Below are positions 1-64,000 of a DNA stretch of 64,000 bases, in pieces. The translations under genes were made by a program, and so were the position numbers. The number at the start of each line of letters is the position of its first letter. The first letter of the stretch is position 1. The notes beneath the pieces are model-generated. The model did not search any database and had not been told where the DNA came from. It worked only from the letters and a program-made list of their open reading frames with translations. The DNA comes from Chloroflexia bacterium (GTDB taxonomy: Bacteria > Chloroflexota > Chloroflexia > QHBQ01 > JAICKM01): the NCBI GenBank assembly GCA_050998805.1, contig JBPCPV010000050.1, positions 20,165-84,164 of the forward strand, given 5' to 3'.

Positions 1-49
1 CTTACAGGACGAGCGGATTCGAGAGGGCTCGAGGCTCTACACTCTAACG

Positions 50-610
50 ATGCCAGTACGGAAAATAATGTGGAACGCAAAGAAGCTAGATTTAACGTTT
101 ATTGGAGATTTAACATCTTTTGGGGATTTTACATTTATTGGTAAGTACACTTACTATGATCAGGAGCGCCGCGAGCATGTGGATCTCGGTCACGATATTT
201 ACTTTATGAGTTTTATTGTCCATTCAGTAAGGGAAGATCTGGTGAAGGTCAGGGCCCAATGTTATATGCCCGCCCTTCGCGATACCTTTAATCGGATTTT
301 TAGAGAGATTAGAGAAGTTTTCGGAGTGCACGGTTCGGCTCTTGCATCTGCTCGTGACCTCACAGTGTCTAGCTCAGCCCAACCTCTCGGCACGCACCCA
401 CCCTCTTCTCAAGCGGGCCGCCCTGTCGGCACCGGCGATAGGCACAATGTCACAGCGGAAGATCTGAGGAAAGCGTATAGGTCGTGCGAGCAGCGGAAAG
501 GCGGCCCGCCGACCCAACAGGAGATCGCCGACGAGGTGAAGCTGCCCCTCAAGACGCTGCGCCGGCGCAAGGACGAACTTGGCCTGACCTGGCCCCGCGA
601 CTTCCGCTGA
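50..610 (+). CDS. hypothetical protein, AT-rich N-terminal half, C-terminal HTH-like segment (QQEIADEVKLPLKTLRRRKDELGL)
   Basis: ORF track. First ~200 nt are AT-rich and carry short direct repeats, so the start and even the coding status of the 5' part are uncertain. Confidence 0.3.
   Translation: MPVRKIMWNAKKLDLTFIGDLTSFGDFTFIGKYTYYDQERREHVDLGHDIYFMSFIVHSVREDLVKVRAQCYMPALRDTFNRIFREIREVFGVHGSALASARDLTVSSSAQPLGTHPPSSQAGRPVGTGDRHNVTAEDLRKAYRSCEQRKGGPPTQQEIADEVKLPLKTLRRRKDELGLTWPRDFR
85..170. repeat. AT-rich short direct repeats: agatttaac x2 at 88-96 and 106-114, tttattgg x2 at 98-105 and 134-141; iteron/origin-like or coding
   Basis: Read directly from the sequence. Lies upstream of the primase/helicase module. 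Confidence 0.35.
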
Positions 611-735
611 TCACGTCGTCGTGTTCCTCTCGCCCCATCCCCACCACGGCCCGCCGAATTACTGACCCAATTACTGACCCTATTCTTGGGATTATTGTCG
701 TTGTAAACGCTCCCCGCTCCTGCTAGAGTAGCGTT

Positions 736-999
736 GTGACCAACGGTATTATGCACAGAAGGGAGCTTGTGATGCACAGTGTGTTTGTTCCGCTCCCGCG
801 TAGCCTGCTGGATGAGCTCGGCCGCCGGGCCCGCAACGCGCATCGCCGACCGCAGGACCACGCGGCTTACATCCTGGAGCAGGCGCTTGCAATCGAGCCA
901 GAAGGGGCGGTTGGGGAGCAGCCGGACACGGCGACGCAAGCGGCCAGCCGGTTCTCCACTGCCCACGAGGGAGGGATCAGAGATGCCTCGCACGCATGA
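736..999 (+). CDS. ribbon-helix-helix (CopG/Arc-type) DNA-binding protein; probable true start ATG 772 (MHSVFVPLPRSLLDELGRR...)
   Basis: The PLPRSLLDELGRRA...AAYILEQAL pattern is typical of RHH N-termini. A GGGAG RBS sits before ATG 772. Confidence 0.5.
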   Translation: MTNGIMHRRELVMHSVFVPLPRSLLDELGRRARNAHRRPQDHAAYILEQALAIEPEGAVGEQPDTATQAASRFSTAHEGGIRDASHA

Positions 1000-1213
1000 C
1001 CCCGACGGACCGGCAGAGCTGCCCCTGCTACTGAGACCCGCCGCCGCCGCGAAGATGCTCTCGATCTCACGCTCAAAGATCTACTCGATGATCGCCGCTC
1101 ACGAGATTCCGCATGTGCGCATTGGGAAAAGTGGAATTCGCATCCCAGCCCAGGCGTTAGCCCGCTGGCTTGACGAACATACCCAGGAGGCCGATGAATG
1201 GAACGAGCCGTGA
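983..1213 (+). CDS. excisionase/MerR-type helix-turn-helix DNA-binding protein
   Basis: MLSISRSKIYSMIAAHEIPHVRIGKSGIRIPAQALARWL matches the excisionase-family HTH pattern. Internal ATG at 983 of ORF 779..1213. Confidence 0.6.
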   Translation: MPRTHDPDGPAELPLLLRPAAAAKMLSISRSKIYSMIAAHEIPHVRIGKSGIRIPAQALARWLDEHTQEADEWNEP

Positions 1214-2157
1214 TCGCCCCCTTCACACCTATACCCGCCTCATTAGTTGCCGAAGCCAAGCGCACCGACATTACCCACTTACTGCCTGGCCTGAAACGAT
1301 GTAGCAGCATTAGCGGGGGCGAGTATCACGGCCCCTGCCCGAGCTGTGGCGGCAAGGACAGGTTCGTCACCTGGCCCCAGCACCCAGATGGACCGCGGGC
1401 CTTCTGCCGCCAGTGCCATCCCGACACGATGGACACAATCGCGCTGGTACAATGGTTGGGACTGGCGCGTGACTTCCGCGAGGCCGTCGCCCTGCTAATG
1501 GGCGGCGCCATCCCTTCGGCCACGCCACAACTGCCTATCCAGGCCCCTCCCCGACCCTACAAACCACCCCGGCCCGGGCAGCAGGTGATCGCGGTCTATG
1601 ACTACTGGATCTGGCCGCCTGGCCTTCCTGATGGCCCTCCACTCGTTTGGGTGCACGCCTATCGCAAGGAACGGCGGGAACCCGGCGAGGGAGGCAGGTC
1701 GAAAACCTTCTATCTTTGCCACTTGGCCCCCGGTGCGCCGATGCCCGATTACGATCCCGATATTCTGCGCCCATTGATCACGCCTTCCCACTGGCGGGCC
1801 GGGCGGGGTAACACGGCCCCCGTGCCCTATAATCTGCGCGCCGCATGGCTCGCGCCGCCCGGTTTCCCAATCCTTTGGGTAGACGGCGAAAAGGATGTAG
1901 AGACGGCACGCGCTGCCGGACTGATAGCGGTCTGCGGGCCAAACGGCGGCAAGAACTGGCAAGAGGAATGGGGGCCGGTGTTTAGCGACCATCCCGCCAT
2001 CGCCATTCCCGATCAGGAGCCGGGCGGGTGGGAAGCCGCCCAGCGCGCCGCACGGCTCATTCATCCCTACGCGAGCGGTGTCCGGATCGTGCCGCTTCCG
2101 GGCAAAGACTTGACGGCGTGGCTAGAAGCCGGATGCCCGTTGAATGGAGATGGCTAA
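1198..2157 (+). CDS. DNA primase, CHC2-type zinc finger plus Toprim domain (phage/plasmid type)
   Basis: CPSCGG...CRQCH zinc-finger motif. The Toprim-like segment WVDGEKDVETARAAGLIAVCGPNGG follows. AGGAGG RBS 9 nt upstream. Confidence 0.65.
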   Translation: MERAVIAPFTPIPASLVAEAKRTDITHLLPGLKRCSSISGGEYHGPCPSCGGKDRFVTWPQHPDGPRAFCRQCHPDTMDTIALVQWLGLARDFREAVALLMGGAIPSATPQLPIQAPPRPYKPPRPGQQVIAVYDYWIWPPGLPDGPPLVWVHAYRKERREPGEGGRSKTFYLCHLAPGAPMPDYDPDILRPLITPSHWRAGRGNTAPVPYNLRAAWLAPPGFPILWVDGEKDVETARAAGLIAVCGPNGGKNWQEEWGPVFSDHPAIAIPDQEPGGWEAAQRAARLIHPYASGVRIVPLPGKDLTAWLEAGCPLNGDG

Positions 2158-3544
2158 CATGACAACTAACGGCACTGGGGACGGTGCGAACCTAGCCGAG
2201 TCATTAGAGCAGTTGATTGCCGCTGCGCCCGAATACCACCCGCCGGATGCCAATGGGCACCAGTATCTCGAAGCTGACGCTGCCGCGCCTGGAGAGGAAT
2301 CTCCAGCAGAAAGGATTCTGCGGTCCCGATCCTTTCGCTTATACTCTGTAGCTGAGCTTGCCGAGTTGACCGATCCCGAATGGCTGGTAGACGGACTCAT
2401 CCCGGCCGGGGGACTCACGGTGCTGTTCGGCCCGTCGGGCGTCGGCAAGAGCCTGCTCGTCTTGAGTCTGAGTGCCGCCGTCGCCACCGGGAGGCCGTTC
2501 GCTGGGTTAAAGGTCAAGAGAGGCCCGTGCCTATGGGTAGCCCTGGAAGGGTCACGAAGCATCCGGTCTAGGGCAGCTGCTTGGACACTTCACCATCACG
2601 AAAACATCGGCGCGCGGCTGTTCGTTTGCTCTGACCAGATTGACCTCAGCAACTTGTCCACAGTGGACACGCTCCTCGCTTCGTGGAACGCTCGAATTCA
2701 GGAGCTGCCCGTACTAATCGTCGTCGACTGTCTGGCTCGCGCGATGCCGGGCAAGAATGAGAACGACGTGAAAGACATCAACCTACTTATGGCTGGCCTC
2801 ACACGGATACAGACAGCCACCGGCGCAACGGTCATCCTAATCCATCACTCACTCAAATACGACGACTCAACCGAGCGCGGCAGTAGTGCCATCGTGAACA
2901 ACGCTGATGCGGTCTTTGGGCTGGCCGGGAAAGAGATCCAGACCCTTAGGTGCAAGAAGATGCGCGACGGAGAGGAACCCAGCCCTCTGCGCTTTGTTCG
3001 CGTGAAGGTTGCCGATTCTATAGTCTGTGAACCGACCGATGCCGCCGCAATTTCGGCAGACCTGGTGCTCACGAGCACAGAGAGGTCCGTGGTAGATGCC
3101 CTAACTGGCGTGCTCGTGGGATGGGCGACTGCAAAAGAAATTGCGGACGCGAGCCACATCGCGCACCGCACTGTAACGGACGCTCTCAGCAGCCTCATCA
3201 AGCGAGAACAGGTTGAGGCAAGGGGAAGCGACCGCAGCCCCCAGCGGTGCTACCGCATACGCCCCTCGCTTACTCAGCCGAACTCGGCACCTGACGAGTT
3301 CTGCCAAGCTGCTAAGTCTAGTGATGTGGAACTTAGCAACTTAGCGGTTCCTCTAGGCGGACGCCAAGTTGCTAAGCTGCCTACGGGTAGTCGAGTTGAA
3401 TCCATCTGTCCTGAATGTGAGACACCGCTGCCAGAGCAGGAGGCGCGGACGGGGATGTCCGCATACTCGGGCCTTGCGGCAGCCCGCCGCGTGTTCGGCG
3501 AGGATGCGGGAGAGCCACGTCCGGACGGCGGGAAGCGGCGCTGA
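2144..3544 (+). CDS. RecA-fold AAA ATPase (RepA/replicative helicase-like, AAA_25-type) with C-terminal winged-helix
   Basis: Walker A GPSGVGKS and Walker B LIVVD. Start overlaps the primase stop. C-terminal HTH-like TAKEIADASHIAHRTVTDALSSL. Confidence 0.65.
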   Translation: MEMANMTTNGTGDGANLAESLEQLIAAAPEYHPPDANGHQYLEADAAAPGEESPAERILRSRSFRLYSVAELAELTDPEWLVDGLIPAGGLTVLFGPSGVGKSLLVLSLSAAVATGRPFAGLKVKRGPCLWVALEGSRSIRSRAAAWTLHHHENIGARLFVCSDQIDLSNLSTVDTLLASWNARIQELPVLIVVDCLARAMPGKNENDVKDINLLMAGLTRIQTATGATVILIHHSLKYDDSTERGSSAIVNNADAVFGLAGKEIQTLRCKKMRDGEEPSPLRFVRVKVADSIVCEPTDAAAISADLVLTSTERSVVDALTGVLVGWATAKEIADASHIAHRTVTDALSSLIKREQVEARGSDRSPQRCYRIRPSLTQPNSAPDEFCQAAKSSDVELSNLAVPLGGRQVAKLPTGSRVESICPECETPLPEQEARTGMSAYSGLAAARRVFGEDAGEPRPDGGKRR

Positions 3545-3735
3545 CATGACGAAATGTCATGTCACGCTATGATCGTCGCTGGTATCCGTTTTGCTGGCGA
3601 TCGAGGAGGCACGCGCTATGGCGAGCGTAACGAACCTCTTGGAACGTACGCCTGCCTTGATATTGAACGACCTTACCGAGAGATTGCGGGATTCCGCGAA
3701 ACGCTGATGTTACGTTAGCAGAAGGAGAGGCTTCC

Positions 3736-4050
3736 ATGTCTAAACGACTCACGATCCGAGTACCGCAAGCCGCCCGCACCGAGCTTAATGAGTTGATGCG
3801 CGCGCGCTTACTTGATATCGCTGTGCATGTTGAGGCGCTGAGGATTAGCTCCGAGACGGTCGCCTTGCATCTAATGCATGCGCGAGCAGCTGGATGCCCG
3901 GCGGCGCTGGGTCTTGTTCCGACGCCTGAGGTAGAGACCGCGGCTTTCTTGATCGGGGTGCGCACCTCCGAGTTACTTCGGGCTGCGGCGATGGAGATAG
4001 CCAAACAGTGGGCAGAGGCTGTGGCAGCGCGCCTACCTCCAACGTCGTGA
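3736..4050 (+). CDS. hypothetical protein
   Basis: ORF with a plausible GGAGAGG RBS; no recognisable motif. Confidence 0.3.
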   Translation: MSKRLTIRVPQAARTELNELMRARLLDIAVHVEALRISSETVALHLMHARAAGCPAALGLVPTPEVETAAFLIGVRTSELLRAAAMEIAKQWAEAVAARLPPTS

Positions 4051-4238
4051 CCTCATCTCAGCGCGGTGGATAACTCAACCGTCCACAGCCGCGCGCAGTA
4101 TTCCGGTATGCGCGTGGCAGAACGCTCGACCGAACGGCACTCGGTGTGGTCATTCGGCGATCGTTCGGTCGTTCAGGCACAGAATTCGAGGAATAGAGTG
4201 CTCGTTGGGGCGGGACTCATTAGAACAACACACGCATT

Positions 4239-6152
4239 TCACCTATGCTCACGCTGCTTGCTGCGCCAACGGGCTTCCCGCTTGCGTTCCTCATCAGCTT
4301 CAATGAGCGCTGGCAACCAGGTAATCAGCGCCGCCAGAGCGGTACCCACCGGCAGCAGATAGCCAACGGTGAACGCAATGTGCCCTGCGGACTGCATGAA
4401 GCTGTCCAGGCTGTCGAACCACGAGGCTGCCGGCCGAGCCCAAAGCTCAGGCACCACCGGATCGATCCACCACCAGAATTCCAGCCAGACCGGCCCGGCA
4501 AGCAGGGCAACCATTACTAGCACGAAGCGGATAACAGACCAGCGCTCCTTCCAGTCAGGCTCCGAGTGGATCAGCCACACAATGAACAGAACGAACGGTA
4601 CCAGCAGTGGAGCGAGCGCTGCCCAGGCCGGCCCATGGTAGAGCAAATGCGCGGTGCGGTAGATGATGTCATGATCCGCATTCGGATCCGCGAGCACATT
4701 GGCGATGGCGGGATCCTGGCTCACCCAAAACCAGACCCACGCGGCGATGCCGAGCAGCGCGGCCAGGAACCCGCCGACCGTCAATGCCCAACGACGCCTG
4801 CGCGCAGCCGCGGCTATCTGGAGCCGCTGGGCTTCCGCTTCTTCCTTCCAGCGCTGCTCCTGGGCGGCGCGCTCCCGGGCCGCTATCGCCTGCTCTCTCC
4901 GGCGCTCCTCGGCAGCGGCTTGCTCGGCAGCCTTCTCCTCCTCACGCGCGGCCTCCTGCTCCGCGGTGCGCCGGCGTTCCGCCTGAGCCTCGCGCCGAGC
5001 CCTGGCCCGACGCGCGGCGTTCTCCTGCTTCCGTATACGCTCCGCCTCCGCGGCGGCCTGCCGCTCGGCCTCCAAGCGAAGGGCGCGCGCCTCGGCTTCG
5101 GCCTTCTCCTGCGCGAGGCGCTCGGCCCGCTGCCGGGCTTGCTCACGCGCGGCAGCCATGCCCGGTATCTCGGCCCGGTCGCGGGCCAGGATCTGGAGCA
5201 GGCTCCAGGCGGCATCGTACCAGGGCGTGCTCGCCCGCGGGTCTGGCAGGGTACGTACTTGCCGCCAGACGGGCGCATCGATTGCCCCGCCGACGACTAC
5301 ATCGCGGTAGAGCGCAATCCAGACCTCCCAGTTGGCGAGCGGCGGGTGGCGGGGAATATAGGTGGCCAGCCAGACAGCGAGCTGCTCGGCGCGCCTCTCG
5401 TCCTCGCCGTGCTCGGCATCGAGCACTGTGATCAGCAGCGGCGGCCAGGGGATGCCGAACCGTTCGGCGTGCGCGTCTCCGGCCGCGGCCCGTGCGTAGT
5501 AGCGGATTTTGTCGGCCCAACGCTCGGCGTGCATAGTGCCCCGGTCGTGCTCGTAGAACCAGGTTGGGAAGACGCCTGCGACCATCAGCACGCCGTCAGG
5601 CTCCAGGTAGGTCGCCCGTGTTTCGCCGGGTTCCGCGCGCAAGGAGAGGCGGACTGAGGGCTCACCATACCACTGCGGCGCAAGTTGTGCCAGCAGCCCG
5701 AAAAGCACGGCACGGGCGAACGCGCTGACTTCCAGGAGGTGGCGGGTCTGTGGGTGCAGCACCCGGTCCTCAGACAGGAGCGGAGGGACGCGCCAGACGC
5801 CCATCGCTGGTGAGCGCCGGGGCAGCGCGGCGACTCCGGCGCGCGTGAGGGCGTAGTAATGCCGCCTGCCGCCTGCGGAGCGCCGTGGGTCAACCAGGCG
5901 GGACAGCAGCCCAGCGGCGACCAGCTTACGCAATTGCTCGCTGCGGTTGGCGGGGCTGCCGAAGACGGCGTCATAGTCTGAATCGGTCAGCAACTGTAGT
6001 TCGTAAGTGAGCGCCAGTGCGCGCAGCGCCGCCGGCGAGGGAATGTAGTCGGAATCCCCGGCGGGAACGGAGCGACGGCGCATCGGTTTAGCCCTCCAAG
6101 ATAATCGTGCCGGCGGGTGGTTGGTGGGCTTTGGGTTTGCCCGTGGTTCCAC
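4239..6152 (-). CDS. replication-relaxation family winged-helix N-domain fused to a long E/R/A-rich single-alpha-helix segment and a C-terminal polytopic membrane domain
   Basis: N-terminal LTDSDYDAVFGSPANRSEQLRKLVAAGLLSRL...YYALTRAG. About 100 aa of AEAEARALRLEAERQAAAEAERIRKQENAARRAR... Then 5-6 hydrophobic helices at the C-terminus. Confidence 0.55.
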   Translation of the reverse strand: MEPRANPKPTNHPPARLSWRAKPMRRRSVPAGDSDYIPSPAALRALALTYELQLLTDSDYDAVFGSPANRSEQLRKLVAAGLLSRLVDPRRSAGGRRHYYALTRAGVAALPRRSPAMGVWRVPPLLSEDRVLHPQTRHLLEVSAFARAVLFGLLAQLAPQWYGEPSVRLSLRAEPGETRATYLEPDGVLMVAGVFPTWFYEHDRGTMHAERWADKIRYYARAAAGDAHAERFGIPWPPLLITVLDAEHGEDERRAEQLAVWLATYIPRHPPLANWEVWIALYRDVVVGGAIDAPVWRQVRTLPDPRASTPWYDAAWSLLQILARDRAEIPGMAAAREQARQRAERLAQEKAEAEARALRLEAERQAAAEAERIRKQENAARRARARREAQAERRRTAEQEAAREEEKAAEQAAAEERRREQAIAARERAAQEQRWKEEAEAQRLQIAAAARRRRWALTVGGFLAALLGIAAWVWFWVSQDPAIANVLADPNADHDIIYRTAHLLYHGPAWAALAPLLVPFVLFIVWLIHSEPDWKERWSVIRFVLVMVALLAGPVWLEFWWWIDPVVPELWARPAASWFDSLDSFMQSAGHIAFTVGYLLPVGTALAALITWLPALIEADEERKREARWRSKQREHR

Positions 6153-7447
6153 ATCCGCCAGGCCGCAAGATAGCCAATACTCTTTTACTTGGAATAGTCT
6201 GGTTGCTTTGTTCTCACGCGCTAATTATAGCCGACAAGCACACAAAAAGCAAGAGCGAACTGTAAGCGAGCCTTGATCGCGCACAAGGTATAAGTCAAAT
6301 TACTACAAAAGCATTCAGTCTGGACGCATGTGGACGCTAAATTCTACAGGCTCAAAGCTGAAAGTTGGACGGAAGTAAGTCGTTTTGACCATATTCAGAG
6401 TAGCTATTCCTCCACTTGGCACCACAAATAACCAGACCGTATGAACGTTTGCAGGTAAAGCGAGATCGTCGCCCGTGCCTAAAATCGGGGGTCGGCCGGA
6501 AAGAGATCTCCAGCGCAACCGTGCGACCGTCCCCACACGTCCAGACTGCCTCAGGCTCAAGGCAGGCATAGGGGCAAACCCCGGAGAACGGAGCAGGCTG
6601 ATCCTTCGCTGCATTCAGGACGCCGGCAGCGGCACCCCTGTGGTAGAATTCGGCTCCAAATGGCACAGGCCAGAGATTCTGGCAAACACAGCGGGCGGCG
6701 TAACGCGCAGGGCGAGCGCTAGGGCACGTTCTCGCCCACGCCACGAAACTTGAGTTGCACGACCGGGGGCACACAGGTGGGGCCGCCAGCGTGGCAGGCA
6801 GGTCGACGCCTGAGCGACAGAGATGCTTGGGCAAGTGCGGCATTTATTTGGCCATCAGCACGCCTATCAGGCGGGCAACCTGGATAGGGCGTGCCTGCTA
6901 ACCGCGATGCTCCGGGTACAAAGCGTTATCCGGCGGCTGCCGGAGCAGGACAGCGAACAACCTCTACCGCAAGCCGTAGCCTTGAGCCAGGAATCGCGGG
7001 AGTTATTGCCGAGCCTATGGACGTTTGTGCGGGTGGTGGGCATGGAGCAGAACGACAACCGGGCGGGATAGCTGTTACGCCCAGCGGTGCTCCGGCGCAA
7101 AGGGTGTTTCGGGGTGGCGAACGCAATGGGCAACGAATTTGTGCAACGGCTCTTAACCGTGATGGCGACCGGTCAGCAGGGCGGGGTCTCTGGTCGTTCC
7201 TCGGCGCGGAAGTGCGCTGCCATTGGACCGACAGTCTCGCTCCCCAGTTGTTCGACCTCCCACTGAACCGTTACTCCCGATCAGAAGCAGCCTCATCCTC
7301 AGCTTACGTTACTCCCTCTTCACTCGTCGCCAAATCAACCAGCCCACGAGCAGAACTACAAATACTATGGCAGCATGGCGCGTTCGGCTACGGGGTAGCA
7401 GTCTGTTGGGGAGAGCGCTTTTTCTCCAAAATCCGCCGTTGAAATCA

Positions 7448-7476
7448 TTGACAATTGGATCTTTCTGCCGTATAAT
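7448..7476 (+). promoter_or_regulatory. perfect consensus sigma-70 promoter TTGACA-17nt-TATAAT
   Basis: ttgaca at 7448-7453, a 17-nt spacer, tataat at 7471-7476. It sits ~100 nt upstream of the 7580 operon. Confidence 0.6.
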
Positions 7477-7579
7477 TACGTTAAGCTCCTATCAGGTTCG
7501 GTGCAGAGATTCGCACTGAAGCAGCGGAAGCCAGGAGCGTCAAGAGGCAAACCGAGTCTTTCATCGCAGGTCCAAACAG

Positions 7580-8026
7580 ATGGCGGAAGCAAAGGTTCCA
7601 CAATTAGCACAAACCCTGGCCGAGCCGGGCGATCATCCGGTGGATGCGCCGATCTATTGTGTCATCACTAGATTTGGCCTCCGTAGCTGGCGCTACTTGC
7701 TGCCTACCTACCTCGATTATCGTCGCGTTATAAGGCAGGCACGCCAGACGCAGACGCCTGGACTTCTTCGTTCGGCGTTTCTCGTTGAGAATCCCACGAC
7801 CTGTTATAGCCTTTCTGTCTGGGACAGGCCCGACGCTATCCCCGTTTTCGGAACCAGAGTTCCCAATCACGTCCGAGCCGCCCGCAGAGTCTTTGGGCGG
7901 GTGCCTCTGACGCAGGGCCGTTTGCCTGAAATCTGGGCTACCAAGTGGCGGTTAGCTTCTGTGAGCAATAATCTGAACTGGGACGATTTTGACCTGCGAG
8001 CGTTGCTGCTCGTCGTGAGTGAATGA
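7580..8026 (+). CDS. hypothetical protein, possibly DUF4188-like
   Basis: ORF directly downstream of the consensus promoter. The DUF4188 resemblance rests on recalled pattern only. Confidence 0.4.
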   Translation: MAEAKVPQLAQTLAEPGDHPVDAPIYCVITRFGLRSWRYLLPTYLDYRRVIRQARQTQTPGLLRSAFLVENPTTCYSLSVWDRPDAIPVFGTRVPNHVRAARRVFGRVPLTQGRLPEIWATKWRLASVSNNLNWDDFDLRALLLVVSE

Positions 8027-8047
8027 GCCTGAGCAAGGGAAACGGAA

Positions 8048-8659
8048 ATGCTTATGTTTGGCCAGATAGGAAACTCCGTAGTCAACGACTTCGCCTTGGC
8101 GACTCGGTTCAGCTTAGGCATAGTATTCCTATTCTCAGCTCTACCCAAGCTACGCCACCCGCTCGTATTCGCGCGAAATGTAGTCGCTTATGAAATCCTG
8201 CCTGCCAAGGTCGCTAATGTGTTTGCCTTCATGCTCATTCCTCTCGAAGCCTTCCTGGCAATTGCCTTCTTCACTGGTTGGTTGACAGATCTGGCCCTCC
8301 CCGTTGCTACGGCAGTTTTGATGAGCTTCCTCATAGCCGTGGGAATCAACTTGAGACGGGGCCGAAAGATTTCATGCGGCTGCTTCGAGAACGCGAGCGA
8401 GCGAATCTCAAACCGCACATTGGTTCGGCTGCTGCTGCTCCTATCCGGCGTTCTACTTTCGGTCGTGCTGAGGAACATCGGTGGTTCGGCACTACCCAGT
8501 TTCGGGGCGGTGACCGTTGATGCATCTGTAGCAGTCAATCTACTACTATCAGCACTTCTAGCTGTCTGTATTATTTTAGTCGGTATGTGGATTCTGAGTC
8601 TCCCAGAGTTGGTCTTTCTTGTCCGCCATTTACGCTGGCGTGAGCACAACTCACCTTGA
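8048..8659 (+). CDS. MauE/DoxX-like membrane protein (methylamine-utilisation MauE family)
   Basis: Four hydrophobic helices and the family-typical SCGCFE (DCGCFG-like) motif. Confidence 0.6.
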   Translation: MLMFGQIGNSVVNDFALATRFSLGIVFLFSALPKLRHPLVFARNVVAYEILPAKVANVFAFMLIPLEAFLAIAFFTGWLTDLALPVATAVLMSFLIAVGINLRRGRKISCGCFENASERISNRTLVRLLLLLSGVLLSVVLRNIGGSALPSFGAVTVDASVAVNLLLSALLAVCIILVGMWILSLPELVFLVRHLRWREHNSP

Positions 8660-8711
8660 ACGTATAGCGGATGAAGACAGGATGGAGCGCGCATAAAACG
8701 AGGTACATGAT

Positions 8712-9305
8712 ATGGTGAACGATACATCGGTTGTTTTTTATCTATCGTATGCTGCTCTCTGGGTGCTTGTAATCTTGCAGAGCCTGATATTGTTGGGTCT
8801 GGTCCGAATGGTCTACCAACTTCAACGAACCGGGGTTGTTGGGAGTTCATCTGAAGGTATCGGTGATCTCAGCTTACGACCTGGTCAGGAAGCACCAGAG
8901 TTCAGCGCGGTTGACCTTTCCGGTGCGCCGATCAGTAGTGCAGACTTTCATGGCCTGAAAGCCATTCTATTCGTCTCGCCTAATTGTCCATCCTGCACAC
9001 TAACCCTATATGAAATGCAGGCTCTTAAGTACAAAGCATCCGGAAACGTGTTAGTAGTATGCCGCGCCAACCGTGACGAGTGTATCCGCCTTGCCGAGAG
9101 GCATGAACTTGATATACCTACCGTGGCTGATGAAGATGAGCGAATTAGCCGACTCTTTGGCGTTTCCTCCGTCCCTGTGGCCGTTCTCATAAATGATGAT
9201 GGACGAATCCGATCCTATGGTTATCCGCAACGGGATGAACTGGAAAAAGCTCTTGGAACTACACCAGAAGGCGATGCTCAACCTCAGGTTCAAGGAGTAG
9301 GTTAG
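8712..9305 (+). CDS. membrane-anchored TlpA/MauD-like thiol-disulfide oxidoreductase (redoxin fold)
   Basis: N-terminal TM helix and a SPNCPSC CxxC active site with thioredoxin-fold spacing. Confidence 0.65.
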   Translation: MVNDTSVVFYLSYAALWVLVILQSLILLGLVRMVYQLQRTGVVGSSSEGIGDLSLRPGQEAPEFSAVDLSGAPISSADFHGLKAILFVSPNCPSCTLTLYEMQALKYKASGNVLVVCRANRDECIRLAERHELDIPTVADEDERISRLFGVSSVPVAVLINDDGRIRSYGYPQRDELEKALGTTPEGDAQPQVQGVG

Positions 9306-9306
9306 T

Positions 9307-9513
9307 ATGGTTACGGAAAGCATGGTAGAGCGCCCAAAAGCTAGGCGGCAACCTTCTAGTCCCGCTGATATTCCAAGAAGCCTGAGACGTATGACCTTGG
9401 CTGTTATAGCCGTTTTCCTCCTGAGTGGGATGGCAGCTGTGACATTGAATCCAAGATTAGGGCTTTTCCCGGTGGCGTTCATTCTCGGTTGGACACAGTT
9501 GGTTGGTCACTGA
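9307..9513 (+). CDS. small membrane protein; in frame with the next ORF across a single TGA
   Basis: AGGAG RBS. One TM helix. Same reading frame as 9535..10140. Confidence 0.3.
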   Translation: MVTESMVERPKARRQPSSPADIPRSLRRMTLAVIAVFLLSGMAAVTLNPRLGLFPVAFILGWTQLVGH

Positions 9514-9534
9514 GGGGCCTCGCTCGTCGGAGCG

Positions 9535-10140
9535 TTGACGCCCCTCGGGAAGGTGGCTGGAGGCAAGAAGAAGTGGTTGATCAATGTGGCGGTTTATACC
9601 ATTGCCGGTGGGATGGCCAGCACTCTTGTTGGAGCAGGATTGGGCTTACTAGGCCACTGGATCGTGCCCGCGCAAAGCACCAAGATGGGGACCGTGGTTG
9701 CCATCGCTGTTTCTACACTTGCTGCCACCCGCGAATTTGGCTGGATATCCCTGCCGCTACCTCAATGGGCTAGGCAAACCCAGCGCATATGGGGGATGCG
9801 CTTTCATCGGACACTAGCGGCAGCGTTATGGGGGTTTGACTTGGGACTGACCTTTACGACCCGGCTCACATTCTCAGGAGTCTGGTTCCTTGCTGCTATG
9901 GCGATTTTCTCTAAGGATCCAGCATACGGAGCGGCCTTATTCACTCTGTATTGGCTAGGGCGTGTTCTTTCGGTTTGGCTTGCCCCGCTGCTGATGTGGG
10001 ACGCAAATTCCACTCCGCAGTTATTAGACGCGATAAATGAACAGTATCAGTTGTTTCGACGGATTCATGCCTGGGCTCTGGTTTCGGCAGTTGCCATACT
10101 CTGCTTATGGCTTATTCATGGAACGCCGATGCTACGCTGA
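9535..10140 (+). CDS. polytopic membrane protein, unknown function (TTG start, or continuation of 9307..9513)
   Basis: About 6 hydrophobic helices; sits inside the operon. Confidence 0.4.
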   Translation: MTPLGKVAGGKKKWLINVAVYTIAGGMASTLVGAGLGLLGHWIVPAQSTKMGTVVAIAVSTLAATREFGWISLPLPQWARQTQRIWGMRFHRTLAAALWGFDLGLTFTTRLTFSGVWFLAAMAIFSKDPAYGAALFTLYWLGRVLSVWLAPLLMWDANSTPQLLDAINEQYQLFRRIHAWALVSAVAILCLWLIHGTPMLR

Positions 10141-10214
10141 GTGTCGTGCCACGGGCACAAGGGGGATACAGCAGTACGAGATGTCTATGGTAGTTAGATA
10201 GTAGGAGGTGTGGA

Positions 10215-10559
10215 ATGTCTACGGAGAAACTGGCTGAGAGGCTCGCGCAAGAGATCGACCGCAGAAGCTTCGTGAAGAGGCTGGGAGCAGGTGCTGTAGG
10301 TACACTGCTGGCGCTGATGGGTGTAACGCCAGCTGCGGCTGAACGCACAGTCCCTGCCTTCGTCTCGTGTTGCGATACATGCAACCCTCCCCAGGGTTCA
10401 TGCAGTGGCTGTTATTGCCAATGGTGCTGGCAGTGTTCTGACTGTGCAGTTGGTGGTACTTATCGGTGCTGCGAGTGCTACTCAAGAACTGAAAGTTGCA
10501 TCGGTGATTGTCCAGCTATCTGTTCATCGGTCAAGTTCATAAGCCCCGCTTGCCGCTGA
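10215..10559 (+). CDS. twin-arginine-signal precursor of a hyper-cysteine-rich small protein (16 Cys in a ~72-aa mature region)
   Basis: Strong AGGAGG RBS. RRSFVKR Tat motif, a hydrophobic h-region and an AAA cleavage site. Then CCDTC..CSGCYCQWCWQCSDC..CCEC..C..C..C..C. Confidence 0.6.
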   Translation: MSTEKLAERLAQEIDRRSFVKRLGAGAVGTLLALMGVTPAAAERTVPAFVSCCDTCNPPQGSCSGCYCQWCWQCSDCAVGGTYRCCECYSRTESCIGDCPAICSSVKFISPACR

Positions 10560-10617
10560 CCTCATAGGCAGTCGATGCTGGCTTCCGGGCTGGGGCCGGT
10601 GTCGAGTAGGAACGGAG

Positions 10618-11169
10618 GTGGATAAGCTGATGGGTATACAGATGCGGCTGCTCGCGTTATTGTCGGTCTTCACGATCCTGGTGGGCTGCGATAGCCCGCC
10701 GGTGCCCTCGCCCGTACCTTCGCCAGTGCCGCCCGCCCCGACGAACGTGCTGGCCGCCTGTCCAGTCACGATCCCCAACGGCAGCGTACCTCCGAACGTG
10801 CCGGGTGCCGATCCTATCAAGGTGCCATGCCCATCATGCCATGGTAATGGAACCTTATGGACCACCTTCCCACCTGACGGTCAGGTACAGGCAACACCAA
10901 ACAGCGCGGGTTCGTTAGAGACTAAGTTTCCATGGTGGAGCGGGCCAGGAATCAGCGATGCCCTTACCATACAGGGACGCAGGATCGACGCGCCAGCCCC
11001 TCCGTTGGCCGCGCGCATCCCCTCCGGGTATGAAGGTGGCGGCTTCCAAGCGACTGGGATCATATTTCCAACAGTGGGGTGCTGGGAAGTCACCGGGAAA
11101 GCGGGCACAGCCAGCTTGACTTTCGTGATCCGGGTGGTCGAGGGCGCGCCGGCCGGCGGTTTGCCTTAG
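10618..11169 (+). CDS. lipoprotein, Pro-rich linker, unknown function
   Basis: Signal peptide with an LVGC lipobox. PVPSPVPSPVPP linker. Confidence 0.5.
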   Translation: MDKLMGIQMRLLALLSVFTILVGCDSPPVPSPVPSPVPPAPTNVLAACPVTIPNGSVPPNVPGADPIKVPCPSCHGNGTLWTTFPPDGQVQATPNSAGSLETKFPWWSGPGISDALTIQGRRIDAPAPPLAARIPSGYEGGGFQATGIIFPTVGCWEVTGKAGTASLTFVIRVVEGAPAGGLP

Positions 11170-11209
11170 CGGTCTGGCTGTGCGAGGTGGATAAGCTCCA
11201 AGGAGTAGC

Positions 11210-14071
11210 ATGTCGCGCCTCACCAGGCGGGAACTCATCTGCGCGGTTCTGGTCTGCGGCCTCGCCGCGACGCTCTTCCTCGGTCGCGCGATCGGCACCG
11301 GCCGCGTGCTCTCCCCGTCCGATTTTCTCTACGTCTACCCTCCCTGGCAGAGCGTGCGGCCTGCCGGCTGGCCCGGCCCCGAGAATAGCTTGTTGAGCGA
11401 CAGCACGCTACAGTTTGAGCCCTGGCTGGCCTTTGCCGCCGCGCGTCTGCACTCCGGATCCCTACCGCTCTGGAACCCCGACAACATGCTCGGTGCCCCA
11501 CTGCTCGGCAACATGCAGTCGGCGATCTTTTCGCCCCTCAACTGGCCCTACTTCATCTGGCCCGCGCCCGAGACGCTCGTGGTACGGGTCTGGCTGCATC
11601 TCGTACTCGGCGCGATAGGGGCGTACGTGCTCGCCCGACAAGTCGCGCGCGTCGGCCCGCTGCCTGCGGCAGTCGCCTCGCTCACCTTCGCCTACGGTGC
11701 TTTCATGGTCGTCTGGGCGCTCCACCCCCATACGGCTGCCGTCATCTGGCTGCCCTGGATCTGGTGGGCGACGGCCCGCCTGATGATCGCCCCCGGCCCC
11801 CGCGCGGTCGCCGTCCTCGGCGGATTCGTTGCCCTCCTCGTGCTCGCGGGTCATCCGGAAACCGCTTTCCATACGATGCTCGCCACCGGATTTTTCGCCC
11901 TCTTCCTGGTCGGGCTACGCCGGCCCTGGCGTCCGCCCGCCGCCGTGCGCGACCTCGCGCTCTGGGGGATCGCGGGTCTCGTCGGAGGCGCTGTCGCTTC
12001 CATGCAGATTCTGCCGTTCTTGGAGTACACGGGGCTGAGCTGGTTCGCCCTCGTGCGTTCCAGCTTGCATATTACCGAGCCGCTCGTCCCGGTCCAGTAC
12101 GCCTGGACCCTCTTCAGCCCCGATTGGTTCGGCGATCCGGTTCGTGGCACATATTGGGCGACGCAGATCAACTACAACGAGTCGAACAATTATGCAGGTC
12201 TCGTCCCCCTGCTGCTGGCCCCGCTGGCCTTCGCCGGACGCGACCGGGCACAGCGCGCCCTTGCCCTGTTCTTGCTCGGCCTCGGCGCGCTGGCGCTCCT
12301 AATCGTCTACCAGGCACCCATCGTACAGAGCATTATCCAGATGGTGCCCGTGCTGAACGTCAGCCAGAACCAGCGCCTGACATTCGTGGCCGAACTTGTG
12401 CTTGGCTTGCTGGGGGCGCTGGGGCTGGAGACCTTGCTACGGGCAGGCGCGAGCGGCAGCCGACGCCTGCGCGTCGCGCTTGCCTGTAGCTGTGCCGGGC
12501 TGCTGGTCATCGGCGTCGGCGTGCCCTGGCTGGCCGCGACGACCTTCTTCGGCGTGCCCGTCACGGCTCCGGCCGTACAGGCGCTCTGGCAGCAAAACTT
12601 GTGGCGGACGGGAGGGCTGATCCTGGCCGGCACAGCGATCATCGCCGGGGTCTGGCACTGGGGCGGGCAGAGGGCCGCCGCCGGCTTCGCGCTGCTGATT
12701 CTCCTCCTGGCGGGCGATCTTTGGCAGGCCCACGGCGACTACCTGCCGACCACGGCCCGTCAGGATTACTTTCCGCCGACCCCGACGACGACCTTCTTGC
12801 AGGCCCAGCCCGGTCTCTTCCGCACGGTGGGTGTCGGCTGGGCGCTCCTGCCGCATACGAACCTACTCTACGGGCTGGCCTCGCTGGCTGGCTACGACAG
12901 CCTCGAGCCGCGCCTCTTTCGCGACCTGGCCGCCGAGCTAGACCCGACGCGCGGGATGTGGGCGGGCGTCCGGCCTTTCCACCAGGTGCAGTCGCCGCTT
13001 CTAAACCTGCTCAACGTGCGCTACGTACTCGAATCTGGCACCGACGACCCGAACAACATCGTAGACGTGAACCCTGGGGTTGACCCCATAACCACCACGG
13101 CCGAGATCCGCGGCCCGGTACAGGCCGGGCAGACCTTCACCGCCACGCTCGACTACCTCACCGCGATCACCGTTCACGGCACGACTTTCGGCCACACGCC
13201 GGCCGGCACGCTCGTCTTCCACCTCCAGACCGCGCCGGGTACCGCCGACCTGGTGACCCAGGCGCTGCCGGCCGCCACGCTGGTGGACAATGGGGATTGG
13301 ACTGTGAGGTTCCCGCCGCTCTCCGGCAGCCGGGGCCGCGCCTTCTACTTCTATTTCGCCGCGCCGGATGCTCCGGCCGGGCACGCGGTTGGGCTTTGGT
13401 ACAACCCCCATGATTCCTACGCGGCGGGCGCGCGGATGGACGGCGGACGGCCGGCGAGAGGGGACCTGGTCTTCCAGACGACGGCCTATTCCGACCCGGC
13501 GGCTCCCTGGTTCGCCCGCGTGCTCGACGGCGGGCCGGCGGGCACAGCCGTCTGGGAGAACCGCCGGGTGCTGCCGCGCGCATGGTTGGCGCACCGCGTC
13601 GAGGTCGGGGCGAACCCGAAAGCGGGACGCATACGCCTGGCCGACCCCGGGTTCGATCTCCGCGGCACGGCGATGCTGGAGGCCGCTCTCCCGGTCGATC
13701 TGCCCGCGCCCGAGCCACCCGGCACCCCCGACCGCGTGGAGATGCTCAGCTACGCCCCCGAAGCCGTAGACATCGGCACGCAGAGCGAGACGCCCGGGCT
13801 ACTTGTGCTCAGCGACGAGTGGTTTCCCGGCTGGGAGGCCACCGTTGACGGCCAACCCGCGCCGATCAGGCGGGCGGACTATGGGCTGCGGAGCGTCTAC
13901 GTGCCCGCGGGCGCGCACCAGATCGCCTTTCGCTACCGGCCCAGCTCCTTCACCCTCGGAGCTGGAATCAGCGCGCTGGCCCTGCTCATCCTGGCCGGAC
14001 TATGGTGGAGTCCACCCCTGATTCATCGCTTCCGGAGATCGGCTGGTATAGTACTCGGTGCTGAGGGCTAG
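11210..14071 (+). CDS. YfhO-family polytopic membrane protein (glycosyl-transfer to cell-envelope polymers)
   Basis: N-terminal region with the WNPDNMLGAPL motif. About 65% identical over the N-terminal domain to the paralog at 39587..42472. Confidence 0.7.
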   Translation: MSRLTRRELICAVLVCGLAATLFLGRAIGTGRVLSPSDFLYVYPPWQSVRPAGWPGPENSLLSDSTLQFEPWLAFAAARLHSGSLPLWNPDNMLGAPLLGNMQSAIFSPLNWPYFIWPAPETLVVRVWLHLVLGAIGAYVLARQVARVGPLPAAVASLTFAYGAFMVVWALHPHTAAVIWLPWIWWATARLMIAPGPRAVAVLGGFVALLVLAGHPETAFHTMLATGFFALFLVGLRRPWRPPAAVRDLALWGIAGLVGGAVASMQILPFLEYTGLSWFALVRSSLHITEPLVPVQYAWTLFSPDWFGDPVRGTYWATQINYNESNNYAGLVPLLLAPLAFAGRDRAQRALALFLLGLGALALLIVYQAPIVQSIIQMVPVLNVSQNQRLTFVAELVLGLLGALGLETLLRAGASGSRRLRVALACSCAGLLVIGVGVPWLAATTFFGVPVTAPAVQALWQQNLWRTGGLILAGTAIIAGVWHWGGQRAAAGFALLILLLAGDLWQAHGDYLPTTARQDYFPPTPTTTFLQAQPGLFRTVGVGWALLPHTNLLYGLASLAGYDSLEPRLFRDLAAELDPTRGMWAGVRPFHQVQSPLLNLLNVRYVLESGTDDPNNIVDVNPGVDPITTTAEIRGPVQAGQTFTATLDYLTAITVHGTTFGHTPAGTLVFHLQTAPGTADLVTQALPAATLVDNGDWTVRFPPLSGSRGRAFYFYFAAPDAPAGHAVGLWYNPHDSYAAGARMDGGRPARGDLVFQTTAYSDPAAPWFARVLDGGPAGTAVWENRRVLPRAWLAHRVEVGANPKAGRIRLADPGFDLRGTAMLEAALPVDLPAPEPPGTPDRVEMLSYAPEAVDIGTQSETPGLLVLSDEWFPGWEATVDGQPAPIRRADYGLRSVYVPAGAHQIAFRYRPSSFTLGAGISALALLILAGLWWSPPLIHRFRRSAGIVLGAEG

Positions 14072-14073
14072 CG

Positions 14074-14250
14074 ATGAGCAAATACTACTGGCAAGGGGAG
14101 CGCGTTCGGCTACGGGCGGTCGAGCCGGAGGATTGGGAGAGGCTATCCGCCTTGTGCTACGCTATTTCTTCTAGGAACTCCGCTACCAGAAAGCGACGGT
14201 CCATGTCTATGACTTCAACGAGGCTTCGATCCGGTATGTACGGCAAGCAG
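14074..14250 (+). pseudogene. possible N-terminal remnant of a GNAT acetyltransferase
   Basis: YYWQGERVRLRAVEPEDWERL resembles a RimJ/L-type N-terminus, but the ORF degenerates after ~35 aa. Confidence 0.25.
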
Positions 14251-14532
14251 TGGGTCGAACAGGTGGGCGAGCCGGATGCGGTAAGCCTCAGAGACCAGCC
14301 GAAAGTGGCCGCCGTCGGCGTCGAAGGCCCAGGGCAGCCCGGCGGTCGCTATGGTCAAGCCTGGCTCACGGTCGCGGTAGATCAGCTCACTGCCGAGCCG
14401 CCCACCGGCGTCCTTGTAAGTCAGGTCGACGACGGCCGAGCCGTACCATTTCGCGTCAACAACCGTGACTAAGCCATCGGGCAGTATCCCGGCGATCTGC
14501 GTGCCCGGGACGAGGTCTTCGAGTTGAGCCAT
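14215..14532 (-). CDS. hypothetical protein, possibly a fragment
   Basis: ORF track only. Confidence 0.25.
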   Translation of the reverse strand: MAQLEDLVPGTQIAGILPDGLVTVVDAKWYGSAVVDLTYKDAGGRLGSELIYRDREPGLTIATAGLPWAFDADGGHFRLVSEAYRIRLAHLFDPLLAVHTGSKPR

Positions 14533-14890
14533 ATCGTAGGTCTCCGGAGTCTTGCGCTTTCTTCAGGCTCTAGCACTCTTTGCGGAGCCGCACGAAGTAT
14601 ACCACGGCAGAGGCCGCCTGTCCAGCAGGCCATGCCCGGCTAACGCCACCGCTTCCATTCAAATCTGGATATGGAACTTGTTTCCGAACCCCTTGATTTG
14701 CACGTATGAATTGGCTATAATGTGAAGCAGGCGGCTAACCATCGGCTTCAACACCTACCCGAATACAGGAGCCTGAGCTGTAGCAAGCGGATGACAGTGG
14801 TGCTTGATGGCGGGCGGTCGTCGCGGCAATTCGGCGGAAAGTCCACGAATTGGCTGGACGGGTGCAACAGTTGGAGGGGAGGGCGCAACA

Positions 14891-16090
14891 ATGACCAAGA
14901 CTGAGCACGATGAAGGATCCTCGTCGGGCACGGGCGGAAATGTAACAAGGGGCAGGCGTGGAAACAATGAAGGGGCGATCTACAAGCGCAAAAGCGACGG
15001 TAAGTGGTTTTCCTCAATCAGTCTTGGCTACGGACCGGACGGCAAGCGCACGCGCAAAGCATTCTCTGGTGAGACGCGCAAAGAGGTTTCCGAAAAGCTG
15101 AAAGTAGCCCTACGTGATCAACAGCAGGGACTGCCCGTTGCAATGGAGCGGCAGACGATCAACCAATTCCTCACCCGGTGGCTGGAAGATTCGGCAAAGC
15201 AGAGGGTGCGCGCTTCCACATATGAAAGCTACGAGATCCAGGTCCGGGTACATATTGTGCCTGCCCTCGGTCGGGTGCAACTGGCCGCCCTAACCCCCCA
15301 ACAAGTAGCGGCATGGCTGAAACAAAAGCGGGAGTCCGGGCTGTCGAGCCGGTCGGTGCAATACATGCATGCCGTCTTACGCATGGCACTGGGTCAGGCT
15401 CTAAAATGGGGCCTCGTGGCGCGCAACGTTGCTACGCTCGTGGAGCCGCCCCGCGTCAAGCGGGCGGAGATCAGGCCCTGGACCGTTGCTCAGGCGAAGA
15501 CGTTCTTGGAAGCCGTCAAGGGGGATAGGCTTGAGGCCCTGTACTCGGTGGCCCTTGCGCTCGGTTTGCGCCGAGGCGAAGCTCTGGCACTACGCTGGGA
15601 AGACGTGGATTTGGATAAGCGCACTTTGACTGTCCGGGCAAGTTTGCAGCGGGTCGAGCACAAATTACAGCGCGGAGAACCCAAGACCGAAAGAAGTATG
15701 CGAACGCTCAAGTTGCCGTCCGTAACTGTGGCCGCGCTGAAAGCCCATCGTGTCCGCCAGCTTGAGTCGCGCTTGCTGGCGGGCGACAGGTGGCAAGACA
15801 CCGGGTACGTCTTTACATCAACTATCGGCACGCCTCTCGAGCCGCGAAATGTCCTTCGTACCTTCCAAAAGGCCGTGGAAGATGCCGGCTTTCCGCCGAC
15901 GAAGTTCCACAATTTGCGGCATTCCTGTATCTCCCTGCTTGTCGCGCAAGGTGTGCCCCTCCAGACCGTTTCTTGGCTGGCAGGGCACAGCCGGCTAGCG
16001 ACTACCGCCGACATCTACACCCACATCATGCAAGCGCAGTTCGACGACGCGGCGGACCGCATGGATGACCTGTTGAACGGGGCGGGCTAG
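14891..16090 (+). CDS. tyrosine-type site-specific recombinase/integrase (phage integrase family)
   Basis: Catalytic R (LRRGEALALRWEDVD), HNLRHSC (HxxR) and the C-terminal ADIYTHI tyrosine. GGAGGGGAGG RBS before ATG 14891. Confidence 0.8.
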   Translation: MTKTEHDEGSSSGTGGNVTRGRRGNNEGAIYKRKSDGKWFSSISLGYGPDGKRTRKAFSGETRKEVSEKLKVALRDQQQGLPVAMERQTINQFLTRWLEDSAKQRVRASTYESYEIQVRVHIVPALGRVQLAALTPQQVAAWLKQKRESGLSSRSVQYMHAVLRMALGQALKWGLVARNVATLVEPPRVKRAEIRPWTVAQAKTFLEAVKGDRLEALYSVALALGLRRGEALALRWEDVDLDKRTLTVRASLQRVEHKLQRGEPKTERSMRTLKLPSVTVAALKAHRVRQLESRLLAGDRWQDTGYVFTSTIGTPLEPRNVLRTFQKAVEDAGFPPTKFHNLRHSCISLLVAQGVPLQTVSWLAGHSRLATTADIYTHIMQAQFDDAADRMDDLLNGAG

Positions 16091-16211
16091 TCGATTCGTC
16101 TGGCTGGCTGGGGCCGCGCGCCGAGTGACCCCTGTGTATACGCGGGTGTATCTCGCCTTGCCTCGGAGCCGGGATCTGCCGTTTTGAAGGCGCGCCGACC
16201 AGTAGGGGGCC

Positions 16212-17513
16212 TCAGTAGCCAGTTCCCCCCGCTCCTGCTCGCACCTGATCAATGTAGATCCAGGCACCGTTCTCGACCTTGTAGATCGAGATCCAGCGGT
16301 TGGTCGTGTCGCCGTTCGCGTCGAAGCCAGTTGTGCCGAGCGCACCCTTGAAGTCCTTTGTCGCGGCGATGGCGGCGCGGATCGCTTCGCGGTTCCTCTT
16401 GCCGGCGGTCTTCATCGCGGCGATGATGATGTTGGTGGCATCGTAGGCATACGCCGAGTACGCCTGGGGCACTCCGCCCCACCTATCGTTCCCGAACGCC
16501 GCCATATACGCGGCGGTGAACGCCTTCGCCTCCGGCAGCACGTTCGAGTTGACCTTTGCCACCGCGCTGTAGTCGCCTTCTGAGTCGGGACTTGCGGCCC
16601 GCGCGTAGTTGGACGAAAATATGCCGTCGCCGCCCATCAGCGGGATGGTCAGGCCAGCGGGCTTCATCGCCTTGCGGGCCGCCGAGATGCCGTGCGACTC
16701 GGTGCCGCCGTAGTAGAGGATGTCGGGGCCGGTCGATGCGACCTTGTTCATGATCGGGCTGAAGTCGGCCGTGCCCATCGGCACCGAGTCGTGGCCGAGG
16801 ACGGTGCCTCCGGTGGCCTTAAACTCCTGCTCGAACTCGCTCGCGACGATCTTGCCGTATGCTCCGGTGTCGTCGAGGATGTAGGCTTTGCGCTTGCCGA
16901 GCTTGTCGTAGGCGTAGTCAGCGCCGGCGGAGCCTTCGATGTTATCGGTGGGGCAGACGCGGAAGTAGGTCACTTCACCCGTTGGGCGGTAGGCTGAAAG
17001 CACGGAGTTGTACCGAGCGAGAGTCAGGTCGGCGGCTGTGGTGCCTGGGGAGATGCCGGCTAAGCCGGCGGTGTTCAGCTTCGGCATCATCAGGCGCGCA
17101 ACGTTGCTGTTGAGGGGGCCGACCATCGCCATCACGTCAGGGTCGGCGATGAAGGTGTCGGCGTTCTTGGAGCCTTGTACCGGCTCGTGAACCTGCCCGC
17201 CGGGTGGCACATCGTCGAGGAAGTACATCTGGATCGTGTAGTGCTTGCCGTCGAGGGTGACTCCGCCCGCAGCGTTCGCCTGGTCAATCGCGAGTTGGAT
17301 GCCCTGGCGGGCGGGGATACTGTACTCCGTCTCAGCGCCGCCGCCCGGCAGGTCTACCGCAATCTTGACGATGCCACTCCGGAAGCGACCACTCAACATC
17401 ATTGGGATGGCGACCAGCAGAAGGAGTGTGATCGCTACCAGAGCGGCGACCCAAGCGACCCACGTCGCGCGGGCGGGCGCTGTCTGGAGCTGCGGACGGG
17501 CGTCATCGTTCAT
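16212..17513 (-). CDS. ABC transporter substrate-binding protein, branched-chain amino acid (LivJ/K) type, TM/signal-anchored
   Basis: Signal anchor, then a periplasmic-binding-protein type I pattern. Confidence 0.7.
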   Translation of the reverse strand: MNDDARPQLQTAPARATWVAWVAALVAITLLLLVAIPMMLSGRFRSGIVKIAVDLPGGGAETEYSIPARQGIQLAIDQANAAGGVTLDGKHYTIQMYFLDDVPPGGQVHEPVQGSKNADTFIADPDVMAMVGPLNSNVARLMMPKLNTAGLAGISPGTTAADLTLARYNSVLSAYRPTGEVTYFRVCPTDNIEGSAGADYAYDKLGKRKAYILDDTGAYGKIVASEFEQEFKATGGTVLGHDSVPMGTADFSPIMNKVASTGPDILYYGGTESHGISAARKAMKPAGLTIPLMGGDGIFSSNYARAASPDSEGDYSAVAKVNSNVLPEAKAFTAAYMAAFGNDRWGGVPQAYSAYAYDATNIIIAAMKTAGKRNREAIRAAIAATKDFKGALGTTGFDANGDTTNRWISIYKVENGAWIYIDQVRAGAGGTGY

Positions 17514-18316
17514 TTGTCATGCTCACTCTCTGGCTTTCCCACGGGGCAACGCGCCTGCACCGCTCAAGGTTGGCCGTCATCTGTTTCACCTCCTTCTCCG
17601 ATCCGACATTATATCACACCGTAGGAAGGTTTCGCCCAGACAAGCGTCGGAGTAAGAGTTCACACCCCGGCTGGAGATAGCTGAGGGGATTGTGGAGTTG
17701 CCCCTTTCTCGAGCAGCTTGTGTAGCTCGGTAAACGGGTTCTGCCCCCGTGCTAGCCAGGTGTTCACCAGGCTACCTAATGTCATGTGCGTTGGTAGTGT
17801 AGGAGAAGGGGGCGCCGGGCTTAGAGGTTGTGAGTTGGCGAGAGCTGGGGCACGGGCTTGAAGACAGCGACCGTTGAGGTTACCGGCTTGGTCACCGTTC
17901 GGGTCACAGCGCATTGACCGCGTTTCACAGCGTTGCACAGACAGTGCAGGCTACCCCTATATGTTGCCAGCCGGTGCCGGACGGCATGTTCCGCCGCCGG
18001 CGGGGGAAGATCTGTGCCTGCCGTGTGTCAAAAGAGCGAGCATTTATCCAGCGACTATCTCTTTTTCCAGACGTGGGCGAGAATGTGGAAGTGGTCTGTT
18101 TTATTGAGTGAAGTGTGGCGTTTTTAAGATGTGTCTTAGGCATTGCGAAGTGGGTACAGCCATAGGAGTTGCTGAGCAGGTCAGTGGGCGGAGGTAGCCG
18201 CGCTGAGCGTGTAACTTCGTAGCCGAGGGCCTGCGTATCCTCGCCGACGGACTACCGGAGAGGACCTGTGGACTCCGCTAGCCGGCAGGCACCGACGTTC
18301 GCAGCGAAATGTAGTA

Positions 18317-18507
18317 TCCCAAAGATAGTGAGACAGAATCGGCCTTTCTGAGCGGAGAGTACCAGAGATAGTGATAGGTCATACCGAAGATATTGATACA
18401 AGGCTACATTTGTCCCAGAGTTCGTGAATTGATCCCACTTGTGTCGCTGGGTGAGTTCCAGAGTTCGTGATACACGCCTACTCCAATCCTTATCCCAGAG
18501 ATGTTGC
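18317..18507. repeat. array of five degenerate ~15-bp direct repeats (TCCCARAG[A/T]T[A/C]GTGA) spaced 37-53 bp apart
   Basis: Copies at 18317, 18360, 18413, 18456 and 18493 in a lower-GC non-coding gap. Confidence 0.5.
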
Positions 18508-18608
18508 AATCAGCCTACGTGAGCGATGGCCTCGTGACCGGGTTCCCGATCCAGGTCGCGGTTTGGTCCCCATGCCTTCCAGCCCTCGAACAAGTACAGA
18601 GCTGCCAA

Positions 18609-19679
18609 CTATGGCACAGTAGTGCTGATGATCGCCGGCACGTAGCCGCGCGCGGCCACCCAGGCGTGCACTTCAATCCGTGCGCCGCCTTTGCCCAGAT
18701 CTCCCCATTGGCCCGACCAGGTCCCGTCGGCAGAGTCTGGCAGCGGCCCGACCATCGAGCCGTTGGTGAAGAGGGCTTCGATCTCGCCCCAGGCCGGAGC
18801 CTGTAGCGTCGGCGGCCTGCCGTCGGTCCCGGTGAGCGCGATCCTGTAGCCCTGGCGGTCGGCCGTTACCTGCGCGTGCAGGTACTGGTCGGGGCGGGGC
18901 AGGACGACGTGCAACGGGACGGGGGCCGTGGCGATGTCGGCGGGCACAGCGTCCGCCCAGTCGGGGTGTTGGAGGTCGGGCCGGCTGAAGCGGGCGGCGG
19001 CCTGCACCGTGTAATGGTGCCCGGATGCTTGATCGGCCGGCGGCAGTTGGAACATCAGGGTCTGGCTGATGCTTGCCCCGGGCGCGAGCAGGCGCATCAT
19101 CTCAAAGGGGCCGGGGCCGTCCCGGCCTGCTAGCGGCTTGAACAGGGCAGGCGCGAGACCGAGCGGCTGCCCCCGCTCGTCCACTGCCCTGATGCTCATG
19201 CCGACCACGAACAGTCGCTCGCCGGTGCCGTTATGCAGGGTAACCACGGCCCGCCCGTTCTCGCCGGCCAGGTAGCTGTCGCCGGCCAGGCTGAGCTCGA
19301 GGAACAGGTCGCCACGACGGGCGGTGGAACCGGCCGGAGCACCCGCGCGGAGGGCGGGCGCGCCCGCGGTCGGGAAGGGTGATGCGGTGGCCCGCGCGAC
19401 TTCGGTGGCCGGCAACCCCGGGATGTCCGTTGCCGGAGGGAAGACGGTACCGACGGCGGCCATCGCGGTGACGGCCGCCTGTTCGGTGGCGAGCGCGGCG
19501 GGTCCGCCCGTCGGGACTGCGGCGGGCAGTTGGAGAGCTAAGGCGGTCGGGCTGGATGGGGGGACGGGTGAGGGCGTCGCTGCCGGCGGCGCGGCGCAGG
19601 CGGCGAGGATGGAAACCAGCAAGAGCAGGCCCACGGCTGCCCGGATCAGGATAGGTAGGGCGCTGTGCATCGGCGGCAT
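18609..19679 (-). CDS. lipoprotein, unknown function
   Basis: Probable start MPPMHSALPILIRAAVGLLLLVSILAAC (lipobox). The upstream in-frame extension overlaps the integrase fragment. Confidence 0.45.
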   Translation of the reverse strand: MPPMHSALPILIRAAVGLLLLVSILAACAAPPAATPSPVPPSSPTALALQLPAAVPTGGPAALATEQAAVTAMAAVGTVFPPATDIPGLPATEVARATASPFPTAGAPALRAGAPAGSTARRGDLFLELSLAGDSYLAGENGRAVVTLHNGTGERLFVVGMSIRAVDERGQPLGLAPALFKPLAGRDGPGPFEMMRLLAPGASISQTLMFQLPPADQASGHHYTVQAAARFSRPDLQHPDWADAVPADIATAPVPLHVVLPRPDQYLHAQVTADRQGYRIALTGTDGRPPTLQAPAWGEIEALFTNGSMVGPLPDSADGTWSGQWGDLGKGGARIEVHAWVAARGYVPAIISTTVP

Positions 19680-20377
19680 CCTTTCACGAAGGGGCGGGCG
19701 CTGATCCAGGCTATGATCGCCTCGTACGCCTCGTGCGTCAAGTGGGCATCGCGCGGCGCGGTCTGGCTCTTGCTGAGCACCCGCAAGCTGTATCCACCGT
19801 CGCGCAGCGTGATGTGGCCGAGCTGCAAGGCGCATAATTCGGCAATGCGGACAGCTGATGAGGCCAGGGTGTGCAGCAGTGCGCGATCCCGTAAGCCCAG
19901 CAGCGTGCGCACGTCGGGGGAATCGCATAGCCGGCGTAGGTCGGCCGGGAGGATGGTCTGGCGCGCGCTTGGTTTCAGGCGGTCCCGCAACGCCGACGGG
20001 TTGACGCCCCGGACCACGGCCACGGCGAGCGCGGCTTCGGCGCTGATCAGCCCCTGGGCGGCAGCTTCGCGTACAATGCGCTTGACGGCGGCTATCTGGC
20101 GGTTGATCGTGTTTGGCGACAGGGCGGTATCATTGGCCAGGGCCGCTCGGTAGGCCGACAGGCTGGTCGCGTCGACTGGCCCCAGGCCCTTGCCTTCGCA
20201 CCATTCCTGATAGGCGCGCCAGTCCTGCCGGTATTTGCGGATACTGCTCTCGGCGAGCTGGCCCGCCAGCAGCTCGGGATCGACACTGGAGGCGGGCGGC
20301 GCGGCGGGGATGATCTCTGTGCTCATTCGTACTCCGGGCATCTCTGCAGGTCGCCTGGAAGGTCCGCCGCGCGTCAC
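19646..20377 (-). pseudogene. C-terminally truncated tyrosine integrase (N-terminal SAM-like domain plus start of the catalytic domain; HxxR and Y regions missing)
   Basis: Conserved catalytic-R region GLRDRALLHTLASSAVRIAELCALQ is present. The ORF stops ~80 aa short. Its 5' end faces tRNA-His 320 bp away. Confidence 0.55.
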
Positions 20378-20604
20378 TGACGGACGGCGGAAGCGCAGCC
20401 TTGTCGATAGATTATGGTAAACAACTTTTCCTTAGCCTATTGTAGCACGTAACTTTGGGAAATACAATAGCATATCGCTTGAATCTAGTGATCTGACATG
20501 CACCTGGCTCCCGGCGCGAGGTCGACACCGGCCCGGCGTCCGCGGCTCCCTTCTGCTCGTGCATGGCGCGTGGCACGGGGCCTGGCTGCCTGCGGCCGTT
20601 CGGC

Positions 20605-20628
20605 GATTGGCTATATGATTGGCTATAT
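20605..20628. repeat. tandem 12-bp repeat gattggctatat x2
   Basis: Read directly; lies between the integrase fragment and the tRNA-His terminator. Confidence 0.5.
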
Positions 20629-20636
20629 ATCGCTCG

Positions 20637-20672
20637 AAAAGAGGGCCGATCAGTCAAGATCGGCCCTCTTTG
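20637..20672 (-). terminator. intrinsic terminator hairpin (agagggccgatc...gatcggccctct) with flanking T-runs on both strands, just 3' of tRNA-His
   Basis: 12-bp perfect stem, 6-nt loop, ttgttg on the plus strand and ttttcg on the minus strand. Confidence 0.6.
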
Positions 20673-20696
20673 TTGCTTAATTTGTGCCTGTTTTCT

Positions 20697-20772
20697 TGGG
20701 GTGGCCTATGGGGCTCGAACCCACAACCCCTTGATCCACAATCAAGTGCTCTGCCATTGAGCTAAGGCCACC
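20697..20772 (-). tRNA. tRNA-His (GTG) with encoded G-1 and CCA
   Basis: Cloverleaf folded by hand: acceptor GTGGCCT/AGGCCAC, anticodon loop TTGTGGA, T-arm GGTTCGAGCCC, discriminator C then CCA. Confidence 0.85.
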
Positions 20773-21227
20773 ATGGGGATCGGTCGCGCCGACGCCGACG
20801 AGTAAGCCGAGTTCTGTTCTAGACGGTCATCTATCTCGCGGCCCCTAGGGGCCACGGGTGCGTCGTCGCCTTCGCACCTGCTCTCGACTTTCGCCCGACT
20901 CAGACAAGCAGCCGACTTTTGCGGGCGGGCCGGAGATTGCTACAGGGAGGATTACCCTTTTCATTCCGCAGCCCTTTCGCAAGGATCGCGGCATTGGTTT
21001 CTGTTGCTCTCGCCGGAGCCGGTTGCCCGACGCCGACGCCTATCTGGACTGTCAGGCTCAGGGCGTGCCGCCGAACCTGCCCCCGCTTTCACGGGGCACC
21101 CCGCTTTGTGCAGCTCGGACTTTCCTCTGCCCCCGCGAAGGGAACAGCGACCGTCCTGCCCGCGCCGTCGCGCCCTCACCCCACACGCGCAAGTCTATTA
21201 TACACGAATCGGAGGGCAGCGTCAAGC

Positions 21228-21295
21228 GGACGAGCTATCAGCTTTCAGCTTTCAGCTAGCTGACGGCTGACGGCTGATAGCTGATAGCTCGTCCG
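21228..21295. repeat. inverted-repeat element: 15-bp perfect arms GGACGAGCTATCAGC/GCTGATAGCTCGTCC enclosing tandem heptamers CAGCTTT x2 and GCTGACG x2
   Basis: Read directly from the sequence. Confidence 0.6.
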
Positions 21296-21390
21296 CCTAT
21301 AGACAAACCGCCCCAACTTTGCTACAATAACGACACACGATCCGGCGCAGTTCTAGCGCCCGACGGAGGACAGGAAAGGAAGGAACGACC

Positions 21391-23877
21391 ATGTGGAAAC
21401 GCATCTCGATGATAGGTGTCGGCTTGCTGCTGGCGGCTGCCGCCCTCGTACCCCTCAGCAACGGCCTGCCCGACGCCCAGGCCGCCATGACCGCGCCGAA
21501 CACCGCGGGCGCGCCCCCGCCCCATCAGAACCCGTACAGCGATGCCTGGCTGGCGGCCAACCACGGCAAGTTCGACAACATCTGGACCGCCGAGTATGAG
21601 AGCCGCCTACAGGCAGGCCCCGGCGGCGTGGCAGCCGACGCCTTCAAGGGCCTGCTCTCCCCGCTCTACGGCCCCGACGTTCGCATGTCCAACGGCAGCC
21701 TCCTCGGCAGCGGCCAGAACGAGTTCCAGATCGACATCAACCCCGCCAACAGCCTGAACGCCATCGGCACCTCGAACGACGGCGGCGCAGCAGGCGTCGG
21801 CATCTTCCGCACCACCGACGGCGGCCTAACATGGTCATCTAGGGACGCATCGGTCTACGGAGTTCCGGCCGCCTGCTGCGACCCCGGCGTGGCGTTCGGC
21901 ACCGACGGCAAGGTCTACGCCATCATCCTCGACACCAGCCCGTCCGTCAGCTACATCATCCGCTCCACCGACGGCGGCGCGACATGGCAAGGCCCCAGCC
22001 AGGTAGCGACACCCGACCGCGAGAACATCGCGGTTGACCCGAACAACTCGAACAACGTCTACATCACCTACAGCGAACTGCCCGGCTCCAACCGGATCAA
22101 GGGTTACAAGTCCACCGACGGCGGCGTTACCTGGGGTCCGACGTTCTTCGTCGGCGATGTCGCTCCCGCGCAAGGTTACGAGCAGTCGAGCCAGCCCCGC
22201 GTGGCGTCCGACGGCACGCTCTACGTCGGCTACCAGCAGTACACCAACTCAAGCGTCGGCTGCTCCGCAGGCGTGCAGAACGTCCTCGCCAAGTCCACCA
22301 ACGGCGGCGTCAGCTTCACCTACACCGTGCTGCCGATCGTGCAGGGCGGCGCGTGCTCCTCAGCCCAGGCAGGGCGCGGCATCTTCTGCATCAACGGCTC
22401 TCAGAGCTTCCGCTCCCGTAGCCACCCGATCATCGGCGTCAGCCCCACGAACCCGAACCATGTCTACATGGTCTATTCGGGCGGCGACCTGGAGACTCCC
22501 TACACCTGCGCGGGGGCCACCGGCTTCCACAGCGACACCCTCTTCCGAATATCCACTGACGGAGGCGCGACGTTCAGCCCCCCCACCAAAGTCAACACCG
22601 ACCCATCCGGCAAGGACCAGTACTACCCCTGGATGAGCGTGACCGCGAGCGGCCAGATCTGGATCGGCTGGAACGACCGCCGCGAAGACACCAACGACTT
22701 CCTGAGCCGCTGGTACCAGTCCTACTCGAACGACGAGGGCGCGACATTCCGCAAGGTTGACGGCACCCCCGGCAACGACCCTGTGGCCGACGTTCAGACC
22801 CAGCCCTCGTCATTCATCGGCGACTACCACGGCCTCGGTGCCGTGAACGGCAACGTTCTCGGCATGTGGTTCGACTCCCGCATCTCATCCGGCGGCGACG
22901 CATTCACCGACCCGCAAGTGCCCCCGCCTCCCGGCACTGCGACGCCGACCGCACCCCCGAGCACGGCCACCTCACCCCCGGCTAACACCGCCACGGCCAC
23001 CTCGCCTCCGGCCAACACCGCCACCCCGACGACACCGCCAGCTAACACAGCCACCGCGACCTCGCCTCCGGCCAACACGGCGACGGCCACCGTACCTCCG
23101 GCTAACACCGACACGCCCACCGTGCCCCCAGCCGACACCGACACACCCACTGCGCCTCCGGCCGACACCGCCACCCCAACTATCCTGCCGGTAAGCACGG
23201 CCAGCCCGACAACACCGCCCATAAGCACGGCTACCGCGACAGCACCACCGGTCGCCACGGCCACCCCAACGGCCTGCGCGATCAACTTCTCCGACGTGCA
23301 TATGAGCGACTACTTCTACGTGCCGGTGCAGTACCTCTACTGCCACGGCGTCATCTCCGGCTACTCTGACGGCACATTCAGGCCCTACAATCCGACGACC
23401 CGTTCCCAGATGGTCAAAATAGTCGTCCTCGGCTTCCAAAAGCCGATCAGAACCCCCGCCGGCGGAGCTTACACCTTCACCGACGTGCCGCCTTCCAACA
23501 ACTTCTACGCAGTGATAGAGACGGCAGCGGCAGACGGCATCGTGAGCGGCTACAACTGCGGTACAGCGCCGGCCGGTCCTTGCGACGGCCAACACCGCCC
23601 GTACTTCCTGCCCTACAACAACGTCACGCGCGGCCAGCTCGCCAAGATCGACGTGATCGCCGCAGGTTGGGCGATCATCAACCCCGCGACGCCGAGCTTC
23701 ACCGACGTGCCGCGCGGCTCGACCTTCTACACGGTGATCGAGACGGCCCACTGCCACGGTGTGGTTGACGGCTACTCCGACGGCACGTTCCGACCATACA
23801 ACGACGCGACAAGGGGCCAGATCTCCAAGATCGTCTACCTGTCCATCACTAACCCCGCGCTGAACTGCGGCCCGTAG
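21391..23877 (+). CDS. secreted BNR/Asp-box repeat (sialidase-fold) protein with a Pro/Thr-rich tandem-repeat linker and three C-terminal SLH domains
   Basis: Signal peptide. At least 5 S-x-D-G-G-x-T-W/F Asp-boxes. About 9 copies of a 36-bp (12-aa PPANTATATS-like) repeat. Three FxDV...GYxDGTFRP SLH motifs. Confidence 0.75.
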   Translation: MWKRISMIGVGLLLAAAALVPLSNGLPDAQAAMTAPNTAGAPPPHQNPYSDAWLAANHGKFDNIWTAEYESRLQAGPGGVAADAFKGLLSPLYGPDVRMSNGSLLGSGQNEFQIDINPANSLNAIGTSNDGGAAGVGIFRTTDGGLTWSSRDASVYGVPAACCDPGVAFGTDGKVYAIILDTSPSVSYIIRSTDGGATWQGPSQVATPDRENIAVDPNNSNNVYITYSELPGSNRIKGYKSTDGGVTWGPTFFVGDVAPAQGYEQSSQPRVASDGTLYVGYQQYTNSSVGCSAGVQNVLAKSTNGGVSFTYTVLPIVQGGACSSAQAGRGIFCINGSQSFRSRSHPIIGVSPTNPNHVYMVYSGGDLETPYTCAGATGFHSDTLFRISTDGGATFSPPTKVNTDPSGKDQYYPWMSVTASGQIWIGWNDRREDTNDFLSRWYQSYSNDEGATFRKVDGTPGNDPVADVQTQPSSFIGDYHGLGAVNGNVLGMWFDSRISSGGDAFTDPQVPPPPGTATPTAPPSTATSPPANTATATSPPANTATPTTPPANTATATSPPANTATATVPPANTDTPTVPPADTDTPTAPPADTATPTILPVSTASPTTPPISTATATAPPVATATPTACAINFSDVHMSDYFYVPVQYLYCHGVISGYSDGTFRPYNPTTRSQMVKIVVLGFQKPIRTPAGGAYTFTDVPPSNNFYAVIETAAADGIVSGYNCGTAPAGPCDGQHRPYFLPYNNVTRGQLAKIDVIAAGWAIINPATPSFTDVPRGSTFYTVIETAHCHGVVDGYSDGTFRPYNDATRGQISKIVYLSITNPALNCGP
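22920..23280 (+). repeat. in-frame ~36-bp tandem repeat (about 9-10 copies) encoding the PT-rich linker
   Basis: Nucleotide-level periodicity gctaacaccgccacggccacctcgcctccg... Confidence 0.7.
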
Positions 23878-23970
23878 CCCGCCGCATAACGGCCTGATCG
23901 CCCGTCGCAAGGAAGCCGCAGAGCGCGCTCTGCGGCTTCCCCCTCTAGGGACAATATAAGGGAAAGCCCA

Positions 23971-25059
23971 ATGTCGGTGAAGGGGCGCGAAGTCCGCAAA
24001 ATCCTGCTCTGCGCCCTGCTCCCCATCGGCGACACTCTCTTCGCCACCCCCGCTATCCACGCCGTTCGCGCTCGCTATCCCCACGCCGAGGTCGTCGCGC
24101 TCACCTACCCCACCAACGGCCGCATCTTGCTCAACAACCCCGATGTGGACCGGATATGGTTTGCGCCCACCCGCGCCGCCCCCCAGGGCGCACGCGGCCT
24201 GCTCACACTCCTCACCGCCATCCGCCGCGCGCAGTTCGACCTCTGCATCGAGTTCTCGAACTACAACTACGGCCTCGCCCTCTGGGGCGGTGTCCGCCGC
24301 GACCTGACCATGCGCCTGCCCGCCCTCTGGTGGATACGCCCAGGTGCCGGTCGCGCATGGCGGCGGCTGCACGCCGTGGAGCATTACGCTGATGTCGTCC
24401 GCCGCGCCGCCATCCCCATCTCCGATTGGCGCTTGCGGGTATACGCGACCCCGGCAGAGACCACCGCGTGCGAACGATTGCTCCATGACTACGGCGTGCA
24501 GCCTGCCGAGCCTTTGATAGGGGTCCATCCCGGTGGCGAGGGGCTGTGGGGACGCAAAAAATGGCCCCCGCGCGACTTCGCTCAGGTCGCAGATGAACTC
24601 TATGCGCGCTGTGGGATGAAGATAGTGGTGCTGGGCGGCACCGAAGACGCCTTCCTGGCGGCGGAGGTCGCCCGCCGAAGCTCGGCTCCCGTGCTCAACC
24701 TCGCTGGGCAGACCACGCTTGGGGAGACAGCGGCCCTCGCCGCACGATGCGCCCTCTTCGTCGGCAACGACAGCAGCCCCCTGCACATCGCGGTCGCGGC
24801 AGGCACCCGGGTTGTCGGCATCTACGGGCTGACCGACCCACGATCATACCGCCCCTGGCTGCCCGGGGGCCAAGCCGGCCGCGACTATGCGGTAGTGCAA
24901 AGCACCGCGCCCTGCGCGGGCTGCTTCCCACTCATCGGCGGAATCACCCTGCTAGGCTGGTTCGGGTGCGTCCGATGTGACGCCCTCGCCTCAGTAACGC
25001 CGGCGCAGGTTATCGCCGCCGCGCTGCCATTGCTCGACGCCGCCCGCGCCGAACCCTAG
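23971..25059 (+). CDS. glycosyltransferase family 9 (heptosyltransferase-like)
   Basis: GT9 pattern [21 protein letters not shown] and C-terminal [26 protein letters not shown]. Confidence 0.7.
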
Positions 25060-25319
25060 ACGACCTTCTTCGTGTCGTCCGGCGGCAAGATGACGGTCGG
25101 CTCGACGATTGTCGCAGTCGGGACGCCGGTCGGCTCGACGATTGTCGTAGTCGTGGTCGTTGTGCCCGGCGCTTTTGTGTCGGTATGGTCCTCGCTCGCA
25201 TCGCGGAACTCGCGGATCCCCCGACCGAGCGCGCTGCCGACCTGCGGCAGCTTGCCGGCCCCAAACACAACCAGCACGATTACCAGGATCAAGATCAGTT
25301 CAGGTGCTCCAAGTGACAT
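25056..25319 (-). CDS. tatA: twin-arginine translocase subunit TatA/E with a Thr-rich repetitive C-terminus
   Basis: [41 protein letters not shown] is a canonical TatA TM plus amphipathic helix. Start at internal ATG 25319. Confidence 0.75.
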
Positions 25320-25408
25320 AGCGTTTCCCCTTTCGGTCCCTCCAATTATACCACCATTTCCGCTCATATGAAAGCAAGAAGAAGACCAGGCTTTTCGCCT
25401 GGTCTCGC

Positions 25409-25495
<87 letters not shown>

Positions 25496-25542
25496 ATTTG
25501 CAGAGCTATTATAGCTTAAAGCCGTAGCTGTGTCAAGCGCAG

Positions 25543-26001
25543 TTACGGCAAGTTCCATGTGATCGTTCGATTCGCCAGAGTGTATTTGATAACCGCGCCC
25601 TTGGCGTCGGCGGGGCCGTTGAGGCTCCAGCACTGCGCGGCGTCCGTGCCGGTGAGCTTCGTCTTGGCATCTATGTTTGTCGGCATCGTGCTGCACGTAA
25701 TCGAGCGGTCCAGCCCCGTCGTCTTGTCCCCCGCCGTTGCCGTGAAGCTCCGTAGACGCATCGTCGCACCGTTGATGCTGTTCGTTGCGTCTATGGTGAA
25801 GTACGCCTTGAGCAGGCCGTCTTCCACCGCAGTCTTGTCGAGCGAGATTGTCCAATCCTCGACCGCCACCGCCTCGCCGAGCTTCGCGGTGACAGGCCCG
25901 GTCGCCCCACTATCCGGAGGCTCCTCCGGGGGAGTGCCGCAGGCAGCCAGCAGGACGACTGCCGTCAAGATCGCCGCAAGCACGCTGAAAAGCCTTCTCA
26001 T
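25543..26001 (-). CDS. lipoprotein, unknown function
   Basis: Signal peptide with an LAAC lipobox. Confidence 0.5.
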   Translation of the reverse strand: MRRLFSVLAAILTAVVLLAACGTPPEEPPDSGATGPVTAKLGEAVAVEDWTISLDKTAVEDGLLKAYFTIDATNSINGATMRLRSFTATAGDKTTGLDRSITCSTMPTNIDAKTKLTGTDAAQCWSLNGPADAKGAVIKYTLANRTITWNLP

Positions 26002-26029
26002 TACACTCTCCTTGAAGAAAATCGGGGGT

Positions 26030-26824
26030 TCAGGCGGCCACGCCCTCCAGCGAGCGTATCGCCGCCTCGGTCGCGGTGCGTCCCGCCTTGCGCTCGCGCG
26101 CCGCCTCGACGAGCGCGCCGAACAGCCTGCGCGCCCACTCGTGCTTGCGAACCATCTCCTCCGGGTGCCACTGAACCGCGAGAAGGAACGGATGGTCGGG
26201 AGCCTCCAGGGCCTCGCAGAGGTTATCGGCTGCCCAGGCCGTCGCCCGCAGGCTCGGCGCGACCGTCTTCACCGCCTGGTGGTGCGAGGTATTCACCCAG
26301 ATGCGCTCCGCGCCGACGAGCGTGTAGAGGCGGCTCTCGGGGTCGATACGCACATCGTGCGCCAGGTAGTCGCGGATCTTGCGCTTGTATGACTCGCGGT
26401 GATCGAACACCGTCGCGTACTCGCTCGGTATATCCTGCCAGAGCGTGCCGCCCAGCACCACGTTGAGCACCTGCTGCCCACGGCAGATCCCAAAGATCGG
26501 CATCTCGTCGGCCAGCGCCCACGGCAGCATCGTCGTCTCGACGAAATCGAGGCCGTTATCCGGGAGGTCGGTCTCGACGTTCGCCTCTTCGCCGAAATAG
26601 CGAGGATTGATATCCACCCCGCCCGGGATCAGCAGCCCATCCAGGCATTCGTAGAGCGCGCGCAGGCTCTCTTCATCCTCCACCTGCGGGATCAGCAGCG
26701 GGATGCCCCCCGCCGCCATGACGGCCTTCGAGTACGACTGGTTGTTGCTGAACCGCGGCGCGTGCAGCCCCGCAGCGTCGTGGTCGCTCATTGTGCTGAT
26801 GCCGATGATCGGGCGTTGGCTCAT
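26030..26824 (-). CDS. gamma-glutamyl-GABA hydrolase-like peptidase C26 / class I glutamine amidotransferase-like protein
   Basis: GICRG nucleophile-elbow motif and the WHPE C-terminal motif of C26/GATase1. Confidence 0.7.
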   Translation of the reverse strand: MSQRPIIGISTMSDHDAAGLHAPRFSNNQSYSKAVMAAGGIPLLIPQVEDEESLRALYECLDGLLIPGGVDINPRYFGEEANVETDLPDNGLDFVETTMLPWALADEMPIFGICRGQQVLNVVLGGTLWQDIPSEYATVFDHRESYKRKIRDYLAHDVRIDPESRLYTLVGAERIWVNTSHHQAVKTVAPSLRATAWAADNLCEALEAPDHPFLLAVQWHPEEMVRKHEWARRLFGALVEAARERKAGRTATEAAIRSLEGVAA

Positions 26825-26970
26825 CTGTCTTCTCCGTTTACTAAGCGTGACAATCTGCCGCAGAACTATAATCCGTCTAGCAATCCGCGTTCCCTCGATG
26901 TAAGTTTAGCACCCTGACGGGGCTGTTGTCAAGTCGGTTCGTGTATATCGGATCGTGTATAATGGAACTA

Positions 26971-28178
26971 TGCACACCCGAAGCCTGAGCCGCCGCGCCG
27001 GCCTCATATTGCTCGTGACCGCCTCCCTCGCCGCCTGCACCACAACCGGCCCAGCGCCCGTACCCACGCCGAGCGTGATCTCGACCCCGCCCACTGCACA
27101 CACCACGCTCACCCGCGGCCCCTACCTCCAAGACGTGACCGACACCGCCGCCACAATCGTCTGGCACACCGCAGATAAGGCGGTCGGCGGCCTCGCCATA
27201 AGGCCGCAGAGCGGAGGCGCGGTCACAGTGAGCCGCGAGGCGGCAGCCGGCACCGAGCATGTCTTGCGCGCGATTAAGCTGGAGTCAGGCACCGCCTACA
27301 GCTATAGAGTGCTTGACGATGACGCCCCGCTCGGCCCCGAAGCCGTCTTCCACACCGCGCCGAGGACTGGCTCTCCCACTCCCTTCACGTTTTTGGTCTG
27401 GGGCGACAGCGGTTGCGGTTGTCTGCCCCAGGACGGCATTGCCGCCCGCATGAACGCCGCCCCCGCCGATCTGCTGCTGCACACCGGCGACATGATCTAC
27501 GAAGACGGTCAGGAGTCGGGCTTCGACCCACGGTTTTTCGCCCCCTACGCCCCGCTGCTCGCCCGCACCCCGGTCTACCCCGTGCTCGGCAACCACGACG
27601 TGATCAGCGGCGACGGCGACCCCTGGCTCCGCGCCTTCTTCCTCCCCGGCGACCAGGGCGCACACAACACGCGCTACTACTCGTTCGACTACGGCAACGC
27701 CCATTTCATCGCGCTCGACAGCGAAGAAGACTTCTCCCCCACGAGCCGCCAATACAACTGGCTGCTGACCGACCTCGCAGGCACCGACGCGCAGTCGGCA
27801 ACCTGGCGCTTCGCATTCTTCCACCGCCCGCCCTACAGCAGCGGCCTCGGCCACGGCAGCAGCTTCGACATCCGCGAAGCCTGGGGACCGCTGTTCGAGC
27901 GGTTCGGCGTAGACATCGTCTTCAACGGCCACGAACACAACTACGAGCGCAGCCTGCCACGCCGCGACTACACCGCAGTTGGCGGCACCCACTCCGTCAT
28001 ATACATCGTCACCGGCGGGGGCGGCAAGCAGCTCTACAACGTCGGCAAGCAGCCCTGGAGCGCCTTCGCCGACATGCGCTACAACTACGTCAGCGTTAAG
28101 CTCGACGGCCCGAGCCTCAAACTAGAGGCGATCGACGCCGACGGCAAGGTCTTCGACACACTCGACCTCAGCCGTTAA
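26971..28178 (+). CDS. purple acid phosphatase-like metallophosphoesterase lipoprotein; leaderless (tataat 26959-26964)
   Basis: Lipobox LAAC, then GDxG, GDxxY, GNHD and GHEH metallophosphatase motifs. The track start GTG 26955 lies inside the -10 box, so ATG 26971 is preferred. Confidence 0.7.
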
Positions 28179-28187
28179 GTTGTTGCT

Positions 28188-28454
28188 CTATGCCTTCTTC
28201 TCAGGAGCCTTCTGGGAGAGGGCGCTGCCGGCTGCGGTTTTGCTGTCCTCAGCGGTCCGACCGTCGCGTAGGACTTTCGAGGCAGCTTCGGCAGCCTCCT
28301 CGCTGGTATGCTTGCCGGAACGCGCCTGGGAGAGGGCGCTGCCGGCTGCGGTCTTGCTGTCCGCACCGGTCTGCTTGTCGCGTAGGACTTTCGAGCCGGC
28401 CTCGGCAGCTTCCTCGCTGGTATGTTTATTGGGGGCTTTCTTCTTGCCTGCCAT
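28188..28454 (-). CDS. small hydrophilic protein made of two ~40-aa repeats (HTSEEAAEA-SKVLRD-ADSKTAAGSALSQ)
   Basis: Matching ~111-bp tandem duplication at the DNA level (28200-28425). Confidence 0.45.
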   Translation of the reverse strand: MAGKKKAPNKHTSEEAAEAGSKVLRDKQTGADSKTAAGSALSQARSGKHTSEEAAEAASKVLRDGRTAEDSKTAAGSALSQKAPEKKA

Positions 28455-28571
28455 GATATACTCCTTTCCGAGTCAGCCAAACAGTAAACTAAGACTAAGC
28501 ACCAAGTGCCGACCTCGACCGCAGCAAGAAGCGTACCCCAAGTCCCCTACATCAAGAACGCTTACCTCGTG

Positions 28572-28600
28572 TTGCCCCAGCCCGGCGATTTGCGTATAAT
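28572..28600 (+). promoter_or_regulatory. sigma-70-like promoter TTGCCC-17nt-TATAAT
   Basis: ttgccc 28572-28577, tataat 28595-28600, upstream of the 28657 CDS. Confidence 0.45.
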
Positions 28601-28656
28601 GGAACCGCATCGGGCGGGCATCGCGCACGCCGCATACAGAAGAGAGGATCGGAGAC

Positions 28657-30957
28657 ATGGTCGAAGTTGTAACCAAGCCGGCGGGGCCGGAGGCAGTGCC
28701 GGCCGCGCCGACCGGGGTGGGCGTAAGCGTAGGGGCGGCAACGCGAACATGGCCCCTGCTGCTGGCAGTGCTTGTCTGCGGCGCGGGCAGCATGACGCTC
28801 GAAATGTCCGCCTCGCGGCTGCTGGCCCCCCACTTCGGTAGCTCGCTCTACATCTGGGCCATACTGATCGGCCTCGTGATGATCTTCCTCGCCTCCGGCT
28901 ATAGCATCGGCGGCCGGCTGGCCGACCGCGCGCCCCGCCCCGCGCTCCTCTACGGGATCATCGCCGCCGTCGGCTTGCTGATCGCGCTGATCCCGCTGAT
29001 CTCAGGCCCCGTCCTCTCCGCCTCCGAGCAGTTGTCGGACGGTACTCTGGCGCTCGACCCCGGTGCCGGCATCGCGGTCATCGCGCTCTTCATGCTGCCA
29101 GTGACGCTGCTCGGCTGCGTCTCTCCCTTCGCCGTCCGCCTGCGGATAAGCGAAGTCGGCGCGGCGGGGCGGACGGCAGGCTCGCTTTACGCGCTCTCGA
29201 CCCTCGGCAGCATCCTCGGCACCTTTGTGCCGGTCTTTCTGCTGATGCCCTACCTCGGCATCGCGGTCACCCTCTACCTGTCGGGCATTTCCCTGCTCGC
29301 CGTAGCCGGGATAGGTCTGCTGGCGGGGCGATCTAACCCGCCAGCCACCTTCCCTACACGGGTAGTGGAAGATCGTCTCCCCTCCGCCCGCATGACAGCC
29401 GCGCGCAGAGGGGTCGGTGCTGAGGTAGTCGCCGTCGGCGTCGCCGGCCTCTGCCTGATGATACTCGAAATGACCGCCTCGCAGCTCCTGCGGCCCTATT
29501 TCGGCAACTCGCTCTTCATTTGGGCGACGCTGATCGGCCTTGTGATGATCTACCTCACGGTCGGCTACTTCCTCGGCGGGCGGCTGGCGGACCGCTATCC
29601 GTCGGTACGGGTCTTCTACGGGCTGCTCGTCGCGGCGGGGATCGCTACGGCGATCATACCCACGCTCGCGCAGCCTCTGCTCACCTGGTCGCTGGAGGGC
29701 TTCTCCCAAATCTCGGTCAGCATTTTCTACGGCGCGCTCGCGGGGGTGATCGGCCTCTTCGCGGTGCCGATGATACTCCTCGGATGCGTCTCGCCGTTCG
29801 CCATACGCCTGCGTATGCGCGACCCCGATGCGGCCGGGCGGACCGCCGGCTCGATCTACGCGCTCTCGACATTCGGGAGCATCTTCGGCACCTTCATCCC
29901 GGTCTTCCTGCTGCTGCCGAACATCGGCAGCGGGCGGACGCTGCTCCTCGCGGCAGGCGCGCTGATGCTCACGGTCACGCTCGGCCTCTATGCCTCCGGG
30001 AAGCCGGGCGCGCGGCTTGCGGCGGCTGGTCTGCTCGCGGTCGCCGCGCTCGGCCTCTTGCCGCCGCCGAGCCTGATCAAGCCCCCGCCCTACGGTAGCC
30101 TGCTCGCCGAGCGCGAGTCGGTCTACAACTATATCCAGGTGGTCCAGAGGGACAACGGCGATGTCCACCTCGTGCTCAACGAGGGCCACGCCGTCCACAG
30201 CATCTACCGCGCCGACCAGGCCCACCCTCTGACCGGAGGCCCCTGGGACTACTGGCTCGTCGCCCCCTACGTGAACGCAGGCAAGCGGCCCGCCGATGTC
30301 CACAACATGCTGATGCTCGGCTCCGCTGCCGGCACCGCTGCCGAGCTTTTCACCCGCGTCTACGGCCCCAAGCCTGTGGACGACGTGGAGATCGACCCCG
30401 AGATCGTCAAGCTGGGCCGCCAGTACTTCCACCTCGACTCGCCGAATATCAACAACATCGTACGCGATGCCCGCGTCTACCTGCGGACCACCGACAAGAA
30501 GTACTCGATTGTCGGGATCGACGCCTATCGCCAGCCGTACATCCCCTTCCACCTGACCACACGCGAGTTTTTCCAGGAGGCGCGCGACCGGCTCGAACCC
30601 GGCGGCGTGGCGATGATCAACGCCGGCCGCGCCGGAAAGGACTACCGACTTGTGAACGCGATCGCCGCCACGATGCGCTCGGTCTTCCCCCACGTCTACA
30701 TCATTGACGTGGCCGCCGGCGGCAACAGCATGGTGATCGGCACCGAGCAGGCTGGCGGCATCTCCAACTTCGGGGCGAACGCCGCTGCCGCGACGGACCC
30801 CCTGCTCCGCCAGGTCTTTGCCGCCTCGCTCGACCACGGCAATATGCGCGAGGTCCAGCCTGCCTCCGTCACCGGCGACCCGGTCTTCACCGACGACCGT
30901 GCGCCGGTGGAGGAAGTGATCGACCAGCTTATTTTGAGCTATGTCACAGGCAAGTAG
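28657..30957 (+). CDS. spermidine-synthase-fold (polyamine aminopropyltransferase-like) protein with an internally duplicated N-terminal polytopic membrane domain
   Basis: Two homologous TM modules (LEMSASRLLAPHFGSSLYIWAILIGLVMIFLASGYSIGGRLADR and LEMTASQLLRPYFGNSLFIWATLIGLVMIYLTVGYFLGGRLADR). C-terminal Rossmann region VEIDPEIV...GIDAYRQPYIPFHLTTREFF. Confidence 0.65.
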   Translation: MVEVVTKPAGPEAVPAAPTGVGVSVGAATRTWPLLLAVLVCGAGSMTLEMSASRLLAPHFGSSLYIWAILIGLVMIFLASGYSIGGRLADRAPRPALLYGIIAAVGLLIALIPLISGPVLSASEQLSDGTLALDPGAGIAVIALFMLPVTLLGCVSPFAVRLRISEVGAAGRTAGSLYALSTLGSILGTFVPVFLLMPYLGIAVTLYLSGISLLAVAGIGLLAGRSNPPATFPTRVVEDRLPSARMTAARRGVGAEVVAVGVAGLCLMILEMTASQLLRPYFGNSLFIWATLIGLVMIYLTVGYFLGGRLADRYPSVRVFYGLLVAAGIATAIIPTLAQPLLTWSLEGFSQISVSIFYGALAGVIGLFAVPMILLGCVSPFAIRLRMRDPDAAGRTAGSIYALSTFGSIFGTFIPVFLLLPNIGSGRTLLLAAGALMLTVTLGLYASGKPGARLAAAGLLAVAALGLLPPPSLIKPPPYGSLLAERESVYNYIQVVQRDNGDVHLVLNEGHAVHSIYRADQAHPLTGGPWDYWLVAPYVNAGKRPADVHNMLMLGSAAGTAAELFTRVYGPKPVDDVEIDPEIVKLGRQYFHLDSPNINNIVRDARVYLRTTDKKYSIVGIDAYRQPYIPFHLTTREFFQEARDRLEPGGVAMINAGRAGKDYRLVNAIAATMRSVFPHVYIIDVAAGGNSMVIGTEQAGGISNFGANAAAATDPLLRQVFAASLDHGNMREVQPASVTGDPVFTDDRAPVEEVIDQLILSYVTGK

Positions 30958-30988
30958 GGCAAGTAGGGCAAGTAGGAAAGGAGACCAG

Positions 30989-31402
30989 ATGAACCTGAAA
31001 CTACGCCGCTCCGCAAGGACGCCTCACTCGGAAGAGATCGAGATATACGACATGGATGTGCGCGACGAGAACAGCGAACCCGCCAGCATCGGCAAACTCG
31101 ATGTGCATTTCACCGACGAGCAGTTCATCGGCACGATGCTGATCTGGGCGGAGTATGCCGCAGGTTTCGCCGCAGCCAAAGGCGCGCAGCTTTCGATGAC
31201 CGACCTGATCGACGAGATCCTCGACGAGATCAGCGAGACGCTCGGCGTGCCCGCCGAGTACGGCATCGAGGTCTACTATCCCCGCCTCGACCAGCACGAG
31301 TTCGTCTCCAACTTCGACGAGTTCGAGGACGATGATGACCTGCTGGAGGAGTTCGTTGACGAAGACGGCGACAGCCCCGACCACAACGGGCGTGTCCATT
31401 AG
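30989..31402 (+). CDS. acidic hypothetical protein
   Basis: AGGAG RBS before ATG 30989. Strongly acidic C-terminus. Confidence 0.4.
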   Translation: MNLKLRRSARTPHSEEIEIYDMDVRDENSEPASIGKLDVHFTDEQFIGTMLIWAEYAAGFAAAKGAQLSMTDLIDEILDEISETLGVPAEYGIEVYYPRLDQHEFVSNFDEFEDDDDLLEEFVDEDGDSPDHNGRVH

Positions 31403-32273
31403 CCCGCCTATCTACCTGCTCTCCGGCTTCGCCGACTACCCGGCGCTCGTCCAGGGGTGCAGCACGCGCACCCGGCCCGCAGGGGCCTGGGGCGGGCGCG
31501 CCGACTGGAACCTCAAGCGGCTCGGCACCGACCCCGAGGCCGCTGAGGCCGGGTGGCAGGCGTTCACGGCCACCCTCGGCATCCCTGCGGAGCGGATGGT
31601 CGCGCCCCAGCAGATACACGGCACCATCGTCGCCGAGGTGGGCGATCCGGACGCCGGGCGGGGCAGCATGGCCGGCAACCGCGGCGTCGTCGGGGCCGAC
31701 GCGCTGATCACGCGGACGCCGGGTTTGCTGCTGCTCACCGGCTGCGCCGACTGCGTGCCCGTCTTCATCTACGACCCACAGACGCCGGCCGTCGGCCTCG
31801 CCCACGCCGGCTGGAAGGGCACCGCCGGACGCATCGCCGAGGCGACCGTGGCGGAGATGGCGCGGGCCTTCGGCACCGACCCGGCGGCGTGCGTCGCGGT
31901 GATTGGGCCGAGCATCGGGCCGTGCTGCTACGATGTCGGCGGCGAGGTGGTCGAGGCGATCCGCGACGCCTATCCCGACGCCGACGGCGAATGGTACGGC
32001 GAGCCACCGCTGCTGGTATGGAGCCGCCGCCGCGCCGCCTGGAAGGACCAACTCGGCCTGCCGCGCACCGAGCCTGAGACCGACGAAAAGCCGTTCCTCG
32101 ACCTCTGGAACGCCAGCCGCCGGGCGCTGATAGACGCCGGACTGCCGCCGGAGAACGTGTGGATCGAGGGCATCTGCACCGCAGAGATGACCGACCTGTT
32201 CTATTCGCACCGGGCAGAACAGGGCGCGGCGGGCCGCTTCGTCGGCTTCCTCGGCCTGCCGAACAGCGGATGA
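31391..32273 (+). CDS. pgeF: YfiH/PgeF-family (DUF152, laccase-domain) purine-nucleoside-phosphorylase/peptidoglycan-editing factor; start uncertain (GTG 31391 or upstream)
   Basis: Conserved CADCVPV, GLAHAGWKGT and IGPSIGPCCYDVG motifs of the YfiH family. Confidence 0.6.
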
Positions 32274-32324
32274 GCGCGCCCGACACTCTGGCCGAACGCC
32301 TGACCGCGATCTTGGAGGACTTCT

Positions 32325-32816
32325 ATGCATTTACGCATCCGACCTTTTTCTGAGAACGAAAACGAGCTTGAAGACTTGGTTCGATTGTCATTATTGGCGT
32401 GGGAGCCGGTTTTTACCTCATTCAAGCAAGTCTTAGGTTCCAAGATCTATACGGTGATTTATCCAGACTGGAGAACGAGCCAAAGAGAGACAGTCGAAAC
32501 GATCTGTAAAGATAGTGAGAAAACCATCGTCTTGGTTGCAGAAGTAGATGGGATAGCTGTTGGATTTATAGCATACGAATTAGACACCAAAGATAAGACC
32601 GGAGAGGTTCAATTGCTTGCGGTGCATCCTGAGTATCAAAATCGCGGTATAGGCACAGAGTTGAACAATTTCGTGCTTACAAAGATGAAAGAAAGTGGTA
32701 TGAAAATGGCCGTAGTAGGCACAGGTGGAGATCCATCTCACGCGCCCGCCAGAAGATCATACGAGAAGGCCGGATATACTCCTCTACCTTTAGTCCGGTA
32801 TTATAAGGATTTGTAG
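32325..32816 (+). CDS. GNAT-family N-acetyltransferase (low-GC gene)
   Basis: Acetyl-CoA-binding motif QNRGIGTEL. Local GC ~45% against ~67% for the flanks. Confidence 0.65.
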   Translation: MHLRIRPFSENENELEDLVRLSLLAWEPVFTSFKQVLGSKIYTVIYPDWRTSQRETVETICKDSEKTIVLVAEVDGIAVGFIAYELDTKDKTGEVQLLAVHPEYQNRGIGTELNNFVLTKMKESGMKMAVVGTGGDPSHAPARRSYEKAGYTPLPLVRYYKDL

Positions 32817-32834
32817 GCATCGCCTGCCGGCACA

Positions 32835-34214
32835 ATGGACCCAACTCAAATCCACAACCCATTCCTCGACCGCCTCGCCGCCAAGTTCCACGCGGCGGGC
32901 TATCGGCTCTACCTGGTCGGCGGCGTCGTCCGCGATGCTCTCTCCGGCCTCCCAGCCGGAGAAATAGACATGGCTACGGACGCGCCGGTGGAGGAGATCA
33001 AGCGGCTCTCGGCGCAGGCGCGCCCCACCAGCCTCTACCCTATCGGGGAAAAGTTCGGGACGATCTCCATGCTCGCCCGCGAGCGGCGTTACGAGATCAC
33101 CACGTTCCGCACCGCGCCCGACGGCAGCCCCCGGCATCCCCCTCTCGCCTCCGGCATCCCGCCCGACCTCTACACCGACCTAGCCCACCGCGACTTCACG
33201 ATCAACGCGATCGCCGTGGACCTGGCGAGCCGGGCGCTGCACGACCCGTTCGGCGGGCGGACCGACCTGGTTGCGGGGCTGATACGCGCGGTGGGCGACC
33301 CGGCTGCACGCTTCGAGGAAGACCCGTTGCGGCTGCTGCGGGCCGTGCGGCTGGCCCGGCGGTTCGATTTCCGGCTCGACCCCCCGACACGGGCGGCGAT
33401 CGCGACAGGAGCGCCGATGCTAGCCTCGGTCGCCTGGGAGCGGGTGGCCGCCGAGATGAACTACATCTTGCTCGGCGATAGGCCGTCCGTGGGCCTGCGC
33501 CTGCTCGACGAGATCGGGCTGCTGGGGCAGGTGCTGCCCGAAATAATGGAGATGCACGGCATGTCGCAGGGCGAGTACCGCTACAAAGATGTCTATGAAC
33601 ACACCCTGCTCGTCGTGGACCGCACTCCGCCCGGCCTGACACTGCGCTGGGCGGCGCTGCTCCACGACGTAGCCAAGCCGCGCACATTCGGGGTGCAGGA
33701 CGGGGAAGTCCACTTCTTCGGCCACGAGGTAGTCGGCTCGCGCATGGCGCGCGAGGCGCTGACCCGGCTGCGCCAGCCCCAGGAGATGATCTCCCAGGTC
33801 GAGCAGCTGATCGCCCAGCACCTTCGGATCGGCCTCTACGACGAAACCTGGACAGATGGGGCGGTTCGCCGCTTCATCCGCGAGACCGAGCCGGTGACCG
33901 AGCGGCTCTTCGCGCTCGCCCGCGCCGACGTGACCAGCGCGAACCCCCGCCGCGTGGCCGCCGCAGCCGCCCGCGTGGAGGCGCTGATCGCGCGCTGCGC
34001 TGAGATAGAGGCCCAGGAAGAGGTCGCCAAGATCAAAAGCCCGCTCGACGGCAACGACCTGATGACCCTCTTCGACCACCCGCCCGGCCCCTGGATACGC
34101 CCGCTGAAAGACTACCTACTCGACCTGGTGCTCGACGGTCAACTCGCGCAGGGCGACGTAGAGAGGGCTACGGAGCTGGCGATGGAATGGATGGCGGAAC
34201 ACGGTCAGCCGTGA
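32835..34214 (+). CDS. cca: CCA-adding tRNA nucleotidyltransferase / poly(A) polymerase-family protein with an HD domain
   Basis: GGxVRD head motif (LVGGVVRDALSG), DxD (EIDMATDA), RDFTINA, and an HD domain (HD...LLHDVAKP). Confidence 0.7.
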   Translation: MDPTQIHNPFLDRLAAKFHAAGYRLYLVGGVVRDALSGLPAGEIDMATDAPVEEIKRLSAQARPTSLYPIGEKFGTISMLARERRYEITTFRTAPDGSPRHPPLASGIPPDLYTDLAHRDFTINAIAVDLASRALHDPFGGRTDLVAGLIRAVGDPAARFEEDPLRLLRAVRLARRFDFRLDPPTRAAIATGAPMLASVAWERVAAEMNYILLGDRPSVGLRLLDEIGLLGQVLPEIMEMHGMSQGEYRYKDVYEHTLLVVDRTPPGLTLRWAALLHDVAKPRTFGVQDGEVHFFGHEVVGSRMAREALTRLRQPQEMISQVEQLIAQHLRIGLYDETWTDGAVRRFIRETEPVTERLFALARADVTSANPRRVAAAAARVEALIARCAEIEAQEEVAKIKSPLDGNDLMTLFDHPPGPWIRPLKDYLLDLVLDGQLAQGDVERATELAMEWMAEHGQP

Positions 34215-34224
34215 CTCACTCCTG

Positions 34225-34614
34225 CTACCATATACTATATTCCAGGTCGGCGATTTGGCTAAAGTGCGCGTCTCTAGTCACCAAATGGAGATCGTGTTGC
34301 GAAGATGTAGCCGCAATCCAGATGTCGTTCTCTGGAAGTAGGCGGCCTTTTGCACGTAGCCGGCTCTTAATCACTGCATACGCGCTGGCAGTGTCTATAT
34401 TGCAATCCAGAACGGTGGTGTCGGAGATATAGGCAGCTATCTGGGACAGATTCTCGGCAACGCGCTGAGATACATGCGCTCCGTAGTACAGCTCCCCCAA
34501 AACAATGCTCGGTATGAAGATCTCACCCGCTTGATCCAAACGTGTCCGTATTTCAGTGTCTCCACGGAGAAGAGCCACTATGATACTGGTATCCAGCAGA
34601 AATCTACCACTCAT
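34225..34614 (-). CDS. vapC: type II toxin, PIN-domain ribonuclease VapC
   Basis: FLLDTSIIVAL N-terminus with the conserved acidic residues of PIN. Overlaps the upstream antitoxin by 11 nt. Confidence 0.7.
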   Translation of the reverse strand: MSGRFLLDTSIIVALLRGDTEIRTRLDQAGEIFIPSIVLGELYYGAHVSQRVAENLSQIAAYISDTTVLDCNIDTASAYAVIKSRLRAKGRLLPENDIWIAATSSQHDLHLVTRDAHFSQIADLEYSIW

Positions 34615-34858
34615 CCGTATCTACCCGCTCACAACCCTCCTCAATAACCCGCATCATCTCGTCAGCCTCTTCCGCCGATATGGTTCCGGCGAAGCGTAGC
34701 AGGTCTTTGCCGGGGGTTCCTTTGAGCGGGGGCCGCGATTTCGGTGCGCCGTTCTCGTCCTGGATCGTGACCAGGTAGCGGACATTCAGTTCCAGGTCGA
34801 GCGGCACCTCCAGTCGAAGCACTTGCCCATCGAATACAGCAGTCACCGTCTTGTTCAT
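34604..34858 (-). CDS. antitoxin, DUF104/AF2212-like (VapB-type partner)
   Basis: AVFDGQVLRLEVPLDLELNVRYLVTI is characteristic of DUF104 antitoxins that pair with PIN toxins. Confidence 0.55.
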   Translation of the reverse strand: MNKTVTAVFDGQVLRLEVPLDLELNVRYLVTIQDENGAPKSRPPLKGTPGKDLLRFAGTISAEEADEMMRVIEEGCERVDTDEW

Positions 34859-34957
34859 CGCCGTTTCCTTTCAGTCTATCCCTTTCGCCTCTACACCCAT
34901 CATACGTCCAACCCATGCTCTGTGTCAACGGCAGCGCATGTCTGCTATAATGGTGGG

Positions 34958-35437
34958 ATGAGACAGATGGACAAGCCGTTACCGGACGGCTGCACACTGC
35001 GCCCCGCCCGTGCCGCAGACGAGGCCGCGATCCGCAAGCTCGTGCGCGCCGCCCAGCTCGATCCGACACAGATGCGTTGGCCGCAGTTCCGGGTCGTGGA
35101 GTGCGGCGGGCGGGTCGTCGCCTGCGGGCAGTTGCGCCGTTTCGCCGGAGCGCAGGAACTCGGCAGCTTGGTCGTCTTGCCGAGCCGGCGCGGGCAGAAC
35201 CTCGGCGCTCGCCTCGTCGAGCAGCTGATCGCCGAGGCGAGCGGACCGCTCTACCTCGAATGTCAGGGCGCGCTCGTGCCGTTCTACGCCGGCTTCGGCT
35301 TCCGCGAAGTGTCATGGCGCACACCGCCGGGGCTGCTCAAGCTGAAGTTCGGCGTGTCGAAGCTGCTGTCCAGGATCTTCCGGCAGCGGGTGGCGAGCAT
35401 GAAGTATATCGGCGCGCCCCCTGTGGAGGCGAGCTGA
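34958..35437 (+). CDS. GNAT-family N-acetyltransferase; leaderless (tataat 34946-34951)
   Basis: RRGQNLGARLV acetyl-CoA motif. ATG 34958 lies 7 nt after the -10 box. Confidence 0.6.
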   Translation: MRQMDKPLPDGCTLRPARAADEAAIRKLVRAAQLDPTQMRWPQFRVVECGGRVVACGQLRRFAGAQELGSLVVLPSRRGQNLGARLVEQLIAEASGPLYLECQGALVPFYAGFGFREVSWRTPPGLLKLKFGVSKLLSRIFRQRVASMKYIGAPPVEAS

Positions 35438-36504
35438 TGCCCGGTCTTGACCCCGAACTCGACGCGCTGATCGCAGCGATGCCGAAGGCCGAGCTGCATG
35501 TACATCTCGAAGGCTCGATCCGCCCCGCCACGCTGCTGATGCTCGCCCGCCGCAACGAGGTGGACCTCGGCTGCGACGACGAGGCGGGGCTGCGCGAGCT
35601 TTACCGCTTCCGCGACTTCCGCCACTTTGTCGAACTCTACAGCGTGATCCTGAGCACGCTCCGCACGCCCGAAGACTTCGCGCTGATCACCGAGGAGCTT
35701 GGCCGCAGCGCCGCCGCGCAGAACACACGCTACCTTGAAGCCACCTTCACCCTCGGTGCCCACGTCCGCTCGAAGGGCATCCCCGCCGACGAACTCCTTG
35801 ATGCGCTCTCATCCGGCGCGGACGCGTCCCGGCTGGCGACCGGCGTAGAGATGCGCTTCATCTTCGACCATGTGCGCGAACACCCTCCCGAACTCTGCCG
35901 CCGGATAGCCGAATGGTGCGTGCAGGGGCGCGATCGTGGCGTCGTCGCCCTCGGCCTCAGCGGCTTCGAGCTGGCCCAGCCGGTCACGCGCTTCGCCGAT
36001 GCGATACGCTGGGCGCAGGCCAACGGCATCGCCTTCGTGCCCCACGCCGGAGAGGTCGCCGGCCCCGAGTCGGTCTGGGAGGTGCTGGAGTTCGACCCGC
36101 CCCGCATCGGCCACGGCATCCACTCCATCGGCGACCCCGCGCTCGTCGCCCGGCTGCGCGACCGGGGGATCGTGCTCGAGATCTGCCCGACAAGCAACGT
36201 CTGCCTGAACAACGTGCCGATCCTCGCCGCGCACCCCCTGCGCCTGTTCTGGGACGCAGGCGTGCCGGTCACGATCAACTCCGACGACCCACCGATGTTC
36301 AACACGACACTCCTCGACGAGTACCGCCTCGCCGCATCCGACTTCGGCTTCACAGCGGAGGAACTCGCCGAGGCCAGTCTCACCGCTGCCCGCTCCGCGC
36401 TCCTGCCGGCAGAGGGGCGAGCCCGCCTCGAAACGTCCTTCCGCGACGAGCTACGGCTGCTCGGCCTGGGCACCCGGAGCAGGGGATCGGAGGATACGGA
36501 TTGA
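35437..36504 (+). CDS. add: adenosine deaminase
   Basis: AELHVHLEGSIRP metal-binding signature and the C-terminal SDDPPMF motif. ATGA overlap with the upstream stop. Confidence 0.75.
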   Translation: MPGLDPELDALIAAMPKAELHVHLEGSIRPATLLMLARRNEVDLGCDDEAGLRELYRFRDFRHFVELYSVILSTLRTPEDFALITEELGRSAAAQNTRYLEATFTLGAHVRSKGIPADELLDALSSGADASRLATGVEMRFIFDHVREHPPELCRRIAEWCVQGRDRGVVALGLSGFELAQPVTRFADAIRWAQANGIAFVPHAGEVAGPESVWEVLEFDPPRIGHGIHSIGDPALVARLRDRGIVLEICPTSNVCLNNVPILAAHPLRLFWDAGVPVTINSDDPPMFNTTLLDEYRLAASDFGFTAEELAEASLTAARSALLPAEGRARLETSFRDELRLLGLGTRSRGSEDTD

Positions 36505-37466
36505 AGACTGGGAGACGCACGACCCTGGCGGCGCTGCTCGGCTGCCTGCTGCTCGCGGGCTGTGATGCAGGCGCGGCAAACACGCCCTTGCCGACCGCGA
36601 CGGCGATAGCCACGCCGACTTCCGCGCCGCTAGCCACTCCCACAGACACGGAGGTGCCGATGAGCCAGAGCATACTCGACCTGATCCCGCCGCCAGCCGA
36701 TGCGCGGCTGGCCTACGGCGACGACCCGTCGCAGTTCGGCGATCTACGCCTGCCGCCGGGCACCGGCCCGCACCCGGTCGTCATCGTGATCCACGGCGGC
36801 TACTGGCGGTCGGCCTACAGCCTCGACCACATCGGTACCCTCTGCGCCGCCCTCACCCACGCAGGCGTCGCCACATGGAGCCTCGAATACCGGCGGCTCG
36901 GCAACCCCGGCGGCGGCTGGCCGGGCACTCTCCAGGATGTGGCGGCGGGTGCCGACTACCTGCGGACAATCGCCCCGAAATATCACCTCGACCTCACGCA
37001 CGTCGTCGCGGTCGGCCACTCGGCGGGCGGGCAGCTCGCGCTGTGGCTCGCTGGCCGGCACCGCATCCCCGCCGGTGACACGCTCTACAGCCCCAACCCC
37101 CTGCCGTTGCACGGTGTCGTCTCCCTGGCAGGCGTCGCAGACCTCCGGCAGGGATACGATCTCCACCTGAGCAACGACGTGGTCTACCAGCTGCTGGGCG
37201 GCAACCCCGGCGAAGTGCCCACCCGTTACGAGGACGCCTCGCCGCGCGCGCTGCTGCCGCTCGGCGTGCCGCAGCGCCTGCTCCACGGCACCGCCGACGA
37301 CATTGTGCCGATCGCGATCAGCCGCGACTACTCCGCAGCCGCTCGCGCCGCCGGCGACGATGCCGAATTCATCCCGCTCGACGCCACCGGCCACTTCGAG
37401 CTGATCGACCCCCGCACCCCCCAATGGGCCACGGTGCAGGCGACAGTCCTCATGCTGGTCAAATGA
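36503..37466 (+). CDS. alpha/beta-hydrolase-fold esterase lipoprotein
   Basis: TTG start, lipobox LLAGC, HGGYW oxyanion motif, GHSAGG nucleophile elbow. Confidence 0.6.
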
Positions 37467-37538
37467 GCGTAGTGCGGAGCGCGGATTGCATATGTAGCTT
37501 TACGCACTACGTACTACGCAGCACGTACTACGCAATCA
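37467..37538. repeat. convergent-gene spacer with inverted CGTAGTGCG/CGCACTACG and tandem ACGTACTACGCA x2
   Basis: Read directly; member of the heptamer repeat family. Confidence 0.5.
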
Positions 37539-38826
37539 GAGCAAGCCTATATCTGTTCGGTGGTGCGCCCCATCGAACGAGACGCGCGGCACCGCAGTGT
37601 AGACCAGGCGGCGGGCATCTTCGAGCGTCGGCGCGCGCCCGACCAGCGTCAGCACCCGCCCGCCTGAGCTGACGATGCGGGAGCCGTTCGGCTCGATGCG
37701 CGTACCGGCGTGGAAGGCGGTCACGCCGTCCGGCAGGTCGTCGAGGCCGGTGATCGGCCTGCCGGTGAGGGCCTGCGCCGGGTAGCCCTCCGAGGCAAGC
37801 ACCACACCGCATGTGGCATCTGCGCTCCACCGTATGTCCGAGGCTATCTCATGCAGCCGCTCCTGGAATATGGCTAGCAAGATCTCGGCGAGATCGCTCT
37901 CCAGGCGCGGCAGCAGGAGTTGGGCTTCGGGGTCGCCGAGGCGGGCGTTGAACTCGAGCACACGAGGGCCGTCAGCCGTCATCATCAGCCCCGCGTAGAG
38001 GAAGCCGGTGAACGGGCAGCCCTCCGAGGCCATGCCCGCCACAGCCGGCCGCAGCACCGTCGCGGCGACTTCTGCCCACATCTCCTCGTTGACCCAGGAC
38101 GCGGGGCTGTAACCGCCCATACCGCCGGTCATCGGCCCCTGATCGCCGTCCAGCAGCAGCTTGTAATCGCACGCCGGCGGCATCTGCACGACAGCCCTGC
38201 CGTCCGTGAAAGCATGGGCGCTCACCTCGCGCCCCACCAAGAACTCCTCGCAAACAACCGTCCCCCGCCCCTCTCCCTCTCCCAAAATCCCGGCCTGCGC
38301 CATGCCGTGGAGGGCCTCACGCGCATCCGCGAGGGTGCGGGCGACGACAGCGCCCTTGCCACCGGCCAACCCGTCCGCCTTCAGCACCAGCGGGAACTCG
38401 GCCTCCGCGAGATACGCCCGCAGCTCTTCGGCGGTCTGCGTCACCTGGTAGACGGGCGACGGGATGCCGTGCCTTCGCATAAAGTCCCGCGCCCACGACT
38501 TGCTCGACTCGATCCGCGCGGCTGCCTTTGTCGGCCCGACTATCGGCAGGCCGAGCGCGCGGAACTCGTCCACGATGCCGAGCGCCAACGGCAGTTCCGG
38601 CCCCACCACGGTCAGGTCAATCACCTGCTCGAGCGCCCACCTGCCGAGTTCCTGTATCGCCGCCACGCTATCGGCCCCCACCGGCATGTTTTGGGTGAGA
38701 AGCGCCGTGCCGGGGTTGCCGGGCGCGCAAAATATCCGCGTAACCTGCGGGCTGCGCGCGAGTGCCTCCACAAGCGCATGTTCCCGCGCCCCTCCCCCGA
38801 TCACAAGCACTCTCACGTTGTTTCCT
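37536..38826 (-). CDS. purD: phosphoribosylamine--glycine ligase; start GTG 38826 or 38820
   Basis: N-terminal VRVLVIGGGAREHAL and an ATP-grasp pattern throughout. Confidence 0.8.
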
Positions 38827-39280
38827 CGCCGATCCAATGCGCCCATAGCATACCAAGCTGCCGAGCCCCGTTCGCTAGACGCCTGTCGGCTGTCCAAAAC
38901 TCAGCGCCGAGGTTCTCGGCAAGTGCCAGATAGAAGCCATCATAGGCCTTCGACTGCCCAAGCCGTCCGGCCCAGCCAAGCGCTTCACGGCAGAGTTCAG
39001 GAGTCAATGCAATGGCTTCTACCTCCAAAGAAAACAAGTCGTCGAGAGCCGTTTGGCCCTCATCTGCCGAAATGGCACGCGCGTAGACCCCACCGCGAAT
39101 CGCCGAGGTACACTCGGCTAGCCATAACATAGGCGCAACCAGCTGTAAGCCCAACTGTCTCCAGGCAGAAAAACGCCTCGTGATATCGACCCCCTGCGCG
39201 GCCCAAGCGGGAAGCAAAGCCCATATCGCAGCACTTGCGTCGATCACCAACACGGATGAATCAACCGAGGTTACGGGCAT
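38813..39280 (-). CDS. vapC: type II toxin, PIN-domain protein (VapC-like)
   Basis: SVLVIDASAAIW N-terminus and ...FWTADRRLA C-terminal PIN motif. Overlaps the antitoxin stop. Confidence 0.6.
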   Translation of the reverse strand: MPVTSVDSSVLVIDASAAIWALLPAWAAQGVDITRRFSAWRQLGLQLVAPMLWLAECTSAIRGGVYARAISADEGQTALDDLFSLEVEAIALTPELCREALGWAGRLGQSKAYDGFYLALAENLGAEFWTADRRLANGARQLGMLWAHWIGEETT

Positions 39281-39566
39281 CTTGCTCTTCACGCATCTGG
39301 TTGATCATCTCTACAACATCGATCCTCAAAGGTTCATTGTCGTTGCGCCGTTGGATTCCCTCCCGATGAAGGCGTATCCGTTCTAGTGCAGCCAATTGGC
39401 GCTGCTTATCTGCCTCGGCGGGCCGCTCTCGCTGCTCCAATTGAGCATTAAGCATCTCGCGCACCAACTCGGAGACACTACGTCCTTCTTGGGCGGCAAT
39501 GTCGACTAAGGCTCGATGCTGCTCCAGCTCCAGTAGGATTTGCGTCCGATACAATCGTTTTGTCAT
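39261..39566 (-). CDS. ribbon-helix-helix (CopG-like) antitoxin
   Basis: MTKRLYRTQILLELEQHRALVDIAAQEGRSVSELVREML RHH pattern. GGAGGTG RBS. Confidence 0.6.
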   Translation of the reverse strand: MTKRLYRTQILLELEQHRALVDIAAQEGRSVSELVREMLNAQLEQRERPAEADKQRQLAALERIRLHREGIQRRNDNEPLRIDVVEMINQMREEQDARNLG

Positions 39567-39586
39567 GTTTGCACCTCCCGCCGTCA

Positions 39587-42472
39587 TTATACGCCCAACA
39601 TAGTCCCTCTGCCACCCCGTCGCCGCCACGGCTCCCAGACCAGCGCCGCCAAGACCAGCAGCGCCGCCGCCGTGATCCACGCGCCGAGTTGGAAGGAGAC
39701 CGGCCTGTAGGCGAAGTCCACCGTGTGCGCGCCCGCCGACAAGTACACTCCCCTCAGTGCATGGTCGGACTGGACGATCGGCGCGGGCACGCCGTCCACC
39801 GAGGCAGCCCAACCGGGGTAGAACTGGTCGCTCAGGATCAGCACGCCGGGTGCGAGGCTCCGCGTGGCGACGCGCACCTCCTCTGGGCTGTACTCAGTGA
39901 TCGTCACTGCGTCGCTGCCCGTCGGCGGCGGCGCCGGCGGCAGGGTGTCGGTGGGCGGCAGGGGCGCGCCGAGCAGCGCCGTGCCCGCAGCGTCAAACTC
40001 GGGACTGAGGAGGCGGCCCAGCTGCGCCTGCGCGTCCGGCTCGACCTCAACCCGGTGTGTCAGCCACGCCCGGTCGAGCGCGCGCCGGTTGGCGAAGATG
40101 CTCGCTGCGTCCGTCCCGCCATCCAGCACTCTCTCGAACCAGGGCGCATCGGGGTTGAGCAGCGACAGGCTGCGGAAGACAAGATCCCCGCTCGCCGCCG
40201 CACCGGCCTCCAGCCGCGTCCCGCCCGCGTAGGCGGCACCGCCGTTGTACCAGAGCGTCACCGCCCCGCCTGGGCGCGCGTCGGGCGACTCGAAGTAGAA
40301 ATAGAACCGACGACCCTTCGCCGACCGGATCGGCGGGAAGGTGACCCGCCAGTAGCTGTTGTCGGGCAGCAGGGCCGTGTCGAGCCGCTTGGTCACCAGG
40401 TCGGTCGCCGCCGGGTCCGTCTTGAGGTGGAAGACGAGCGTTCCCGCCGGGTGCCGCCCATATGTCGCGCCGAGCACCTCGACCCCCGCCAGGTTGTCGG
40501 CCCCTGCAGTGAAAGTCTGCCCCGGCATTTCCCCGCCGAGGATCTCGCCGACCGTCTTGCCGCCGTTCGTCTCCTGGCGGGCGTCCGGCAGGTAGTTCGG
40601 GTCATCGCCGGGTGCGGTCATCACGTAGCGGACGTTGAGCAGGTTCCAGGCGTGCGAGGGCAGGAGCCGGCCAGCACCGGCAGCCGCCGTGGTCTCCCCG
40701 GCTATCGTCGGGTCGGGCAGCACCGCCAGCTCGTGGTAGGTCACCGGCTCAATCGCGTCGTTGCCGCGCAGATCGGCCAGCCCGTATGCCAGGTTCGCGT
40801 TCGCCGCCCAGACATCCCCGCCGGCCACCGCCCGAAACAGCCCGGCCTGCGCCTGCAAGAAGCGTGTCGCCGCCGTGGCCGGAAAGTAGTCTCGCGGTGC
40901 GACCGTCGGCACGTACCCGGCGTGTGCCTGCCACAAGTCAGCTGCGAGCACCACCGGCAGCAGCATACCAGCCCATGTCCACCTCGGCCTCACCCGCCCC
41001 AGCCAGATCACGGCACCAACCACCACTGCGCTCGCCGCGAGCAGCGCCGCCGTTCGCCAAAGGCTATCTCCCCAAACCTGTTGGGCCGGGGCAGAGCCGG
41101 AAGGCAGCCCGAAAAACGCGCCCCCGAAGGCCCACGGCACGGCGATGCCGAGCAGCACCAGGATGACGGCCGTCGCCGCGAGCGGCCACCCTAACCCCCG
41201 AACCCACTTCCCTTGTAGGGAAAGGGGCGAGATCAGGGCGGCAGCGCCGAGCGCCGCGAGCAGGCCGAGTGCGAACTCGGCGACCACGACCAGCCGGTGG
41301 TTGAGCGCGAACCGCAGCCCCGGCACTGCGACCGCCGCCTGGTAGATGCCGGGCACCCCGTAGACCACCGCGAGCGTCAGCGCAAGCAGCACCGCGAGGA
41401 AGAGCGCAAGCCGCCGCTTCGCCCTGTCGCGCGTGAGGAGCGCGAGCGGCGCGAGCACGAGCGGCAGCAGCCCCGCGTAGTTGTTCGACTCGTTGTAGTT
41501 GATCGGCATCCCCCACCAGTTGTGGCGGGCGGGGTTGCCGAGCAGGTCGGGGCTGAACGCCGTCCACGCATACGGCAGCGGCATCCAGAACGGTGTGTCC
41601 TGGCGCTGCACCCGCCGCAGGAGCGTCATGCTGCCTGAGAAGAGATACTCGGCGAACGGCAGCAGCTGCACGGCGGCCAACAGCACACCAAGCGCATAGG
41701 CCCCTCCCCATAGCCCAAGCGCCCGTAGAACCGCCCACCCGCCCACGCCCCTCCCCTGCCACAGCAGGAAGAGCAGGAACAGCCCCGTCGCCAGCGCCTC
41801 GTGATACGCCAGCTCGGGGTGGCCGGATAAGAGTGTGAGCGCGGCGGCACCGGCGAGGAGTGCGAGGGAGCTCGCTCCCGGCCTCGCCACGAGCCTCGCC
41901 GTCGCCCACCAGAGCCAGGGCAGCAGCACCGCCGCGCTGGTGTGCGGGTGGAGCAGCCAGACGGTCAGGAACGCGCCGAAGGTGAACGTCAGCGCGGCGA
42001 GGCTCGCGGGCACCGGCCCGACGCGCAACACAGTCCGCGCCAGCAGGTACATGCCGAGCGCCGCCGTGAACAGCTTAAGCCATGCCCGCAGCAACAACGT
42101 GAAGCCGCCCGGCCAGATAAAGTACGGCCAGTTGAGCGGGTAGAAGACCGCCGATTGCATGTTGCCGACGAACGGCGCGCCGAGCATGTTGTCGGGGTTC
42201 CAGAGCGGCAACGCCCCCGCGTGCAGCCTCTCCGCGCTGAACATCATCCAGGGTTCGAACTGGAACACGCTGTCGGACAGCAGACCGTTGGAGGGGCCGG
42301 GCCACGCGGCAGGCTGCTGCGCGTGCCAGGGGTAGTAGTCGTAGAGCATGTCTGCCGGCGAGAGCACGCGCCCCGTAAACAACGCCCCGCCGAGGAACAG
42401 GCTGACCGCCACGCTAATACCCAGGCAGGCCCAGGCGATTTCGCGCCGCGTTATCCGCGCTAGTTCGAGCAA
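39587..42472 (-). CDS. YfhO-family polytopic membrane protein (paralog of 11210..14071)
   Basis: WNPDNMLGAPF motif and the same domain order and length as the paralog. Confidence 0.7.
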   Translation of the reverse strand: MLELARITRREIAWACLGISVAVSLFLGGALFTGRVLSPADMLYDYYPWHAQQPAAWPGPSNGLLSDSVFQFEPWMMFSAERLHAGALPLWNPDNMLGAPFVGNMQSAVFYPLNWPYFIWPGGFTLLLRAWLKLFTAALGMYLLARTVLRVGPVPASLAALTFTFGAFLTVWLLHPHTSAAVLLPWLWWATARLVARPGASSLALLAGAAALTLLSGHPELAYHEALATGLFLLFLLWQGRGVGGWAVLRALGLWGGAYALGVLLAAVQLLPFAEYLFSGSMTLLRRVQRQDTPFWMPLPYAWTAFSPDLLGNPARHNWWGMPINYNESNNYAGLLPLVLAPLALLTRDRAKRRLALFLAVLLALTLAVVYGVPGIYQAAVAVPGLRFALNHRLVVVAEFALGLLAALGAAALISPLSLQGKWVRGLGWPLAATAVILVLLGIAVPWAFGGAFFGLPSGSAPAQQVWGDSLWRTAALLAASAVVVGAVIWLGRVRPRWTWAGMLLPVVLAADLWQAHAGYVPTVAPRDYFPATAATRFLQAQAGLFRAVAGGDVWAANANLAYGLADLRGNDAIEPVTYHELAVLPDPTIAGETTAAAGAGRLLPSHAWNLLNVRYVMTAPGDDPNYLPDARQETNGGKTVGEILGGEMPGQTFTAGADNLAGVEVLGATYGRHPAGTLVFHLKTDPAATDLVTKRLDTALLPDNSYWRVTFPPIRSAKGRRFYFYFESPDARPGGAVTLWYNGGAAYAGGTRLEAGAAASGDLVFRSLSLLNPDAPWFERVLDGGTDAASIFANRRALDRAWLTHRVEVEPDAQAQLGRLLSPEFDAAGTALLGAPLPPTDTLPPAPPPTGSDAVTITEYSPEEVRVATRSLAPGVLILSDQFYPGWAASVDGVPAPIVQSDHALRGVYLSAGAHTVDFAYRPVSFQLGAWITAAALLVLAALVWEPWRRRGGRGTMLGV

Positions 42473-42488
42473 GGCAGTCTCCGGTAGT

Positions 42489-42583
42489 TGTTAGTGGTTA
42501 GTGGTTAGTGGGCCGGGCGGGCTGAGGCAATTATATGACATAGGCGCGCCGGGTGCCAGCGACGGCTGACGTCTGACGGCTGA
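42489..42583. repeat. divergent-promoter spacer with GTTAGTG x3 and GACGGCTGACGTCTGACGGCTGA heptamer modules; the latter doubles as a -35 region for tataat 42590-42595
   Basis: Read directly from the sequence. Confidence 0.55.
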
Positions 42584-42603
42584 TCGCTGTATAATGTGGC
42601 CTT

Positions 42604-44127
42604 ATGTGGACCGTCAGCCGAAATCGCATAGCGGGTCTGCGAACGCTGCCCGCTGGACTGCTCGTCGCCGGGGTGTTGGCCGTGCTCGCCGCCGTCCTCT
42701 ACGGCAGCCTGCTCGGCGGCTACTTCCTGTCCGACGACTTCGTGATCCTCTCGTGGACGCGGGTTTCGGCGCCCGGTGAGGTGTTGGGGCTGTTCGACCC
42801 GCGCGCGCCCTGGTTCTATAGGCCGATGCTCAAGATGGTCTACTGGGCGCTACAGTCCATCTTCGGCCTGAACCCTCTGCCGTTCCACTTGTTCAACATC
42901 GTGATGCACACACTGGCGGCATGGCTTCTCTACTTCTACGCGAAGCGTGTCGCCGCCGCACGCCCGGCGACCGCCCTCGCCGTGAGCCTGCTTTTCTTCG
43001 TGAACCACCGCCACGCCGAGCCTGTCGCCTCGATCTCGGCGATGGGCGAGCTGATCGCGGTGCCCGCGCTCTTCGGCAGCCTGTTGCTGGCCCACCGCTT
43101 CGTGGAGAGCCGCAGGCCGCCCGCGCTCGCCGCCTCCCTCGGCCTCTTCGCCGTCGCGCTGCTCAGTCGGGAGAGCGCCGTGCTGCTGCCGGTACTGGCC
43201 GCGCTCAGCTTGGCGCTCTTCGCACCTAAACCGCTCGGACGACGGGCACTTGCCGCCCTCGGCACCGGCTATGCCGCGCTGCTCGCCGCCTACGCCCTCC
43301 TACAGCTACAGGTGGTCAACCGGGGCGGAGAGGCCGGCGGCGTACTATCGCGCGGCGGCCTCAGCTTCAAGCCGCTTAATGCCGAGTCGGTCGTGCTCGG
43401 CGTCATGGACTACGCTAACGGCCTGCTGCCCGGCGGCGGGGCGGCGGCCTCACTGGCGCTGGACCAGCTCCGCCCGGTCGCCTGGGCAGAGCTGGGGCTG
43501 CTGCTCGCGCTCGGCGGCGTGCTGGCCCTCACACACCTCAAGCTGATGCTGCTCGGCCTCGCATGGATGCTGGTCAGCCCGCTACCGTTCGTGTTCTTCA
43601 ACGCGCCGACCGACCGCTACTTCTACATGCCGACGATAGGCTACAGCCTGCTGCTCGCGGGCCTGCTGGCCGAGGTCGCCTCCGGCCTGGCGCGGCTGCT
43701 GCGACGCCCGCCGTCGGTCGTGGTGCCCTCGGCACTGGCGGGGGCGGTGCTCGTGCTGCTGCTGCCGCAGGTGCCCGCGCTCTCAGCGAAAGAGGCCCAC
43801 TGGAACGCGGCAGGCGCGCTGTCGGGCCGGGTGCTGTCGAGCATGAAAGCGGCGCTGCCCAACCCGGTGCGCCACCAAGCGTTCCTGTTCGTCGGCCTCC
43901 CAACCGATTTCGAGGGCGTGCCGACCTTCCGCAACGGCATCGTGCAGGCCGTCCAGCTGGAGTACGGCAACGACCTGACGCTCCGCGCGGGCATCACGAC
44001 CTGCGCGGAGGTCCGCCGCACCCGCCCGTCGCCGCCCGACAGCGTGTTCCAGTTCACCGGCAGCGACGTTCGCCTGCTGGCCGACCCGCAAAGCTGTGGT
44101 CTACTTGACAAACCCGGGGGTACGTGA
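42604..44127 (+). CDS. polytopic membrane protein, putative GT-C-fold (PMT/ArnT-like) glycosyltransferase
   Basis: About 10 TM helices, an acidic DDF motif in the first extracytoplasmic loop, and a large C-terminal soluble domain. Confidence 0.45.
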   Translation: MWTVSRNRIAGLRTLPAGLLVAGVLAVLAAVLYGSLLGGYFLSDDFVILSWTRVSAPGEVLGLFDPRAPWFYRPMLKMVYWALQSIFGLNPLPFHLFNIVMHTLAAWLLYFYAKRVAAARPATALAVSLLFFVNHRHAEPVASISAMGELIAVPALFGSLLLAHRFVESRRPPALAASLGLFAVALLSRESAVLLPVLAALSLALFAPKPLGRRALAALGTGYAALLAAYALLQLQVVNRGGEAGGVLSRGGLSFKPLNAESVVLGVMDYANGLLPGGGAAASLALDQLRPVAWAELGLLLALGGVLALTHLKLMLLGLAWMLVSPLPFVFFNAPTDRYFYMPTIGYSLLLAGLLAEVASGLARLLRRPPSVVVPSALAGAVLVLLLPQVPALSAKEAHWNAAGALSGRVLSSMKAALPNPVRHQAFLFVGLPTDFEGVPTFRNGIVQAVQLEYGNDLTLRAGITTCAEVRRTRPSPPDSVFQFTGSDVRLLADPQSCGLLDKPGGT

Positions 44128-44162
44128 TGCCCCCGAATAACGATGAGCGGAGGGAGGTGGCT

Positions 44163-45653
44163 ATGACCGAGTATGCGGTGGTGATCGTCGGAGGAGGTCC
44201 GACCGGGCTGATGTTGGCGGGCGAGTTGGCGTTGGCGGGGGTCAACGTTGCCGTTGTCGAGCGGCGCGCCAGCCAGAACCTCATTGGTTCGCGCGCCGGC
44301 GGTCTGCATTCACGCACCATCGAGGTTCTCGATCAGCGTGGAATCGCCGATCGGTTCCTCTCCGACGGACAGGTGGCTCAGGTCGCGGGGTTCGCCAGCG
44401 TCCGTTTGGACATCAGCGACTTTCCCACCCGGCACAACTACGGGCTCGGGCTATGGCAGAACCACATCGAGCGCATCCTGGCCGGCTGGGTCGGCGAGCT
44501 GGCGGTGCCGATCCACTACGGCATTGAGGTGACCGGTTTCGCGCAGGACGACACCGGCGTCGACGTCGGGCTGTCCGATGGCCAGTCGCTACGAGCGGAA
44601 TATCTCGTCGGGTGCGACGGAGGACGCAGCCTGGTCCGTAAAGCGGCCGGCATCGAGTTCCCCGGGTGGGACCCGACGATCAGCAGCCTGATCGCCGAGG
44701 TCGAGATGACCGAGGAGCCGAAATTGGGCATCCACCGCAATGCCTTTGGCGTCCATGCCTTCGGCAAGGTGGAGTACGAGGTCCGCGACGGCGAGGTGGT
44801 CTACAAGGATGGGGGGCCGGTAGGGGTCATGGTGACCGAAGAGCACGTCGGAGCCACGACCGAACCCACCCTGCGCGATCTCAGCGAAGCGCTCATCGCC
44901 GTATACGGGACCGATTACGGGATCCACAGTCCCACCTGGATCTCCAGGTTCACCGACATGACTCGGCAGGCCGCGGCCTACCGCGACAGACGGGTCCTGC
45001 TGGCCGGCGACGCGGCGCACGTGCATTCCCCGGTCGGTGGACAGGGCCTCAACACCGGTGTGCAAGATGCGGTGAATCTGGGATGGAAGCTGGCCCAGGT
45101 GGTCCACCAGACAGCGCCGGAAAGCCTGCTGGCTACCTACCATGCCGAGCGCCACCCGGTCGCTGCCCGCGTGCTGCACAACACGATGGCGCAAGTCGCG
45201 CTCATGCGCGCCGACGATCGCATCGAGGCGTTGCGCGACACCGTGTCCGAGCTGCTCAGCATGGACGAGCCGCGCAAACGATTCGCCGGAATGATGTCGG
45301 GTCTGGACATCCATTACGACCTCGGCGAAGGACACCCGCTGCTCGGCCGCCGCATGCCCGATCTCGACCTGGTCACCGCCAACGGCCCACTGCGGGTATT
45401 CACCCTGCTGCACGAGGCCCGGCCGGTGCTACTCAACCTCGGTGAGCCTAGCGGCTTCGCCATCAGTCCCTGGGCATATCGAGTGGTGGCGATCGACGCC
45501 AAATATGCCGGCAATTGGGAGCTTCCGGTCCTGGGCCAAGTAGCAGCCCCCACTGCCGTGCTGATCAGACCCGATGGATACGTCGCCTGGGTGGGGGACG
45601 GCACAGATACCGGATTGCGCGACGCGCTGACTACCTGGTTCGGGTCACCATGA
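44163..45653 (+). CDS. group-A FAD-dependent monooxygenase, rifampin-monooxygenase (Rox)/aromatic hydroxylase-like
   Basis: VVIVGGGPTGLMLAGELALAGV dinucleotide-binding motif, DG motif, and GDAAH...G FAD-binding motif. GGAGGGAGG RBS before ATG 44163. Confidence 0.7.
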   Translation: MTEYAVVIVGGGPTGLMLAGELALAGVNVAVVERRASQNLIGSRAGGLHSRTIEVLDQRGIADRFLSDGQVAQVAGFASVRLDISDFPTRHNYGLGLWQNHIERILAGWVGELAVPIHYGIEVTGFAQDDTGVDVGLSDGQSLRAEYLVGCDGGRSLVRKAAGIEFPGWDPTISSLIAEVEMTEEPKLGIHRNAFGVHAFGKVEYEVRDGEVVYKDGGPVGVMVTEEHVGATTEPTLRDLSEALIAVYGTDYGIHSPTWISRFTDMTRQAAAYRDRRVLLAGDAAHVHSPVGGQGLNTGVQDAVNLGWKLAQVVHQTAPESLLATYHAERHPVAARVLHNTMAQVALMRADDRIEALRDTVSELLSMDEPRKRFAGMMSGLDIHYDLGEGHPLLGRRMPDLDLVTANGPLRVFTLLHEARPVLLNLGEPSGFAISPWAYRVVAIDAKYAGNWELPVLGQVAAPTAVLIRPDGYVAWVGDGTDTGLRDALTTWFGSP

Positions 45654-45668
45654 CGCGACGCCGGATTA

Positions 45669-45693
45669 GAGGCTGTGCATTATGAGCAGCCTC
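45669..45693. terminator. 7-bp stem hairpin (gaggctg...cagcctc) between convergent genes
   Basis: Read directly; weak, no clear T-run. Confidence 0.3.
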
Positions 45694-47347
45694 AGCCCAA
45701 GCCGAGAGGCTTCTGATGGGCGGGCGGGGGCGTGGGGAGGGCCGGTGCCTGGCGGAAGGTGCCGAAGGGCCGGGGCATCTGGACCGTCGTGCCGCGCAAG
45801 AGGGCGGCTATCGAGAGGATCTGGATGCGGGGGAAGTCGCCCCAGCTTGCGGAGCTGTAGTAGCCTGCGCTCACGGCCTCGGTGAGCATGTCGCGGGTCG
45901 GCTCCTCGAGGGTGAGGAAGACGCCGATGGTCGCGCCCTCGCGGCCGATGGTACCCACGAGGTCGCGTATGTCGCCGGCTTTGACGTGGCCGGACTTGAC
46001 CTGCACGAGCACCCGCTTGGGCGTGCCGGAGTTGTCGTCAATGAAGGTGATCACGCCGTCTATACCGCGGTCGCTGCCTTTCTTGCCGGTCTTGCTGCCG
46101 GCCTGCCCGCCGAGCGGCTGGGCGTTGATCAGCGAGAGCGCCCACCACTGGAACTGGTAGCGGTCGGCGGCGGCAAGCTCACGCGCCCCGGCGAGGTCCT
46201 CCGGCTCACCCACGATGCTGTACTGCACCGCGTCGCCGAACTGGTCTTTGAGGCGGTACTTCAGCAGGGCAATGGCGAGGTGCGTGAGGTCAATGCCGAT
46301 CCAGGTCCGCCCGAGCTTCTGAGCGGCGATCACCGCCGTGCCGCAGCCCGCGAAGGGGTCGAGTACCACGTCGCCGGGGTTGCTGCTCACCTGGATAATG
46401 CGCTCGAGCAACGCCAGGGGCTTCTGCGTCGCGTAACCGAGGCGCTCGTTTCCGGCCGTCGGCAAGACGTCATCCCAGATGTCTTGTAATGCTACCCCCG
46501 GCATCTCGTCCAGGTAGCGCTTGTAGTTGGGCATCCCAGATTTACTATACACGAGCCGGCCGTCCCGCTCGAATTGCTCCATCTTGGCGCGCGAGTAGGC
46601 CCAATACCGGCCCTGATAGGGCCGCACCCCATGCCATTCGTAGCTAGTATCGCCTCCCGGCTTTGCGGCAGATAGGTCACCTAAACGATAACGGCGCCCT
46701 GTATCGGGATCAACATGGCGGTACATGCTATCGGTATAGTCCGTATCGTAAGGTGTGTACACAGGGTTCCAGGTATACGTCTGGGTCTTTGTATAGAACA
46801 ACAAAATGTCGTGAGTGTGGCCGTAATCCTTCCGCCCCTGTTTGGTGTCGCTATGGGCACTTGACCGCTTCCAGGTGATTTCGCTATGGAAGTTGCGCGG
46901 ATCAAAGATGGCGTCCAAGATCATCTTGAGATAGTGACTCGCCGTCGGGTCACAATGCAGGTAGAGGCTACCGGTCGGCTTGAGGACGCGGTGTAGCTCG
47001 ACGAGGCGCGCGGCCATCATCACGAGGTAGGCCATCATCTGGCTGGGGCCGATGAAGTCGCGGAGCGCGCCGATCATCTTGCCGACATGGGGCGGGCCGG
47101 AGGTGGCGAGGTCGTGGTAGGTGGCCTCGGCGTCCGCGCCCCAGTGCCAGCTGTCCTCGAAGGCGGTGGCCTGCGCGGTGTTCTCTCCGCCCTGCTCGTG
47201 CTTGAACAGCACATTATAGCTGCGGTTCGAGTTGAACGGCGGGTCCAAATACACGAGGTCCACGCTCTCGTCGGCGAAGTACTCGCGAAGGATCGGCAGG
47301 TTGTCGCCGTAGAAGAGGGTGTTTTGAGTGATGTGGCGCTGCGGCAT
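45692..47347 (-). CDS. beta-class N6-adenine/N4-cytosine DNA methyltransferase (DPPF motif IV before FxGxG motif I) fused to a C-terminal Mrr-type (PD-(D/E)xK) restriction-endonuclease-like domain
   Basis: VYLDPPFNS (motif IV), VLDPFAGCGTAV (motif I), C-terminal GSDRGIDGV...VLVQVKSG Mrr_cat pattern. Gene GC ~55-58%, lower than the flanks. Confidence 0.7.
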   Translation of the reverse strand: MPQRHITQNTLFYGDNLPILREYFADESVDLVYLDPPFNSNRSYNVLFKHEQGGENTAQATAFEDSWHWGADAEATYHDLATSGPPHVGKMIGALRDFIGPSQMMAYLVMMAARLVELHRVLKPTGSLYLHCDPTASHYLKMILDAIFDPRNFHSEITWKRSSAHSDTKQGRKDYGHTHDILLFYTKTQTYTWNPVYTPYDTDYTDSMYRHVDPDTGRRYRLGDLSAAKPGGDTSYEWHGVRPYQGRYWAYSRAKMEQFERDGRLVYSKSGMPNYKRYLDEMPGVALQDIWDDVLPTAGNERLGYATQKPLALLERIIQVSSNPGDVVLDPFAGCGTAVIAAQKLGRTWIGIDLTHLAIALLKYRLKDQFGDAVQYSIVGEPEDLAGARELAAADRYQFQWWALSLINAQPLGGQAGSKTGKKGSDRGIDGVITFIDDNSGTPKRVLVQVKSGHVKAGDIRDLVGTIGREGATIGVFLTLEEPTRDMLTEAVSAGYYSSASWGDFPRIQILSIAALLRGTTVQMPRPFGTFRQAPALPTPPPAHQKPLGLG

Positions 47348-47352
47348 GCCGG

Positions 47353-49224
47353 CTACTTGTACTGGCCGATGACAGCCAGGCCGTAGTATGCCTCGAACTT
47401 GGCGGTGTTATCATCCGTATCGGCGGCCAGGCCCCAACTGCCGCTTGTCAACGAGGTGTCCGTGATCTTCGCCACGTTTTGGTCGCTGATCTGGAAAGTC
47501 AACTGGGTGCCGACCATCACGAGGGCGATCTTATTGTAGGCATTAGGCGTGATCGCGGAACTCGCCGCCACCTTGATGATATTCGACCAGTTGCTCGCGA
47601 CTTCTTTGTCGCAGCCGAACTTGCTGTCCTGCGTGATGTAGCAGTAGTACGTATTGTCCTGACTGTTGGTGGTGCTGCTGCGGGCGGCTACGCCCGCGCG
47701 TCCCCCGGCACCGTGGGGCTGCACTGTGGCGACGATGAAGCCATCGGCCAGATCGCTGCCCTCGGTGGGGGACGCGACGGCCCAGAGGTTGGCTTGGTTA
47801 AGGGCGAGCGTGAAGCGGCCGTTGGCGATGGTCCGTGTCGAGTGGGCACCGGGAGTGGTATCCCAGGTGCCCGTCTCCCCTTTGGTAAAGTCGGTCTGGG
47901 AGAGGAATGTAAAGTTCTGGTTCGGGTCGGTCGTCGCGGTCGGGTTTGCCTGGCCGCCACCGCCGTTGCCCTGGTCTCCCGTCGTGGCGGTGGGGTTCCC
48001 CTGGGCACTCCCGCTCACGGGGCCGATGGCGATGAGCTTGCTGGTGGCCGCGCCGCCGGTGCCGACGGCCACTTCGCCTTGCATATACTGCGCCGGCTCT
48101 AGGCGCTGCACCACGATCTTGAGGGGATCGCCATCGGTATGCGAGCGCAGGATGTCGCAGACCTGCTTCTCGCGCGAGGCCGACTGGTCCTGGTAGGAAA
48201 TACTCTTGCCCTCGATCTTCAGAATGAGATCGGACGGGCCGATGCCCGCCTGATCGGCGGGGCTGCCGCTGGCGACACCGGCGACCACCATGCCGTCGTC
48301 CGTGCCGAAGTACTTCTTGTAATCCGCCAGGTTCGGACTTAGGTTCATGCCGATGTAATTGCGGTTTTTGCCCGCCTGCAGATCCTTGATGATCCCCTTG
48401 GCATAGGACATAGCGATGGCGAAGTTGATGCCTTGTTCGCGGTTCCCGCTTGAGTCGATGAAGCCCAGCGTGTTGACGCCGACGACCTCGCCCCGATTGT
48501 TCACCAGCGGGCCACCGGAGTTACCGTGCGTGATCTTCGCGTCGGTCTGGATCAGGTCGTCGTATTGGTCCATCTGGGCGTGGAGCTTCGAGACGACGCC
48601 CGCGCTCACGGTCAAGTCGTTGCCGAGCTCAAACGCCTGCGGATAGCCGAGGGCGACCACGGGCGCGCCCGGATCCAGGGCCGTGCTGTCCCCCAGCGGG
48701 GCCGCCGCCAGCCCGCTCGTGTCGTCCACCTTCAGCACGGCGAGGTCATCACATTCGGCGCGTCCCAGCACCCGCGCCGCCCGGCCGCGGGTACTATTCG
48801 CCTGGTAGATCTGGATGGCCGAGGCGCCCTCGACCACATGGGCGTTGGTGAGAATATAGCCCTTGTCCAAATCGTAGACAATGCCGGTGCCCGCGCCGAT
48901 GCCCTCGGGCTGGATCGCCGTCTCGCCGAAGGTTGATTTCACCCAGACCGTGGCCGGGCGCAAGTCGCGCGCGATCTGCTCGGGCGACTTGGCCGCCGTG
49001 GTCGGCGTGACCGCCGGCACCGTGCTAGTCGGCGGCACGGTCGGGGTGGGGATCGGCGTAACCGTCGGCGGCGCATCGCCGCAGGCGCTCAGCAACAGGC
49101 TCAGCACGACAAGACACCCAAAAAGACACTGGGATGTGCGCGTAACCATGTGATGTTCCCTTTCCGGTAGTGGTCCAAAAGAGAGCATTCCTACGCTTCC
49201 GGCTCTCCGCTTAGAATTATACAC
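47353..49224 (-). CDS. HtrA/DegP-like trypsin-fold serine protease lipoprotein with a PDZ domain and an unassigned ~230-aa C-terminal domain
   Basis: TNAHVV (His), GNSGGPLV (Ser), PDZ GMVVAGVASGSPADQAGI, lipobox LLSAC. Confidence 0.7.
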   Translation of the reverse strand: MYNSKRRAGSVGMLSFGPLPEREHHMVTRTSQCLFGCLVVLSLLLSACGDAPPTVTPIPTPTVPPTSTVPAVTPTTAAKSPEQIARDLRPATVWVKSTFGETAIQPEGIGAGTGIVYDLDKGYILTNAHVVEGASAIQIYQANSTRGRAARVLGRAECDDLAVLKVDDTSGLAAAPLGDSTALDPGAPVVALGYPQAFELGNDLTVSAGVVSKLHAQMDQYDDLIQTDAKITHGNSGGPLVNNRGEVVGVNTLGFIDSSGNREQGINFAIAMSYAKGIIKDLQAGKNRNYIGMNLSPNLADYKKYFGTDDGMVVAGVASGSPADQAGIGPSDLILKIEGKSISYQDQSASREKQVCDILRSHTDGDPLKIVVQRLEPAQYMQGEVAVGTGGAATSKLIAIGPVSGSAQGNPTATTGDQGNGGGGQANPTATTDPNQNFTFLSQTDFTKGETGTWDTTPGAHSTRTIANGRFTLALNQANLWAVASPTEGSDLADGFIVATVQPHGAGGRAGVAARSSTTNSQDNTYYCYITQDSKFGCDKEVASNWSNIIKVAASSAITPNAYNKIALVMVGTQLTFQISDQNVAKITDTSLTSGSWGLAADTDDNTAKFEAYYGLAVIGQYK

Positions 49225-49291
49225 CTGATGTCAAGATCCGGGGGATAGGATGGACGGCCGCACTGTTTCGTGGTAGAATGGGGCGAAGAGA

Positions 49292-49531
49292 ATGGAGTCC
49301 ACCATGACCGAAGTAACGCTGGAAGAAGCACAAACGCACCTGGCCGACCTGATCGCGGCGGTCCGCCGAGGTGAGACTGTGTACATCGTGGGTGACGAGC
49401 AGGATTTGGTTCAACTGGTGCCGGTCAGCGGGGCAGACAACTATCTCCAGTTCGGCAGCGCGCGGGGTTTGATCAGGATGGCGGAGGATTTCGACGCTCC
49501 GCTCGAAGATTTCCAAGAGTACATGGCGTGA
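49292..49531 (+). CDS. Phd/YefM-family antitoxin-like protein
   Basis: VTLEEAQTHLADLIAAVRRGETVYIV...LVPV matches the Phd/YefM N-terminal fold pattern. tagaat -10 at 49274-49279. Confidence 0.5.
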   Translation: MESTMTEVTLEEAQTHLADLIAAVRRGETVYIVGDEQDLVQLVPVSGADNYLQFGSARGLIRMAEDFDAPLEDFQEYMA

Positions 49532-49553
49532 AGTTCCTGTAGGAGATTACCTC

Positions 49554-49970
49554 ATGGAATTGAACTACTTCCAGACCCTCATCGCGGTGGCCGAGGATTG
49601 CCCGGTTGCCGAGAGTGTGGTGCCGGTGGAACGTGGCGCGAAGAAGACGGTCGCGGCGCTCCAGTACGAGATGCTCGCGGATAGTCCGTATGTCCACACG
49701 CAGGAAGACGTGCTGTTCAACACCTGGCTCGCGCGGCAGGAGATACCGGAGAAGTCCGACGCCGAGGGCGCAGAGATGCGCGCCGAGTTCTTTGCTAAGT
49801 CGCAAGCGTGCTTACGGGCCTCGCCGCTGCCGAAGAAGTACGGCTGGGGCCTGCTCTTCGACGAAGCAGGCAGGGTTGCACTCTGCCCGATGGAGTCGAA
49901 GGAATACAAGCAACTCCTCTTCGGCGGCACCGTAAGGGTGCTCAAGGCCATGCGCTCAAGCCGAATCTAA
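49554..49970 (+). CDS. hypothetical protein (138 aa), candidate non-canonical toxin partner of the Phd-like gene; lower GC
   Basis: Follows the antitoxin-like gene after 22 nt. No recognisable toxin motif. Confidence 0.35.
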   Translation: MELNYFQTLIAVAEDCPVAESVVPVERGAKKTVAALQYEMLADSPYVHTQEDVLFNTWLARQEIPEKSDAEGAEMRAEFFAKSQACLRASPLPKKYGWGLLFDEAGRVALCPMESKEYKQLLFGGTVRVLKAMRSSRI

Positions 49971-50483
49971 CACCCGCGCCTACTCCATTCGGAGTATCTT
50001 TGCCCCCAAGCCCGCCGGAACCCCCCAAATCTGGCAGTAAACGACCCCTGAAATGGATATTAAAAGTGAGAGGGTAAAATTAGCGCGGCCAAAACGCCCT
50101 ACTGCGTGCCTAAAAGAGCAGTCACCCGGCCCCGCATCCACAAGGTTCCCGGTCGCTTTTCGCCGGTTTCCCAAAAATACTCCGATCGGAGTATCCGTCA
50201 GCATCGTACCCAGCCGCACAGGGAGGATCAACATGTACACCTCAACCCGTACCGCACTCCGCACTCCGCACCGATAACACTTTGCCCGCTTCGTGCCTGG
50301 ATCGCCGTTTTTCGTCTATCGAATCGACGTCTAGGCACGAATTATCGGAATTATCGACTTTCGGGAGGGGTAGCCCACGTAAGGCCGTGCCTGGAACCGG
50401 CTCCTCACGAGCAAAAGAGGCCCTTTTTTGATCGGCTTCCACCAACTCTTATCAGTTTTGCCCAACGCACTACGCACTACGCG

Positions 50484-51659
50484 CTAGTCCATCCAGTGGC
50501 CGGAGGCCCAGAAGTAGGCGGTGGCTGCGAGCAGGGCGGACGACGCGAGGAGCCAGCCAGCCTCTAGCGGGCGGCGAGGGGTGAGCAGGCGAGCGCCTAC
50601 GAGGAACGCCGGCCAGAGCGGGAGCAGGTAGCGCGCCGCGCCGATCGTCGTACCGAGGCTCAACGGGAAGAGCAGGCCGAGCACGAGCCAGGTCAGCTCG
50701 GAGGGCCTCAGCAGCCGCTTGACGCCCGCGAAGACGGCGATCCCCGCGAAGAGCACGGTGAAGGCGAGATCCTGGTACATATAGAGGCGTTGGCCGCCGC
50801 CGAGCATGAACACAGGGTCGGTCGCGGGCGTGGTCGTCCCCCACGACGCAAGCAGCCGGCCCAGCGAGTCGAGCCAGACCTGGGGTGGGAAGCTCGAAGT
50901 GTGCAGCCAACCCTGCTGCTCGGCCTGCAAAAAGGCCAGGGGGTTGCCGAACGCGGCCTGCAAGTACGCCATGTAGGCCAGGAGCGGCAACGGCACCAGC
51001 AGCAGCCACCAGTATCTCAGCACATGCCCGCGCGGTTGCGTGGTGAAGTACTCCACCAGCAGCACCAAGCCGAGGAGGACGCCGACCCAGCGGGTGACGC
51101 CGGCCAGCCCCGCCAGCACGGCGGCTAAGGCCCACCGCTCCTGGCGCGCCAGCCAGAAGACGCCGACGACCATCAGCAGGAAGAGCGACTCGGTGTAGAT
51201 CGCCGACCAGAAGAGGCCGGTGGGGAAGATGGCGATCAGCAGCAAAGTGCGGTCGGCGATGGGGGCGGGGTGGTCGAGCCGCACCAGCCGCCAGAGCAGG
51301 AGCAGCGCGGCGAAAAACGCGAGGTTGCTCACCAGCAGGCCGACCAGCGCGAAGTTGCCGAAGCCTGGGACGCCGATATACAGGCGGAGCAGGTCGAGCA
51401 GCCCGGTGAGGCCGCGAAGCAATAGGGGATAGGCGGGGCAGAAGGCGAGGTCGGAGCCGGTCTGGGGCGTCCAGGCGTAGTAGCCGTGTGAGACCACCTG
51501 CCAGTACCAGCTGCCGTCCCACATCATCGCGCCTTCGACCAGCAGCCCCTTGTTGCGTACCGGCTCCGACGCGACAAGCTGACCGATCCCGACCCACGCC
51601 CCCGCCAGCGCGATCACCCGCGAGACGATGAAGGTGAAGAGCGCGGACCTTACTCCCAC
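50484..51659 (-). CDS. polytopic membrane mannosyltransferase, PIG-V/GT76-like
   Basis: [14 protein letters not shown] matches the WDxxxYxxIAxxGY signature. About 9 TM helices. Confidence 0.5.
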
Positions 51660-53245
51660 TCGATAGTGGCGGGGGGCTTGCTGGTGATGTCATAGACGAC
51701 ACGGTTCACGCCGGGCACCTCGTTGACGATGCGGTTGCTGATGCGCGCCAGCACGTCGTAGGGCACCCGCGCCCAGTCTGCAGTCATGCCGTCCACGCTG
51801 GTGACGGCGCGGATCGCTATCGCGTGGCCGTAGGTGCGGAAGTCGCCCATGACGCCGACGCTCTGCACGTTGGTGAGCACGGCGAACGACTGCCAGATTT
51901 CGCGCTCCAGGCTGGCGACGCGCAGTTCCTCGCGCATGATCGCGTCCGCCCGGCGGAGCGTCGCCAGCCCCTCTGCCGTGACCGGGCCGAGTATCCGCAC
52001 CGCAAGGCCCGGCCCAGGGAAGGGCTGCCGCCAGACGATCTCATCGGGCAGGCCGAGTTGCGCGCCGACCGCCCGCGCCTCGTCCTTGAAGAGGTAGCGC
52101 AGCGGCTCGATCAGCTTGAAGCGCATGTCGGCAGGCAGCCCGCCGACGTTGTGGTGGGTCTTAATCTTCACCGCGGCCTTGCGCTCCGGCGCGGAGCTTT
52201 CGATCACATCGGGGTAGAGCGTGCCCTGCGCTAGGAAGCTGACCGGGCCGATCCCGGCCGCCGCCTCCTCGAACACCCGGATAAACTCGGCCCCGATCCG
52301 CACCCGCTTCTCCTCGGGGTCGCTGATGCCTGCGAGCCGGTCGAGGAAGCGGGCGGATGCGTCTACGATGCGGAGGTCAACCTGCATGTGGCGGCCAAAG
52401 GTCTCCATCACCTGGTCGGCCTCGCCCTCGCGCAGCAGGCCGGTATCCACGAAGATGCAGGTGAGCTGATCGCCGATGGCCTTATGGAGCAGCGCGGCGA
52501 CAACCGCCGAGTCGACGCCGCCGCTGAGGCCGCAGATCACCCGCCCTGTGCCGACAGTGGCGCGGATGCTCTCGACGGCCTCCTCGATGAAGGACGCCGG
52601 CGACCAGTCGGCGCGGAGGCCGGCGACGCCGAACAGGAAGTTGGAGAGCAGCCGCGCCCCCTGCGGGGTGTGGACCACCTCGGGGTGGAACTGTATGCCG
52701 TAGATCGGCACGCCGTCCGCCGCATCGCGCCCAAGCGCGGCGAAGGGGGCGTTGCCGCTCACGGCCAGGACGCGGAAGCCCTCCGGCGGGGCCTCGATGC
52801 TGTCGCCGTGGCTCATCCAGGCGGGGAACGCATCGGGCAGCCCCGCCAGCAGGGGCGACTCGCGGCCGGCGTCGGTCTGCTCGACCTCGGCAGGTCCGTA
52901 CTCCCGCCTGACGAAGGGCGCGACCCGCCCGCCGAGGTGGTGCGCGAGGAGTTGCAGGCCGTAGCAGATGCCGAGCACGGGCACCCCGTCCCCCAGCACG
53001 TAATCGGGCAGCCAGGGCGCGCCCTCCTCGTAGACGCTCGCGGGGCTGCCGGAGAGGATGTAGGCGCGCGGGTGGAGCGCCGCAGCCCTCTCGGCTGGGG
53101 CGTCGTAGGGCAGCAGCTCGCAGTAGACCCCGGCCTCGCGCACCCGCCGCACGATCAGCTGGCTCGTCTGGGAGCCATAATCGAGCACGACCACGGTATC
53201 GTGGCCGGTGGGGTGGGGCGCGGCGCTCTCAGATGTCGGCGGCAT
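51650..53245 (-). CDS. guaA: GMP synthase (glutamine-hydrolysing)
   Basis: GATase1 CYGLQ nucleophile motif, [10 protein letters not shown]-loop, and the conserved C-terminal dimerisation domain. Confidence 0.85.
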
Positions 53246-53293
53246 TAGACCCTTCCTTTGATTGCGGAGTGCGGAGTTGCGCTTACAACCGCA

Positions 53294-55609
53294 TTATACC
53301 ACATGGCCCGCCGGCGCGAGGGGCCACGAAGCCGCAGCTGCGCCCGCCTCCCGCATCGCAGGCAGGTAGAACTCCTCGGTGTAGTCCTTGAGCATCCGTC
53401 GCGTGCTGAAGACCGGCGCGAGGCTGATGATCGCCTCCTTCATCATCTCGATCCAGCCGAGGGGCACGCCCGCGCCGTCCCGGTCGTAGAACAGCGGCAC
53501 CACCGACCCTTCGAGCAGCGTGTAGAGGGATTGCGCGTCGTGCCAATCCTGCTCGTCCTGGTTCGCGTACTCCGGCCCCTCGCCGACGGCCCAGCCGTTC
53601 TTGCCGTTGTAGCCCTCGGCCCACCAGCCGTCGAGTATGCTGAGGTTCAGCATGCCGTTGAGCGCGGCCTTCTCGCCGCTCGTGCCGCTCGCCTCGTAGG
53701 GCCTGCGGGGAGTGTTCATCCAGACATCGGCCCCGTGGACCATGTAGCGGGCCACGTTCATGTCGTAATCCTCGATGAACAGGATCTTGCCGTTGAAGCC
53801 CGGCTCCTGCGAGAGCAGGTAGACCTGCTGGATAAACTGCTTGCCTGGCACGTCGGCGGGGTGGGACTTGCCGGCGAATATGATCTGCACCGGGCGGGCG
53901 GGGTTGTTGAGCAGCGCCTTCAGCCGCGCGCGGTCGTTGAAGATCATCGTCGCCCGCTTGTATGTGGCGAAGCGCCGCGCGAAGCCGAGCGTCAGCACCT
54001 CGGGGTCGAGCACAGGCCAGAGCGAGGGGGTCTCGTTCAAGCGGGCGTAGCGGGCCTCGGCGCGCCGCCGCGCGAAGGCGATCAGGCCGTGGCGCAGGTA
54101 GGTGTGGATCGCCCAGAGTTCCTCGGCGGGGGCCGAGCGGAGTGGTTTCCAGGTCGCCGGGTCGTCGAGGCGGCTGTACCAGTCAGGGCCGAGGTGCTTG
54201 GCGTAGAACGCGCCCAGCTTCGACGCGAGCCACGTCGCGGTATGCACGCCGTTCGTGATCGCCGTGATCGGCACCTCGTCGGTCGGCCTGTCGGGCCAGA
54301 GCCAGTGCCACATGTTGCGCGAGACCCCGCCGTGGATCTTGCTCACCCCGTTGTGCCGGTCCGAGCCGGCCATACCGAGCACGGTCATGCTGAACGTCGG
54401 CCCCCACTCGTTGTCCTGCTTGGCGAAGCGCATGAACTCCTCGCGCGTCAGGCCGAGCTGCGGCCAGTATGCGCTGAAATACTTGTCCATCAGGTCGGGC
54501 GGGAAGGCGTCGTTGCCGGCGCTGACCGGAGTATGCGTGGTGAAGACTCCGCCGGCCGAGACCTCCCGCCGCGCCTCCTCGAACGACAGCCCTCTCTCCA
54601 TCTTCTCGCGGATCAGCTCGAGCACCAGGAAGGCCGAGTGCCCCTCGTTCATGTGGAAGACCGACGGCTCGATGCCAAGCGTCCGCAGCGCCCTGATCCC
54701 CCCGATGCCGAGCACGATCTCCTGGGCGACGCGCATCTCCTGGTCGCCCCCATAGAGCCGCGCCGAGAGCGTGCGGTCGCTCGGCGCGTTCGGGTGTATG
54801 TCGGTGTCCATCATATAGACCGGCACGCGCCCGACCTGGATGCGGTAGACCTTCGCGTAGATCGCCCGCCCCGGCAGGTCCACCGAGACAACCACCTCGC
54901 GGCCCCCCGGCGTCATCGCGGGCATGGCGGGCACATCCGCGAAGTTCATCTTTTCGTAGACGGCTTCCTGCCAGCCGTTCGTGTCGAGCAGCTGCCTGAA
55001 ATAGCCCTGCGGGTAAAGGAACCCGATGCCGACGAGCGGCAGGCCCATGTCGCTCGCCTCCTTCGTGTGGTCGCCCGACAGCACGCCGAGGCCGCCAGAA
55101 TAGATCGGCAGCGACTCGTGCAGCCCGAACTCGAACGAGAAGTAGGCGACGGTCTGCGGGTCTTCGCCATGATGCGTACTGAACCAGGTCTCAGCGGGGT
55201 TCATATAGGCGTCGAACTCAGCCAGGATGGCATCGTAGCGTTCGAGGTAGGCCGGTTCGTTCGCCGCCGCCTCGAGCCGGTCCTGCCGCACCTCGCGCAG
55301 GAACTTCACGGGGTTGTGATAGACCTCGTTCCAGAGCGAGTGGTCTATGTCGCTGAACAGGTGGCGGGCCTCGCCGTGCCATGTCCACCAGAGGTTGTAC
55401 GCGAGTTCAAGCAGACGGCCAATACGCGGCGGGATCGGGGTTATGTGCGACGGGCAAGCGAATTCGGTCAACGAGATGGTCCTCCTGAAGGGTGTTTGGC
55501 GTGTTGGCGTGTTGCGCCCGCATTTTAACCTATCAGTCGGGCCGTGTCGAGTCGGAGGATTTGGGGTGAGGTAATACGGACGGCCGTACTCTTGACGGGT
55601 GTTGTACAC
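53294..55609 (-). CDS. alpha-glucan (glycogen/maltodextrin) phosphorylase, GT35, short bacterial type
   Basis: GGLGVLSGDHTKEASDMGLPLVGIGFLY and NGVSKIHG motifs. Confidence 0.8.
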   Translation of the reverse strand: MYNTRQEYGRPYYLTPNPPTRHGPTDRLKCGRNTPTRQTPFRRTISLTEFACPSHITPIPPRIGRLLELAYNLWWTWHGEARHLFSDIDHSLWNEVYHNPVKFLREVRQDRLEAAANEPAYLERYDAILAEFDAYMNPAETWFSTHHGEDPQTVAYFSFEFGLHESLPIYSGGLGVLSGDHTKEASDMGLPLVGIGFLYPQGYFRQLLDTNGWQEAVYEKMNFADVPAMPAMTPGGREVVVSVDLPGRAIYAKVYRIQVGRVPVYMMDTDIHPNAPSDRTLSARLYGGDQEMRVAQEIVLGIGGIRALRTLGIEPSVFHMNEGHSAFLVLELIREKMERGLSFEEARREVSAGGVFTTHTPVSAGNDAFPPDLMDKYFSAYWPQLGLTREEFMRFAKQDNEWGPTFSMTVLGMAGSDRHNGVSKIHGGVSRNMWHWLWPDRPTDEVPITAITNGVHTATWLASKLGAFYAKHLGPDWYSRLDDPATWKPLRSAPAEELWAIHTYLRHGLIAFARRRAEARYARLNETPSLWPVLDPEVLTLGFARRFATYKRATMIFNDRARLKALLNNPARPVQIIFAGKSHPADVPGKQFIQQVYLLSQEPGFNGKILFIEDYDMNVARYMVHGADVWMNTPRRPYEASGTSGEKAALNGMLNLSILDGWWAEGYNGKNGWAVGEGPEYANQDEQDWHDAQSLYTLLEGSVVPLFYDRDGAGVPLGWIEMMKEAIISLAPVFSTRRMLKDYTEEFYLPAMREAGAAAASWPLAPAGHVV

Positions 55610-55834
55610 TACGGCTAGGCCGCTACCCAGACCGGTGGGTGCAGCCCGCCAACGGATTTAGGAAGCGGGTTAAACGGATTTCCCCTTCTTAAATCCGTTG
55701 GCGGGCCGCTCAGGGCACCGAACCTGTCGAATTCGCCGTACCTCGTTCGACGTATTAGTAGAGGGTTTTTACAGGATCGGATCCGCCGTGGGTCCGGTTC
55801 CAACCCCAACACAGAATCATAAGGAGGTACAGCG

Positions 55835-56260
55835 ATGCGGTTCATGGTTATAGTGCCCGCCAACAAGGAGTCCGAAGCCGGGATTCTCCCGGACGAGAAG
55901 CTCCTCGCCGAGATGGACAAGTTCAACGAGGAGCTGATGAAGGCCGGCGTGATGCTCGTGGGCGAGGGGCTGCACGACAGCTCGAAGGGCGCGCGCATCG
56001 AGTTCTCGGGCGGCAAGACCAGGGTGATTGATGGGCCTTTCACCGAGTCGAAGGAGTTGATCGCCGGCTTCTGGCTCATCCAGGCGAAGTCGAAGGAAGA
56101 AGCGATCGAGTGGATGAAGCGCGCACCCTTCGGGGGCGGCACGGTGCTCGAGATCCGGCAGGTGTTCGAGACGGAAGACTTCGGCCCCGCGCTCACCCCC
56201 GAACTCAGAGAGAAGGAAGAAGCCCTGCGCGCCCAGGCAGAAGCGAACAAGACGCGATAG
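55835..56260 (+). CDS. YciI-like (DGPF-domain) protein
   Basis: MRFMVIV...DGPFTESKELIAGFWLIQAKSKEEA pattern. Confidence 0.6.
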   Translation: MRFMVIVPANKESEAGILPDEKLLAEMDKFNEELMKAGVMLVGEGLHDSSKGARIEFSGGKTRVIDGPFTESKELIAGFWLIQAKSKEEAIEWMKRAPFGGGTVLEIRQVFETEDFGPALTPELREKEEALRAQAEANKTR

Positions 56261-56271
56261 TAGGAGGCTCC

Positions 56272-56745
56272 ATGCAAAAGATCACCACCTTCTTAATGTT
56301 CAACGACCAAGCAGAAGAGGCTGTGAACCTCTATGTCTCCATCTTTGGAAACTCAAAGATCACGGATCTCAACCGCTACGGGGAAGGAGGGCCGCTTCCT
56401 GCCGGAACAGTAATCGGCGGGTCATTCGTGCTCGAGGGGCAGGAGTTCATAGCGTTCAACGGAGGGCCGCATTTCAGCTTCGCCGAGGGCATTTCGCTCT
56501 ACGTGAACTGCGAGACGCAGGAAGAAGTAGACGACCTGTGGGAGAAGCTCTCGGAAGGCGGCGAGAAAGGGCGATGCGGCTGGCTGAAAGATAAGTTCGG
56601 GGTGTCATGGCAGATCGTTCCGAGCGCCCTGCCTCAGCTGTTGGGTGACGAAGACCCCCGAAAGTCAGCCAACGTCTTGCAGGCGATGATGCAGATGTCA
56701 AAAATCGACATCGAAGCCTTAAGGCGAGCCTATGAGCAGGAGTGA
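56272..56745 (+). CDS. VOC/glyoxalase-superfamily protein (PhnB/3-demethylubiquinone methyltransferase-like domain)
   Basis: ITTFLMFNDQAEEAVNLYVSIF...FGVSWQIVP pattern. GGAGG RBS. Confidence 0.55.
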   Translation: MQKITTFLMFNDQAEEAVNLYVSIFGNSKITDLNRYGEGGPLPAGTVIGGSFVLEGQEFIAFNGGPHFSFAEGISLYVNCETQEEVDDLWEKLSEGGEKGRCGWLKDKFGVSWQIVPSALPQLLGDEDPRKSANVLQAMMQMSKIDIEALRRAYEQE

Positions 56746-56757
56746 CCCAGGGCGGGT

Positions 56758-58062
56758 GTGATCGCAATGGCCCCCTCCGACACTCATCGCGCCATAGAGG
56801 CAATCTGGCGGATCGACTCGGCGAAGCTCATCGCCGGACTGGCGCGGATCGTGCGCGATGTCGGCCTGGCCGAGGACCTGGCACAGGACGCGCTTGTTAT
56901 CGCGCTGGAGCGGTGGCCTGAGACGGGCATCCCGGACAACCCAGGCGCCTGGCTCATGGCCACCGCGAAACACCGCGCGATTGACCGGCTGCGCCGGATC
57001 AAGATGTCGGAGCGCAAGCATGAAGAGCTAGGCCGCGAGCTAGAGCTTCGGCAAGACCTGACCGAGGCCGATTTCGAGGCCGTGCTCGAGGAAGACGACG
57101 ACCTCGGCGACGACCTCCTACGCCTCATCTTCACGGCCTGCCATCCTGTGCTCTCGACAGAGGCGTGCGTCGCGCTCTCGCTTCGACTGCTCGGAGGGCT
57201 GACCACCCAGGAGATAGCGCGCGCCTTTCTTGTGCCGGAAGCAACCGTCGCTCAACGGATCGTGCGTGCCAAGCGGACGCTCGCCGAGGCCCGCGTTCCC
57301 TTCGAGGTACCGCGCGGAGCCGAGCGCGCGGCGCGTCTGTCGTCGGTGCTCGAGGTGATCTATCTCATCTTCAACGAGGGCTACTCGGCGACCGCCGGTG
57401 CCGACTGGACGAGGCCGGCGCTCTGCGAGGACGCGCTCCGTCTTGGCCGTATCCTGGCTGGGCTTGTCCCGGACGAGGCCGAAGTCCACGGCCTCGTGGC
57501 GCTAATGGAACTCCAGGCGTCGCGCATACGGGCGCGGGTCGGGCCGTCTGGGGAGCCCATCCTGCTCATGGAGCAAAACCGCGCTCGCTGGGATCAGCTC
57601 CTGATCCGTCGCGGGCGAGCGGCGCTCGAGCGCGCGCAGAGTCTCGGCGGTGAACCCGGTCCATATGCGTTGCAGGCCGCGATCGCTGCCTGTCACGCGA
57701 GAGCGCGCACTCCGGAGGAGACGGACTGGGCGCGGATCGCGGCGCTCTATGATGCGCTTGCCCAGCTTGCCCCGTCGCCCGTCGTTGAACTGAACCGGGC
57801 TGTCGCGCTCTCGATGGCGTATGGCCCGGCGACGGGGCTGGCGCTCGTGGATGCGCTGGCTTCGGAGCCTTCGCTAAAGTCCTACCACCTCCTGCCAAGC
57901 GTGCGCGGCGATCTCCTCGCCAAACTGGGGCGCTACTCCGAGGCCCGCGCGGAGTTCGAGCGCGCGGCGGCGCTCACCGGCAACACCCGCGAGCGTGAGT
58001 TGCTCCTTGAGCGTGCCCGAACGGCGAGCGCCCAGCCAGCAGATTTGGACCAGCCTCGGTAG
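56758..58062 (+). CDS. ECF-type RNA polymerase sigma factor with a long C-terminal extension (the type that co-occurs with YciI/VOC genes)
   Basis: Sigma-70 region 2 (DLAQDALVIALERW) and region 4 (LTTQEIARAFLVPEATVAQRIVRAKRTL), plus a ~250-aa C-terminal domain. Confidence 0.7.
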   Translation: MIAMAPSDTHRAIEAIWRIDSAKLIAGLARIVRDVGLAEDLAQDALVIALERWPETGIPDNPGAWLMATAKHRAIDRLRRIKMSERKHEELGRELELRQDLTEADFEAVLEEDDDLGDDLLRLIFTACHPVLSTEACVALSLRLLGGLTTQEIARAFLVPEATVAQRIVRAKRTLAEARVPFEVPRGAERAARLSSVLEVIYLIFNEGYSATAGADWTRPALCEDALRLGRILAGLVPDEAEVHGLVALMELQASRIRARVGPSGEPILLMEQNRARWDQLLIRRGRAALERAQSLGGEPGPYALQAAIAACHARARTPEETDWARIAALYDALAQLAPSPVVELNRAVALSMAYGPATGLALVDALASEPSLKSYHLLPSVRGDLLAKLGRYSEARAEFERAAALTGNTRERELLLERARTASAQPADLDQPR

Positions 58063-58076
58063 ACAGCGCGCCTCGA

Positions 58077-61000
58077 ATGTGCTATCTTTACAGCACAGTT
58101 CGCACTGGACAGATTGTCATGCCGATCCAAACCAAGCAACCGCCTGCTATCACTGCCTATTACCGACGCCTTGAAGAGATCGCCCAGCATGGGGCGAGCA
58201 ACGAAGGCGCGACCCGCGATGCGTTCCAAACCCTGCTGGCTGAATGGGGCCGGCCGCACGGCCTGACCATGTTGGCTGAGCAGACCATCACCGGCACCCG
58301 CAAGCGCCCGATCCGGCTGGACGGCGTGCTGGTTGACCAGTTGCGGCTGCATCGGGGTATTTGGGAAGCTAAAGACGCCGGCGACGACTTGACGGCAGAG
58401 ATCACCCGCAAGATCGCGGCGGGCTATCCGCTGACTAACACCCTGTTTGAGAACACCCGCAGGGCCGTGCTGTATCAGGAAGGCCGCGTGGTCTATGACG
58501 GCGACCTAAGTAACCCCATCACGCTGCGTACCCTGCTTGATACGTTTGTGGAGTACAGTCCAGCCCAAATCGAGGAGTTCCACCGCGCCGTCGCCCGCTT
58601 CAAAGAGGCCATTCCCGCCCTGGCCGCCAGCTTGACCACGCTCATTGAAGAGGCCAAGACGAAGAACGCTCGGTTCAGCACGGCGCTTGATAGCTTCCTG
58701 AGCATGTGCCGCGCGGCGCTCAACCCGACCACGACCCAGGCCGAAGTTGAAGATATGCTCAAACAGCACATCCTGACCGAGCGCATCTTCCGTAGCATTT
58801 TCCAGAACGCCGACTTCGTGCGCCGCAACGCCGTGGCTGCCGAACTCGAAAAGATGGTGGACGCGCTCACCAGCCGCGATTTCAGCCGGGACGCTTTCTT
58901 ACGGAGCCTTGACTACTTTTACAGCCCCATCGAGGAGACCGCGCGCACCATCGAGGACTATCAGGAGAAGCAGGATCTGCTCAAGGCACTATACGAGCAG
59001 TTCTTTCAGGCGTATTCGGTCCGCGCCGCCGACACCCACGGCATCGTCTACACGCCGCATGAGATCGTCGCCTGGATGGTGCAATCGGTGGAGCAGGCGC
59101 TGCGCCAGGAGTTTGGGCTGTCGCTCGGCGCGCCCGACGTTCACATCATCGATCCCTGCGTAGGCACCGGCACCTTCATCATGGAGATTTTGCGGCGCAT
59201 CCCCGCCACCACCCTTAACGCCAAGTACGGCGAGGAACTGCACGCAAACGAGGTGTTGTTGCTGCCCTATTACATCGCCGCCCAGAACATCGAGCACGCT
59301 TACTACGAGCGCACCGGCGGCTATGCGCCCTTCGAGGGCCTCTGCTTTACGGACACACTCGGCCTGGCCGAGACGGGCCAGACAGAGATGTTCGCGGAAG
59401 AGAACACGGAGCGAGTAGAGCGCCAGAAAGCCGCGCCTATCTTCGTTGTCATTGGCAATCCACCCTATAATATTGGGCAATTGAACGAGAACGACAACAA
59501 CAAGAACCGTAAGTACCCGACCGTTGACGCGCGCATTCGTGCGACTTACGGCAAGAGTTCACGTGCTACGCTCCAAAACAAGCTCTACGATATGTACGTT
59601 AGGTTCTTCCGCTGGGCTACTGACCGCCTTCGCAATGGGGATGGCATCGTCTGCTTCGTGTCCAACAACTCCTTTCTTGAACAGGTTGCCTTTGATGGAA
59701 TGCGTAAGCAACTGATGCAAGACTTCACAAGTATCTACACTTTCGATTTGGGCGGCAACGTTCGCAAGAATCCTAAGCTGTCGGGCACCACACATAACGT
59801 CTTCGGCATCCAGGTTGGCGTAACGATCACTCTGCTGATCCGTAGCAGCCAGCAGAGCACGCACGAATTGTATTACGCCCGCGTGGATGAGTTTTGGAAA
59901 AAGGGGCAAAAGCTAAATCAGTTGACTGAATTAGGTGATTACACCTGTGTTCCCTGGCAGCGCCTCACACCCGACGACCGTGGAGCTTGGTTGACGGAAG
60001 GGTTCCTAGCCGACTTTGCTACCTTTATCCCTCTTGGAACAAGAGAAACTCGGAACACCAAGTCGCTTGACGTCGAGAGCGTTTTCAAGTCCTATGGCCC
60101 AGGCGTTCTTACTGGTAGGGATCCTTGGGTCTATGACTTCCACGCTGGTACGCTTGGTGAGCGTATCGAGGTATTCATTGAAGCCTACAATGAGCAGGTA
60201 TCAAAGTGGCGTCGGCTCGACGACCGACAGGCCAGCGTCGATGATTTCGTCACCTACGACGAGAAGCGCATGAAGTGGAGCCGCAATCTTAAGAGGGATC
60301 TGCGAAGAGGCCAATTCGCGGGCTTCTCCAGTGAAGCCATCCGGCGTTCATTATACCGCCCGTTCACGCAGAAGTTCCTCTACTATGCTGACTACCTGGT
60401 GGACGAGCGGGGTCCGATAGGGGCTTTTTTTCCAACTCCCGCCAGCGAAGAGGAGAATGGCCTTATCTGCGTTAGCGCCTTGGGCCACCGTGCGGGTTTT
60501 ACCGCGTTGATAACGAACCTCATTCCGAATTATTCACTCAATTCCACAGATGGTTTCCAGTGCTTCCCCTTCTACACCTACAATGAAGCCGGCACCGAGC
60601 GGCGGGAGAACATCACGGATTGGGCGCTGGCGCAGTTCCGCACCCACTACGCCGGCGCAAGCGTCACCAAGCGCGACATTTTCCACTACGTTTACGCCGT
60701 GCTGCACGCGCCGGGTTATCGCACCGCCTACGCCGAAAACCTCAAGCGTGACCTGCCGCGCATTCCCTTCGTGCCTGCTCAATCGTTCCGGGCTTATGTT
60801 GACGCGGGCACGACGCTGGCGCATCTGCACCGCGACTATGCCACGCTGCAACCTTACCCGCTCGAAGTACAAGAAACCGGGCGCGTGTCCTGGCGGGTAG
60901 ATGAGCGCGGGATGCGCCTCTCCGCCGACCGCTCGGCCTTGCGCTACAACCCCACGCTCACGCTGTCCGGCATCCCGCCCGCGGCCTTCGACTACCGCCT

Positions 61001-61187
61001 CGGCAACCGCAGCGCGCTAGAGTGGGTGATCGATCAGTACCGCGTGACCACCGACGCACGTAGCGGCCTACGCCACGATCCGAACAACCCCGACGACGAG
61101 CAGGCCATCGTCCGGCTCGTCGGCCAGGTCGTGCGGGTATCACTCGACACGCAGTCCGTCATCGCCGCCTTGCCGCGGTTAGACTGA
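58077..61187 (+). CDS. single-chain type IIG/IIL (MmeI-like) restriction-modification enzyme: N-terminal PD-(D/E)xK nuclease, central gamma-class N6-adenine MTase (DPCVGTGTF, NPPY), C-terminal target-recognition region
   Basis: LDGVLVD...GIWEAKD nuclease triad. Motif I IIDPCVGTGTF and motif IV GNPPYN in gamma order. 1036 aa. Confidence 0.55.
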   Translation: MCYLYSTVRTGQIVMPIQTKQPPAITAYYRRLEEIAQHGASNEGATRDAFQTLLAEWGRPHGLTMLAEQTITGTRKRPIRLDGVLVDQLRLHRGIWEAKDAGDDLTAEITRKIAAGYPLTNTLFENTRRAVLYQEGRVVYDGDLSNPITLRTLLDTFVEYSPAQIEEFHRAVARFKEAIPALAASLTTLIEEAKTKNARFSTALDSFLSMCRAALNPTTTQAEVEDMLKQHILTERIFRSIFQNADFVRRNAVAAELEKMVDALTSRDFSRDAFLRSLDYFYSPIEETARTIEDYQEKQDLLKALYEQFFQAYSVRAADTHGIVYTPHEIVAWMVQSVEQALRQEFGLSLGAPDVHIIDPCVGTGTFIMEILRRIPATTLNAKYGEELHANEVLLLPYYIAAQNIEHAYYERTGGYAPFEGLCFTDTLGLAETGQTEMFAEENTERVERQKAAPIFVVIGNPPYNIGQLNENDNNKNRKYPTVDARIRATYGKSSRATLQNKLYDMYVRFFRWATDRLRNGDGIVCFVSNNSFLEQVAFDGMRKQLMQDFTSIYTFDLGGNVRKNPKLSGTTHNVFGIQVGVTITLLIRSSQQSTHELYYARVDEFWKKGQKLNQLTELGDYTCVPWQRLTPDDRGAWLTEGFLADFATFIPLGTRETRNTKSLDVESVFKSYGPGVLTGRDPWVYDFHAGTLGERIEVFIEAYNEQVSKWRRLDDRQASVDDFVTYDEKRMKWSRNLKRDLRRGQFAGFSSEAIRRSLYRPFTQKFLYYADYLVDERGPIGAFFPTPASEEENGLICVSALGHRAGFTALITNLIPNYSLNSTDGFQCFPFYTYNEAGTERRENITDWALAQFRTHYAGASVTKRDIFHYVYAVLHAPGYRTAYAENLKRDLPRIPFVPAQSFRAYVDAGTTLAHLHRDYATLQPYPLEVQETGRVSWRVDERGMRLSADRSALRYNPTLTLSGIPPAAFDYRLGNRSALEWVIDQYRVTTDARSGLRHDPNNPDDEQAIVRLVGQVVRVSLDTQSVIAALPRLD

Positions 61188-61203
61188 CAGGAGGGATCAT
61201 ACT

Positions 61204-61488
61204 ATGGGCTGGCGCTTTCGTCGCAGCGTGCGCTTGCTGCCAGGGTTGCGGCTGAACTTCAGCAAGCGCGGCCTCGGCTACAGCATCGGGCGCAGGGGCT
61301 TTCGGTTCAGCGTCGGGCCGAACGGACGCCGCACGGCGCTCAGCATCCCCGGCACCGGCTTATCCTACGTCAAGCAAGGGCGAGCGCCCCGCGCCGTGCG
61401 ACGCCCGGCGCAAGTCTTTTGCCCATACTGCCAGGGCGGAAACCCACCGGCGGCCAGACACTGCATCTGGTGCCACAAAGCACTATAA
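61204..61488 (+). CDS. DUF4236-like small protein with a C-terminal zinc-ribbon (CPYC...CIWC)
   Basis: MGWRFRRSVRLLPGLRLNFSKRGLGYSIG... N-terminal signature. GGAGGGA RBS. Confidence 0.5.
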   Translation: MGWRFRRSVRLLPGLRLNFSKRGLGYSIGRRGFRFSVGPNGRRTALSIPGTGLSYVKQGRAPRAVRRPAQVFCPYCQGGNPPAARHCIWCHKAL

Positions 61489-61507
61489 GCAGCGCGATAA
61501 TTACGCA

Positions 61508-62692
61508 CTACGCACTACGGTCCCTGATCTTGACCATAGCCTCGACCACGATCTCGTTCTCTTGGATTGTGTTGTAGAAGTACGGGGAGACGCGCACCGC
61601 GCCGGGGCGCATGTCCACTATCGTGCCTGCCTGGGCGAGGGCGGTGACGACGGGGCGGGGGTTCTCCATGTTCAGCAGCACGATCCCCGACCGGCGGGCG
61701 GGGTCGGCGGCGACGCGGGGCGTGAAGCCTGCCGCGAGGGCGCGGGCGATCAGGTCTTCGGTGAGGTGCTGGGTGCGCTCGCGCAGGGCCTGGGGGCCGA
61801 TCTCGCGCACGTAGGACAGGCCGCCGAGGAAGCTGTAGACCGAGGCCACCGAGTGCGTGCCCTGCTCCAGCCGCTGCGCGGTCTCCGGGAACTCCAGCTG
61901 CTTGATGTTGAAATCGAACTGGTTCTTGACGCCGAACCAGCCGGGTATAGTCGGCTCGAGCTGCGGCAGCAGGTCGCGGCGGGCATAAGTGAAGACGATC
62001 CCGGTGCCTCCGAGCAGCCACTTCAGGCCGCCGGAGAGCAGGAAGTCCACGCCGGCCTGCTTCACGTCGGTCGGGATCTGGCCCGTCGCCTGGTATGCGT
62101 CCACCAGCAGCAGCGCCCCCTTGCGGTGGGCGATCTCGGCGAGCGCCTTGATCTCCTGCACATAGCCGCTCGTGAAGTAGACGTGCGAGGTGGCGACCAG
62201 CGCGGTCCGCTCGTCAATCGCGTCCTCGAACGCCTCCAGGTCCACGCTCACCCGGTCGCGCGAGGGCACGAAGACGGTCTCGACGCCGAGCCGCCGCTTT
62301 GCGAGCCACTGGTGACCGAGCGTCGGGAAGTCGAGTTCGGCCATCACGACCTTGTTCCGCTCACTGTAATCGAGGCAGGAGCTGATCACCGAGATCGCCG
62401 ACGAAATCGAAGGCCCGATGGCGATCTCGTCCGGCCCGGCGTTGATCAGCCCCGCGATGTTCGCCCGCAGCTCGGCTATCCGCCCCATCCACAGCTCATA
62501 CCACGCCGACGCCCCCATGCTCCCCCAGAGCGCGAGGTATTCGTTGACCCCCGCAATCGCCCGCAACGAAAGCGCCCCCAGCGAGCATGAGTTGAGGTAG
62601 TTCACCTTCTCGAATATCGGGAAGTCGGCCCGATAGCGCAGCAGTTCGTCGTGCGCGGGCCATCGCGCGGTGTCCGTGGTCATGGTAGTCAT
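61508..62692 (-). CDS. class V aminotransferase-fold PLP-dependent enzyme
   Basis: AT-V pattern including the LLVDAYQATGQIP / SGGLKWLLG lysine region. Confidence 0.65.
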   Translation of the reverse strand: MTTMTTDTARWPAHDELLRYRADFPIFEKVNYLNSCSLGALSLRAIAGVNEYLALWGSMGASAWYELWMGRIAELRANIAGLINAGPDEIAIGPSISSAISVISSCLDYSERNKVVMAELDFPTLGHQWLAKRRLGVETVFVPSRDRVSVDLEAFEDAIDERTALVATSHVYFTSGYVQEIKALAEIAHRKGALLLVDAYQATGQIPTDVKQAGVDFLLSGGLKWLLGGTGIVFTYARRDLLPQLEPTIPGWFGVKNQFDFNIKQLEFPETAQRLEQGTHSVASVYSFLGGLSYVREIGPQALRERTQHLTEDLIARALAAGFTPRVAADPARRSGIVLLNMENPRPVVTALAQAGTIVDMRPGAVRVSPYFYNTIQENEIVVEAMVKIRDRSA

Positions 62693-62705
62693 AGCTGTTG
62701 CCCCC

Positions 62706-62889
62706 GTTAGTGGTCAGTGGTCAGTGGTCAGTCGGCGGGCCGCCGGGACGGCGGCGATACGCGGGCGGCGGTACGCGAGCGGTGGTCCACGGGCGGAGCC
62801 GGGTCTTACAGCCGTCAGCCGTCAGTCACGCAATACGCAATACGTAATACGCACTGACCACTGACCACTGACCACCGACCACTGACCAC
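62706..62889. repeat. ~185-bp element with long terminal inverted repeats built from GTGGTCA heptamers (GTTAGTGGTCAGTGGTCAGTGGTCAGTCGG ... CACTGACCACTGACCACTGACCACCGACCACTGACCACTG); AGCCGTC x2 and ACGCAAT x3 inside
   Basis: Read directly; lies in the divergent spacer between 61508..62692 (-) and 62963.. (+). Confidence 0.65.
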
Positions 62890-62962
62890 TGCCTGTAGAT
62901 TAGCACAAACCGGCACCGCCTTCAACCCCTGGCACGCCATTTGCACCGTCGTCACTCAGGAG

Positions 62963-63496
62963 GTGGCTCAGATGGAGACGATCTACAAGGGAATCGAGCC
63001 GGGCACCGAAATCGTGGACATTAACGGGCACAAGGTCGGCAGCGTGCATGAGGTTCTACTCAACGCCTCCGACCAGCTTCAGATGTTGACCGTGCAGAAA
63101 GGGCTTATCTTCAAGACCGATGTCGGCATCCCGGCGGCGTCCATTGACCGAATGGAGGGCGGCAAGATCCACCTCTGCGTCGAGAAAGGCACCCTGGTCG
63201 AGATGCTCAAGCCCGACATGGCGCGCAACCCCGCAGAGGCGACCGAGCCGGCGGTCCGCGAGGCGTCGGGGGAAGGCGACATGCTACAGGACGCAGCCCA
63301 GGATCGCAACCCGACCACGGGGATGCCGCAGGCCGGCATGGTGCATGACGTGGGCACCGGCGACCGCACCCACGATGTGGGCATGGGCACGGCAGGCGCG
63401 CCCGGTATTGACGCCGCCAATCCCGCGATGGTGACCGAGACTGAGACACATGTGCCCACCGAGTCGCAAGACCCGACGAGCAAAGACCGGACATAG
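62963..63496 (+). CDS. PRC-barrel-like (DUF2171-type) protein with a disordered C-terminus
   Basis: N-terminal IVDINGHKVGSVHEV...KIHL PRC-barrel pattern. Confidence 0.45.
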   Translation: MAQMETIYKGIEPGTEIVDINGHKVGSVHEVLLNASDQLQMLTVQKGLIFKTDVGIPAASIDRMEGGKIHLCVEKGTLVEMLKPDMARNPAEATEPAVREASGEGDMLQDAAQDRNPTTGMPQAGMVHDVGTGDRTHDVGMGTAGAPGIDAANPAMVTETETHVPTESQDPTSKDRT

Positions 63497-63511
63497 GGGA
63501 AGTCCACCCCG

Positions 63512-64000
63512 TTGCGCCTGCCCGAGCTTCCCTACGAGAACATCCGTGAACTCCTCGACGACCCCGGCGAGGCGAGCGAGCGTGAGCTACGCCAGAGCCT
63601 CCGCGACATACGCATGGCGAACCTCGTCGGCCAGGGCACCGCAGTCATCCTCCGCCACCTGCCCGACGTGTTGGGCGACTGGCCCGCCGGCCGCCCGCTC
63701 TCTTTGCTCGACCTCGCCACCGGCTCCGGCGACATCCCCCGCGCCGTCGTGCGCTGGTGCCGCCGCCGCGCAATCCCGTGCAGCATACTCGCCACCGACA
63801 TCAGCCCCGAAGTCCTGGAGGAGGCCCGTCGCCAGACCCGCGCCTACCCTGAGATCCGCGTAATGGCCGTAGACGCGCGCCGCCCGCCCTTCGCGCCCGG
63901 CAGCTTCGATGTAGTCACATGCTCGCTCGCCCTCCACCACCTCGACGCCGAAGGCGCGACCGAGACCCTCGGCAACATGGCGCGGCTGGCCCGCTGCGGT
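63512..64000 (+). CDS. class I SAM-dependent methyltransferase, partial (runs off the window); start uncertain (TTG 63512)
   Basis: LLDLATGSGDIPRAV motif I, VDARRPPF, and ALHHL motifs in an open frame to the window edge. Confidence 0.5.
   Translation, partial: MRLPELPYENIRELLDDPGEASERELRQSLRDIRMANLVGQGTAVILRHLPDVLGDWPAGRPLSLLDLATGSGDIPRAVVRWCRRRAIPCSILATDISPEVLEEARRQTRAYPEIRVMAVDARRPPFAPGSFDVVTCSLALHHLDAEGATETLGNMARLARCG

Follow-up and report, generated by a model that had tools for sequence, protein, structure and literature searches.

The window, the 64,000-nucleotide stretch of Chloroflexia DNA analysed here, contains a σ70 promoter that matches the TTGACA-17-TATAAT consensus at all 12 positions, as the earlier note had claimed. 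Sites with at most one mismatch to this consensus occur three times in the window against 0.02 expected from shuffles; one of the two imperfect ones lies directly upstream of a tRNA-Leu gene. The promoter is followed by six genes, at 7580, 8048, 8712, 9307, 10215 and 10618 (Table 1). Every open reading frame of the earlier note was found where it had been placed, but the seven-gene operon proposed there needs two corrections: the YfhO gene lies outside the conserved module and is absent from the other loci that carry it, and the frames at 9307 and 9535 form one gene. The GC content of the YfhO gene is 68-70%, compared with 51-57% for the operon, and that of the surroundings is ∼65%. The lipoprotein gene, which gave no family match in profile searches, is accessory; it was found in roughly one locus in three (11-13 loci by tblastn and clustering) and appears as duplicated domains in one of them (L049).

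Imperfect direct repeats of ∼40 nt bracket positions 7360-14116. Genes for a primase, an AAA_25 helicase and a Replic_Relax protein lie upstream of the operon, and an integrase gene lies downstream. Given these neighbours, the GC contrast and the repeats, the suggestion that the operon sits within a mobile region is plausible.

Table 1. Features of the operon and its immediate surroundings (window positions)
Feature	Position	Strand	Remarks
Direct repeat, left copy	7360..7394	.	shares perfect 17-mer GCGCGTTCGGCTACGGG; right copy 14082-14116
σ70 consensus promoter	7448..7476	+	TTGACA-17-TATAAT
ABM / dimeric ferredoxin-like fold protein	7580..8026	+	soluble, 148 aa; first and best-conserved module gene
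MauE-family membrane protein	8048..8659	+	CGC active-site motif; PF07291 90.5 bits (cut-off 27)
MauD-like thioredoxin-fold protein	8712..9305	+	CPSC site; AhpC-TSA 58 bits, Redoxin 51 bits, both above cut-off
MauF-like polytopic membrane protein	9307..10140	+	277 aa; predicted selenocysteine residue 69, TGA 9511-9513
SECIS-like stem-loop starting at UGA	9510..9548	+	apical hairpin CGCUC-GUCG-GAGCG at 9521-9534
Precursor, Tat leader	10215..10340	+	residues 1-42 (MSTEKL...DRRSFVK...AAA); TIGR01409 TAT_signal 17.7 bits (cut-off 16.7)
Precursor, mature domain	10341..10559	+	72 residues, 16 Cys, 2 Trp; W70/W72 (W-C-W), E87 (CCECY)
Lipoprotein	10618..11169	+	accessory gene; lipobox LVGC
YfhO-family membrane protein	11210..14071	+	PF09586 55.5 bits; neighbour only, outside conserved module

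The assignment of the second gene to the MauE family was borne out by a PF07291 score above the family cut-off, and the CxC motif was retained in all 27 extracted homologues. The third gene product, previously read as a membrane-anchored thioredoxin-fold protein, exceeded the cut-offs of both relevant Pfam models and has a single N-terminal hydrophobic anchor in addition to the CPSC site; its homologues retain CxxC. This protein shares 28% identity over 181 aa with Paracoccus versutus MauD (E 8e-14) and aligns end to end with the TIGR02661 MauD model at 48.6 bits, below the cut-off of 188.6. That this match lies so far under the equivalog cut-off counts against the maturation reading set out below.

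Inspection of the fourth gene revealed that 9307-9513 and 9535-10140, described earlier as one or two membrane ORFs, share a frame interrupted only by the TGA at 9511-9513 and form a single gene. TGA occupies the codon 69 position in 27 of the 29 genomic homologues, and the rest have Cys; Cys forms of the gene were found at L030, L033, L049 and P0052. Comparison by hhalign with P. versutus MauF gave a probability of 98.2% (E 4e-14), with the predicted selenocysteine (Sec) aligned to the invariant cysteine of MauF. All but one of 51 database homologues begin just past the TGA or further downstream. A plasmid locus of Streptomyces anthocyanicus, the precursor and MauF-like gene of which are homologous to the families in the window, has the same TGA, and tRNA-Sec, selD, selA and selB lie less than 1 kb away. 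Neither sel genes nor tRNA-Sec were found within reach in the window or in the loci from metagenome-assembled genomes. Judged by its sequence, the fourth gene encodes a MauF homologue with selenocysteine, UGA decoding by the host of this apparently mobile copy being a prediction. Because the membrane ORF pair is, on this reading, a MauF homologue, the full MauF/MauE/MauD trio is present in the operon, the MauF part of which the earlier note had missed.

A SECIS-like element follows the TGA, with a mean nucleotide identity of 85% across phyla and an apical helix that is 95.5% paired; at L022 the hairpin differs in sequence and pairing is kept. Since the element is so conserved, covariation within it is scarce. 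Synonymous codon identity was 0.77-0.83 over the 16 codons from -1 to +14, compared with 0.25-0.47 elsewhere in the gene, and conservation at the RNA level was confined to the 3′ side of the TGA and to the TGA forms, being absent from the Cys forms. Folding of the hairpin from the window alone was not better than that of shuffled sequences (z -1.35). It is hardly credible that the TGA is a true stop and that 9307-9513 and 9535-10140 are two genes or a pseudogene. Gene callers and PGAP do annotate two ORFs, a TTG start is present at 9535 and the window contains no Sec machinery, but the protein is conserved in frame on either side of the TGA at all loci, Cys stands at this position in homologues and in MauF, and the RNA is conserved only past the TGA and only in TGA forms. 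The selC, selD, selA and selB genes adjoining the Streptomyces locus also argue against a stop.

The MauF-like family is not among the 119 selenoprotein families of a 2026 inventory (PMC13188914), and the protein in the window matched none of the NCBIfam models of known membrane selenoproteins; the gene would therefore represent a selenoprotein family so far unlisted there. Known members of this group, namely SO_0444 Cu/Zn efflux proteins, the rhodanese/DsbD-fusion TsoB and MerT-like proteins, are likewise membrane proteins in which Sec replaces a functional Cys (PMC13188914). Given that the MauF-like family has one conserved redox residue (Sec/Cys69), where DsbD and CcdA have two, a simple relay of the DsbD type is conjectural, and the MauF-like protein may instead handle metal.

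The precursor encoded at 10215-10559 (114 aa) contains a DRRSFVK motif and AAA at residues 40-42; R16 of the leader is invariant in the family alignment. Its description as a Tat-signal precursor with 16 Cys and 2 Trp was confirmed by the residue counts and by a TIGR01409 score over the cut-off. The leader of the precursor family aligned with that of the MauA family over 32 columns (hhalign probability 95.8%, E 6.5e-9). By contrast, none of 58 family members matched the MauA or QhpC Pfam models, the mature domain compared with MauA gave an hhalign probability of 0.3%, and a search of the mature domain against PDB profiles yielded no MauA or QhpC match. By profile comparison, the Tat leader is thus homologous to that of MauA and the mature domain is not.

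The precursor is conserved and not an orphan: HMMER (E ≤1e-3) recovered 219 related 50%-identity clusters, aligned end to end. Invariant or nearly so are C52, C53, C56, C63, C74, C85, C95, C99, W70, W72 and E87. The Cys count was 12, 14, 16 or 18 in 122 of 134 members, and Cys presence and absence covaried pairwise (phi 0.97 for 52-74, 0.92 for 71-86 and 0.79 for 66-88), with paired loss seen for 52-74, 71-86, 66-88 and 75-113. An AF2 model of the mature domain has three strands at pLDDT >90. Even counts together with pairwise gain and loss point to disulfides rather than metal sites, and across the family the cysteines behave as 6-9 disulfide pairs, with about eight predicted for the protein encoded here. 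Of three substrates suggested earlier, this pattern favours the disulfide-knotted peptide and disfavours the metal cluster; a Trp-derived cofactor is retained as a rival.

Very unlikely, in our view, is a metal-binding (metallothionein-like or Fe-S) product loaded by the MauF-like selenoprotein acting as a DsbD_2/NicO-type transporter. The very high Cys content would suit such a product, as would Tat export, which is typical for cofactor-loaded proteins. A few MauF-like members, though not most, match Pfam DsbD_TM or DsbD_2, the superfamily of which includes metal transporters. The single conserved Sec/Cys of the family also fits, and the published inventory includes Sec-containing membrane metal transporters such as the SO_0444 family. 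However, Cys parity and strictly paired gain and loss are the mark of disulfides and not of sets of ligands, the precursor is conserved alongside its own extracytoplasmic pair of thiol oxidase and thioredoxin, and the His/Cys ligand motifs of known clusters are not conserved.

The first gene product, the 148-aa unknown of the earlier note, keeps its place in the operon and can now be assigned an ABM fold by Foldseek. It has no hydrophobic segment. Among its 328 homologues, the best 120 are at 59-74% identity and all unnamed. The AF2 model (pLDDT 90) matched TT1380, SnoaB, LsrG, ActVA-Orf6 and IsdI in the PDB (E 3e-5 to 1e-3), and 3 of 18 family members matched PF13826 (Monooxy_af470-like) weakly.

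The set of ABM-fold, MauE, MauD-like, MauF-like and precursor genes recurs in Chloroflexota, Acidobacteriota and Actinomycetota, at ∼30 loci in all; it includes the MauE, thioredoxin and Cys-rich peptide triad, the conservation of which the earlier note had proposed to check in related genomes. Around these loci nothing beyond the five-gene core is conserved; this includes MauB, MauG or any other tailoring gene, consistent with the reported lack of a MauB-like heavy subunit.

MauA combines 12 Cys in six disulfides with the cofactor TTQ. It is conceivable, but unlikely, that the small protein carries a Trp-derived (TTQ/CTQ-like) quinone and is a miniature relative of amine dehydrogenase small subunits, in which case the ABM-fold protein would hydroxylate one of the two invariant Trp in the cytoplasm before export and the lipoprotein might be a partner subunit. 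Conservation of W70, W72 and E87 is 98%, the TTQ enzyme has the same type of leader and the same three accessory proteins, the first gene resembles the cofactor-free oxygenases SnoaB and ActVA-Orf6, and modification ahead of export suits the Tat route. Even Cys parity is shared with MauA and so fits this reading too. Nevertheless, no MauG, MauB, radical-SAM protein or flavin monooxygenase is conserved near the loci, the mature domain lacks homology to MauA, QhpC or their Pfam models, and the ABM fold includes non-oxygenases such as LsrG.

An equally improbable proposal is that the operon is a biosynthetic cluster, carried as mobile cargo, for a secreted peptide with antimicrobial or toxin-like action (a bacteriocin, defensin-like peptide or, loosely, a RiPP). 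The Streptomyces clusters listed by decRiPPter as candidates for new RiPP families pair mauE, and in one case also mauD, with precursors of at least 8 Cys (PMC7794033), and the copies in the window and at L050 lie among mobile-element genes. Against it, many copies lie on chromosomes next to housekeeping genes; the loci do not share an immunity gene, an exporter of their own, a protease for the leader or a tailoring enzyme; the "leader" is a plain Tat signal with an AxA site; and structural matches were not significant. This proposal is about what the product does and can stand alongside the maturation mechanism set out below.

We consider it probable that the operon is a self-contained MauF/E/D-type maturation and export module for a tiny, hyper-disulfide-bonded extracytoplasmic protein. 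The earlier idea that an oxidative-folding pair of the MauE/MauD type was recruited for a substrate different from MauA is strengthened by the cross-phylum gene set, the large precursor family, the lack of MauB and a mature domain unlike MauA. As inferred from sequence and models, the cytoplasmic ABM-fold protein would act on or hold the precursor, which would then be exported by Tat and cut after AAA. The membrane-anchored MauD-like thioredoxin would make or shuffle the disulfides of the cargo through its CPSC site and would be re-oxidized by MauE (CGC), with electrons passing to quinone. The single Sec of the MauF-like protein, in its second membrane helix, may provide the redox activity of a membrane relay, which would keep either the cargo or the partner thioredoxin in the right redox state and allow proofreading of the many disulfides. 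Use of the Tat route for a protein oxidized outside the cell is a point against a maturation module.

In the methylamine dehydrogenase (mau) clusters of Paracoccus and Methylobacterium, mauF, mauE and mauD serve to mature the Tat-exported small subunit MauA. The module in the window has homologues of all three, its MauE scoring over the Pfam cut-off, and likewise a small, Cys-rich substrate with a MauA-like Tat leader. The two differ in that MauB, MauG, amicyanin and MauJ are absent from the module, the mature domain of MauA has ∼130 residues against 72 for the non-homologous cargo, MauF has Cys where the homologue in the window has Sec, and the ABM-fold gene is an addition. The hosts of the mau clusters are methylotrophic Proteobacteria, whereas the module occurs in the three phyla named above.

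MauE homologues outside mau clusters, with the same CxC site and a thioredoxin-fold partner, can substitute for DsbB in Escherichia coli, according to a preprint (bioRxiv 10.64898/2026.03.05.709764). The passages considered here describe neither this gene module nor a dedicated Cys-rich substrate, and the words MauF and selenocysteine are absent from the text; MauE is a generalist there and is wired to one cargo here. The decRiPPter families share the pairing of MauE (and MauD) with a small Cys-rich precursor outside methylamine metabolism, and the S. anthocyanicus plasmid locus is probably of this kind, judged by the description (PMC7794033). They are computational candidates only, and the portions of that text consulted contain no Tat leader, MauF homologue, selenocysteine, ABM partner or hosts beyond Streptomyces. 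The DsbB/DsbA, DsbD/DsbC and CcdA systems follow the same logic, in which an oxidase in the membrane works with a thioredoxin-fold carrier in the periplasm and a redox protein that spans the membrane several times, whereas the module in the window is dedicated to one substrate.

The operon described in the earlier note was found where it had been placed: the consensus promoter is present exactly as claimed, and all of the ORFs occupy the positions proposed for them, with intergenic gaps of 1-74 nt (see the table of features). Assignments that had been made by inspection were also borne out by profile searches. The MauE-family protein, with its CGC motif, scored well above the Pfam cut-off, the thioredoxin-fold protein exceeded the cut-offs of both AhpC-TSA and Redoxin and has the expected CPSC site, and the precursor passed the Tat signal model TIGR01409. 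When compared with the MauD model TIGR02661, the thioredoxin-fold protein aligned over its whole length at 48.6 bits, far under the equivalog cut-off of 188.6.

Features of the operon and its surroundings in the window
Feature	Position	Strand	Support and remarks
Primase zinc-ribbon protein	1198-2157		
AAA_25 helicase-like protein	2144-3544		
Replic_Relax protein	4239-6152	-	637 aa; long Ala/Glu/Arg-rich region, hydrophobic C-terminus
Imperfect direct repeat, ~40 nt	7360-7394 and 14082-14116		perfect 17-mer GCGCGTTCGGCTACGGG; brackets promoter, operon and YfhO (6.7 kb)
Consensus promoter TTGACA-17-TATAAT	7448-7476	+	exact sequence match
ABM-fold protein (first gene)	7580-8026		
MauE-family protein	8048-8659		PF07291, 90.5 bits (cut-off 27); CGC motif
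MauD-like thioredoxin-fold protein	8712-9305		AhpC-TSA and Redoxin above cut-off; CPSC site, one N-terminal hydrophobic anchor
MauF-like membrane protein	9307-10140		in-frame TGA at 9511-9513, predicted Sec at residue 69
Tat precursor	10215-10559		TIGR01409, 17.7 bits (cut-off 16.7); DRRSFVK, AAA at residues 40-42
Lipoprotein	10618-11169		lipobox
YfhO	11210-14071		
Tyrosine integrase	14804-16090		

With no more than one mismatch, TTGACA-17-TATAAT was found at three sites in 64 kb, compared with 0.02 expected from shuffled sequences. A second perfect copy (25508-25536, minus strand) lies directly upstream of a tRNA-Leu gene (25409-25495, minus strand), and the organism therefore does use such promoters. 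The one-mismatch copy (21197-21225, minus strand) lies ~430 nt upstream of a tRNA-His gene (20697-20771, minus strand). A consensus promoter was also looked for upstream of homologous operons and is not conserved there.

The earlier note had proposed one or two membrane ORFs after the thioredoxin gene. Coding sequence for a membrane protein is indeed present, but it constitutes a single gene: 9307-9513 and 9535-10140 share one frame that is split solely by the TGA, reading ...ILGWTQLVGH-TGA-GASLVGALTPLGKVAGG.... Inspection of database homologues revealed that all 51 are restricted to the C-terminal 53-76% of the fused protein, and in many cases they begin 1-2 residues past the TGA; the exception among the database homologues, P0052, reads GWTQLGGRCGTAH. 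Read-through translation of genomic loci placed an in-frame TGA within the motif LGWTQLVG-x-TGA-G-x-SLVGAL-x-PLGKVAG in 27 of 29 cases, and protein conservation flanks the TGA on both sides in 27 of the 29 loci as well as in a Streptomyces plasmid. Cysteine occupies the TGA position in loci L030 (TGC), L033 (TGT) and L049 (a full-length Cys form), in P0052 and in Paracoccus MauF.

Nucleotide identity across phyla is 85% in the stretch 3' of the TGA, whereas protein identity is only 35-57%. Where the amino acid is shared, codon identity is 77-83% in codons -1 to +14 as against 25-47% in every other 8-codon block of the gene and about 33% outside this stretch. Cys forms lack this post-TGA nucleotide conservation, even at identical amino acids. 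A putative SECIS stem-loop lies directly 3' of the UGA: its apical hairpin, CGCUC-NNNN-GAGCG, is 95.5% paired, and the outer stem takes in the GA of the UGA. In one locus (L022) the sequence differs and the hairpin is retained at the equivalent place. Single-sequence folding of this region of the window was not significant, and a search of window positions 1-20000 against Rfam, which has no model for the hairpin, gave no match at gathering scores and none meaningful around the TGA. By hydropathy, the second hydrophobic stretch harbors the predicted Sec, and a Lys-rich loop comes directly afterwards. The fused protein matched no family in Pfam or NCBIfam 20.0, and the sole match of the family profile to PDB sequences, an acetyltransferase, was judged spurious.

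A search of the 64-kb window, and of the sequence flanking the loci from metagenome-assembled genomes (MAGs), revealed neither sel genes nor tRNA-Sec; among the loci examined, selA, selB, selC and selD adjoin the module only in the Streptomyces plasmid. The latter was identified by tblastn of the MauF-like protein against 72,556 plasmids, in which the weak matches were two Paracoccus mauF genes and NZ_CP109276.1 of Streptomyces anthocyanicus. A homologous module is present on this plasmid at 3528-10576, comprising MauE, a CxxC thioredoxin-fold gene, a Tat precursor, a MauF-like gene and a gene with a weak match to the af470-like Pfam model (PF13826). The precursor has 8 Cys (CCNL...CCETSY) and matched the precursor family with an hhalign probability of 96.3%; the MauF-like gene, which reads ILQVFSP-TGA-GQSMAGVAGP and is labeled a truncated hypothetical protein by PGAP/RefSeq, matched the MauF-like family at 95.8%. 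The genes for tRNA-Sec (6549-6643, minus strand), SelD, SelA and SelB directly adjoin this module, so that the Sec-decoding genes sit right beside a single candidate selenoprotein client gene. A second plasmid-borne example was sought and not found.

These data point to a new integral-membrane selenoprotein family that is common in soil phyla and whose gene is systematically split by gene callers into two "hypothetical proteins." PMC13188914 compiles 119 prokaryotic selenoprotein families and subfamilies, none of which is the MauF-like family. Literature searches returned no description of a MauF-like selenoprotein or of a MauE/MauD/Cys-rich Tat-precursor system. As far as the searches reach, the predicted Sec form of a MauF homologue, its putative SECIS and its sel-gene neighborhood are new, as are the MauA-type leader on an unrelated cargo, the MauF homologue and the conserved five-gene module with its distribution.

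Comparison with reference proteins from the mau cluster of P. versutus showed that homologues, though not equivalogs, of MauE, MauD and MauF are all present in the module. Over 181 residues that include the anchor, the window thioredoxin shares 28% identity with MauD (BLASTP E 8e-14). Outside the Pfam model, similarity to mau MauE is limited to the surroundings of the CxC motif. The MauF-like family aligned with MauF over 170 columns (hhalign 98.2%, E 4e-14), and the Sec column coincides with the Cys of MauF WSPCGYSS. Residues 2-33 of the precursor leader aligned with MauA residues 10-41 (95.8%, E 6.5e-9, 32 columns) when MauA was represented by an alignment of 43 sequences from metagenome loci, the match being confined to the leader; against a single MauA sequence, hhalign gave 82%. 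Tat signals do not usually have an n-region such as the conserved E-K-L that precedes the RR here.

The mature domains show no sequence homology. In line with the different substrate that the earlier note had inferred, the mature peptide matched neither MauA nor QhpC: hhalign against MauA gave 0.3%, the Me-amine-dh_L and QhpC Pfam models matched none of 58 members, and a PDB profile search with the precursor family returned no MADH chain. The reported lack of a MauB-like heavy subunit likewise held, both in the window operon and among the conserved neighbors, and the latter include no MauG di-heme enzyme. The system thus probably resembles, in its mode of action, the MauF/E/D-dependent maturation of MauA, but it is not a methylamine dehydrogenase. 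The MauA-type leader and MauF/E/D would act as a portable unit for unrelated cargos, and the leader may have a role beyond Tat targeting. To our knowledge, MauF has had no assigned function ever since the mau clusters were sequenced. Replacement of its invariant Cys by a predicted Sec in most relatives would mark it as a redox protein, and the Cys in WSPCGYS is the residue to mutate in Paracoccus MauF.

A word-indexed protein search with the precursor recovered no protein but the identical one, encoded on six metagenome contigs that evidently come from the same organism, and exhaustive HMMER was required to find its relatives. Among 1.84 billion representatives, 219 clusters had E values of 1e-3 or lower and 57 had 1e-10 or lower, which answers the question of conservation in the affirmative. 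Nearly all relatives are 105-130 aa long and align end to end, with the consensus M..E.L.......RR.FL.K.GA.A.G....L.G....A.A.....CC.LC..P...C.GC.C.WCW.C....G....CCECY.....C.G.C..V.CS. Invariant or near-invariant positions are C52, C53, C56, C63, C74, C85, C95, C99, W70, W72, E87 and S104. The Tat features (RR motif, hydrophobic core and AxA site) are all present by sequence; leader R16 is invariant and RR occurs in 117 of 134 members.

The mature part of the window precursor extends 72 residues past the AAA and contains 16 Cys and 2 Trp. An AF2 model computed with the family alignment as input has a pLDDT >90 for the mature domain, which is predicted to contain a three-stranded sheet, and a Foldseek search with this model gave no match among solved structures with an E value under 4. 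The number of Cys past the leader is 12, 14, 16 or 18 in 122 of 134 members and odd in only 9. Variable Cys are gained and lost in pairs, as is clearest for columns 52 and 74 (phi 0.97; both present in 118 sequences, both absent in 16, discordant in 1) and 71 and 86 (phi 0.92; 100, 31 and 4, respectively), followed by 66 and 88 (phi 0.79; 63, 56 and 16) and 75 and 113 (phi 0.67; 77, 34 and 24). Metal ligation is the alternative explanation for so Cys-dense a domain; because the variable Cys come and go together, the columns behave as disulfide partners rather than metal ligands. Even counts together with paired presence and absence constitute a disulfide signature, and the window precursor would hold eight disulfides in 72 residues. 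Across the family, the cargo would carry 6-9 disulfides within ~70 residues and be served by dedicated folding machinery, which may help the production of disulfide-rich peptides. One locus (L014) encodes two tandem precursor paralogues at 5369-6117.

One genome per species was searched with the membrane gene adjoining the precursor as query, which yielded 39 loci. Most of these, according to tblastn with the window proteins, have their genes arranged as ABM-fold protein, MauE, thioredoxin, membrane protein and precursor. Hosts include Anaerolineae and other Chloroflexota, Thermomicrobiales and Ktedonobacteraceae, as well as Thermoanaerobaculia and other Acidobacteriota, Gaiellales, Solirubrobacteraceae, Pseudonocardiaceae and Eisenbacteria. 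The triad of MauE, thioredoxin and Cys-rich peptide thus recurs across several phyla. All-against-all ORF clustering found the membrane protein in 31 loci, MauE, the thioredoxin and the first gene in 29 each, the precursor in 23 and the lipoprotein in 11. No further neighbor is conserved in these loci, whether MauB, MauG, a radical-SAM enzyme, a protease, an exporter or YfhO. The seven-gene operon of the earlier note is therefore upheld as a five-gene core with the lipoprotein in part of the loci, but YfhO falls outside the conserved set.

The lipoprotein has a CPSCHGNG motif and another conserved Cys near its C-terminus; it matched no family except, sub-threshold, Anti-TRAP, and it might serve the small protein as a partner or receptor. 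In L049, on a 756-kb contig, a precursor, a two-domain lipoprotein, the Cys-form MauF-like gene and another two-domain lipoprotein follow one another at 11675-15048. In several Acidobacteriota-type loci (L020, at about 8650-9330, L028, L029, L031 and L033), the MauF-like gene is followed by a second thioredoxin-fold gene and then by the ABM-fold and MauE genes; the two thioredoxins could be separate oxidizing and reducing partners. Of the near-identical loci L016 and L017, one was attributed to Thermomicrobiales and the other to Gemmataceae, both as MAGs, which probably reflects contamination of one bin.

No gene of the module is better conserved than the first, which has 328 homologues, all unnamed, of which the best 120 are 59-74% identical. 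Its product has no hydrophobic segment, and its AF2 model (pLDDT 90) gave 39 Foldseek matches in the PDB with E no higher than 1e-3; near the top of this ranking, target TM-scores were 0.6-0.8. Matches to TT1380, SnoaB, LsrG, ActVA-Orf6 and IsdI (E 3e-5 to 1e-3) place it in the ABM, or dimeric alpha-beta barrel, superfamily, with a ferredoxin-like beta-alpha-beta fold of ~100 residues. PF13826 (af470-like monooxygenase) matched 3 of 18 family members weakly, and the family matched neither PDB sequences nor MauJ. The hhalign comparison with the 145-aa Streptomyces gene was not significant, though both match PF13826 weakly. Invariant residues include C27, H97, W81, W119 and W134, and the protein could be a pre-export oxygenase acting on the precursor or a leader-binding chaperone.

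The following pathway can be proposed. The precursor would be exported by Tat and cut after AAA, the MauD-like thioredoxin would oxidize and shuffle the cargo disulfides, and MauE would re-oxidize this thioredoxin via quinone; the single Sec of the MauF-like protein may have a redox role. A 2026 preprint (bioRxiv 10.64898/2026.03.05.709764) already presents MauE as a general disulfide-forming enzyme, its homologues substituting for DsbB in E. coli with the CxC as active site, and PMC7794033 provides a computational precedent in Streptomyces for MauE/MauD serving Cys-rich precursors outside methylamine metabolism. The MauF-like family differs from DsbD/CcdA in having one invariant Cys/Sec instead of two Cys in separate helices; Pfam DsbD_TM/DsbD_2 matched 1 of 23 members and not the fused window protein. 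The module also differs from a RiPP cluster, since no tailoring enzyme, leader protease or dedicated exporter is conserved and the leader is a Tat signal.

An alternative, which is considered improbable, is that the cargo is a new protein-derived cofactor protein, in which the invariant W-C-W and Glu of the eight-disulfide domain would give rise to a Trp-based quinone or cross-link independently of MauB/MauG. The ABM-fold oxygenase would then start the modification in the cytoplasm, with Tat export by the MauA-type leader and finishing by MauE, MauD and the Sec-containing MauF to follow. If true, this would amount to a minimal TTQ-like redox protein with a wide distribution among soil Chloroflexota, Acidobacteriota and Actinomycetota.

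The operon is flanked by primase-like, AAA_25 helicase and Replic_Relax genes on one side and by the tyrosine integrase on the other. Genes of window positions 1-16090 are typical of an integrative element, the left end of which lies outside the window. The arrangement of the direct repeat suggests that the bracketed segment was inserted as a cassette; the right copy forms the 5' end of an ORF at 14074-14472 (MSKYYWQGERVRLRAVEPEDWE...), of which the left copy resembles a remnant. GC content is 51-57% in the operon, 68-70% in YfhO and about 65% in the surrounding sequence. The jump between 8001-11000 and 11001-14000 falls within this one repeat-bracketed segment, and the operon and YfhO parts probably have different histories. 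Other copies of the module are located among housekeeping genes, and in one locus (L050) a transposase and an integrase adjoin it.

Follow-up and report, generated by a model that had tools for sequence, protein, structure and literature searches.

Why do short tandem repeats of seven nucleotides recur at so many gene boundaries in one stretch of bacterial DNA, and what kind of element are they? The stretch in question, here called the window, comprises 64,000 nucleotides from an uncultured Chloroflexia MAG of 65% GC. An earlier, sequence-only reading described a dispersed family of intergenic heptamer modules, often arranged as inverted partners, and proposed that they form a REP-like system or miniature inverted-repeat elements, which may serve as promoter or terminator modules. 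Every array listed in that reading is present at its coordinates, and TRF detected no further period-7 array between 20 and 64 kb. The gene contexts also agree with new gene calls, the spacers at 37.5 and 61.5 kb being convergent and those at 42.5 and 62.8 kb divergent. The repeats and their neighboring sites are as follows, with a strand given where one applies.

21226..21296: hairpin module with 31-nt inverted-repeat arms, 90% complementary; left arm (TATCAGC)(TTTCAGC)x2, right arm (GCTGACG)x2.7 (GCTGATA)x2.4
21238-21289: arrays of TCAGCTT (2.9 copies), GCTGACG (2.7) and GCTGATA (2.4) within this inverted repeat
21225..21197, minus strand, and 21300..21328, plus strand: promoter-like sites on either side of the module, with -35 boxes back to back, of the RNase P RNA gene (minus) and an SLH/BNR gene (plus)
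30949..30976, plus strand: 9-mer GGCAAGTAG in 3.1 copies
37467..37534: CGCACT-type repeats in the convergent spacer between a hydrolase gene (plus) and purD (minus)
42485..42511: (GTTAGTG)x3.9 in the putative 5' leader of a YfhO-like gene (minus strand, start 42472)
42559..42530, minus strand: promoter-like site for the YfhO-like gene
42561..42583: (GCTGACG/TCTGACG/GCTGATC) array (GACGGCT/GCTGACG), overlapping a -35-like box CTGACG
50252..50271, plus strand: single array (CCGCACT)x2.9 within a 14-codon mini-ORF (50233-50277) with a Shine-Dalgarno sequence
50465..50486: single array (ACGCACT)x3.1 abutting the stop codon of a minus-strand mannosyltransferase gene (50484-51659)
53263..53277: (TGCGGAG)x2.1 with the glucan phosphorylase stop on one side and the RBS of the following minus-strand gene on the other
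61502..61519: (TACGCAC)x2.6 in a convergent spacer, covering the last codons and stop (61508-61510) of a minus-strand aminotransferase gene
62706..62732: left arm (GTGGTCA)x3.4, with its inverted partner at 62852-62891
62750..62853: module interior, with a 14-nt repeat x3.4 (62750-62796), (CAGCCGT)x2.4 (62809-62825) and (ACGCAAT)x3.7 (62828-62853)
62852..62891: right arm (CACTGAC)x5.7, beginning at the predicted aminotransferase transcription start
62897..62925, minus strand: aminotransferase promoter, with -35 TTGAAG (62925-62920), a 17-nt spacer and an extended -10 TGCTAATCT (62905-62897)

The proposal that such arrays are concentrated at gene boundaries is borne out by strong enrichment. 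The 4.5 kb of intergenic DNA in the window holds 12 exact tandem-heptamer arrays (228 nt) against 0.36 +/- 0.59 in dinucleotide shuffles, an excess of about 33-fold, and the same DNA holds no array in the period-8 control. Arrays occur at 2.7 per kb of intergenic and 0.075 per kb of coding DNA (about 35-fold), and autocorrelation peaks at lag 7 in intergenic DNA (0.310, with a baseline near 0.26), a peak that coding DNA lacks. Between 20.4 and 64 kb the window holds eight arrays with at least 2.5 copies; none occurs in 1.34 Mb of control sequence from 79 unrelated genomes or in the first 20 kb of the window, a mobile, integrative island (1-20 kb). At least three unrelated unit families lie within 44 kb. 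A TGAC or CTGA core is common among the units, with ACTG in 11 of 72 (4.1 expected) and CTGA in 12 of 72 (4.0 expected).

The arrays vary in length by whole units, as the suggestion of VNTR-like behavior had anticipated. A second metagenome copy (L215) matches the window over 4,043 aligned nucleotides except for a 14-nt deletion that removes two units (62852-62865) of the right-arm array at 62.8 kb. This is the only polymorphism seen within the window's own species, the five other independent contigs being identical. Two relatives, L086 and L087, are 99.3% identical and differ in length at just two places, each a single 7-nt unit within an array. Comparison of the orthologous spacer across eight related species (78-83% amino acid identity) extends this variation from copy number to the unit itself, which is GTGGTCA in the window, AGTAGGC in L083 and CGGAATG in L086; L212 has just 2-copy arrays, at stop codons, and half of the relatives (L090, L211, L213 and L214) have no arrays in this spacer. 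The aminotransferase promoter motif, by comparison, is kept in seven of the eight relatives, and array positions relative to it differ from species to species. Related species do not share the unit, the number of copies or the precise placement of the arrays.

The most probable explanation, in our judgment, is that the arrays are STRR-type heptanucleotide microsatellites, lineage-specific, and quick to arise and turn over in the untranslated DNA at the borders of genes. Heptamer repeats of this sort have long been known from cyanobacteria, whereas the host here belongs to the Chloroflexia. Short tandemly repeated repetitive (STRR) sequences differ in length among strains, which underlies STRR fingerprinting. 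Mazel and colleagues reportedly described them in 1990 in Calothrix PCC 7601, with the units CCCCAGT, TTGGTCA and CAACAGT. The existence of three heptamers is also cited in PMC4692102. In both sets, 7-nt units are repeated in tandem from a few to tens of times, several unrelated units occur per genome, and the arrays are intergenic, lineage-specific and variable in length among strains; the window unit GTGGTCA is one base from the STRR unit TTGGTCA. Unlike the STRR of heterocystous cyanobacteria, the repeats here have units rich in G+C (GCTGACG, ACGCACT), short arrays of 2-6 copies and prominent inverted pairs. (GTGGTCA)n arrays also occur in 120 or more metagenome contigs with GC contents of 37-71%, one of them (L091) from Nostocaceae, which ties the window arrays to the STRR and long simple-sequence-repeat (SSR) class. 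Each of these contigs is rich in further heptamer arrays, with 291 exact arrays at period 7 and 23 at period 8.

Other heptamer systems share part of this pattern. MacGregor (2015; PMC4679880) described TAACTGA direct repeats between genes of marine Beggiatoaceae, Cyanobacteria and Bacteroidetes. These too are 2-6-copy arrays at gene boundaries with a patchy phylogenetic distribution, and in 147 of 170 sets the strand carrying ACTG/TGA is the sense one immediately before start codons. With heuristic gene calls in the metagenome loci, the corresponding ACTG-type strand is sense upstream of starts at 45:16 here, and the CAGT-type strand is sense after stops at 46:25, a median of 7 nt from the stop. 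One unit dominates there and many occur here; inverted pairs make up 1 of 170 sets there, whereas array pairs in the window and metagenome loci are inverted in 44 cases and direct in 22. Rehm et al. (2015; PMC4692102) described the G-rich repeats GGGAATC in Xanthomonas and GGGGAYT in Nostoc and reported intergenic over-representation of heptamers in many bacteria, and the same paper cites the long SSRs of Mrazek (2007). These resemble the present arrays in strong intergenic over-representation specific to 7-nt units, in varying in length and sequence at the same intergenic site of close genomes, and in an occasional inverted arrangement, and slippage has been proposed for them. The units here are not G-tracts and therefore lack G-quadruplex potential. 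In Haemophilus influenzae hmw1A/hmw2A (PMC8262952; PMC12721329), a heptanucleotide SSR between promoter and start mediates phase variation, slippage in copy number tuning expression through 5'-UTR structure. That system concerns one class of locus in a host-adapted pathogen, and its graded expression has been demonstrated by experiment, whereas dozens of loci beside housekeeping genes are involved here, known from sequence alone. The arrays matched no Rfam family.

The arrays gain and lose whole 7-nt units, a slippage-type length variation, and they are confined to non-coding sequence, in which the gain or loss of seven nucleotides cannot shift a reading frame. A polymerase footprint, reportedly Mrazek's idea, is a hypothetical reason why seven nucleotides are favored. 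Inverted arrays of one unit may allow the DNA or its transcript to fold into a long hairpin with predicted arms of 20-30 bp. Several arrays appear to sit in transcribed leaders or directly 3' of stop codons; copy-number change would then be expected to alter the length and structure of UTRs and could modulate expression as a side effect. The arrays are probably not a conserved sequence-specific signal.

Alternatively, the inverted pairs may be selected RNA structures, either a hairpin in the 5' UTR that stabilizes the message or is targeted by RNase III, or a bidirectional factor-independent terminator or 3'-end protector between convergent genes, the repeats being merely how stems are built and tuned. 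The fold energies agree with the inverted-partner arrangement first noted from the letters: the 21.2-kb module folds at -56.7 kcal/mol (z -10.35) and the 62.8-kb module at -113 kcal/mol (z -5.5), with further stems at z -5.4 and -9.0. With transcript ends predicted from consensus and conservation, the module begins at the transcription start in the window; in L086 it begins at the ubiA leader. The -10 box lies 204 nt from the aminotransferase ATG in the window and 45-90 nt in relatives; given the promoter position, the whole 186-nt module would therefore fall within a 5' UTR of about 200 nt. Its left arm (62706-62732) is the 3' arm on the minus-strand mRNA and ends 13 nt before the RBS/ATG region. 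The right arm contains one variant unit, with C at 62876, which gives a G.U pair in that mRNA and a C.A mismatch on the other strand. The H. influenzae SSR, acting through 5'-UTR structure and RNase III (PMC12721329), offers a precedent.

Other loci fit this account poorly, and we consider it unlikely. Five of nine sites are single arrays without significant structure on folding, among them 50252..50271 (no structure) and 50465..50486 (no significant fold). In the 37.5-kb convergent spacer, GCGTAGTGCG lies immediately 3' of the hydrolase-side (left) stop codon and a TACGCAC/TACGTAC array (period 7/14) immediately precedes the purD stop codon, yet this weak inverted pair is no more stably folded than shuffled sequence (z -1.9 and -1.5). 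The arrays at 42485 and 42561 pair only through G.U pairs on plus-strand RNA (z -3.2, against +0.4 on the minus strand), the strand without an evident upstream promoter. T-tracts are missing, and T-tract terminators show no enrichment (9 where 9.6 are expected, and 11 where 11.3 are). The idea of terminator modules is not supported; the absence of arrays from half of the orthologous spacers also counts against selection.

The inverted pairs themselves have a constant polarity. A G-rich (CAGT-type) array lies on the left and a C-rich (ACTG-type) array on the right regardless of flanking-gene orientation; all 22 informative pairs have the AGT-type array at the left, and among other units the left arm has more G than C in 11 and more C than G in one. 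A palindromic module gives the same hairpin from either strand, which fits a polarity independent of gene orientation, but hairpin energy is the same whichever arm is 5', and function alone therefore does not explain it. Pure slippage likewise does not predict strict polarity, nor does it account for the origin of a second array that carries the same unit in inverted orientation at a distance of 25-170 nt. With z values of -5 to -10, the hairpins have extreme stability, and selection could act on them.

Fixed head-to-head polarity would be expected of dyad-symmetric recognition, and the arrays might be sites for a DNA- or RNA-binding protein (a regulator, nucleoid protein or ribosome-associated factor) or promoter parts with repeated TGAC -35-like boxes, forming a regulon-like network. 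The over-represented ACTG and CTGA, the TGAC/CTGA cores and the strong orientation relative to start codons point the same way, and regulatory effects of heptamer repeats have been proposed in Nostoc (10.1101/2022.06.06.494920) and Beggiatoaceae (PMC4679880). The consensus match noted earlier, CTGACG-18-TATAAT at 42566-42595, is present, its TATAAT at 42590-42595 preceding the PMT_2 gene ATG at 42604. As a general role for the arrays, however, promoter function did not hold up: relatives keep the promoter fixed, with arrays upstream, across or downstream of it, or absent. Unrelated unit families coexist in 44 kb, sister species differ at the same spacer, arm spacing varies over the 25-170 nt range, and a candidate binding protein was not found, which makes this explanation quite improbable.

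That the modules are non-autonomous mobile elements, REP/REPIN-like (Bertels and Rainey, 2011; PMC3116915) or foldback MITEs with heptamer-array terminal inverted repeats and a transposase encoded elsewhere, is very improbable. They share with such elements an extragenic, dispersed position, hairpin-forming inverted arms, presence or absence in the orthologous spacer of relatives, and a constant arm polarity resembling terminal inverted repeats. However, no two modules have a common internal sequence, arms differ among modules of one genome, single arrays are common, and variation consists of unit-sized indels inside arrays, in 7-nt steps. Modules sharing nothing longer than 7-mers do not support the REP or MITE identity first suggested; a conserved unit of 20-40 nt is lacking, neither a target-site duplication nor a clean insertion boundary could be defined, and no Y1/RAYT or other transposase was found among 20 window proteins scanned. 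The arrays are not copies of one mobile element. Chance or assembly artefact is refuted by the shuffles, the 1.34-Mb control and recovery of the window arrays base for base in six independent assemblies, even though short-read (Logan) contigs break inside the longest array (62852-62891).

One listed repeat falls outside the heptamer class: the GGCAAGTAG array was rejected as a heptamer, its unit being a 9-mer. Its first unit holds the TAG stop of the gene at 28657-30957, its three TAGs share one frame, and it runs up to the RBS of the next gene.

Tandem Repeats Finder, run on the 20-64 kb part of the window, detects 13 period-7 arrays of 2.1-5.7 copies that span 21.2-62.9 kb. A sequence-only reading had listed a dispersed family of tandem heptamers at gene boundaries; all arrays in its list were recovered by reading of the sequence, Tandem Repeats Finder and an exact-run scan, which revealed no additional one of period 7 between 21.2 and 62.9 kb. 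One listed repeat has another period:

30949-30976: 9-mer GGCAAGTAG in three copies, not period 7

According to a gene model based on GC3 and backed by Pfam, every window array sits in a spacer or extends a few bases over a stop codon. The 4.5 kb of spacer DNA holds 12 exact heptamer arrays (228 nt) versus 0.36 +/- 0.59 in dinucleotide-preserving shuffles, and no exact period-8 array. Array density in the window is 2.7 per kb in spacers versus 0.075 per kb in coding DNA. In a wider set of loci, 279 of 320 arrays fall outside called genes, whereas coding sequence makes up 78% of the DNA. Autocorrelation of the window spacers is highest at lag 7 (0.310 versus ~0.26) and is raised at lag 14 too; coding DNA shows a 3-nt period alone. 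Arrays of at least 2.5 copies number eight in window positions 20.4-64 kb, 10 in 48 kb of relatives, and none in 1.34 Mb from 79 unrelated genomes, a negative control composed of distant-phyla loci obtained by a PurD scan of genome contigs. Because the shuffles and the 1.34-Mb control show far fewer arrays, the enrichment over shuffled sequence expected by the earlier reading is real. The arrays fit the class of long SSR/STRR-type heptanucleotides (STRR, short tandemly repeated repetitive heptanucleotides): tandem 7-nt units that are over-represented, biased to intergenic DNA and polymorphic by whole units.

Over-representation of heptamers in intergenic DNA has been reported for many bacteria (Mrazek 2007, as cited in PMC4692102 and PMC4679880), and Calothrix is cited as having three STRR heptamers (in PMC4692102). 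Intergenic cases include GGGAATC in Xanthomonas and GGGGAYT in Nostoc, the Xanthomonas arrays differing in length between species and occasionally forming inverted pairs (PMC4692102). TAACTGA occurs in Beggiatoaceae, Cyanobacteria and Bacteroidetes, and most of its arrays point toward start codons (PMC4679880). The window unit (GTGGTCA)x3 is present in at least 120 metagenome contigs, with a GC content of 37-71% among the matches listed, and 80 loci from these contigs contain 291 exact arrays at period 7 versus 23 at period 8. One such locus, L091, belongs to Nostocaceae by protein identity; with a unit common to Nostocaceae and the window, the window arrays and the cyanobacterial repeats belong to one kind of object. 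In the strict sense, STRRs are the units STRR1-3 in a heterocystous cyanobacterial host. The window arrays fall outside this definition, since their host is a Chloroflexia bacterium and their units differ from STRR1-3, the nearest pair being GTGGTCA and TTGGTCA. A literature search found no report of heptamer repeats in Chloroflexi; a poorly understood phenomenon, represented by STRR, TAACTGA and the Xanthomonas repeats, is extended here to an uncultured high-GC Chloroflexia lineage.

Array length changes in steps of whole units. A JGI metagenome contig (L215) differs from the window at a single point over 4,043 aligned positions, a 14-nt deletion at 62852-62865 that removes exactly two CACTGAC units. 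In one related species, loci L086 and L087 share 99.3% identity across 7,142 nt, and their sole indels are two 7-nt units within arrays. The VNTR-like variation between strains raised by the sequence-only reading is thus found in both comparisons. Six Logan contigs, drawn from four runs, otherwise match the window exactly, in the arrays as well, so the arrays are not assembly artefacts; two of the six end within the polymorphic CACTGAC array. Exact-protein look-ups of the flanks of other modules returned window-identical clones alone, and for this reason length polymorphism in the window species is shown for one array only. In these natural population data, no sites of the locus change faster than the arrays. 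They also break short-read contigs, fragmenting assemblies, and could serve as strain markers.

Turnover over longer distances is seen in the spacer between the divergent class-V aminotransferase and PRC-barrel genes, which was compared in eight related species with 78-83% protein identity. A conserved promoter served as the fixed landmark for array positions:

62897-62925, minus strand: sigma-70-type promoter of the aminotransferase gene, GTTGAAG-N14-extended -10 TGCTAAKCT

This promoter is kept in seven of the eight relatives, including L083, L086, L090, L211, L213 and L214. In the window, the GTGGTCA arms and three other units sit between the -10 box and the ATG, a distance of 204 nt versus 45-90 nt in relatives, and the putative transcription start at 62890 falls at an array edge. 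L083 carries (AGTAGGC)x5.4 before the -35 box, with an inverse copy in the leader; L086 carries (CGGAATG)x4.9 and (TCCGCAA)x4.3, each upstream of the promoter; L212 has two-copy arrays alone, overlapping stop codons; and no arrays occur in the orthologous spacer of L090, L211, L213 or L214. Downstream of a conserved ubiA promoter, L086 has 230 nt of TCAGGTA and TCAGGGG arrays together with their inverse, and L083 has a 45-nt leader at the same position. The arrays are not conserved among relatives. Because they differ or are missing by species, modules have been gained and lost independently, with species-specific units. Inferred UTRs of housekeeping genes and adjoining spacers are lengthened and restructured by arrays, as in the hairpin leader of the aminotransferase gene, 200 nt long versus ~50 nt in relatives, and in the hairpin that precedes the promoter of the RNase P RNA gene.

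Other elements of these spacers were noted in passing. A perfect sigma-54-type -24/-12 consensus, TGGCACGCCATTTGCA (TGGCACG-N4-TTGCA; 62930-62945, plus strand), precedes the PRC-barrel gene (ATG at 62972) by ~27 nt and is conserved in at least three relatives (L083, L090 and L213). The heptamer-free spacer of L211 (1612-1993) has a duplicated hairpin-like repeat of ~45 nt (GGGGAGA...TCTCCCC). Two CIRCE-like operators, TTAGCACTC-N9-GAGTGCTAA, precede groES in L083 (5060-5335) and L086 (6104-6620) and adjoin the ubiA promoter, where the large heptamer block is present in L086 only.

On balance, the arrays are probably a lineage-specific population of slippage-prone heptanucleotide microsatellites. 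Such repeats would accumulate where frameshifts do no harm and would turn over fast, and the lengthening and folding of UTRs would be a by-product of that turnover.

That the modules are instead selected RNA hairpins appears unlikely, although some fold strongly. The 21220-21302 segment folds at -56.7 kcal/mol (z -10.4), and the 208-nt minus-strand leader at 62.8 kb, which forms a 24-bp stem, at -113 kcal/mol (z -5.5); inverted pairs of relatives give z -5.4 (L083) and z -9.0 (L086). The 37.5 kb convergent spacer folds no better than shuffles, and the five single arrays have no structure. The 42.5 kb pair folds as plus-strand RNA only, through G.U pairs (z -3.2 versus +0.4), and that strand shows no evident promoter upstream; this strand-specific, G.U-dependent hairpin was set aside as functional evidence. 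A scan of Rfam 15 with gathering and E-value thresholds matched no module, finding two tRNAs and RNase P RNA only.

The inverted pairs have a fixed polarity. Among the matches listed, same-unit array pairs 25-400 nt apart are inverted in 44 cases versus direct in 22, and all 22 informative inverted pairs, again among the matches listed, place the AGT/CAGT-type unit (e.g. GGTCAGT) left on the top strand and the ACT/ACTG-type unit right (two-sided binomial ~5e-7; 14 pairs of the queried unit, eight of other units). In the pairs with other units, G exceeds C in the left arm of 11, and C exceeds G in that of one. Polarity holds in convergent (11/12), divergent (12/16) and also co-directional spacers, with gene contexts at metagenome loci taken from a heuristic gene caller; it thus belongs to the module itself, whichever way the flanking genes point. 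The known orientation rules follow directly from it: before starts the sense strand is ACTG-type (45:16), and after stops it is CAGT-type (46:25; chi-square ~19.6, computed from these counts). In the window, 12 of 13 arrays follow the polarity.

Hairpin energy is indifferent to this polarity. A three-frame stop-codon module was rejected as a general rule, although ACTGACC x3 gives TGA in every frame, because L083 (AGTAGGC), L102 (AGCAGTG) and the CGTAGTG family have stops on the opposite, inward-reading strand, and non-query units near starts show no stop-codon bias (15 sense versus 17 antisense). Nor is a universal ACTG/CTGA core defining, being only ~3-fold enriched and found in 11-12 of 72 units. 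Since neither hairpin thermodynamics, stop-codon content nor simple slippage predicts the polarity, the modules might conceivably be more than slippage debris: a dedicated machinery, common to several phyla (Chloroflexia, Nostocales and others), would generate them or act on them, an idea that we regard as doubtful. It could consist of an array-recognising protein, or of a mobile or template-switch process of the foldback type. Only the polarity rule might hint at anything more specific than microsatellites, and its constancy across phyla is a concrete, testable clue to the origin of such repeats.

We consider it improbable, more so than selected hairpins, that the modules are protein-binding or promoter arrays. 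Two promoter-like sites, placed back to back, flank the 21.2 kb hairpin exactly, and the leftward one precedes the RNase P RNA gene:

21225..21197: near-consensus promoter TTGACG-17-TATAAT, upstream of RNase P RNA

At 42566-42595, the resemblance of a heptamer copy to a -35 box, pointed out in the sequence-only reading, stands up as a true consensus match, with CTGACG 18 nt from TATAAT. The ATG of a PMT_2-family glycosyltransferase lies only 8 nt past this TATAAT box (42590-42604), which suggests that its mRNA is leaderless. As for the suggested terminator role, terminator-like T-tract sites are not above shuffles in number, and none coincides with an array, so that intrinsic (hairpin plus T-tract) terminators were rejected.

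Mobile REP or MITE elements, the family first proposed, are very unlikely: across the 44 kb compared, the modules share no sequence beyond the heptamers and no conserved 20-40-nt imperfect palindrome family, their arms are of three unrelated types (TCAGC-type, GTGGTCA and CGCACTA), the three sites with inverted arms have unrelated interiors, and no RAYT (Y1) or other transposase occurs among 20 window proteins scanned. Relatives without the module provide an insertion-site comparison, in which the flanks are too diverged to define boundaries or a target-site duplication.

The aminotransferase beside two modules has an exact match (100% identity) in a protein annotated as that of a Chloroflexia bacterium MAG. 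A PurD scan of GTDB species contigs, which detects only loci fitting its peptide patterns, gave a best match of 75% identity (L003) and a next of ~49%, so the lineage looks poorly sampled among the GTDB species scanned; the protein database has aminotransferase relatives at 78-83% identity. L003 (2 kb), the only close relative from that scan, has no arrays, and the other matches are distant phyla. An integrative mobile element at tRNA-His occupies window positions 1-20377, with a lower G+C content (52-60% in parts):

88-141: three iteron-like AT-rich 18-nt repeats
1198-2157: primase zinc-ribbon protein, integrative element
2144-3544: AAA_25 helicase-like protein, integrative element
4239-6152, minus strand: Replic_Relax protein, integrative element
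14804-16090: tyrosine integrase, integrative element
19646-20377, minus strand: truncated integrase beside tRNA-His

No heptamer array of at least 2.5 copies occurs in the first 16-20 kb, which fits a host-specific process that foreign DNA has not yet undergone.

The tRNA-His gene (20697-20771) is preceded on the same strand by a class A bacterial RNase P RNA gene (20787-21166, minus strand), a full-length model match (80.9 bits, E 7e-23) missed by the default Rfam scan because its score is under the gathering score of 100. A 513-nt spacer without a called gene or Rfam match contains a 14-codon mini-ORF, MYTSTRTALRTPHR (50233-50277, plus strand), which has a strong Shine-Dalgarno sequence and encloses the CCGCACT array; two palindromes related to each other, ATACTCCGATCGGAGTAT and a variant, lie upstream of it (49981-49998 and 50178-50195). 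An inverted repeat that is not heptamer-based (55641-55709; 28-nt arms, 89% complementary, 13-nt loop) lies just upstream of the glucan phosphorylase start (55609, minus strand). Longer repeats include coding 30-nt/90-nt tandem repeats in an SLH/BNR surface-protein gene, forming a Pro/Thr/Ala-rich linker (22962-23174), a 114-nt tandem duplication at 28212-28424, and an internal two-fold duplication of ~670 nt (28792-29953) in the gene at 28657-30957.

Follow-up and report, generated by a model that had tools for sequence, protein, structure and literature searches.

Several described enzymes each resemble in part the protein analysed here. The Mod subunits of Type III restriction-modification (R-M) systems, among them EcoP15I Mod and Mbo45V Mod, are beta-class N6-adenine methyltransferases in which a central variable recognition region lies between conserved ends, and this cassette is shuffled between alleles. 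The Type IIC/IIG enzymes MmeI, BpuSI and TstI combine a methyltransferase, target recognition and a PD-(D/E)xK nuclease in one chain encoded by a solitary gene; these single-chain enzymes use a gamma-class methyltransferase, and BpuSI has its nuclease at the N-terminus. Dam and CcrM are housekeeping orphan methylases known for fixed specificity, CcrM having one fixed specificity and a cell-cycle role. CcrM is, moreover, a beta-class N6A methyltransferase that is followed by a linker and then by an extra C-terminal domain, and in the CcrM dimer the extra domain acts in trans on the non-target strand (PMC6787082). LlaGI (Type ISP) unites restriction and modification in one polypeptide, has a nuclease with the Mrr-family motifs (E; D-x-G-x-D; Q-x-K) and cleaves unmethylated DNA (PMC2790908). 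Its nuclease is N-terminal, and the chain also contains an SF2 helicase motor as well as a methyltransferase of the gamma class (PMC2790903). The Type IV enzymes Mrr, MspJI and AspBHI belong to the same catalytic subfamily as the nuclease described below and share its D...QxK site.

The window analysed here, that is, the whole stretch of 64,000 nucleotides of Chloroflexia bacterium DNA, contains at positions 45692..47347 of the minus strand an open reading frame of 551 aa plus a stop codon, which encodes a Mod-type methyltransferase fused to an Mrr-family nuclease. The first-pass annotation had reported this reading frame and quoted the strings DPPF, LDPFAGCGT, GSDRGIDG, QVK and TLEEPT from it; the frame exists, and all of the strings are present at coordinates verified by translation. 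An identical protein is held at NCBI as MGI8589126.1, entitled 'MAG: DNA methyltransferase [Chloroflexia bacterium]'. All features of the gene given below lie on the minus strand. Unlike in Type III systems, all of the 81 loci lack a Res gene and an Mrr-family nuclease follows the SAM-binding lobe in cis; therefore, ATP-driven two-site communication is not available. Compared with the Type IIC/IIG enzymes the order is reversed, with a beta-class methyltransferase at the N-terminus and an Mrr-subfamily nuclease at the C-terminus, and neither the N-terminal nuclease nor the helicase motor nor the gamma-class methyltransferase of LlaGI applies here. Mrr, MspJI and AspBHI carry an N-terminal modification-reading domain and have no methyltransferase, whereas here only the methyltransferase cassette would read DNA. 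The extra domain of CcrM, in turn, is SAND-like and non-catalytic (PMC6787082).

The methyltransferase half matches PF01555 N6_N4_Mtase over aa 29–356 (E 5.6e-40; 138.1 bits against a cut-off of 26.7; Pfam). It follows the beta-class order that the first-pass annotation had proposed, with motif IV DPPF ahead of motif I FxGxG and a variable centre between them. Motif IV (D35-P-P-F38, 47234–47245), verified by translation, is contained in the catalytic lobe (aa 1–135, 46943..47347) and is invariant in 84/84 homologs. The SAM-binding lobe (aa 301–375, 46223..46447) contains the string TQKPLALLERI (46397–46429) and motif I, LDPFAGCGT (aa 329–337, 46337–46363), whose residues F332, G334 and G336 (FxGxG) are likewise invariant in all 84 homologs. 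The best structural matches found by Foldseek were EcoP15I Mod, 6k0w and Mbo45V Mod, the structural neighbours being Type III Mod subunits and beta-class N6A methyltransferases, and PADLOC returned MTase_III matches. Among the PDB and NCBIfam matches, the best were adenine enzymes (M.BceJIV, MboIIA, CcrM and Mod), which ranked above N4C enzymes. On the basis of the DPPF motif and these adenine-enzyme matches, the methyltransferase is predicted to be most likely specific for N6-adenine. Its nearest non-fused relatives (35–46% identity over aa 9–381) have ResIII helicase genes downstream, accompanied by a TnsA-like nuclease domain in two of three cases. Because Mod subunits head the Foldseek matches and the nearest non-fused relatives reside in mod-res operons, Type III Mod subunits are the closest counterparts of the methyltransferase half, which is of Mod ancestry.

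The central variable segment (aa 136–300, 46448..46942) separates the two conserved lobes and has a mean identity of 45% in the homolog alignment, compared to 55–65% elsewhere in the protein. In the tandem paralogs of Caldilinea (locus L036), the flanking segments are 95–100% identical, whereas aa 136–300 are only 40% identical, and 33 mosaic pairs were found among family members. From this pattern we infer that aa 136–300 form a putative swappable specificity cassette that recognises the DNA target. Diversification of specificity of this kind in the methyltransferase-nuclease family is typical of R-M enzymes.

The cassette also coincides with a trough in GC3. The first-pass annotation had read the gene as having a GC content of 55–58% in a 67% background, and hence as probably acquired horizontally. 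Measured over its full length, however, the gene has a GC of 0.633 against a window mean of 0.640, which corresponds to the 38th percentile of windows of the same length, and its GC3 is 0.839, with neighbouring genes at 0.80–0.83; only the central segment aa 161–290 is low (GC 0.551, GC3 0.654). Of the homologs, 96% show the central GC3 dip, which appears whichever host-GC bin is taken and persists when each amino acid is considered separately, and its offset of about -0.2 is retained even where the host GC is 42–50% (Spearman 0.00). The trough is a property of the whole family that does not depend on host GC, and it is no mark of the gene's own history. A low GC is thus discarded as a signal of transfer, the gene matching the window mean and sharing its dip with 96% of homologs whatever the host GC. 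That the dip stems from an imported cassette of lower GC is excluded by the offset near -0.2 at 42–50% host GC, and amino-acid composition is excluded by the per-amino-acid control.

The nuclease domain (aa 376–520, 45788..46222) was delineated with Pfam, hhalign, AlphaFold and Foldseek. Pfam matches PF04471 Mrr_cat to aa 397–487 (32.8–35.3 bits, cut-off 21) and PF22722 NA-iREase1 to aa 422–492 (34.6 bits, cut-off 27); the latter, an 'inactive' nuclease profile, scores slightly higher than Mrr_cat. Alignment to E. coli Mrr with hhalign gave a probability of 87.7% and an E value of 3.4e-6. The AlphaFold model of the domain has a pLDDT of 83, and Foldseek placed MspJI best (E 1.3e-5), with EcoO109I, AspBHI, BamHI and Ecl18kI also matched; a search of the PDB by sequence with the nuclease-domain profile yielded no meaningful matches. 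The covalent fusion of a methyltransferase to an Mrr-family nuclease fold, which the first-pass annotation had put forward, is therefore upheld by Pfam, hhalign and Foldseek.

Motif II of the nuclease, G424-S-D426-R-G-I-D430-G (aa 424–431, 46055–46078), contains the complete D-x-G-x-D with the Mrr-specific upstream Asp, and motif III, Q449-V-K451 (45995–46003), contains both the Lys and the Gln of QxK. The Glu of motif I is absent from the Chloroflexia protein, which has F399-Q400 (46148–46153) at this place, and is found in 39/84 family members. Residues D426, D430, V450, K451 and G453 are invariant in 84/84 homologs. The only variable active-site positions in the same 84 sequences are 400 (Q in 45, E in 39) and 449 (Q in 60, S in 24), and no compensatory covariation links them, all four residue combinations being found. 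The catalytic Asp and Lys are thus invariant in the alignment, and close homologs keep the same C-terminus rather than being ordinary orphan methyltransferases with an unrelated one, so that the reading of the first-pass annotation survives both of its own checks. We mapped LlaGI residues D74, D78, K94, E38 and Q92 onto D426, D430, K451, Q400 and Q449, respectively, on the basis of the D-x-G-x-D spacing (PMC2790908) and the hhalign alignment to E. coli Mrr. The LlaGI mutants D74A, D78A and K94A are dead, while E38A and Q92A are partly active (PMC2790908). The residues essential in LlaGI are those that are invariant here, and the conservation pattern is therefore as predicted by selection for catalysis. 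A PD-QxK site is active in MspJI according to a review (PMC12707154). Because Q400 replaces the motif I Glu and Ser replaces the motif III Gln in a quarter of the family, some members could nevertheless have a nuclease that cuts weakly, only nicks DNA or has no catalytic activity.

The fusion had initially been regarded as an uncommon pairing, which is contradicted by more than 8000 homolog matches, the best 120 of which all have the methyltransferase-Mrr architecture. Species-representative genomes contain at least 595 loci, the nuclease subfamily comprises 4591 representative clusters, and 9 plasmid and 28 phage records attest to mobile carriage, with temperate Streptomyces phages carrying family members near an integrase gene. 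The hosts belong to Chloroflexota, Acidobacteriota, Actinomycetota and other phyla, and the distribution is patchy. Among the cultured carriers are Mesorhizobium japonicum (MAFF_RS35095 on plasmid pMLa), Streptomyces barkulensis, Actinomadura sediminis and Reyranella massiliensis, and Streptomyces phage Werner encodes a member as gp48. Databases name the homologs just 'DNA methyltransferase' or 'restriction endonuclease', and our literature search found no description of the fusion, of its Pfam pair or of NA-iREase1. Haloferax HVO_A0006 was rejected as a described case since the paper in question concerns a Type IIG N-terminal fragment.

Taken together, the evidence tilts, at somewhat better than even confidence, towards a solitary single-polypeptide R-M enzyme. 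A single-chain R-M enzyme was already among the suggestions of the first-pass annotation, and on balance the invariant motifs, the cassette shuffling, the solitary gene and the plasmid and phage carriage appear to fit R-M. In such an enzyme, the N-terminal 375 residues would act as a Mod-like beta-class N6-adenine methyltransferase whose aa 136–300 cassette reads the DNA target, and methylation of target sites in host DNA would protect them. The tethered nuclease, which would have no DNA-reading domain of its own, would cut at or near unmethylated target sites, including those in incoming phage or plasmid DNA, and would in this way replace the Res helicase-nuclease subunit. The enzyme would probably be dimeric, as are Mod and other beta-class enzymes. 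If methylation is of the Mod type and marks an asymmetric site on one strand only, replication would produce daughter sites that carry no methyl group; lacking Res-mediated two-site control, the enzyme would need some other safeguard. The copies carried by phages could be plain anti-restriction methylases.

The C-terminal tail (aa 521–551, 45695..45787) is poorly conserved and is modelled with low confidence (pLDDT 31–34, predicted disordered), and it ends in Q545-K-P-L-G-L-G (aa 545–551, 45695–45715), a short motif resembling those that bind sliding clamps. Q545 is conserved in at least 90% of homologs, and a clamp-like pattern (QxxLGL or QxxLF) is present in 46/84 and 88/121 homologs, compared to 1.6% of controls. 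Set against the QL(S/D)LF-like consensus (PMC9690074), QKPLGLG does not have Leu at position 2, and Leu is rare at this position in the family. Short clamp-binding peptides are likewise located at or near the C-terminus of the nucleases or methyltransferases NucS/EndoMS, MutL and Dnmt1 (the last with PCNA), which the clamp recruits or stimulates on newly replicated DNA (PMC9690074); in contrast to these proteins, the motif here is predicted from sequence and matched by only 55–73% of members. More speculatively, the tail may bind the beta sliding clamp, which would bring the enzyme to replicating DNA or allow it to slide along DNA. Our literature search found no report of a link between R-M enzymes and the sliding clamp. 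A more specific version, which we put forward tentatively and consider rather unlikely, is that the family derives from Type III systems but has lost Res, with the nuclease fused directly to Mod and the conserved QxxLF / QxxLxL tail sitting on the clamp, so that the clamp replaces the ATP-driven Res motor. In such a clamp-coupled R-M enzyme, the clamp would bring the protein to replicating DNA, let it slide in one dimension or switch on its nuclease.

The genes on either side are those named by the first-pass annotation, an HtrA-like protease gene (47353–49224, minus strand; Pfam) and a FAD monooxygenase gene (44124–45653, plus strand; Pfam). The HtrA-like gene and the methyltransferase-nuclease gene are probably co-transcribed because they run in the same direction and a gap of only 5 nt (ccggc, 47348..47352, minus strand) separates the stop codon of the former from the ATG of the latter. 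This junction, together with the GC of 0.59–0.65 over the 44.1–50.5 kb stretch compared to 0.69–0.70 in the flanking glycosyltransferase and guaA genes, would suit an accessory or defence islet of several genes, acquired recently, that unites the gene with the HtrA-like protease, a Phd-like toxin-antitoxin (TA) pair and the FAD monooxygenase. However, the gene itself does not stand out from the window in GC or GC3, no integrase, transposase or tRNA was found within about 20 kb, an Rfam scan was also empty near the gene, and insertion scars or flanking repeats, promoters and terminators around it occur at chance level only. The supposed TA pair (49292–49970) does not hold up either: its antitoxin, a 79-aa ORF, is below the curated cut-off of every family (VapB 44.5 against 60, DUF2281 26.1 against 26.5, Phd 18.8 against 29.8), and the protein encoded downstream of it is a DUF6157 member, which is not known to be a toxin and matched no toxin family and no PDB entry. 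When the ORFs of 81 loci were clustered, each neighbour family was confined to 14 loci or fewer and none was consistently adjacent, and the three Pfam-annotated homolog contexts all differ and have no common partner. A res gene (SF2 helicase plus nuclease) is absent from the window and is not conserved over the 81 loci or in the three annotated contexts. There is no synteny between the window and any homolog locus, neither the HtrA-like protein nor P0044 had an exact match, and none of the neighbours recurs next to homologs, with the single exception of a distant HtrA-like gene in locus L053. Since neither a neighbour nor synteny is conserved, no islet is evident, and we regard this explanation as improbable.

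A solitary gene with no partner nuclease is also what an orphan, non-restricting methyltransferase would present, and this alternative, although unlikely in our assessment, draws on several further features. The nuclease fold would then serve only as an accessory that binds DNA or mediates dimerisation, as the replacement of the motif I Glu by Q400, the Q or S at position 449 and the top score of NA-iREase1 among the nuclease profiles might suggest, and the enriched clamp-like tail would couple maintenance methylation to the fork, for which Dnmt1-PCNA is a precedent (PMC9690074). CcrM, also of the beta class, holds the non-target strand with its added C-terminal domain; this domain is SAND-like and not a nuclease fold, however, and was for that reason rejected as a degenerate nuclease (PMC6787082). 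Mere DNA binding, moreover, needs no invariance of D426, D430 and K451 (84/84), the counterparts of residues essential in LlaGI. The family also shuffles its cassette, has tandem paralogs and is carried by plasmids and phages, unlike the fixed-specificity Dam and CcrM. The shuffled cassettes and the carriage by plasmids and phages, together with the patchy distribution, are also ill-suited to core repair and count against a second alternative, which we consider as improbable as the islet, namely that the protein nicks DNA in a methyl-directed manner coupled to replication and so unites the roles of Dam and MutH in a single chain. The cassette of such an enzyme would find hemimethylated sites behind the fork, and its nuclease would then nick whichever daughter strand is still unmethylated, serving repair or strand discrimination; recruitment or activation would fall to the clamp, as for NucS/EndoMS and MutL. 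The clamp-binding-like tail is consistent with this activity, clamp-stimulated PD-(D/E)xK and MutL nucleases offer precedents (PMC9690074), and the weakened periphery of the active site (Q400, Q/S449) recalls LlaGI mutants that accumulate nicked DNA (PMC2790908), but no conserved mismatch-sensing partner accompanies the gene. Least probable by far is a modification-dependent (Type IV-like) or methylation-sensing defence protein, as the first-pass annotation had suggested, whose Mrr-type domain would attack foreign methylated DNA. Although the closest nuclease families by Pfam and fold (Mrr, MspJI and AspBHI) are mostly modification-dependent, Pfam detected no Mrr_N or SRA domain, the intact methyltransferase being the only other domain, so that the reading domain of Mrr and MspJI (an N-terminal winged helix or SRA) is absent. 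The Mrr motif itself is that of an ordinary PD-(D/E)xK subfamily, is generic and cuts unmethylated DNA in LlaGI (PMC2790908; PMC12707154), and a protein that writes m6A at its own target sites would attack its own product.

If the single-chain R-M explanation that we favour is true, several thousand genes named 'DNA methyltransferase' would be complete one-gene R-M systems, which defence-system catalogues would miss and whose members methylome studies would count as orphan methylases. The layout of a Mod-type methyltransferase, a swappable cassette and an Mrr nuclease is unlike that of characterised single-chain enzymes and could offer new programmable specificities. The shift to AT-rich codons over the cassette, seen throughout the family, is clear-cut and can be quantified, and it cautions against equating local low GC with recent transfer. 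The clamp-binding-like tail, if real, would connect R-M to the replication machinery.

The open reading frame at 45692–47347 (minus strand) was confirmed, and its 551-aa product is identical to NCBI entry MGI8589126.1, named 'MAG: DNA methyltransferase [Chloroflexia bacterium]'. It consists of a PF01555 (N6_N4_Mtase) domain (aa 29–356; Pfam E 5.6e-40) followed by matches to PF04471 (Mrr_cat; aa 397–487; 32.8 bits, cut-off 21) and PF22722 (NA-iREase1; aa 422–492; 34.6 bits, cut-off 27). Translation placed all the strings quoted in the first-pass annotation at their motifs, with DPPF at aa 35–38, LDPFAGCGT at aa 329–337, GSDRGIDG at aa 424–431 and QVK at aa 449–451, and confirmed the beta-class order in which motif IV precedes motif I. 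The gene had also been described as lower in GC, but its value of 0.633 against a window mean of 0.640 lies at the 38th percentile among windows of the same length. Its GC3 is 0.839, and those of the HtrA-like and monooxygenase neighbours are 0.829 and 0.802, respectively; only the central segment (aa 161–290) is low, with a GC of 0.551 and a GC3 of 0.654.

The supposed rarity of the pairing is contradicted by at least 8000 matches in a search of 5.8 billion proteins and at least 595 loci in a search of one genome per species. The best 120 protein matches are all ~550 aa long with 62–75% identity, and each carries PF01555, PF04471 and PF22722, so that close homologs have the same C-terminus; those that bear a name are annotated as 'DNA methyltransferase' or 'restriction endonuclease'. 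The carriers at the 595 or more loci belong to Chloroflexota, Acidobacteriota, Verrucomicrobiota, Gemmatimonadota and other phyla, and include Streptomyces barkulensis and Actinomadura sediminis (Actinomycetota), Reyranella (Alphaproteobacteria) and one archaeal Thermoplasmatales MAG. An exhaustive search with a profile of the nuclease domain yielded 4591 representative clusters at E ≤ 1e-3, 497 of them at E ≤ 1e-30, and among the matches listed the domain is nearly always at or near the C-terminal end. Full-length copies are present in 9 plasmid records, such as Mesorhizobium japonicum pMLa, and in 28 phage records, all of temperate Streptomyces phages among those listed. The copy of phage Werner (gene 48; 5971–7614 of locus L081) lies two genes from the serine integrase gene. 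The phage copies have SVK as motif III and FE as motif I, and a phage-borne fusion could act as an anti-restriction methylase or as an exclusion system encoded by the prophage. Pfam and generic annotations already show the domain content of this very large family, in which the gene of the window is an ordinary member.

The DPPF and FxGxG motifs of the methyltransferase half are invariant in all 84 aligned homologs. The full-length AlphaFold model (pLDDT 78, pTM 0.72) matched best to Type III Mod subunits (EcoP15I 4zcf, 6k0w and Mbo45V 7dsu), followed by the beta-class Type II adenine methylases RsrI, MboIIA, CcrM and M.BceJIV. Sequence matches among solved structures agree with the model, and N4-cytosine enzymes rank lower. 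The nearest relatives lacking the nuclease, on Spirosoma, Sphingobium and Tunicatimonas plasmids, are 35–46% identical over aa 9–381. Directly 3' of each lies a gene for a protein of 880–977 aa with a ResIII helicase domain, which in two of the three cases also has a C-terminal TnsA-like nuclease domain; these loci are classical mod-res operons. Because its nearest non-fused relatives reside in such operons, the methyltransferase half is Mod-like.

The nuclease domain is structurally most similar to MspJI (E 1.3e-5), followed by EcoO109I, AspBHI, BamHI and Ecl18kI. Profile–profile alignment with E. coli Mrr (probability 87.7%, E 3.4e-6) pairs SDRGIDGV with GDGGIDGV of Mrr, VQVK with VQAK and F399-Q400 with F-E. 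In MspJI, catalysis is assigned to the PD-QxK site by a recent review (PMC12707154). Residues Asp426, Asp430, Val450, Lys451 and Gly453 are unchanged across the 84 homologs, and the alignment check of the catalytic residues therefore came out in favour of the Mrr assignment, with Asp426, Asp430 and Lys451 kept in every sequence. Position 400 is Gln in 45 and Glu in 39 homologs, and position 449 is Gln in 60 and Ser in 24; all four combinations occur among the 84, with no compensatory pattern. In LlaGI, the D74A mutant, which alters the Mrr-specific Asp that precedes the catalytic Asp by four residues and is Gly-linked to it, is inactive, as are D78A and K94A, while E38A (motif I) and Q92A (motif III) retain partial activity (PMC2790908). 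When these residues were mapped onto the query by the D-x-G-x-D spacing reported in that study and by hhalign to Mrr, the three essential residues of LlaGI corresponded to the three invariant ones here and the two positions at which it tolerates a loss to the two variable ones. This is the conservation pattern that selection for catalysis predicts, and it counts against a decayed or purely DNA-binding domain. A reservation for the query itself is its motif I residue, which is Gln (Q400) and not Glu.

The central part of the protein (aa 136–300) is the most variable segment, with a mean identity to the query of 45% compared to 55–65% elsewhere in the 84 homologs. Two or more fusion copies occur in each of three loci (L036, L037 and L058). 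In the first of these, from a Caldilinea aerophila MAG, tandem paralogs (5023–6603 and 6566–8257) are 95–100% identical in the N lobe, SAM lobe, nuclease and tail but 40% identical in the centre, which indicates a swap of the putative recognition cassette between them. Mosaic pairs from different genomes, defined by flanks at least 80% identical and a centre at most 55% identical, number 33 among the 84 sequences, and the lowest centre value is 26%. Type III mod alleles and Type I hsdS genes are known for the same pattern. The pattern indicates that the centre is probably an exchangeable target-recognition cassette through which specificity may be diversified.

The low-GC centre is common to the whole family. 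Over the segment aligned with 46448–46942 of the window (aa 136–300, the approximate extent of the trough), 80 of 83 homologs (96%) have a lower GC3 than in the remainder of the gene, with a mean difference of −0.19 and an extreme of −0.49. Since the trough is family-wide, recent transfer of the gene is excluded as its cause. Import from a lower-GC pool is excluded by an offset of ~−0.2 across all host-GC bins from 0.42 to 0.70 (Spearman 0.00), and amino-acid composition by its persistence within every amino acid (composition-controlled −0.204, negative in 94% of homologs). A candidate explanation is that, with mutation biased towards AT, a cassette that turns over rapidly is subject to weaker selection or weaker biased gene conversion.

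ORFs were clustered from the window and 80 homolog loci. No neighbour is conserved across these 81 loci: no family occurs in more than 14, none is consistently adjacent, and the top clusters are generic (ABC transporters, CoA-transferases, dehydrogenases and others). Three Pfam-annotated contexts all differ, containing an IS66 transposase; a PemK toxin and an M19 peptidase; and an HTH regulator, an alcohol dehydrogenase and a caspase-like peptidase. None of these contexts holds a Res helicase or a separate nuclease partner, and no Res gene is conserved in the 81 loci. The window shares no neighbour with the homolog loci except one distant HtrA-like gene in L053, and the surroundings of the gene contain no tRNA, Rfam family or integrase, with repeats at no more than chance level. 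The gene starts 5 nt past the stop codon of the HtrA-like gene (47353–49224, minus strand) and is therefore probably co-transcribed with it. That protease has Trypsin_2 and PDZ domains and a C-terminal extension of ~240 aa without a Pfam match; its trypsin domain also matches the PADLOC RT-Protease and LmuA profiles, probably through generic protease similarity. The reported Phd-like toxin–antitoxin pair dissolves into a 79-aa VapB/Phd/DUF2281-like ORF (49292–49531, plus strand) below all curated cut-offs and, 22 nt after it, a toxin-sized DUF6157 ORF (49554–49970, plus strand; 138 aa, E 1.3e-47), which are not a canonical pair and could be an undescribed two-gene module. Between DUF6157 and a PIG-V-like mannosyltransferase gene lies a gap of ~510 nt, poor in ORFs and lower in GC, in which the palindromic 18-nt motif TACTCC(A/G)(T/A)TCGGAGTATC occurs twice (49981–49998 and 50178–50195; spacing 197 nt); the pair has no Rfam match and could be an operator or small hairpin pair. 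On the other side, the FAD monooxygenase (44124–45653, plus strand) scores 917.8 bits against NCBIfam PRK06834 (cut-off 625) but only 469.6 against the rifampin monooxygenase equivalog (cut-off 800), so that 'Rox-like' holds as a family-level resemblance and no further. With no conserved neighbours, no mobile features and a sub-cut-off antitoxin, the gene appears to be a solitary one-gene unit, with no evident defence islet.

The C-terminal tail (45695–45787, minus strand) is poorly conserved and modelled with low confidence (pLDDT 31–34), and ends in Q545-K-P-L-G-L-G (aa 545–551; 45695–45715, minus strand). We defined a tail pattern as Q-x-x-[LFM] with a hydrophobic residue next to it or one position further on, at most three residues from the C-terminus. 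Among divergent homologs 46 of 84 have it and among close homologs 88 of 121 (55–73%), compared to 1.6% both of control ORFs at these loci (n = 1213) and of shuffled tails (odds ratio 76); it is absent from the three non-fused Mod relatives. Gln545 is at least 90% conserved, against a mean tail identity of 28%. The bacterial clamp-binding motif QL(S/D)LF mostly lies at the C-terminus and reportedly admits wide variation; the nucleases NucS/EndoMS and MutL are clamp-stimulated, and Dnmt1 has a PCNA-binding motif (PMC9690074). The tail pattern resembles this motif and is a lead to a putative contact with the sliding clamp, although Leu seldom occupies position 2 and between a quarter and half of the members lack a match. 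Our literature search found no paper tying a restriction–modification enzyme or bacterial methyltransferase to the clamp. Separately, the Type III Res encoded on plasmid pMI3 of Sphingobium sp. MI1205 (5845–8775 of L091) ends in QAKFVF and fits the pattern, a single case that may be due to chance at the 1.6% background.

We somewhat favour a single-chain restriction–modification enzyme, in which the Mod-like methyltransferase and its cassette would recognise a target in DNA and methylate its adenine, and the tethered Mrr-family nuclease, itself lacking a part that reads DNA, would cut when the target is unmethylated. Anatomy, conservation, shuffling of the cassette and absence of a partner are established here, and on them the activity, self-protection and dimerisation are presumed. 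An appreciably weaker alternative, an orphan methylase whose accessory domain is non-catalytic, is disfavoured by the invariance of the LlaGI-essential residues alongside variation at the tolerated ones. The clamp-like tail would suit a clamp-coupled methyl-directed nickase, which we consider improbable. A Type IV-like enzyme is very improbable: the first-pass annotation took the Mrr motif as a sign of a modification-dependent nuclease, but LlaGI, with the same motifs, cleaves unmethylated DNA (PMC2790908), so the motif alone does not indicate methyl-dependence.

At an asymmetric site methylated on one strand by a Mod-type enzyme, replication leaves unmethylated daughter sites. Type III systems avert this problem through Res-mediated two-site control. 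By analogy with the MmeI family, a Res-less single-chain enzyme would need another safeguard. The layout of the family differs from those of characterised single-chain enzymes: BpuSI has its nuclease at the N-terminus, whereas it is C-terminal here, and LlaGI joins an Mrr-type nuclease to a helicase motor and a gamma-class methyltransferase, whereas the methyltransferase here is beta-class and Mod-type. The literature searched, with REBASE outside its scope, holds no description of a Res-less layout of Mod-type methyltransferase, cassette, C-terminal Mrr nuclease and clamp-like tail. None of the original grounds for interest (rarity, low GC and an islet) survives, and the interest of the family to specialists lies in its apparent lack of characterisation, its abundance and the lead offered by its clamp-like tail.
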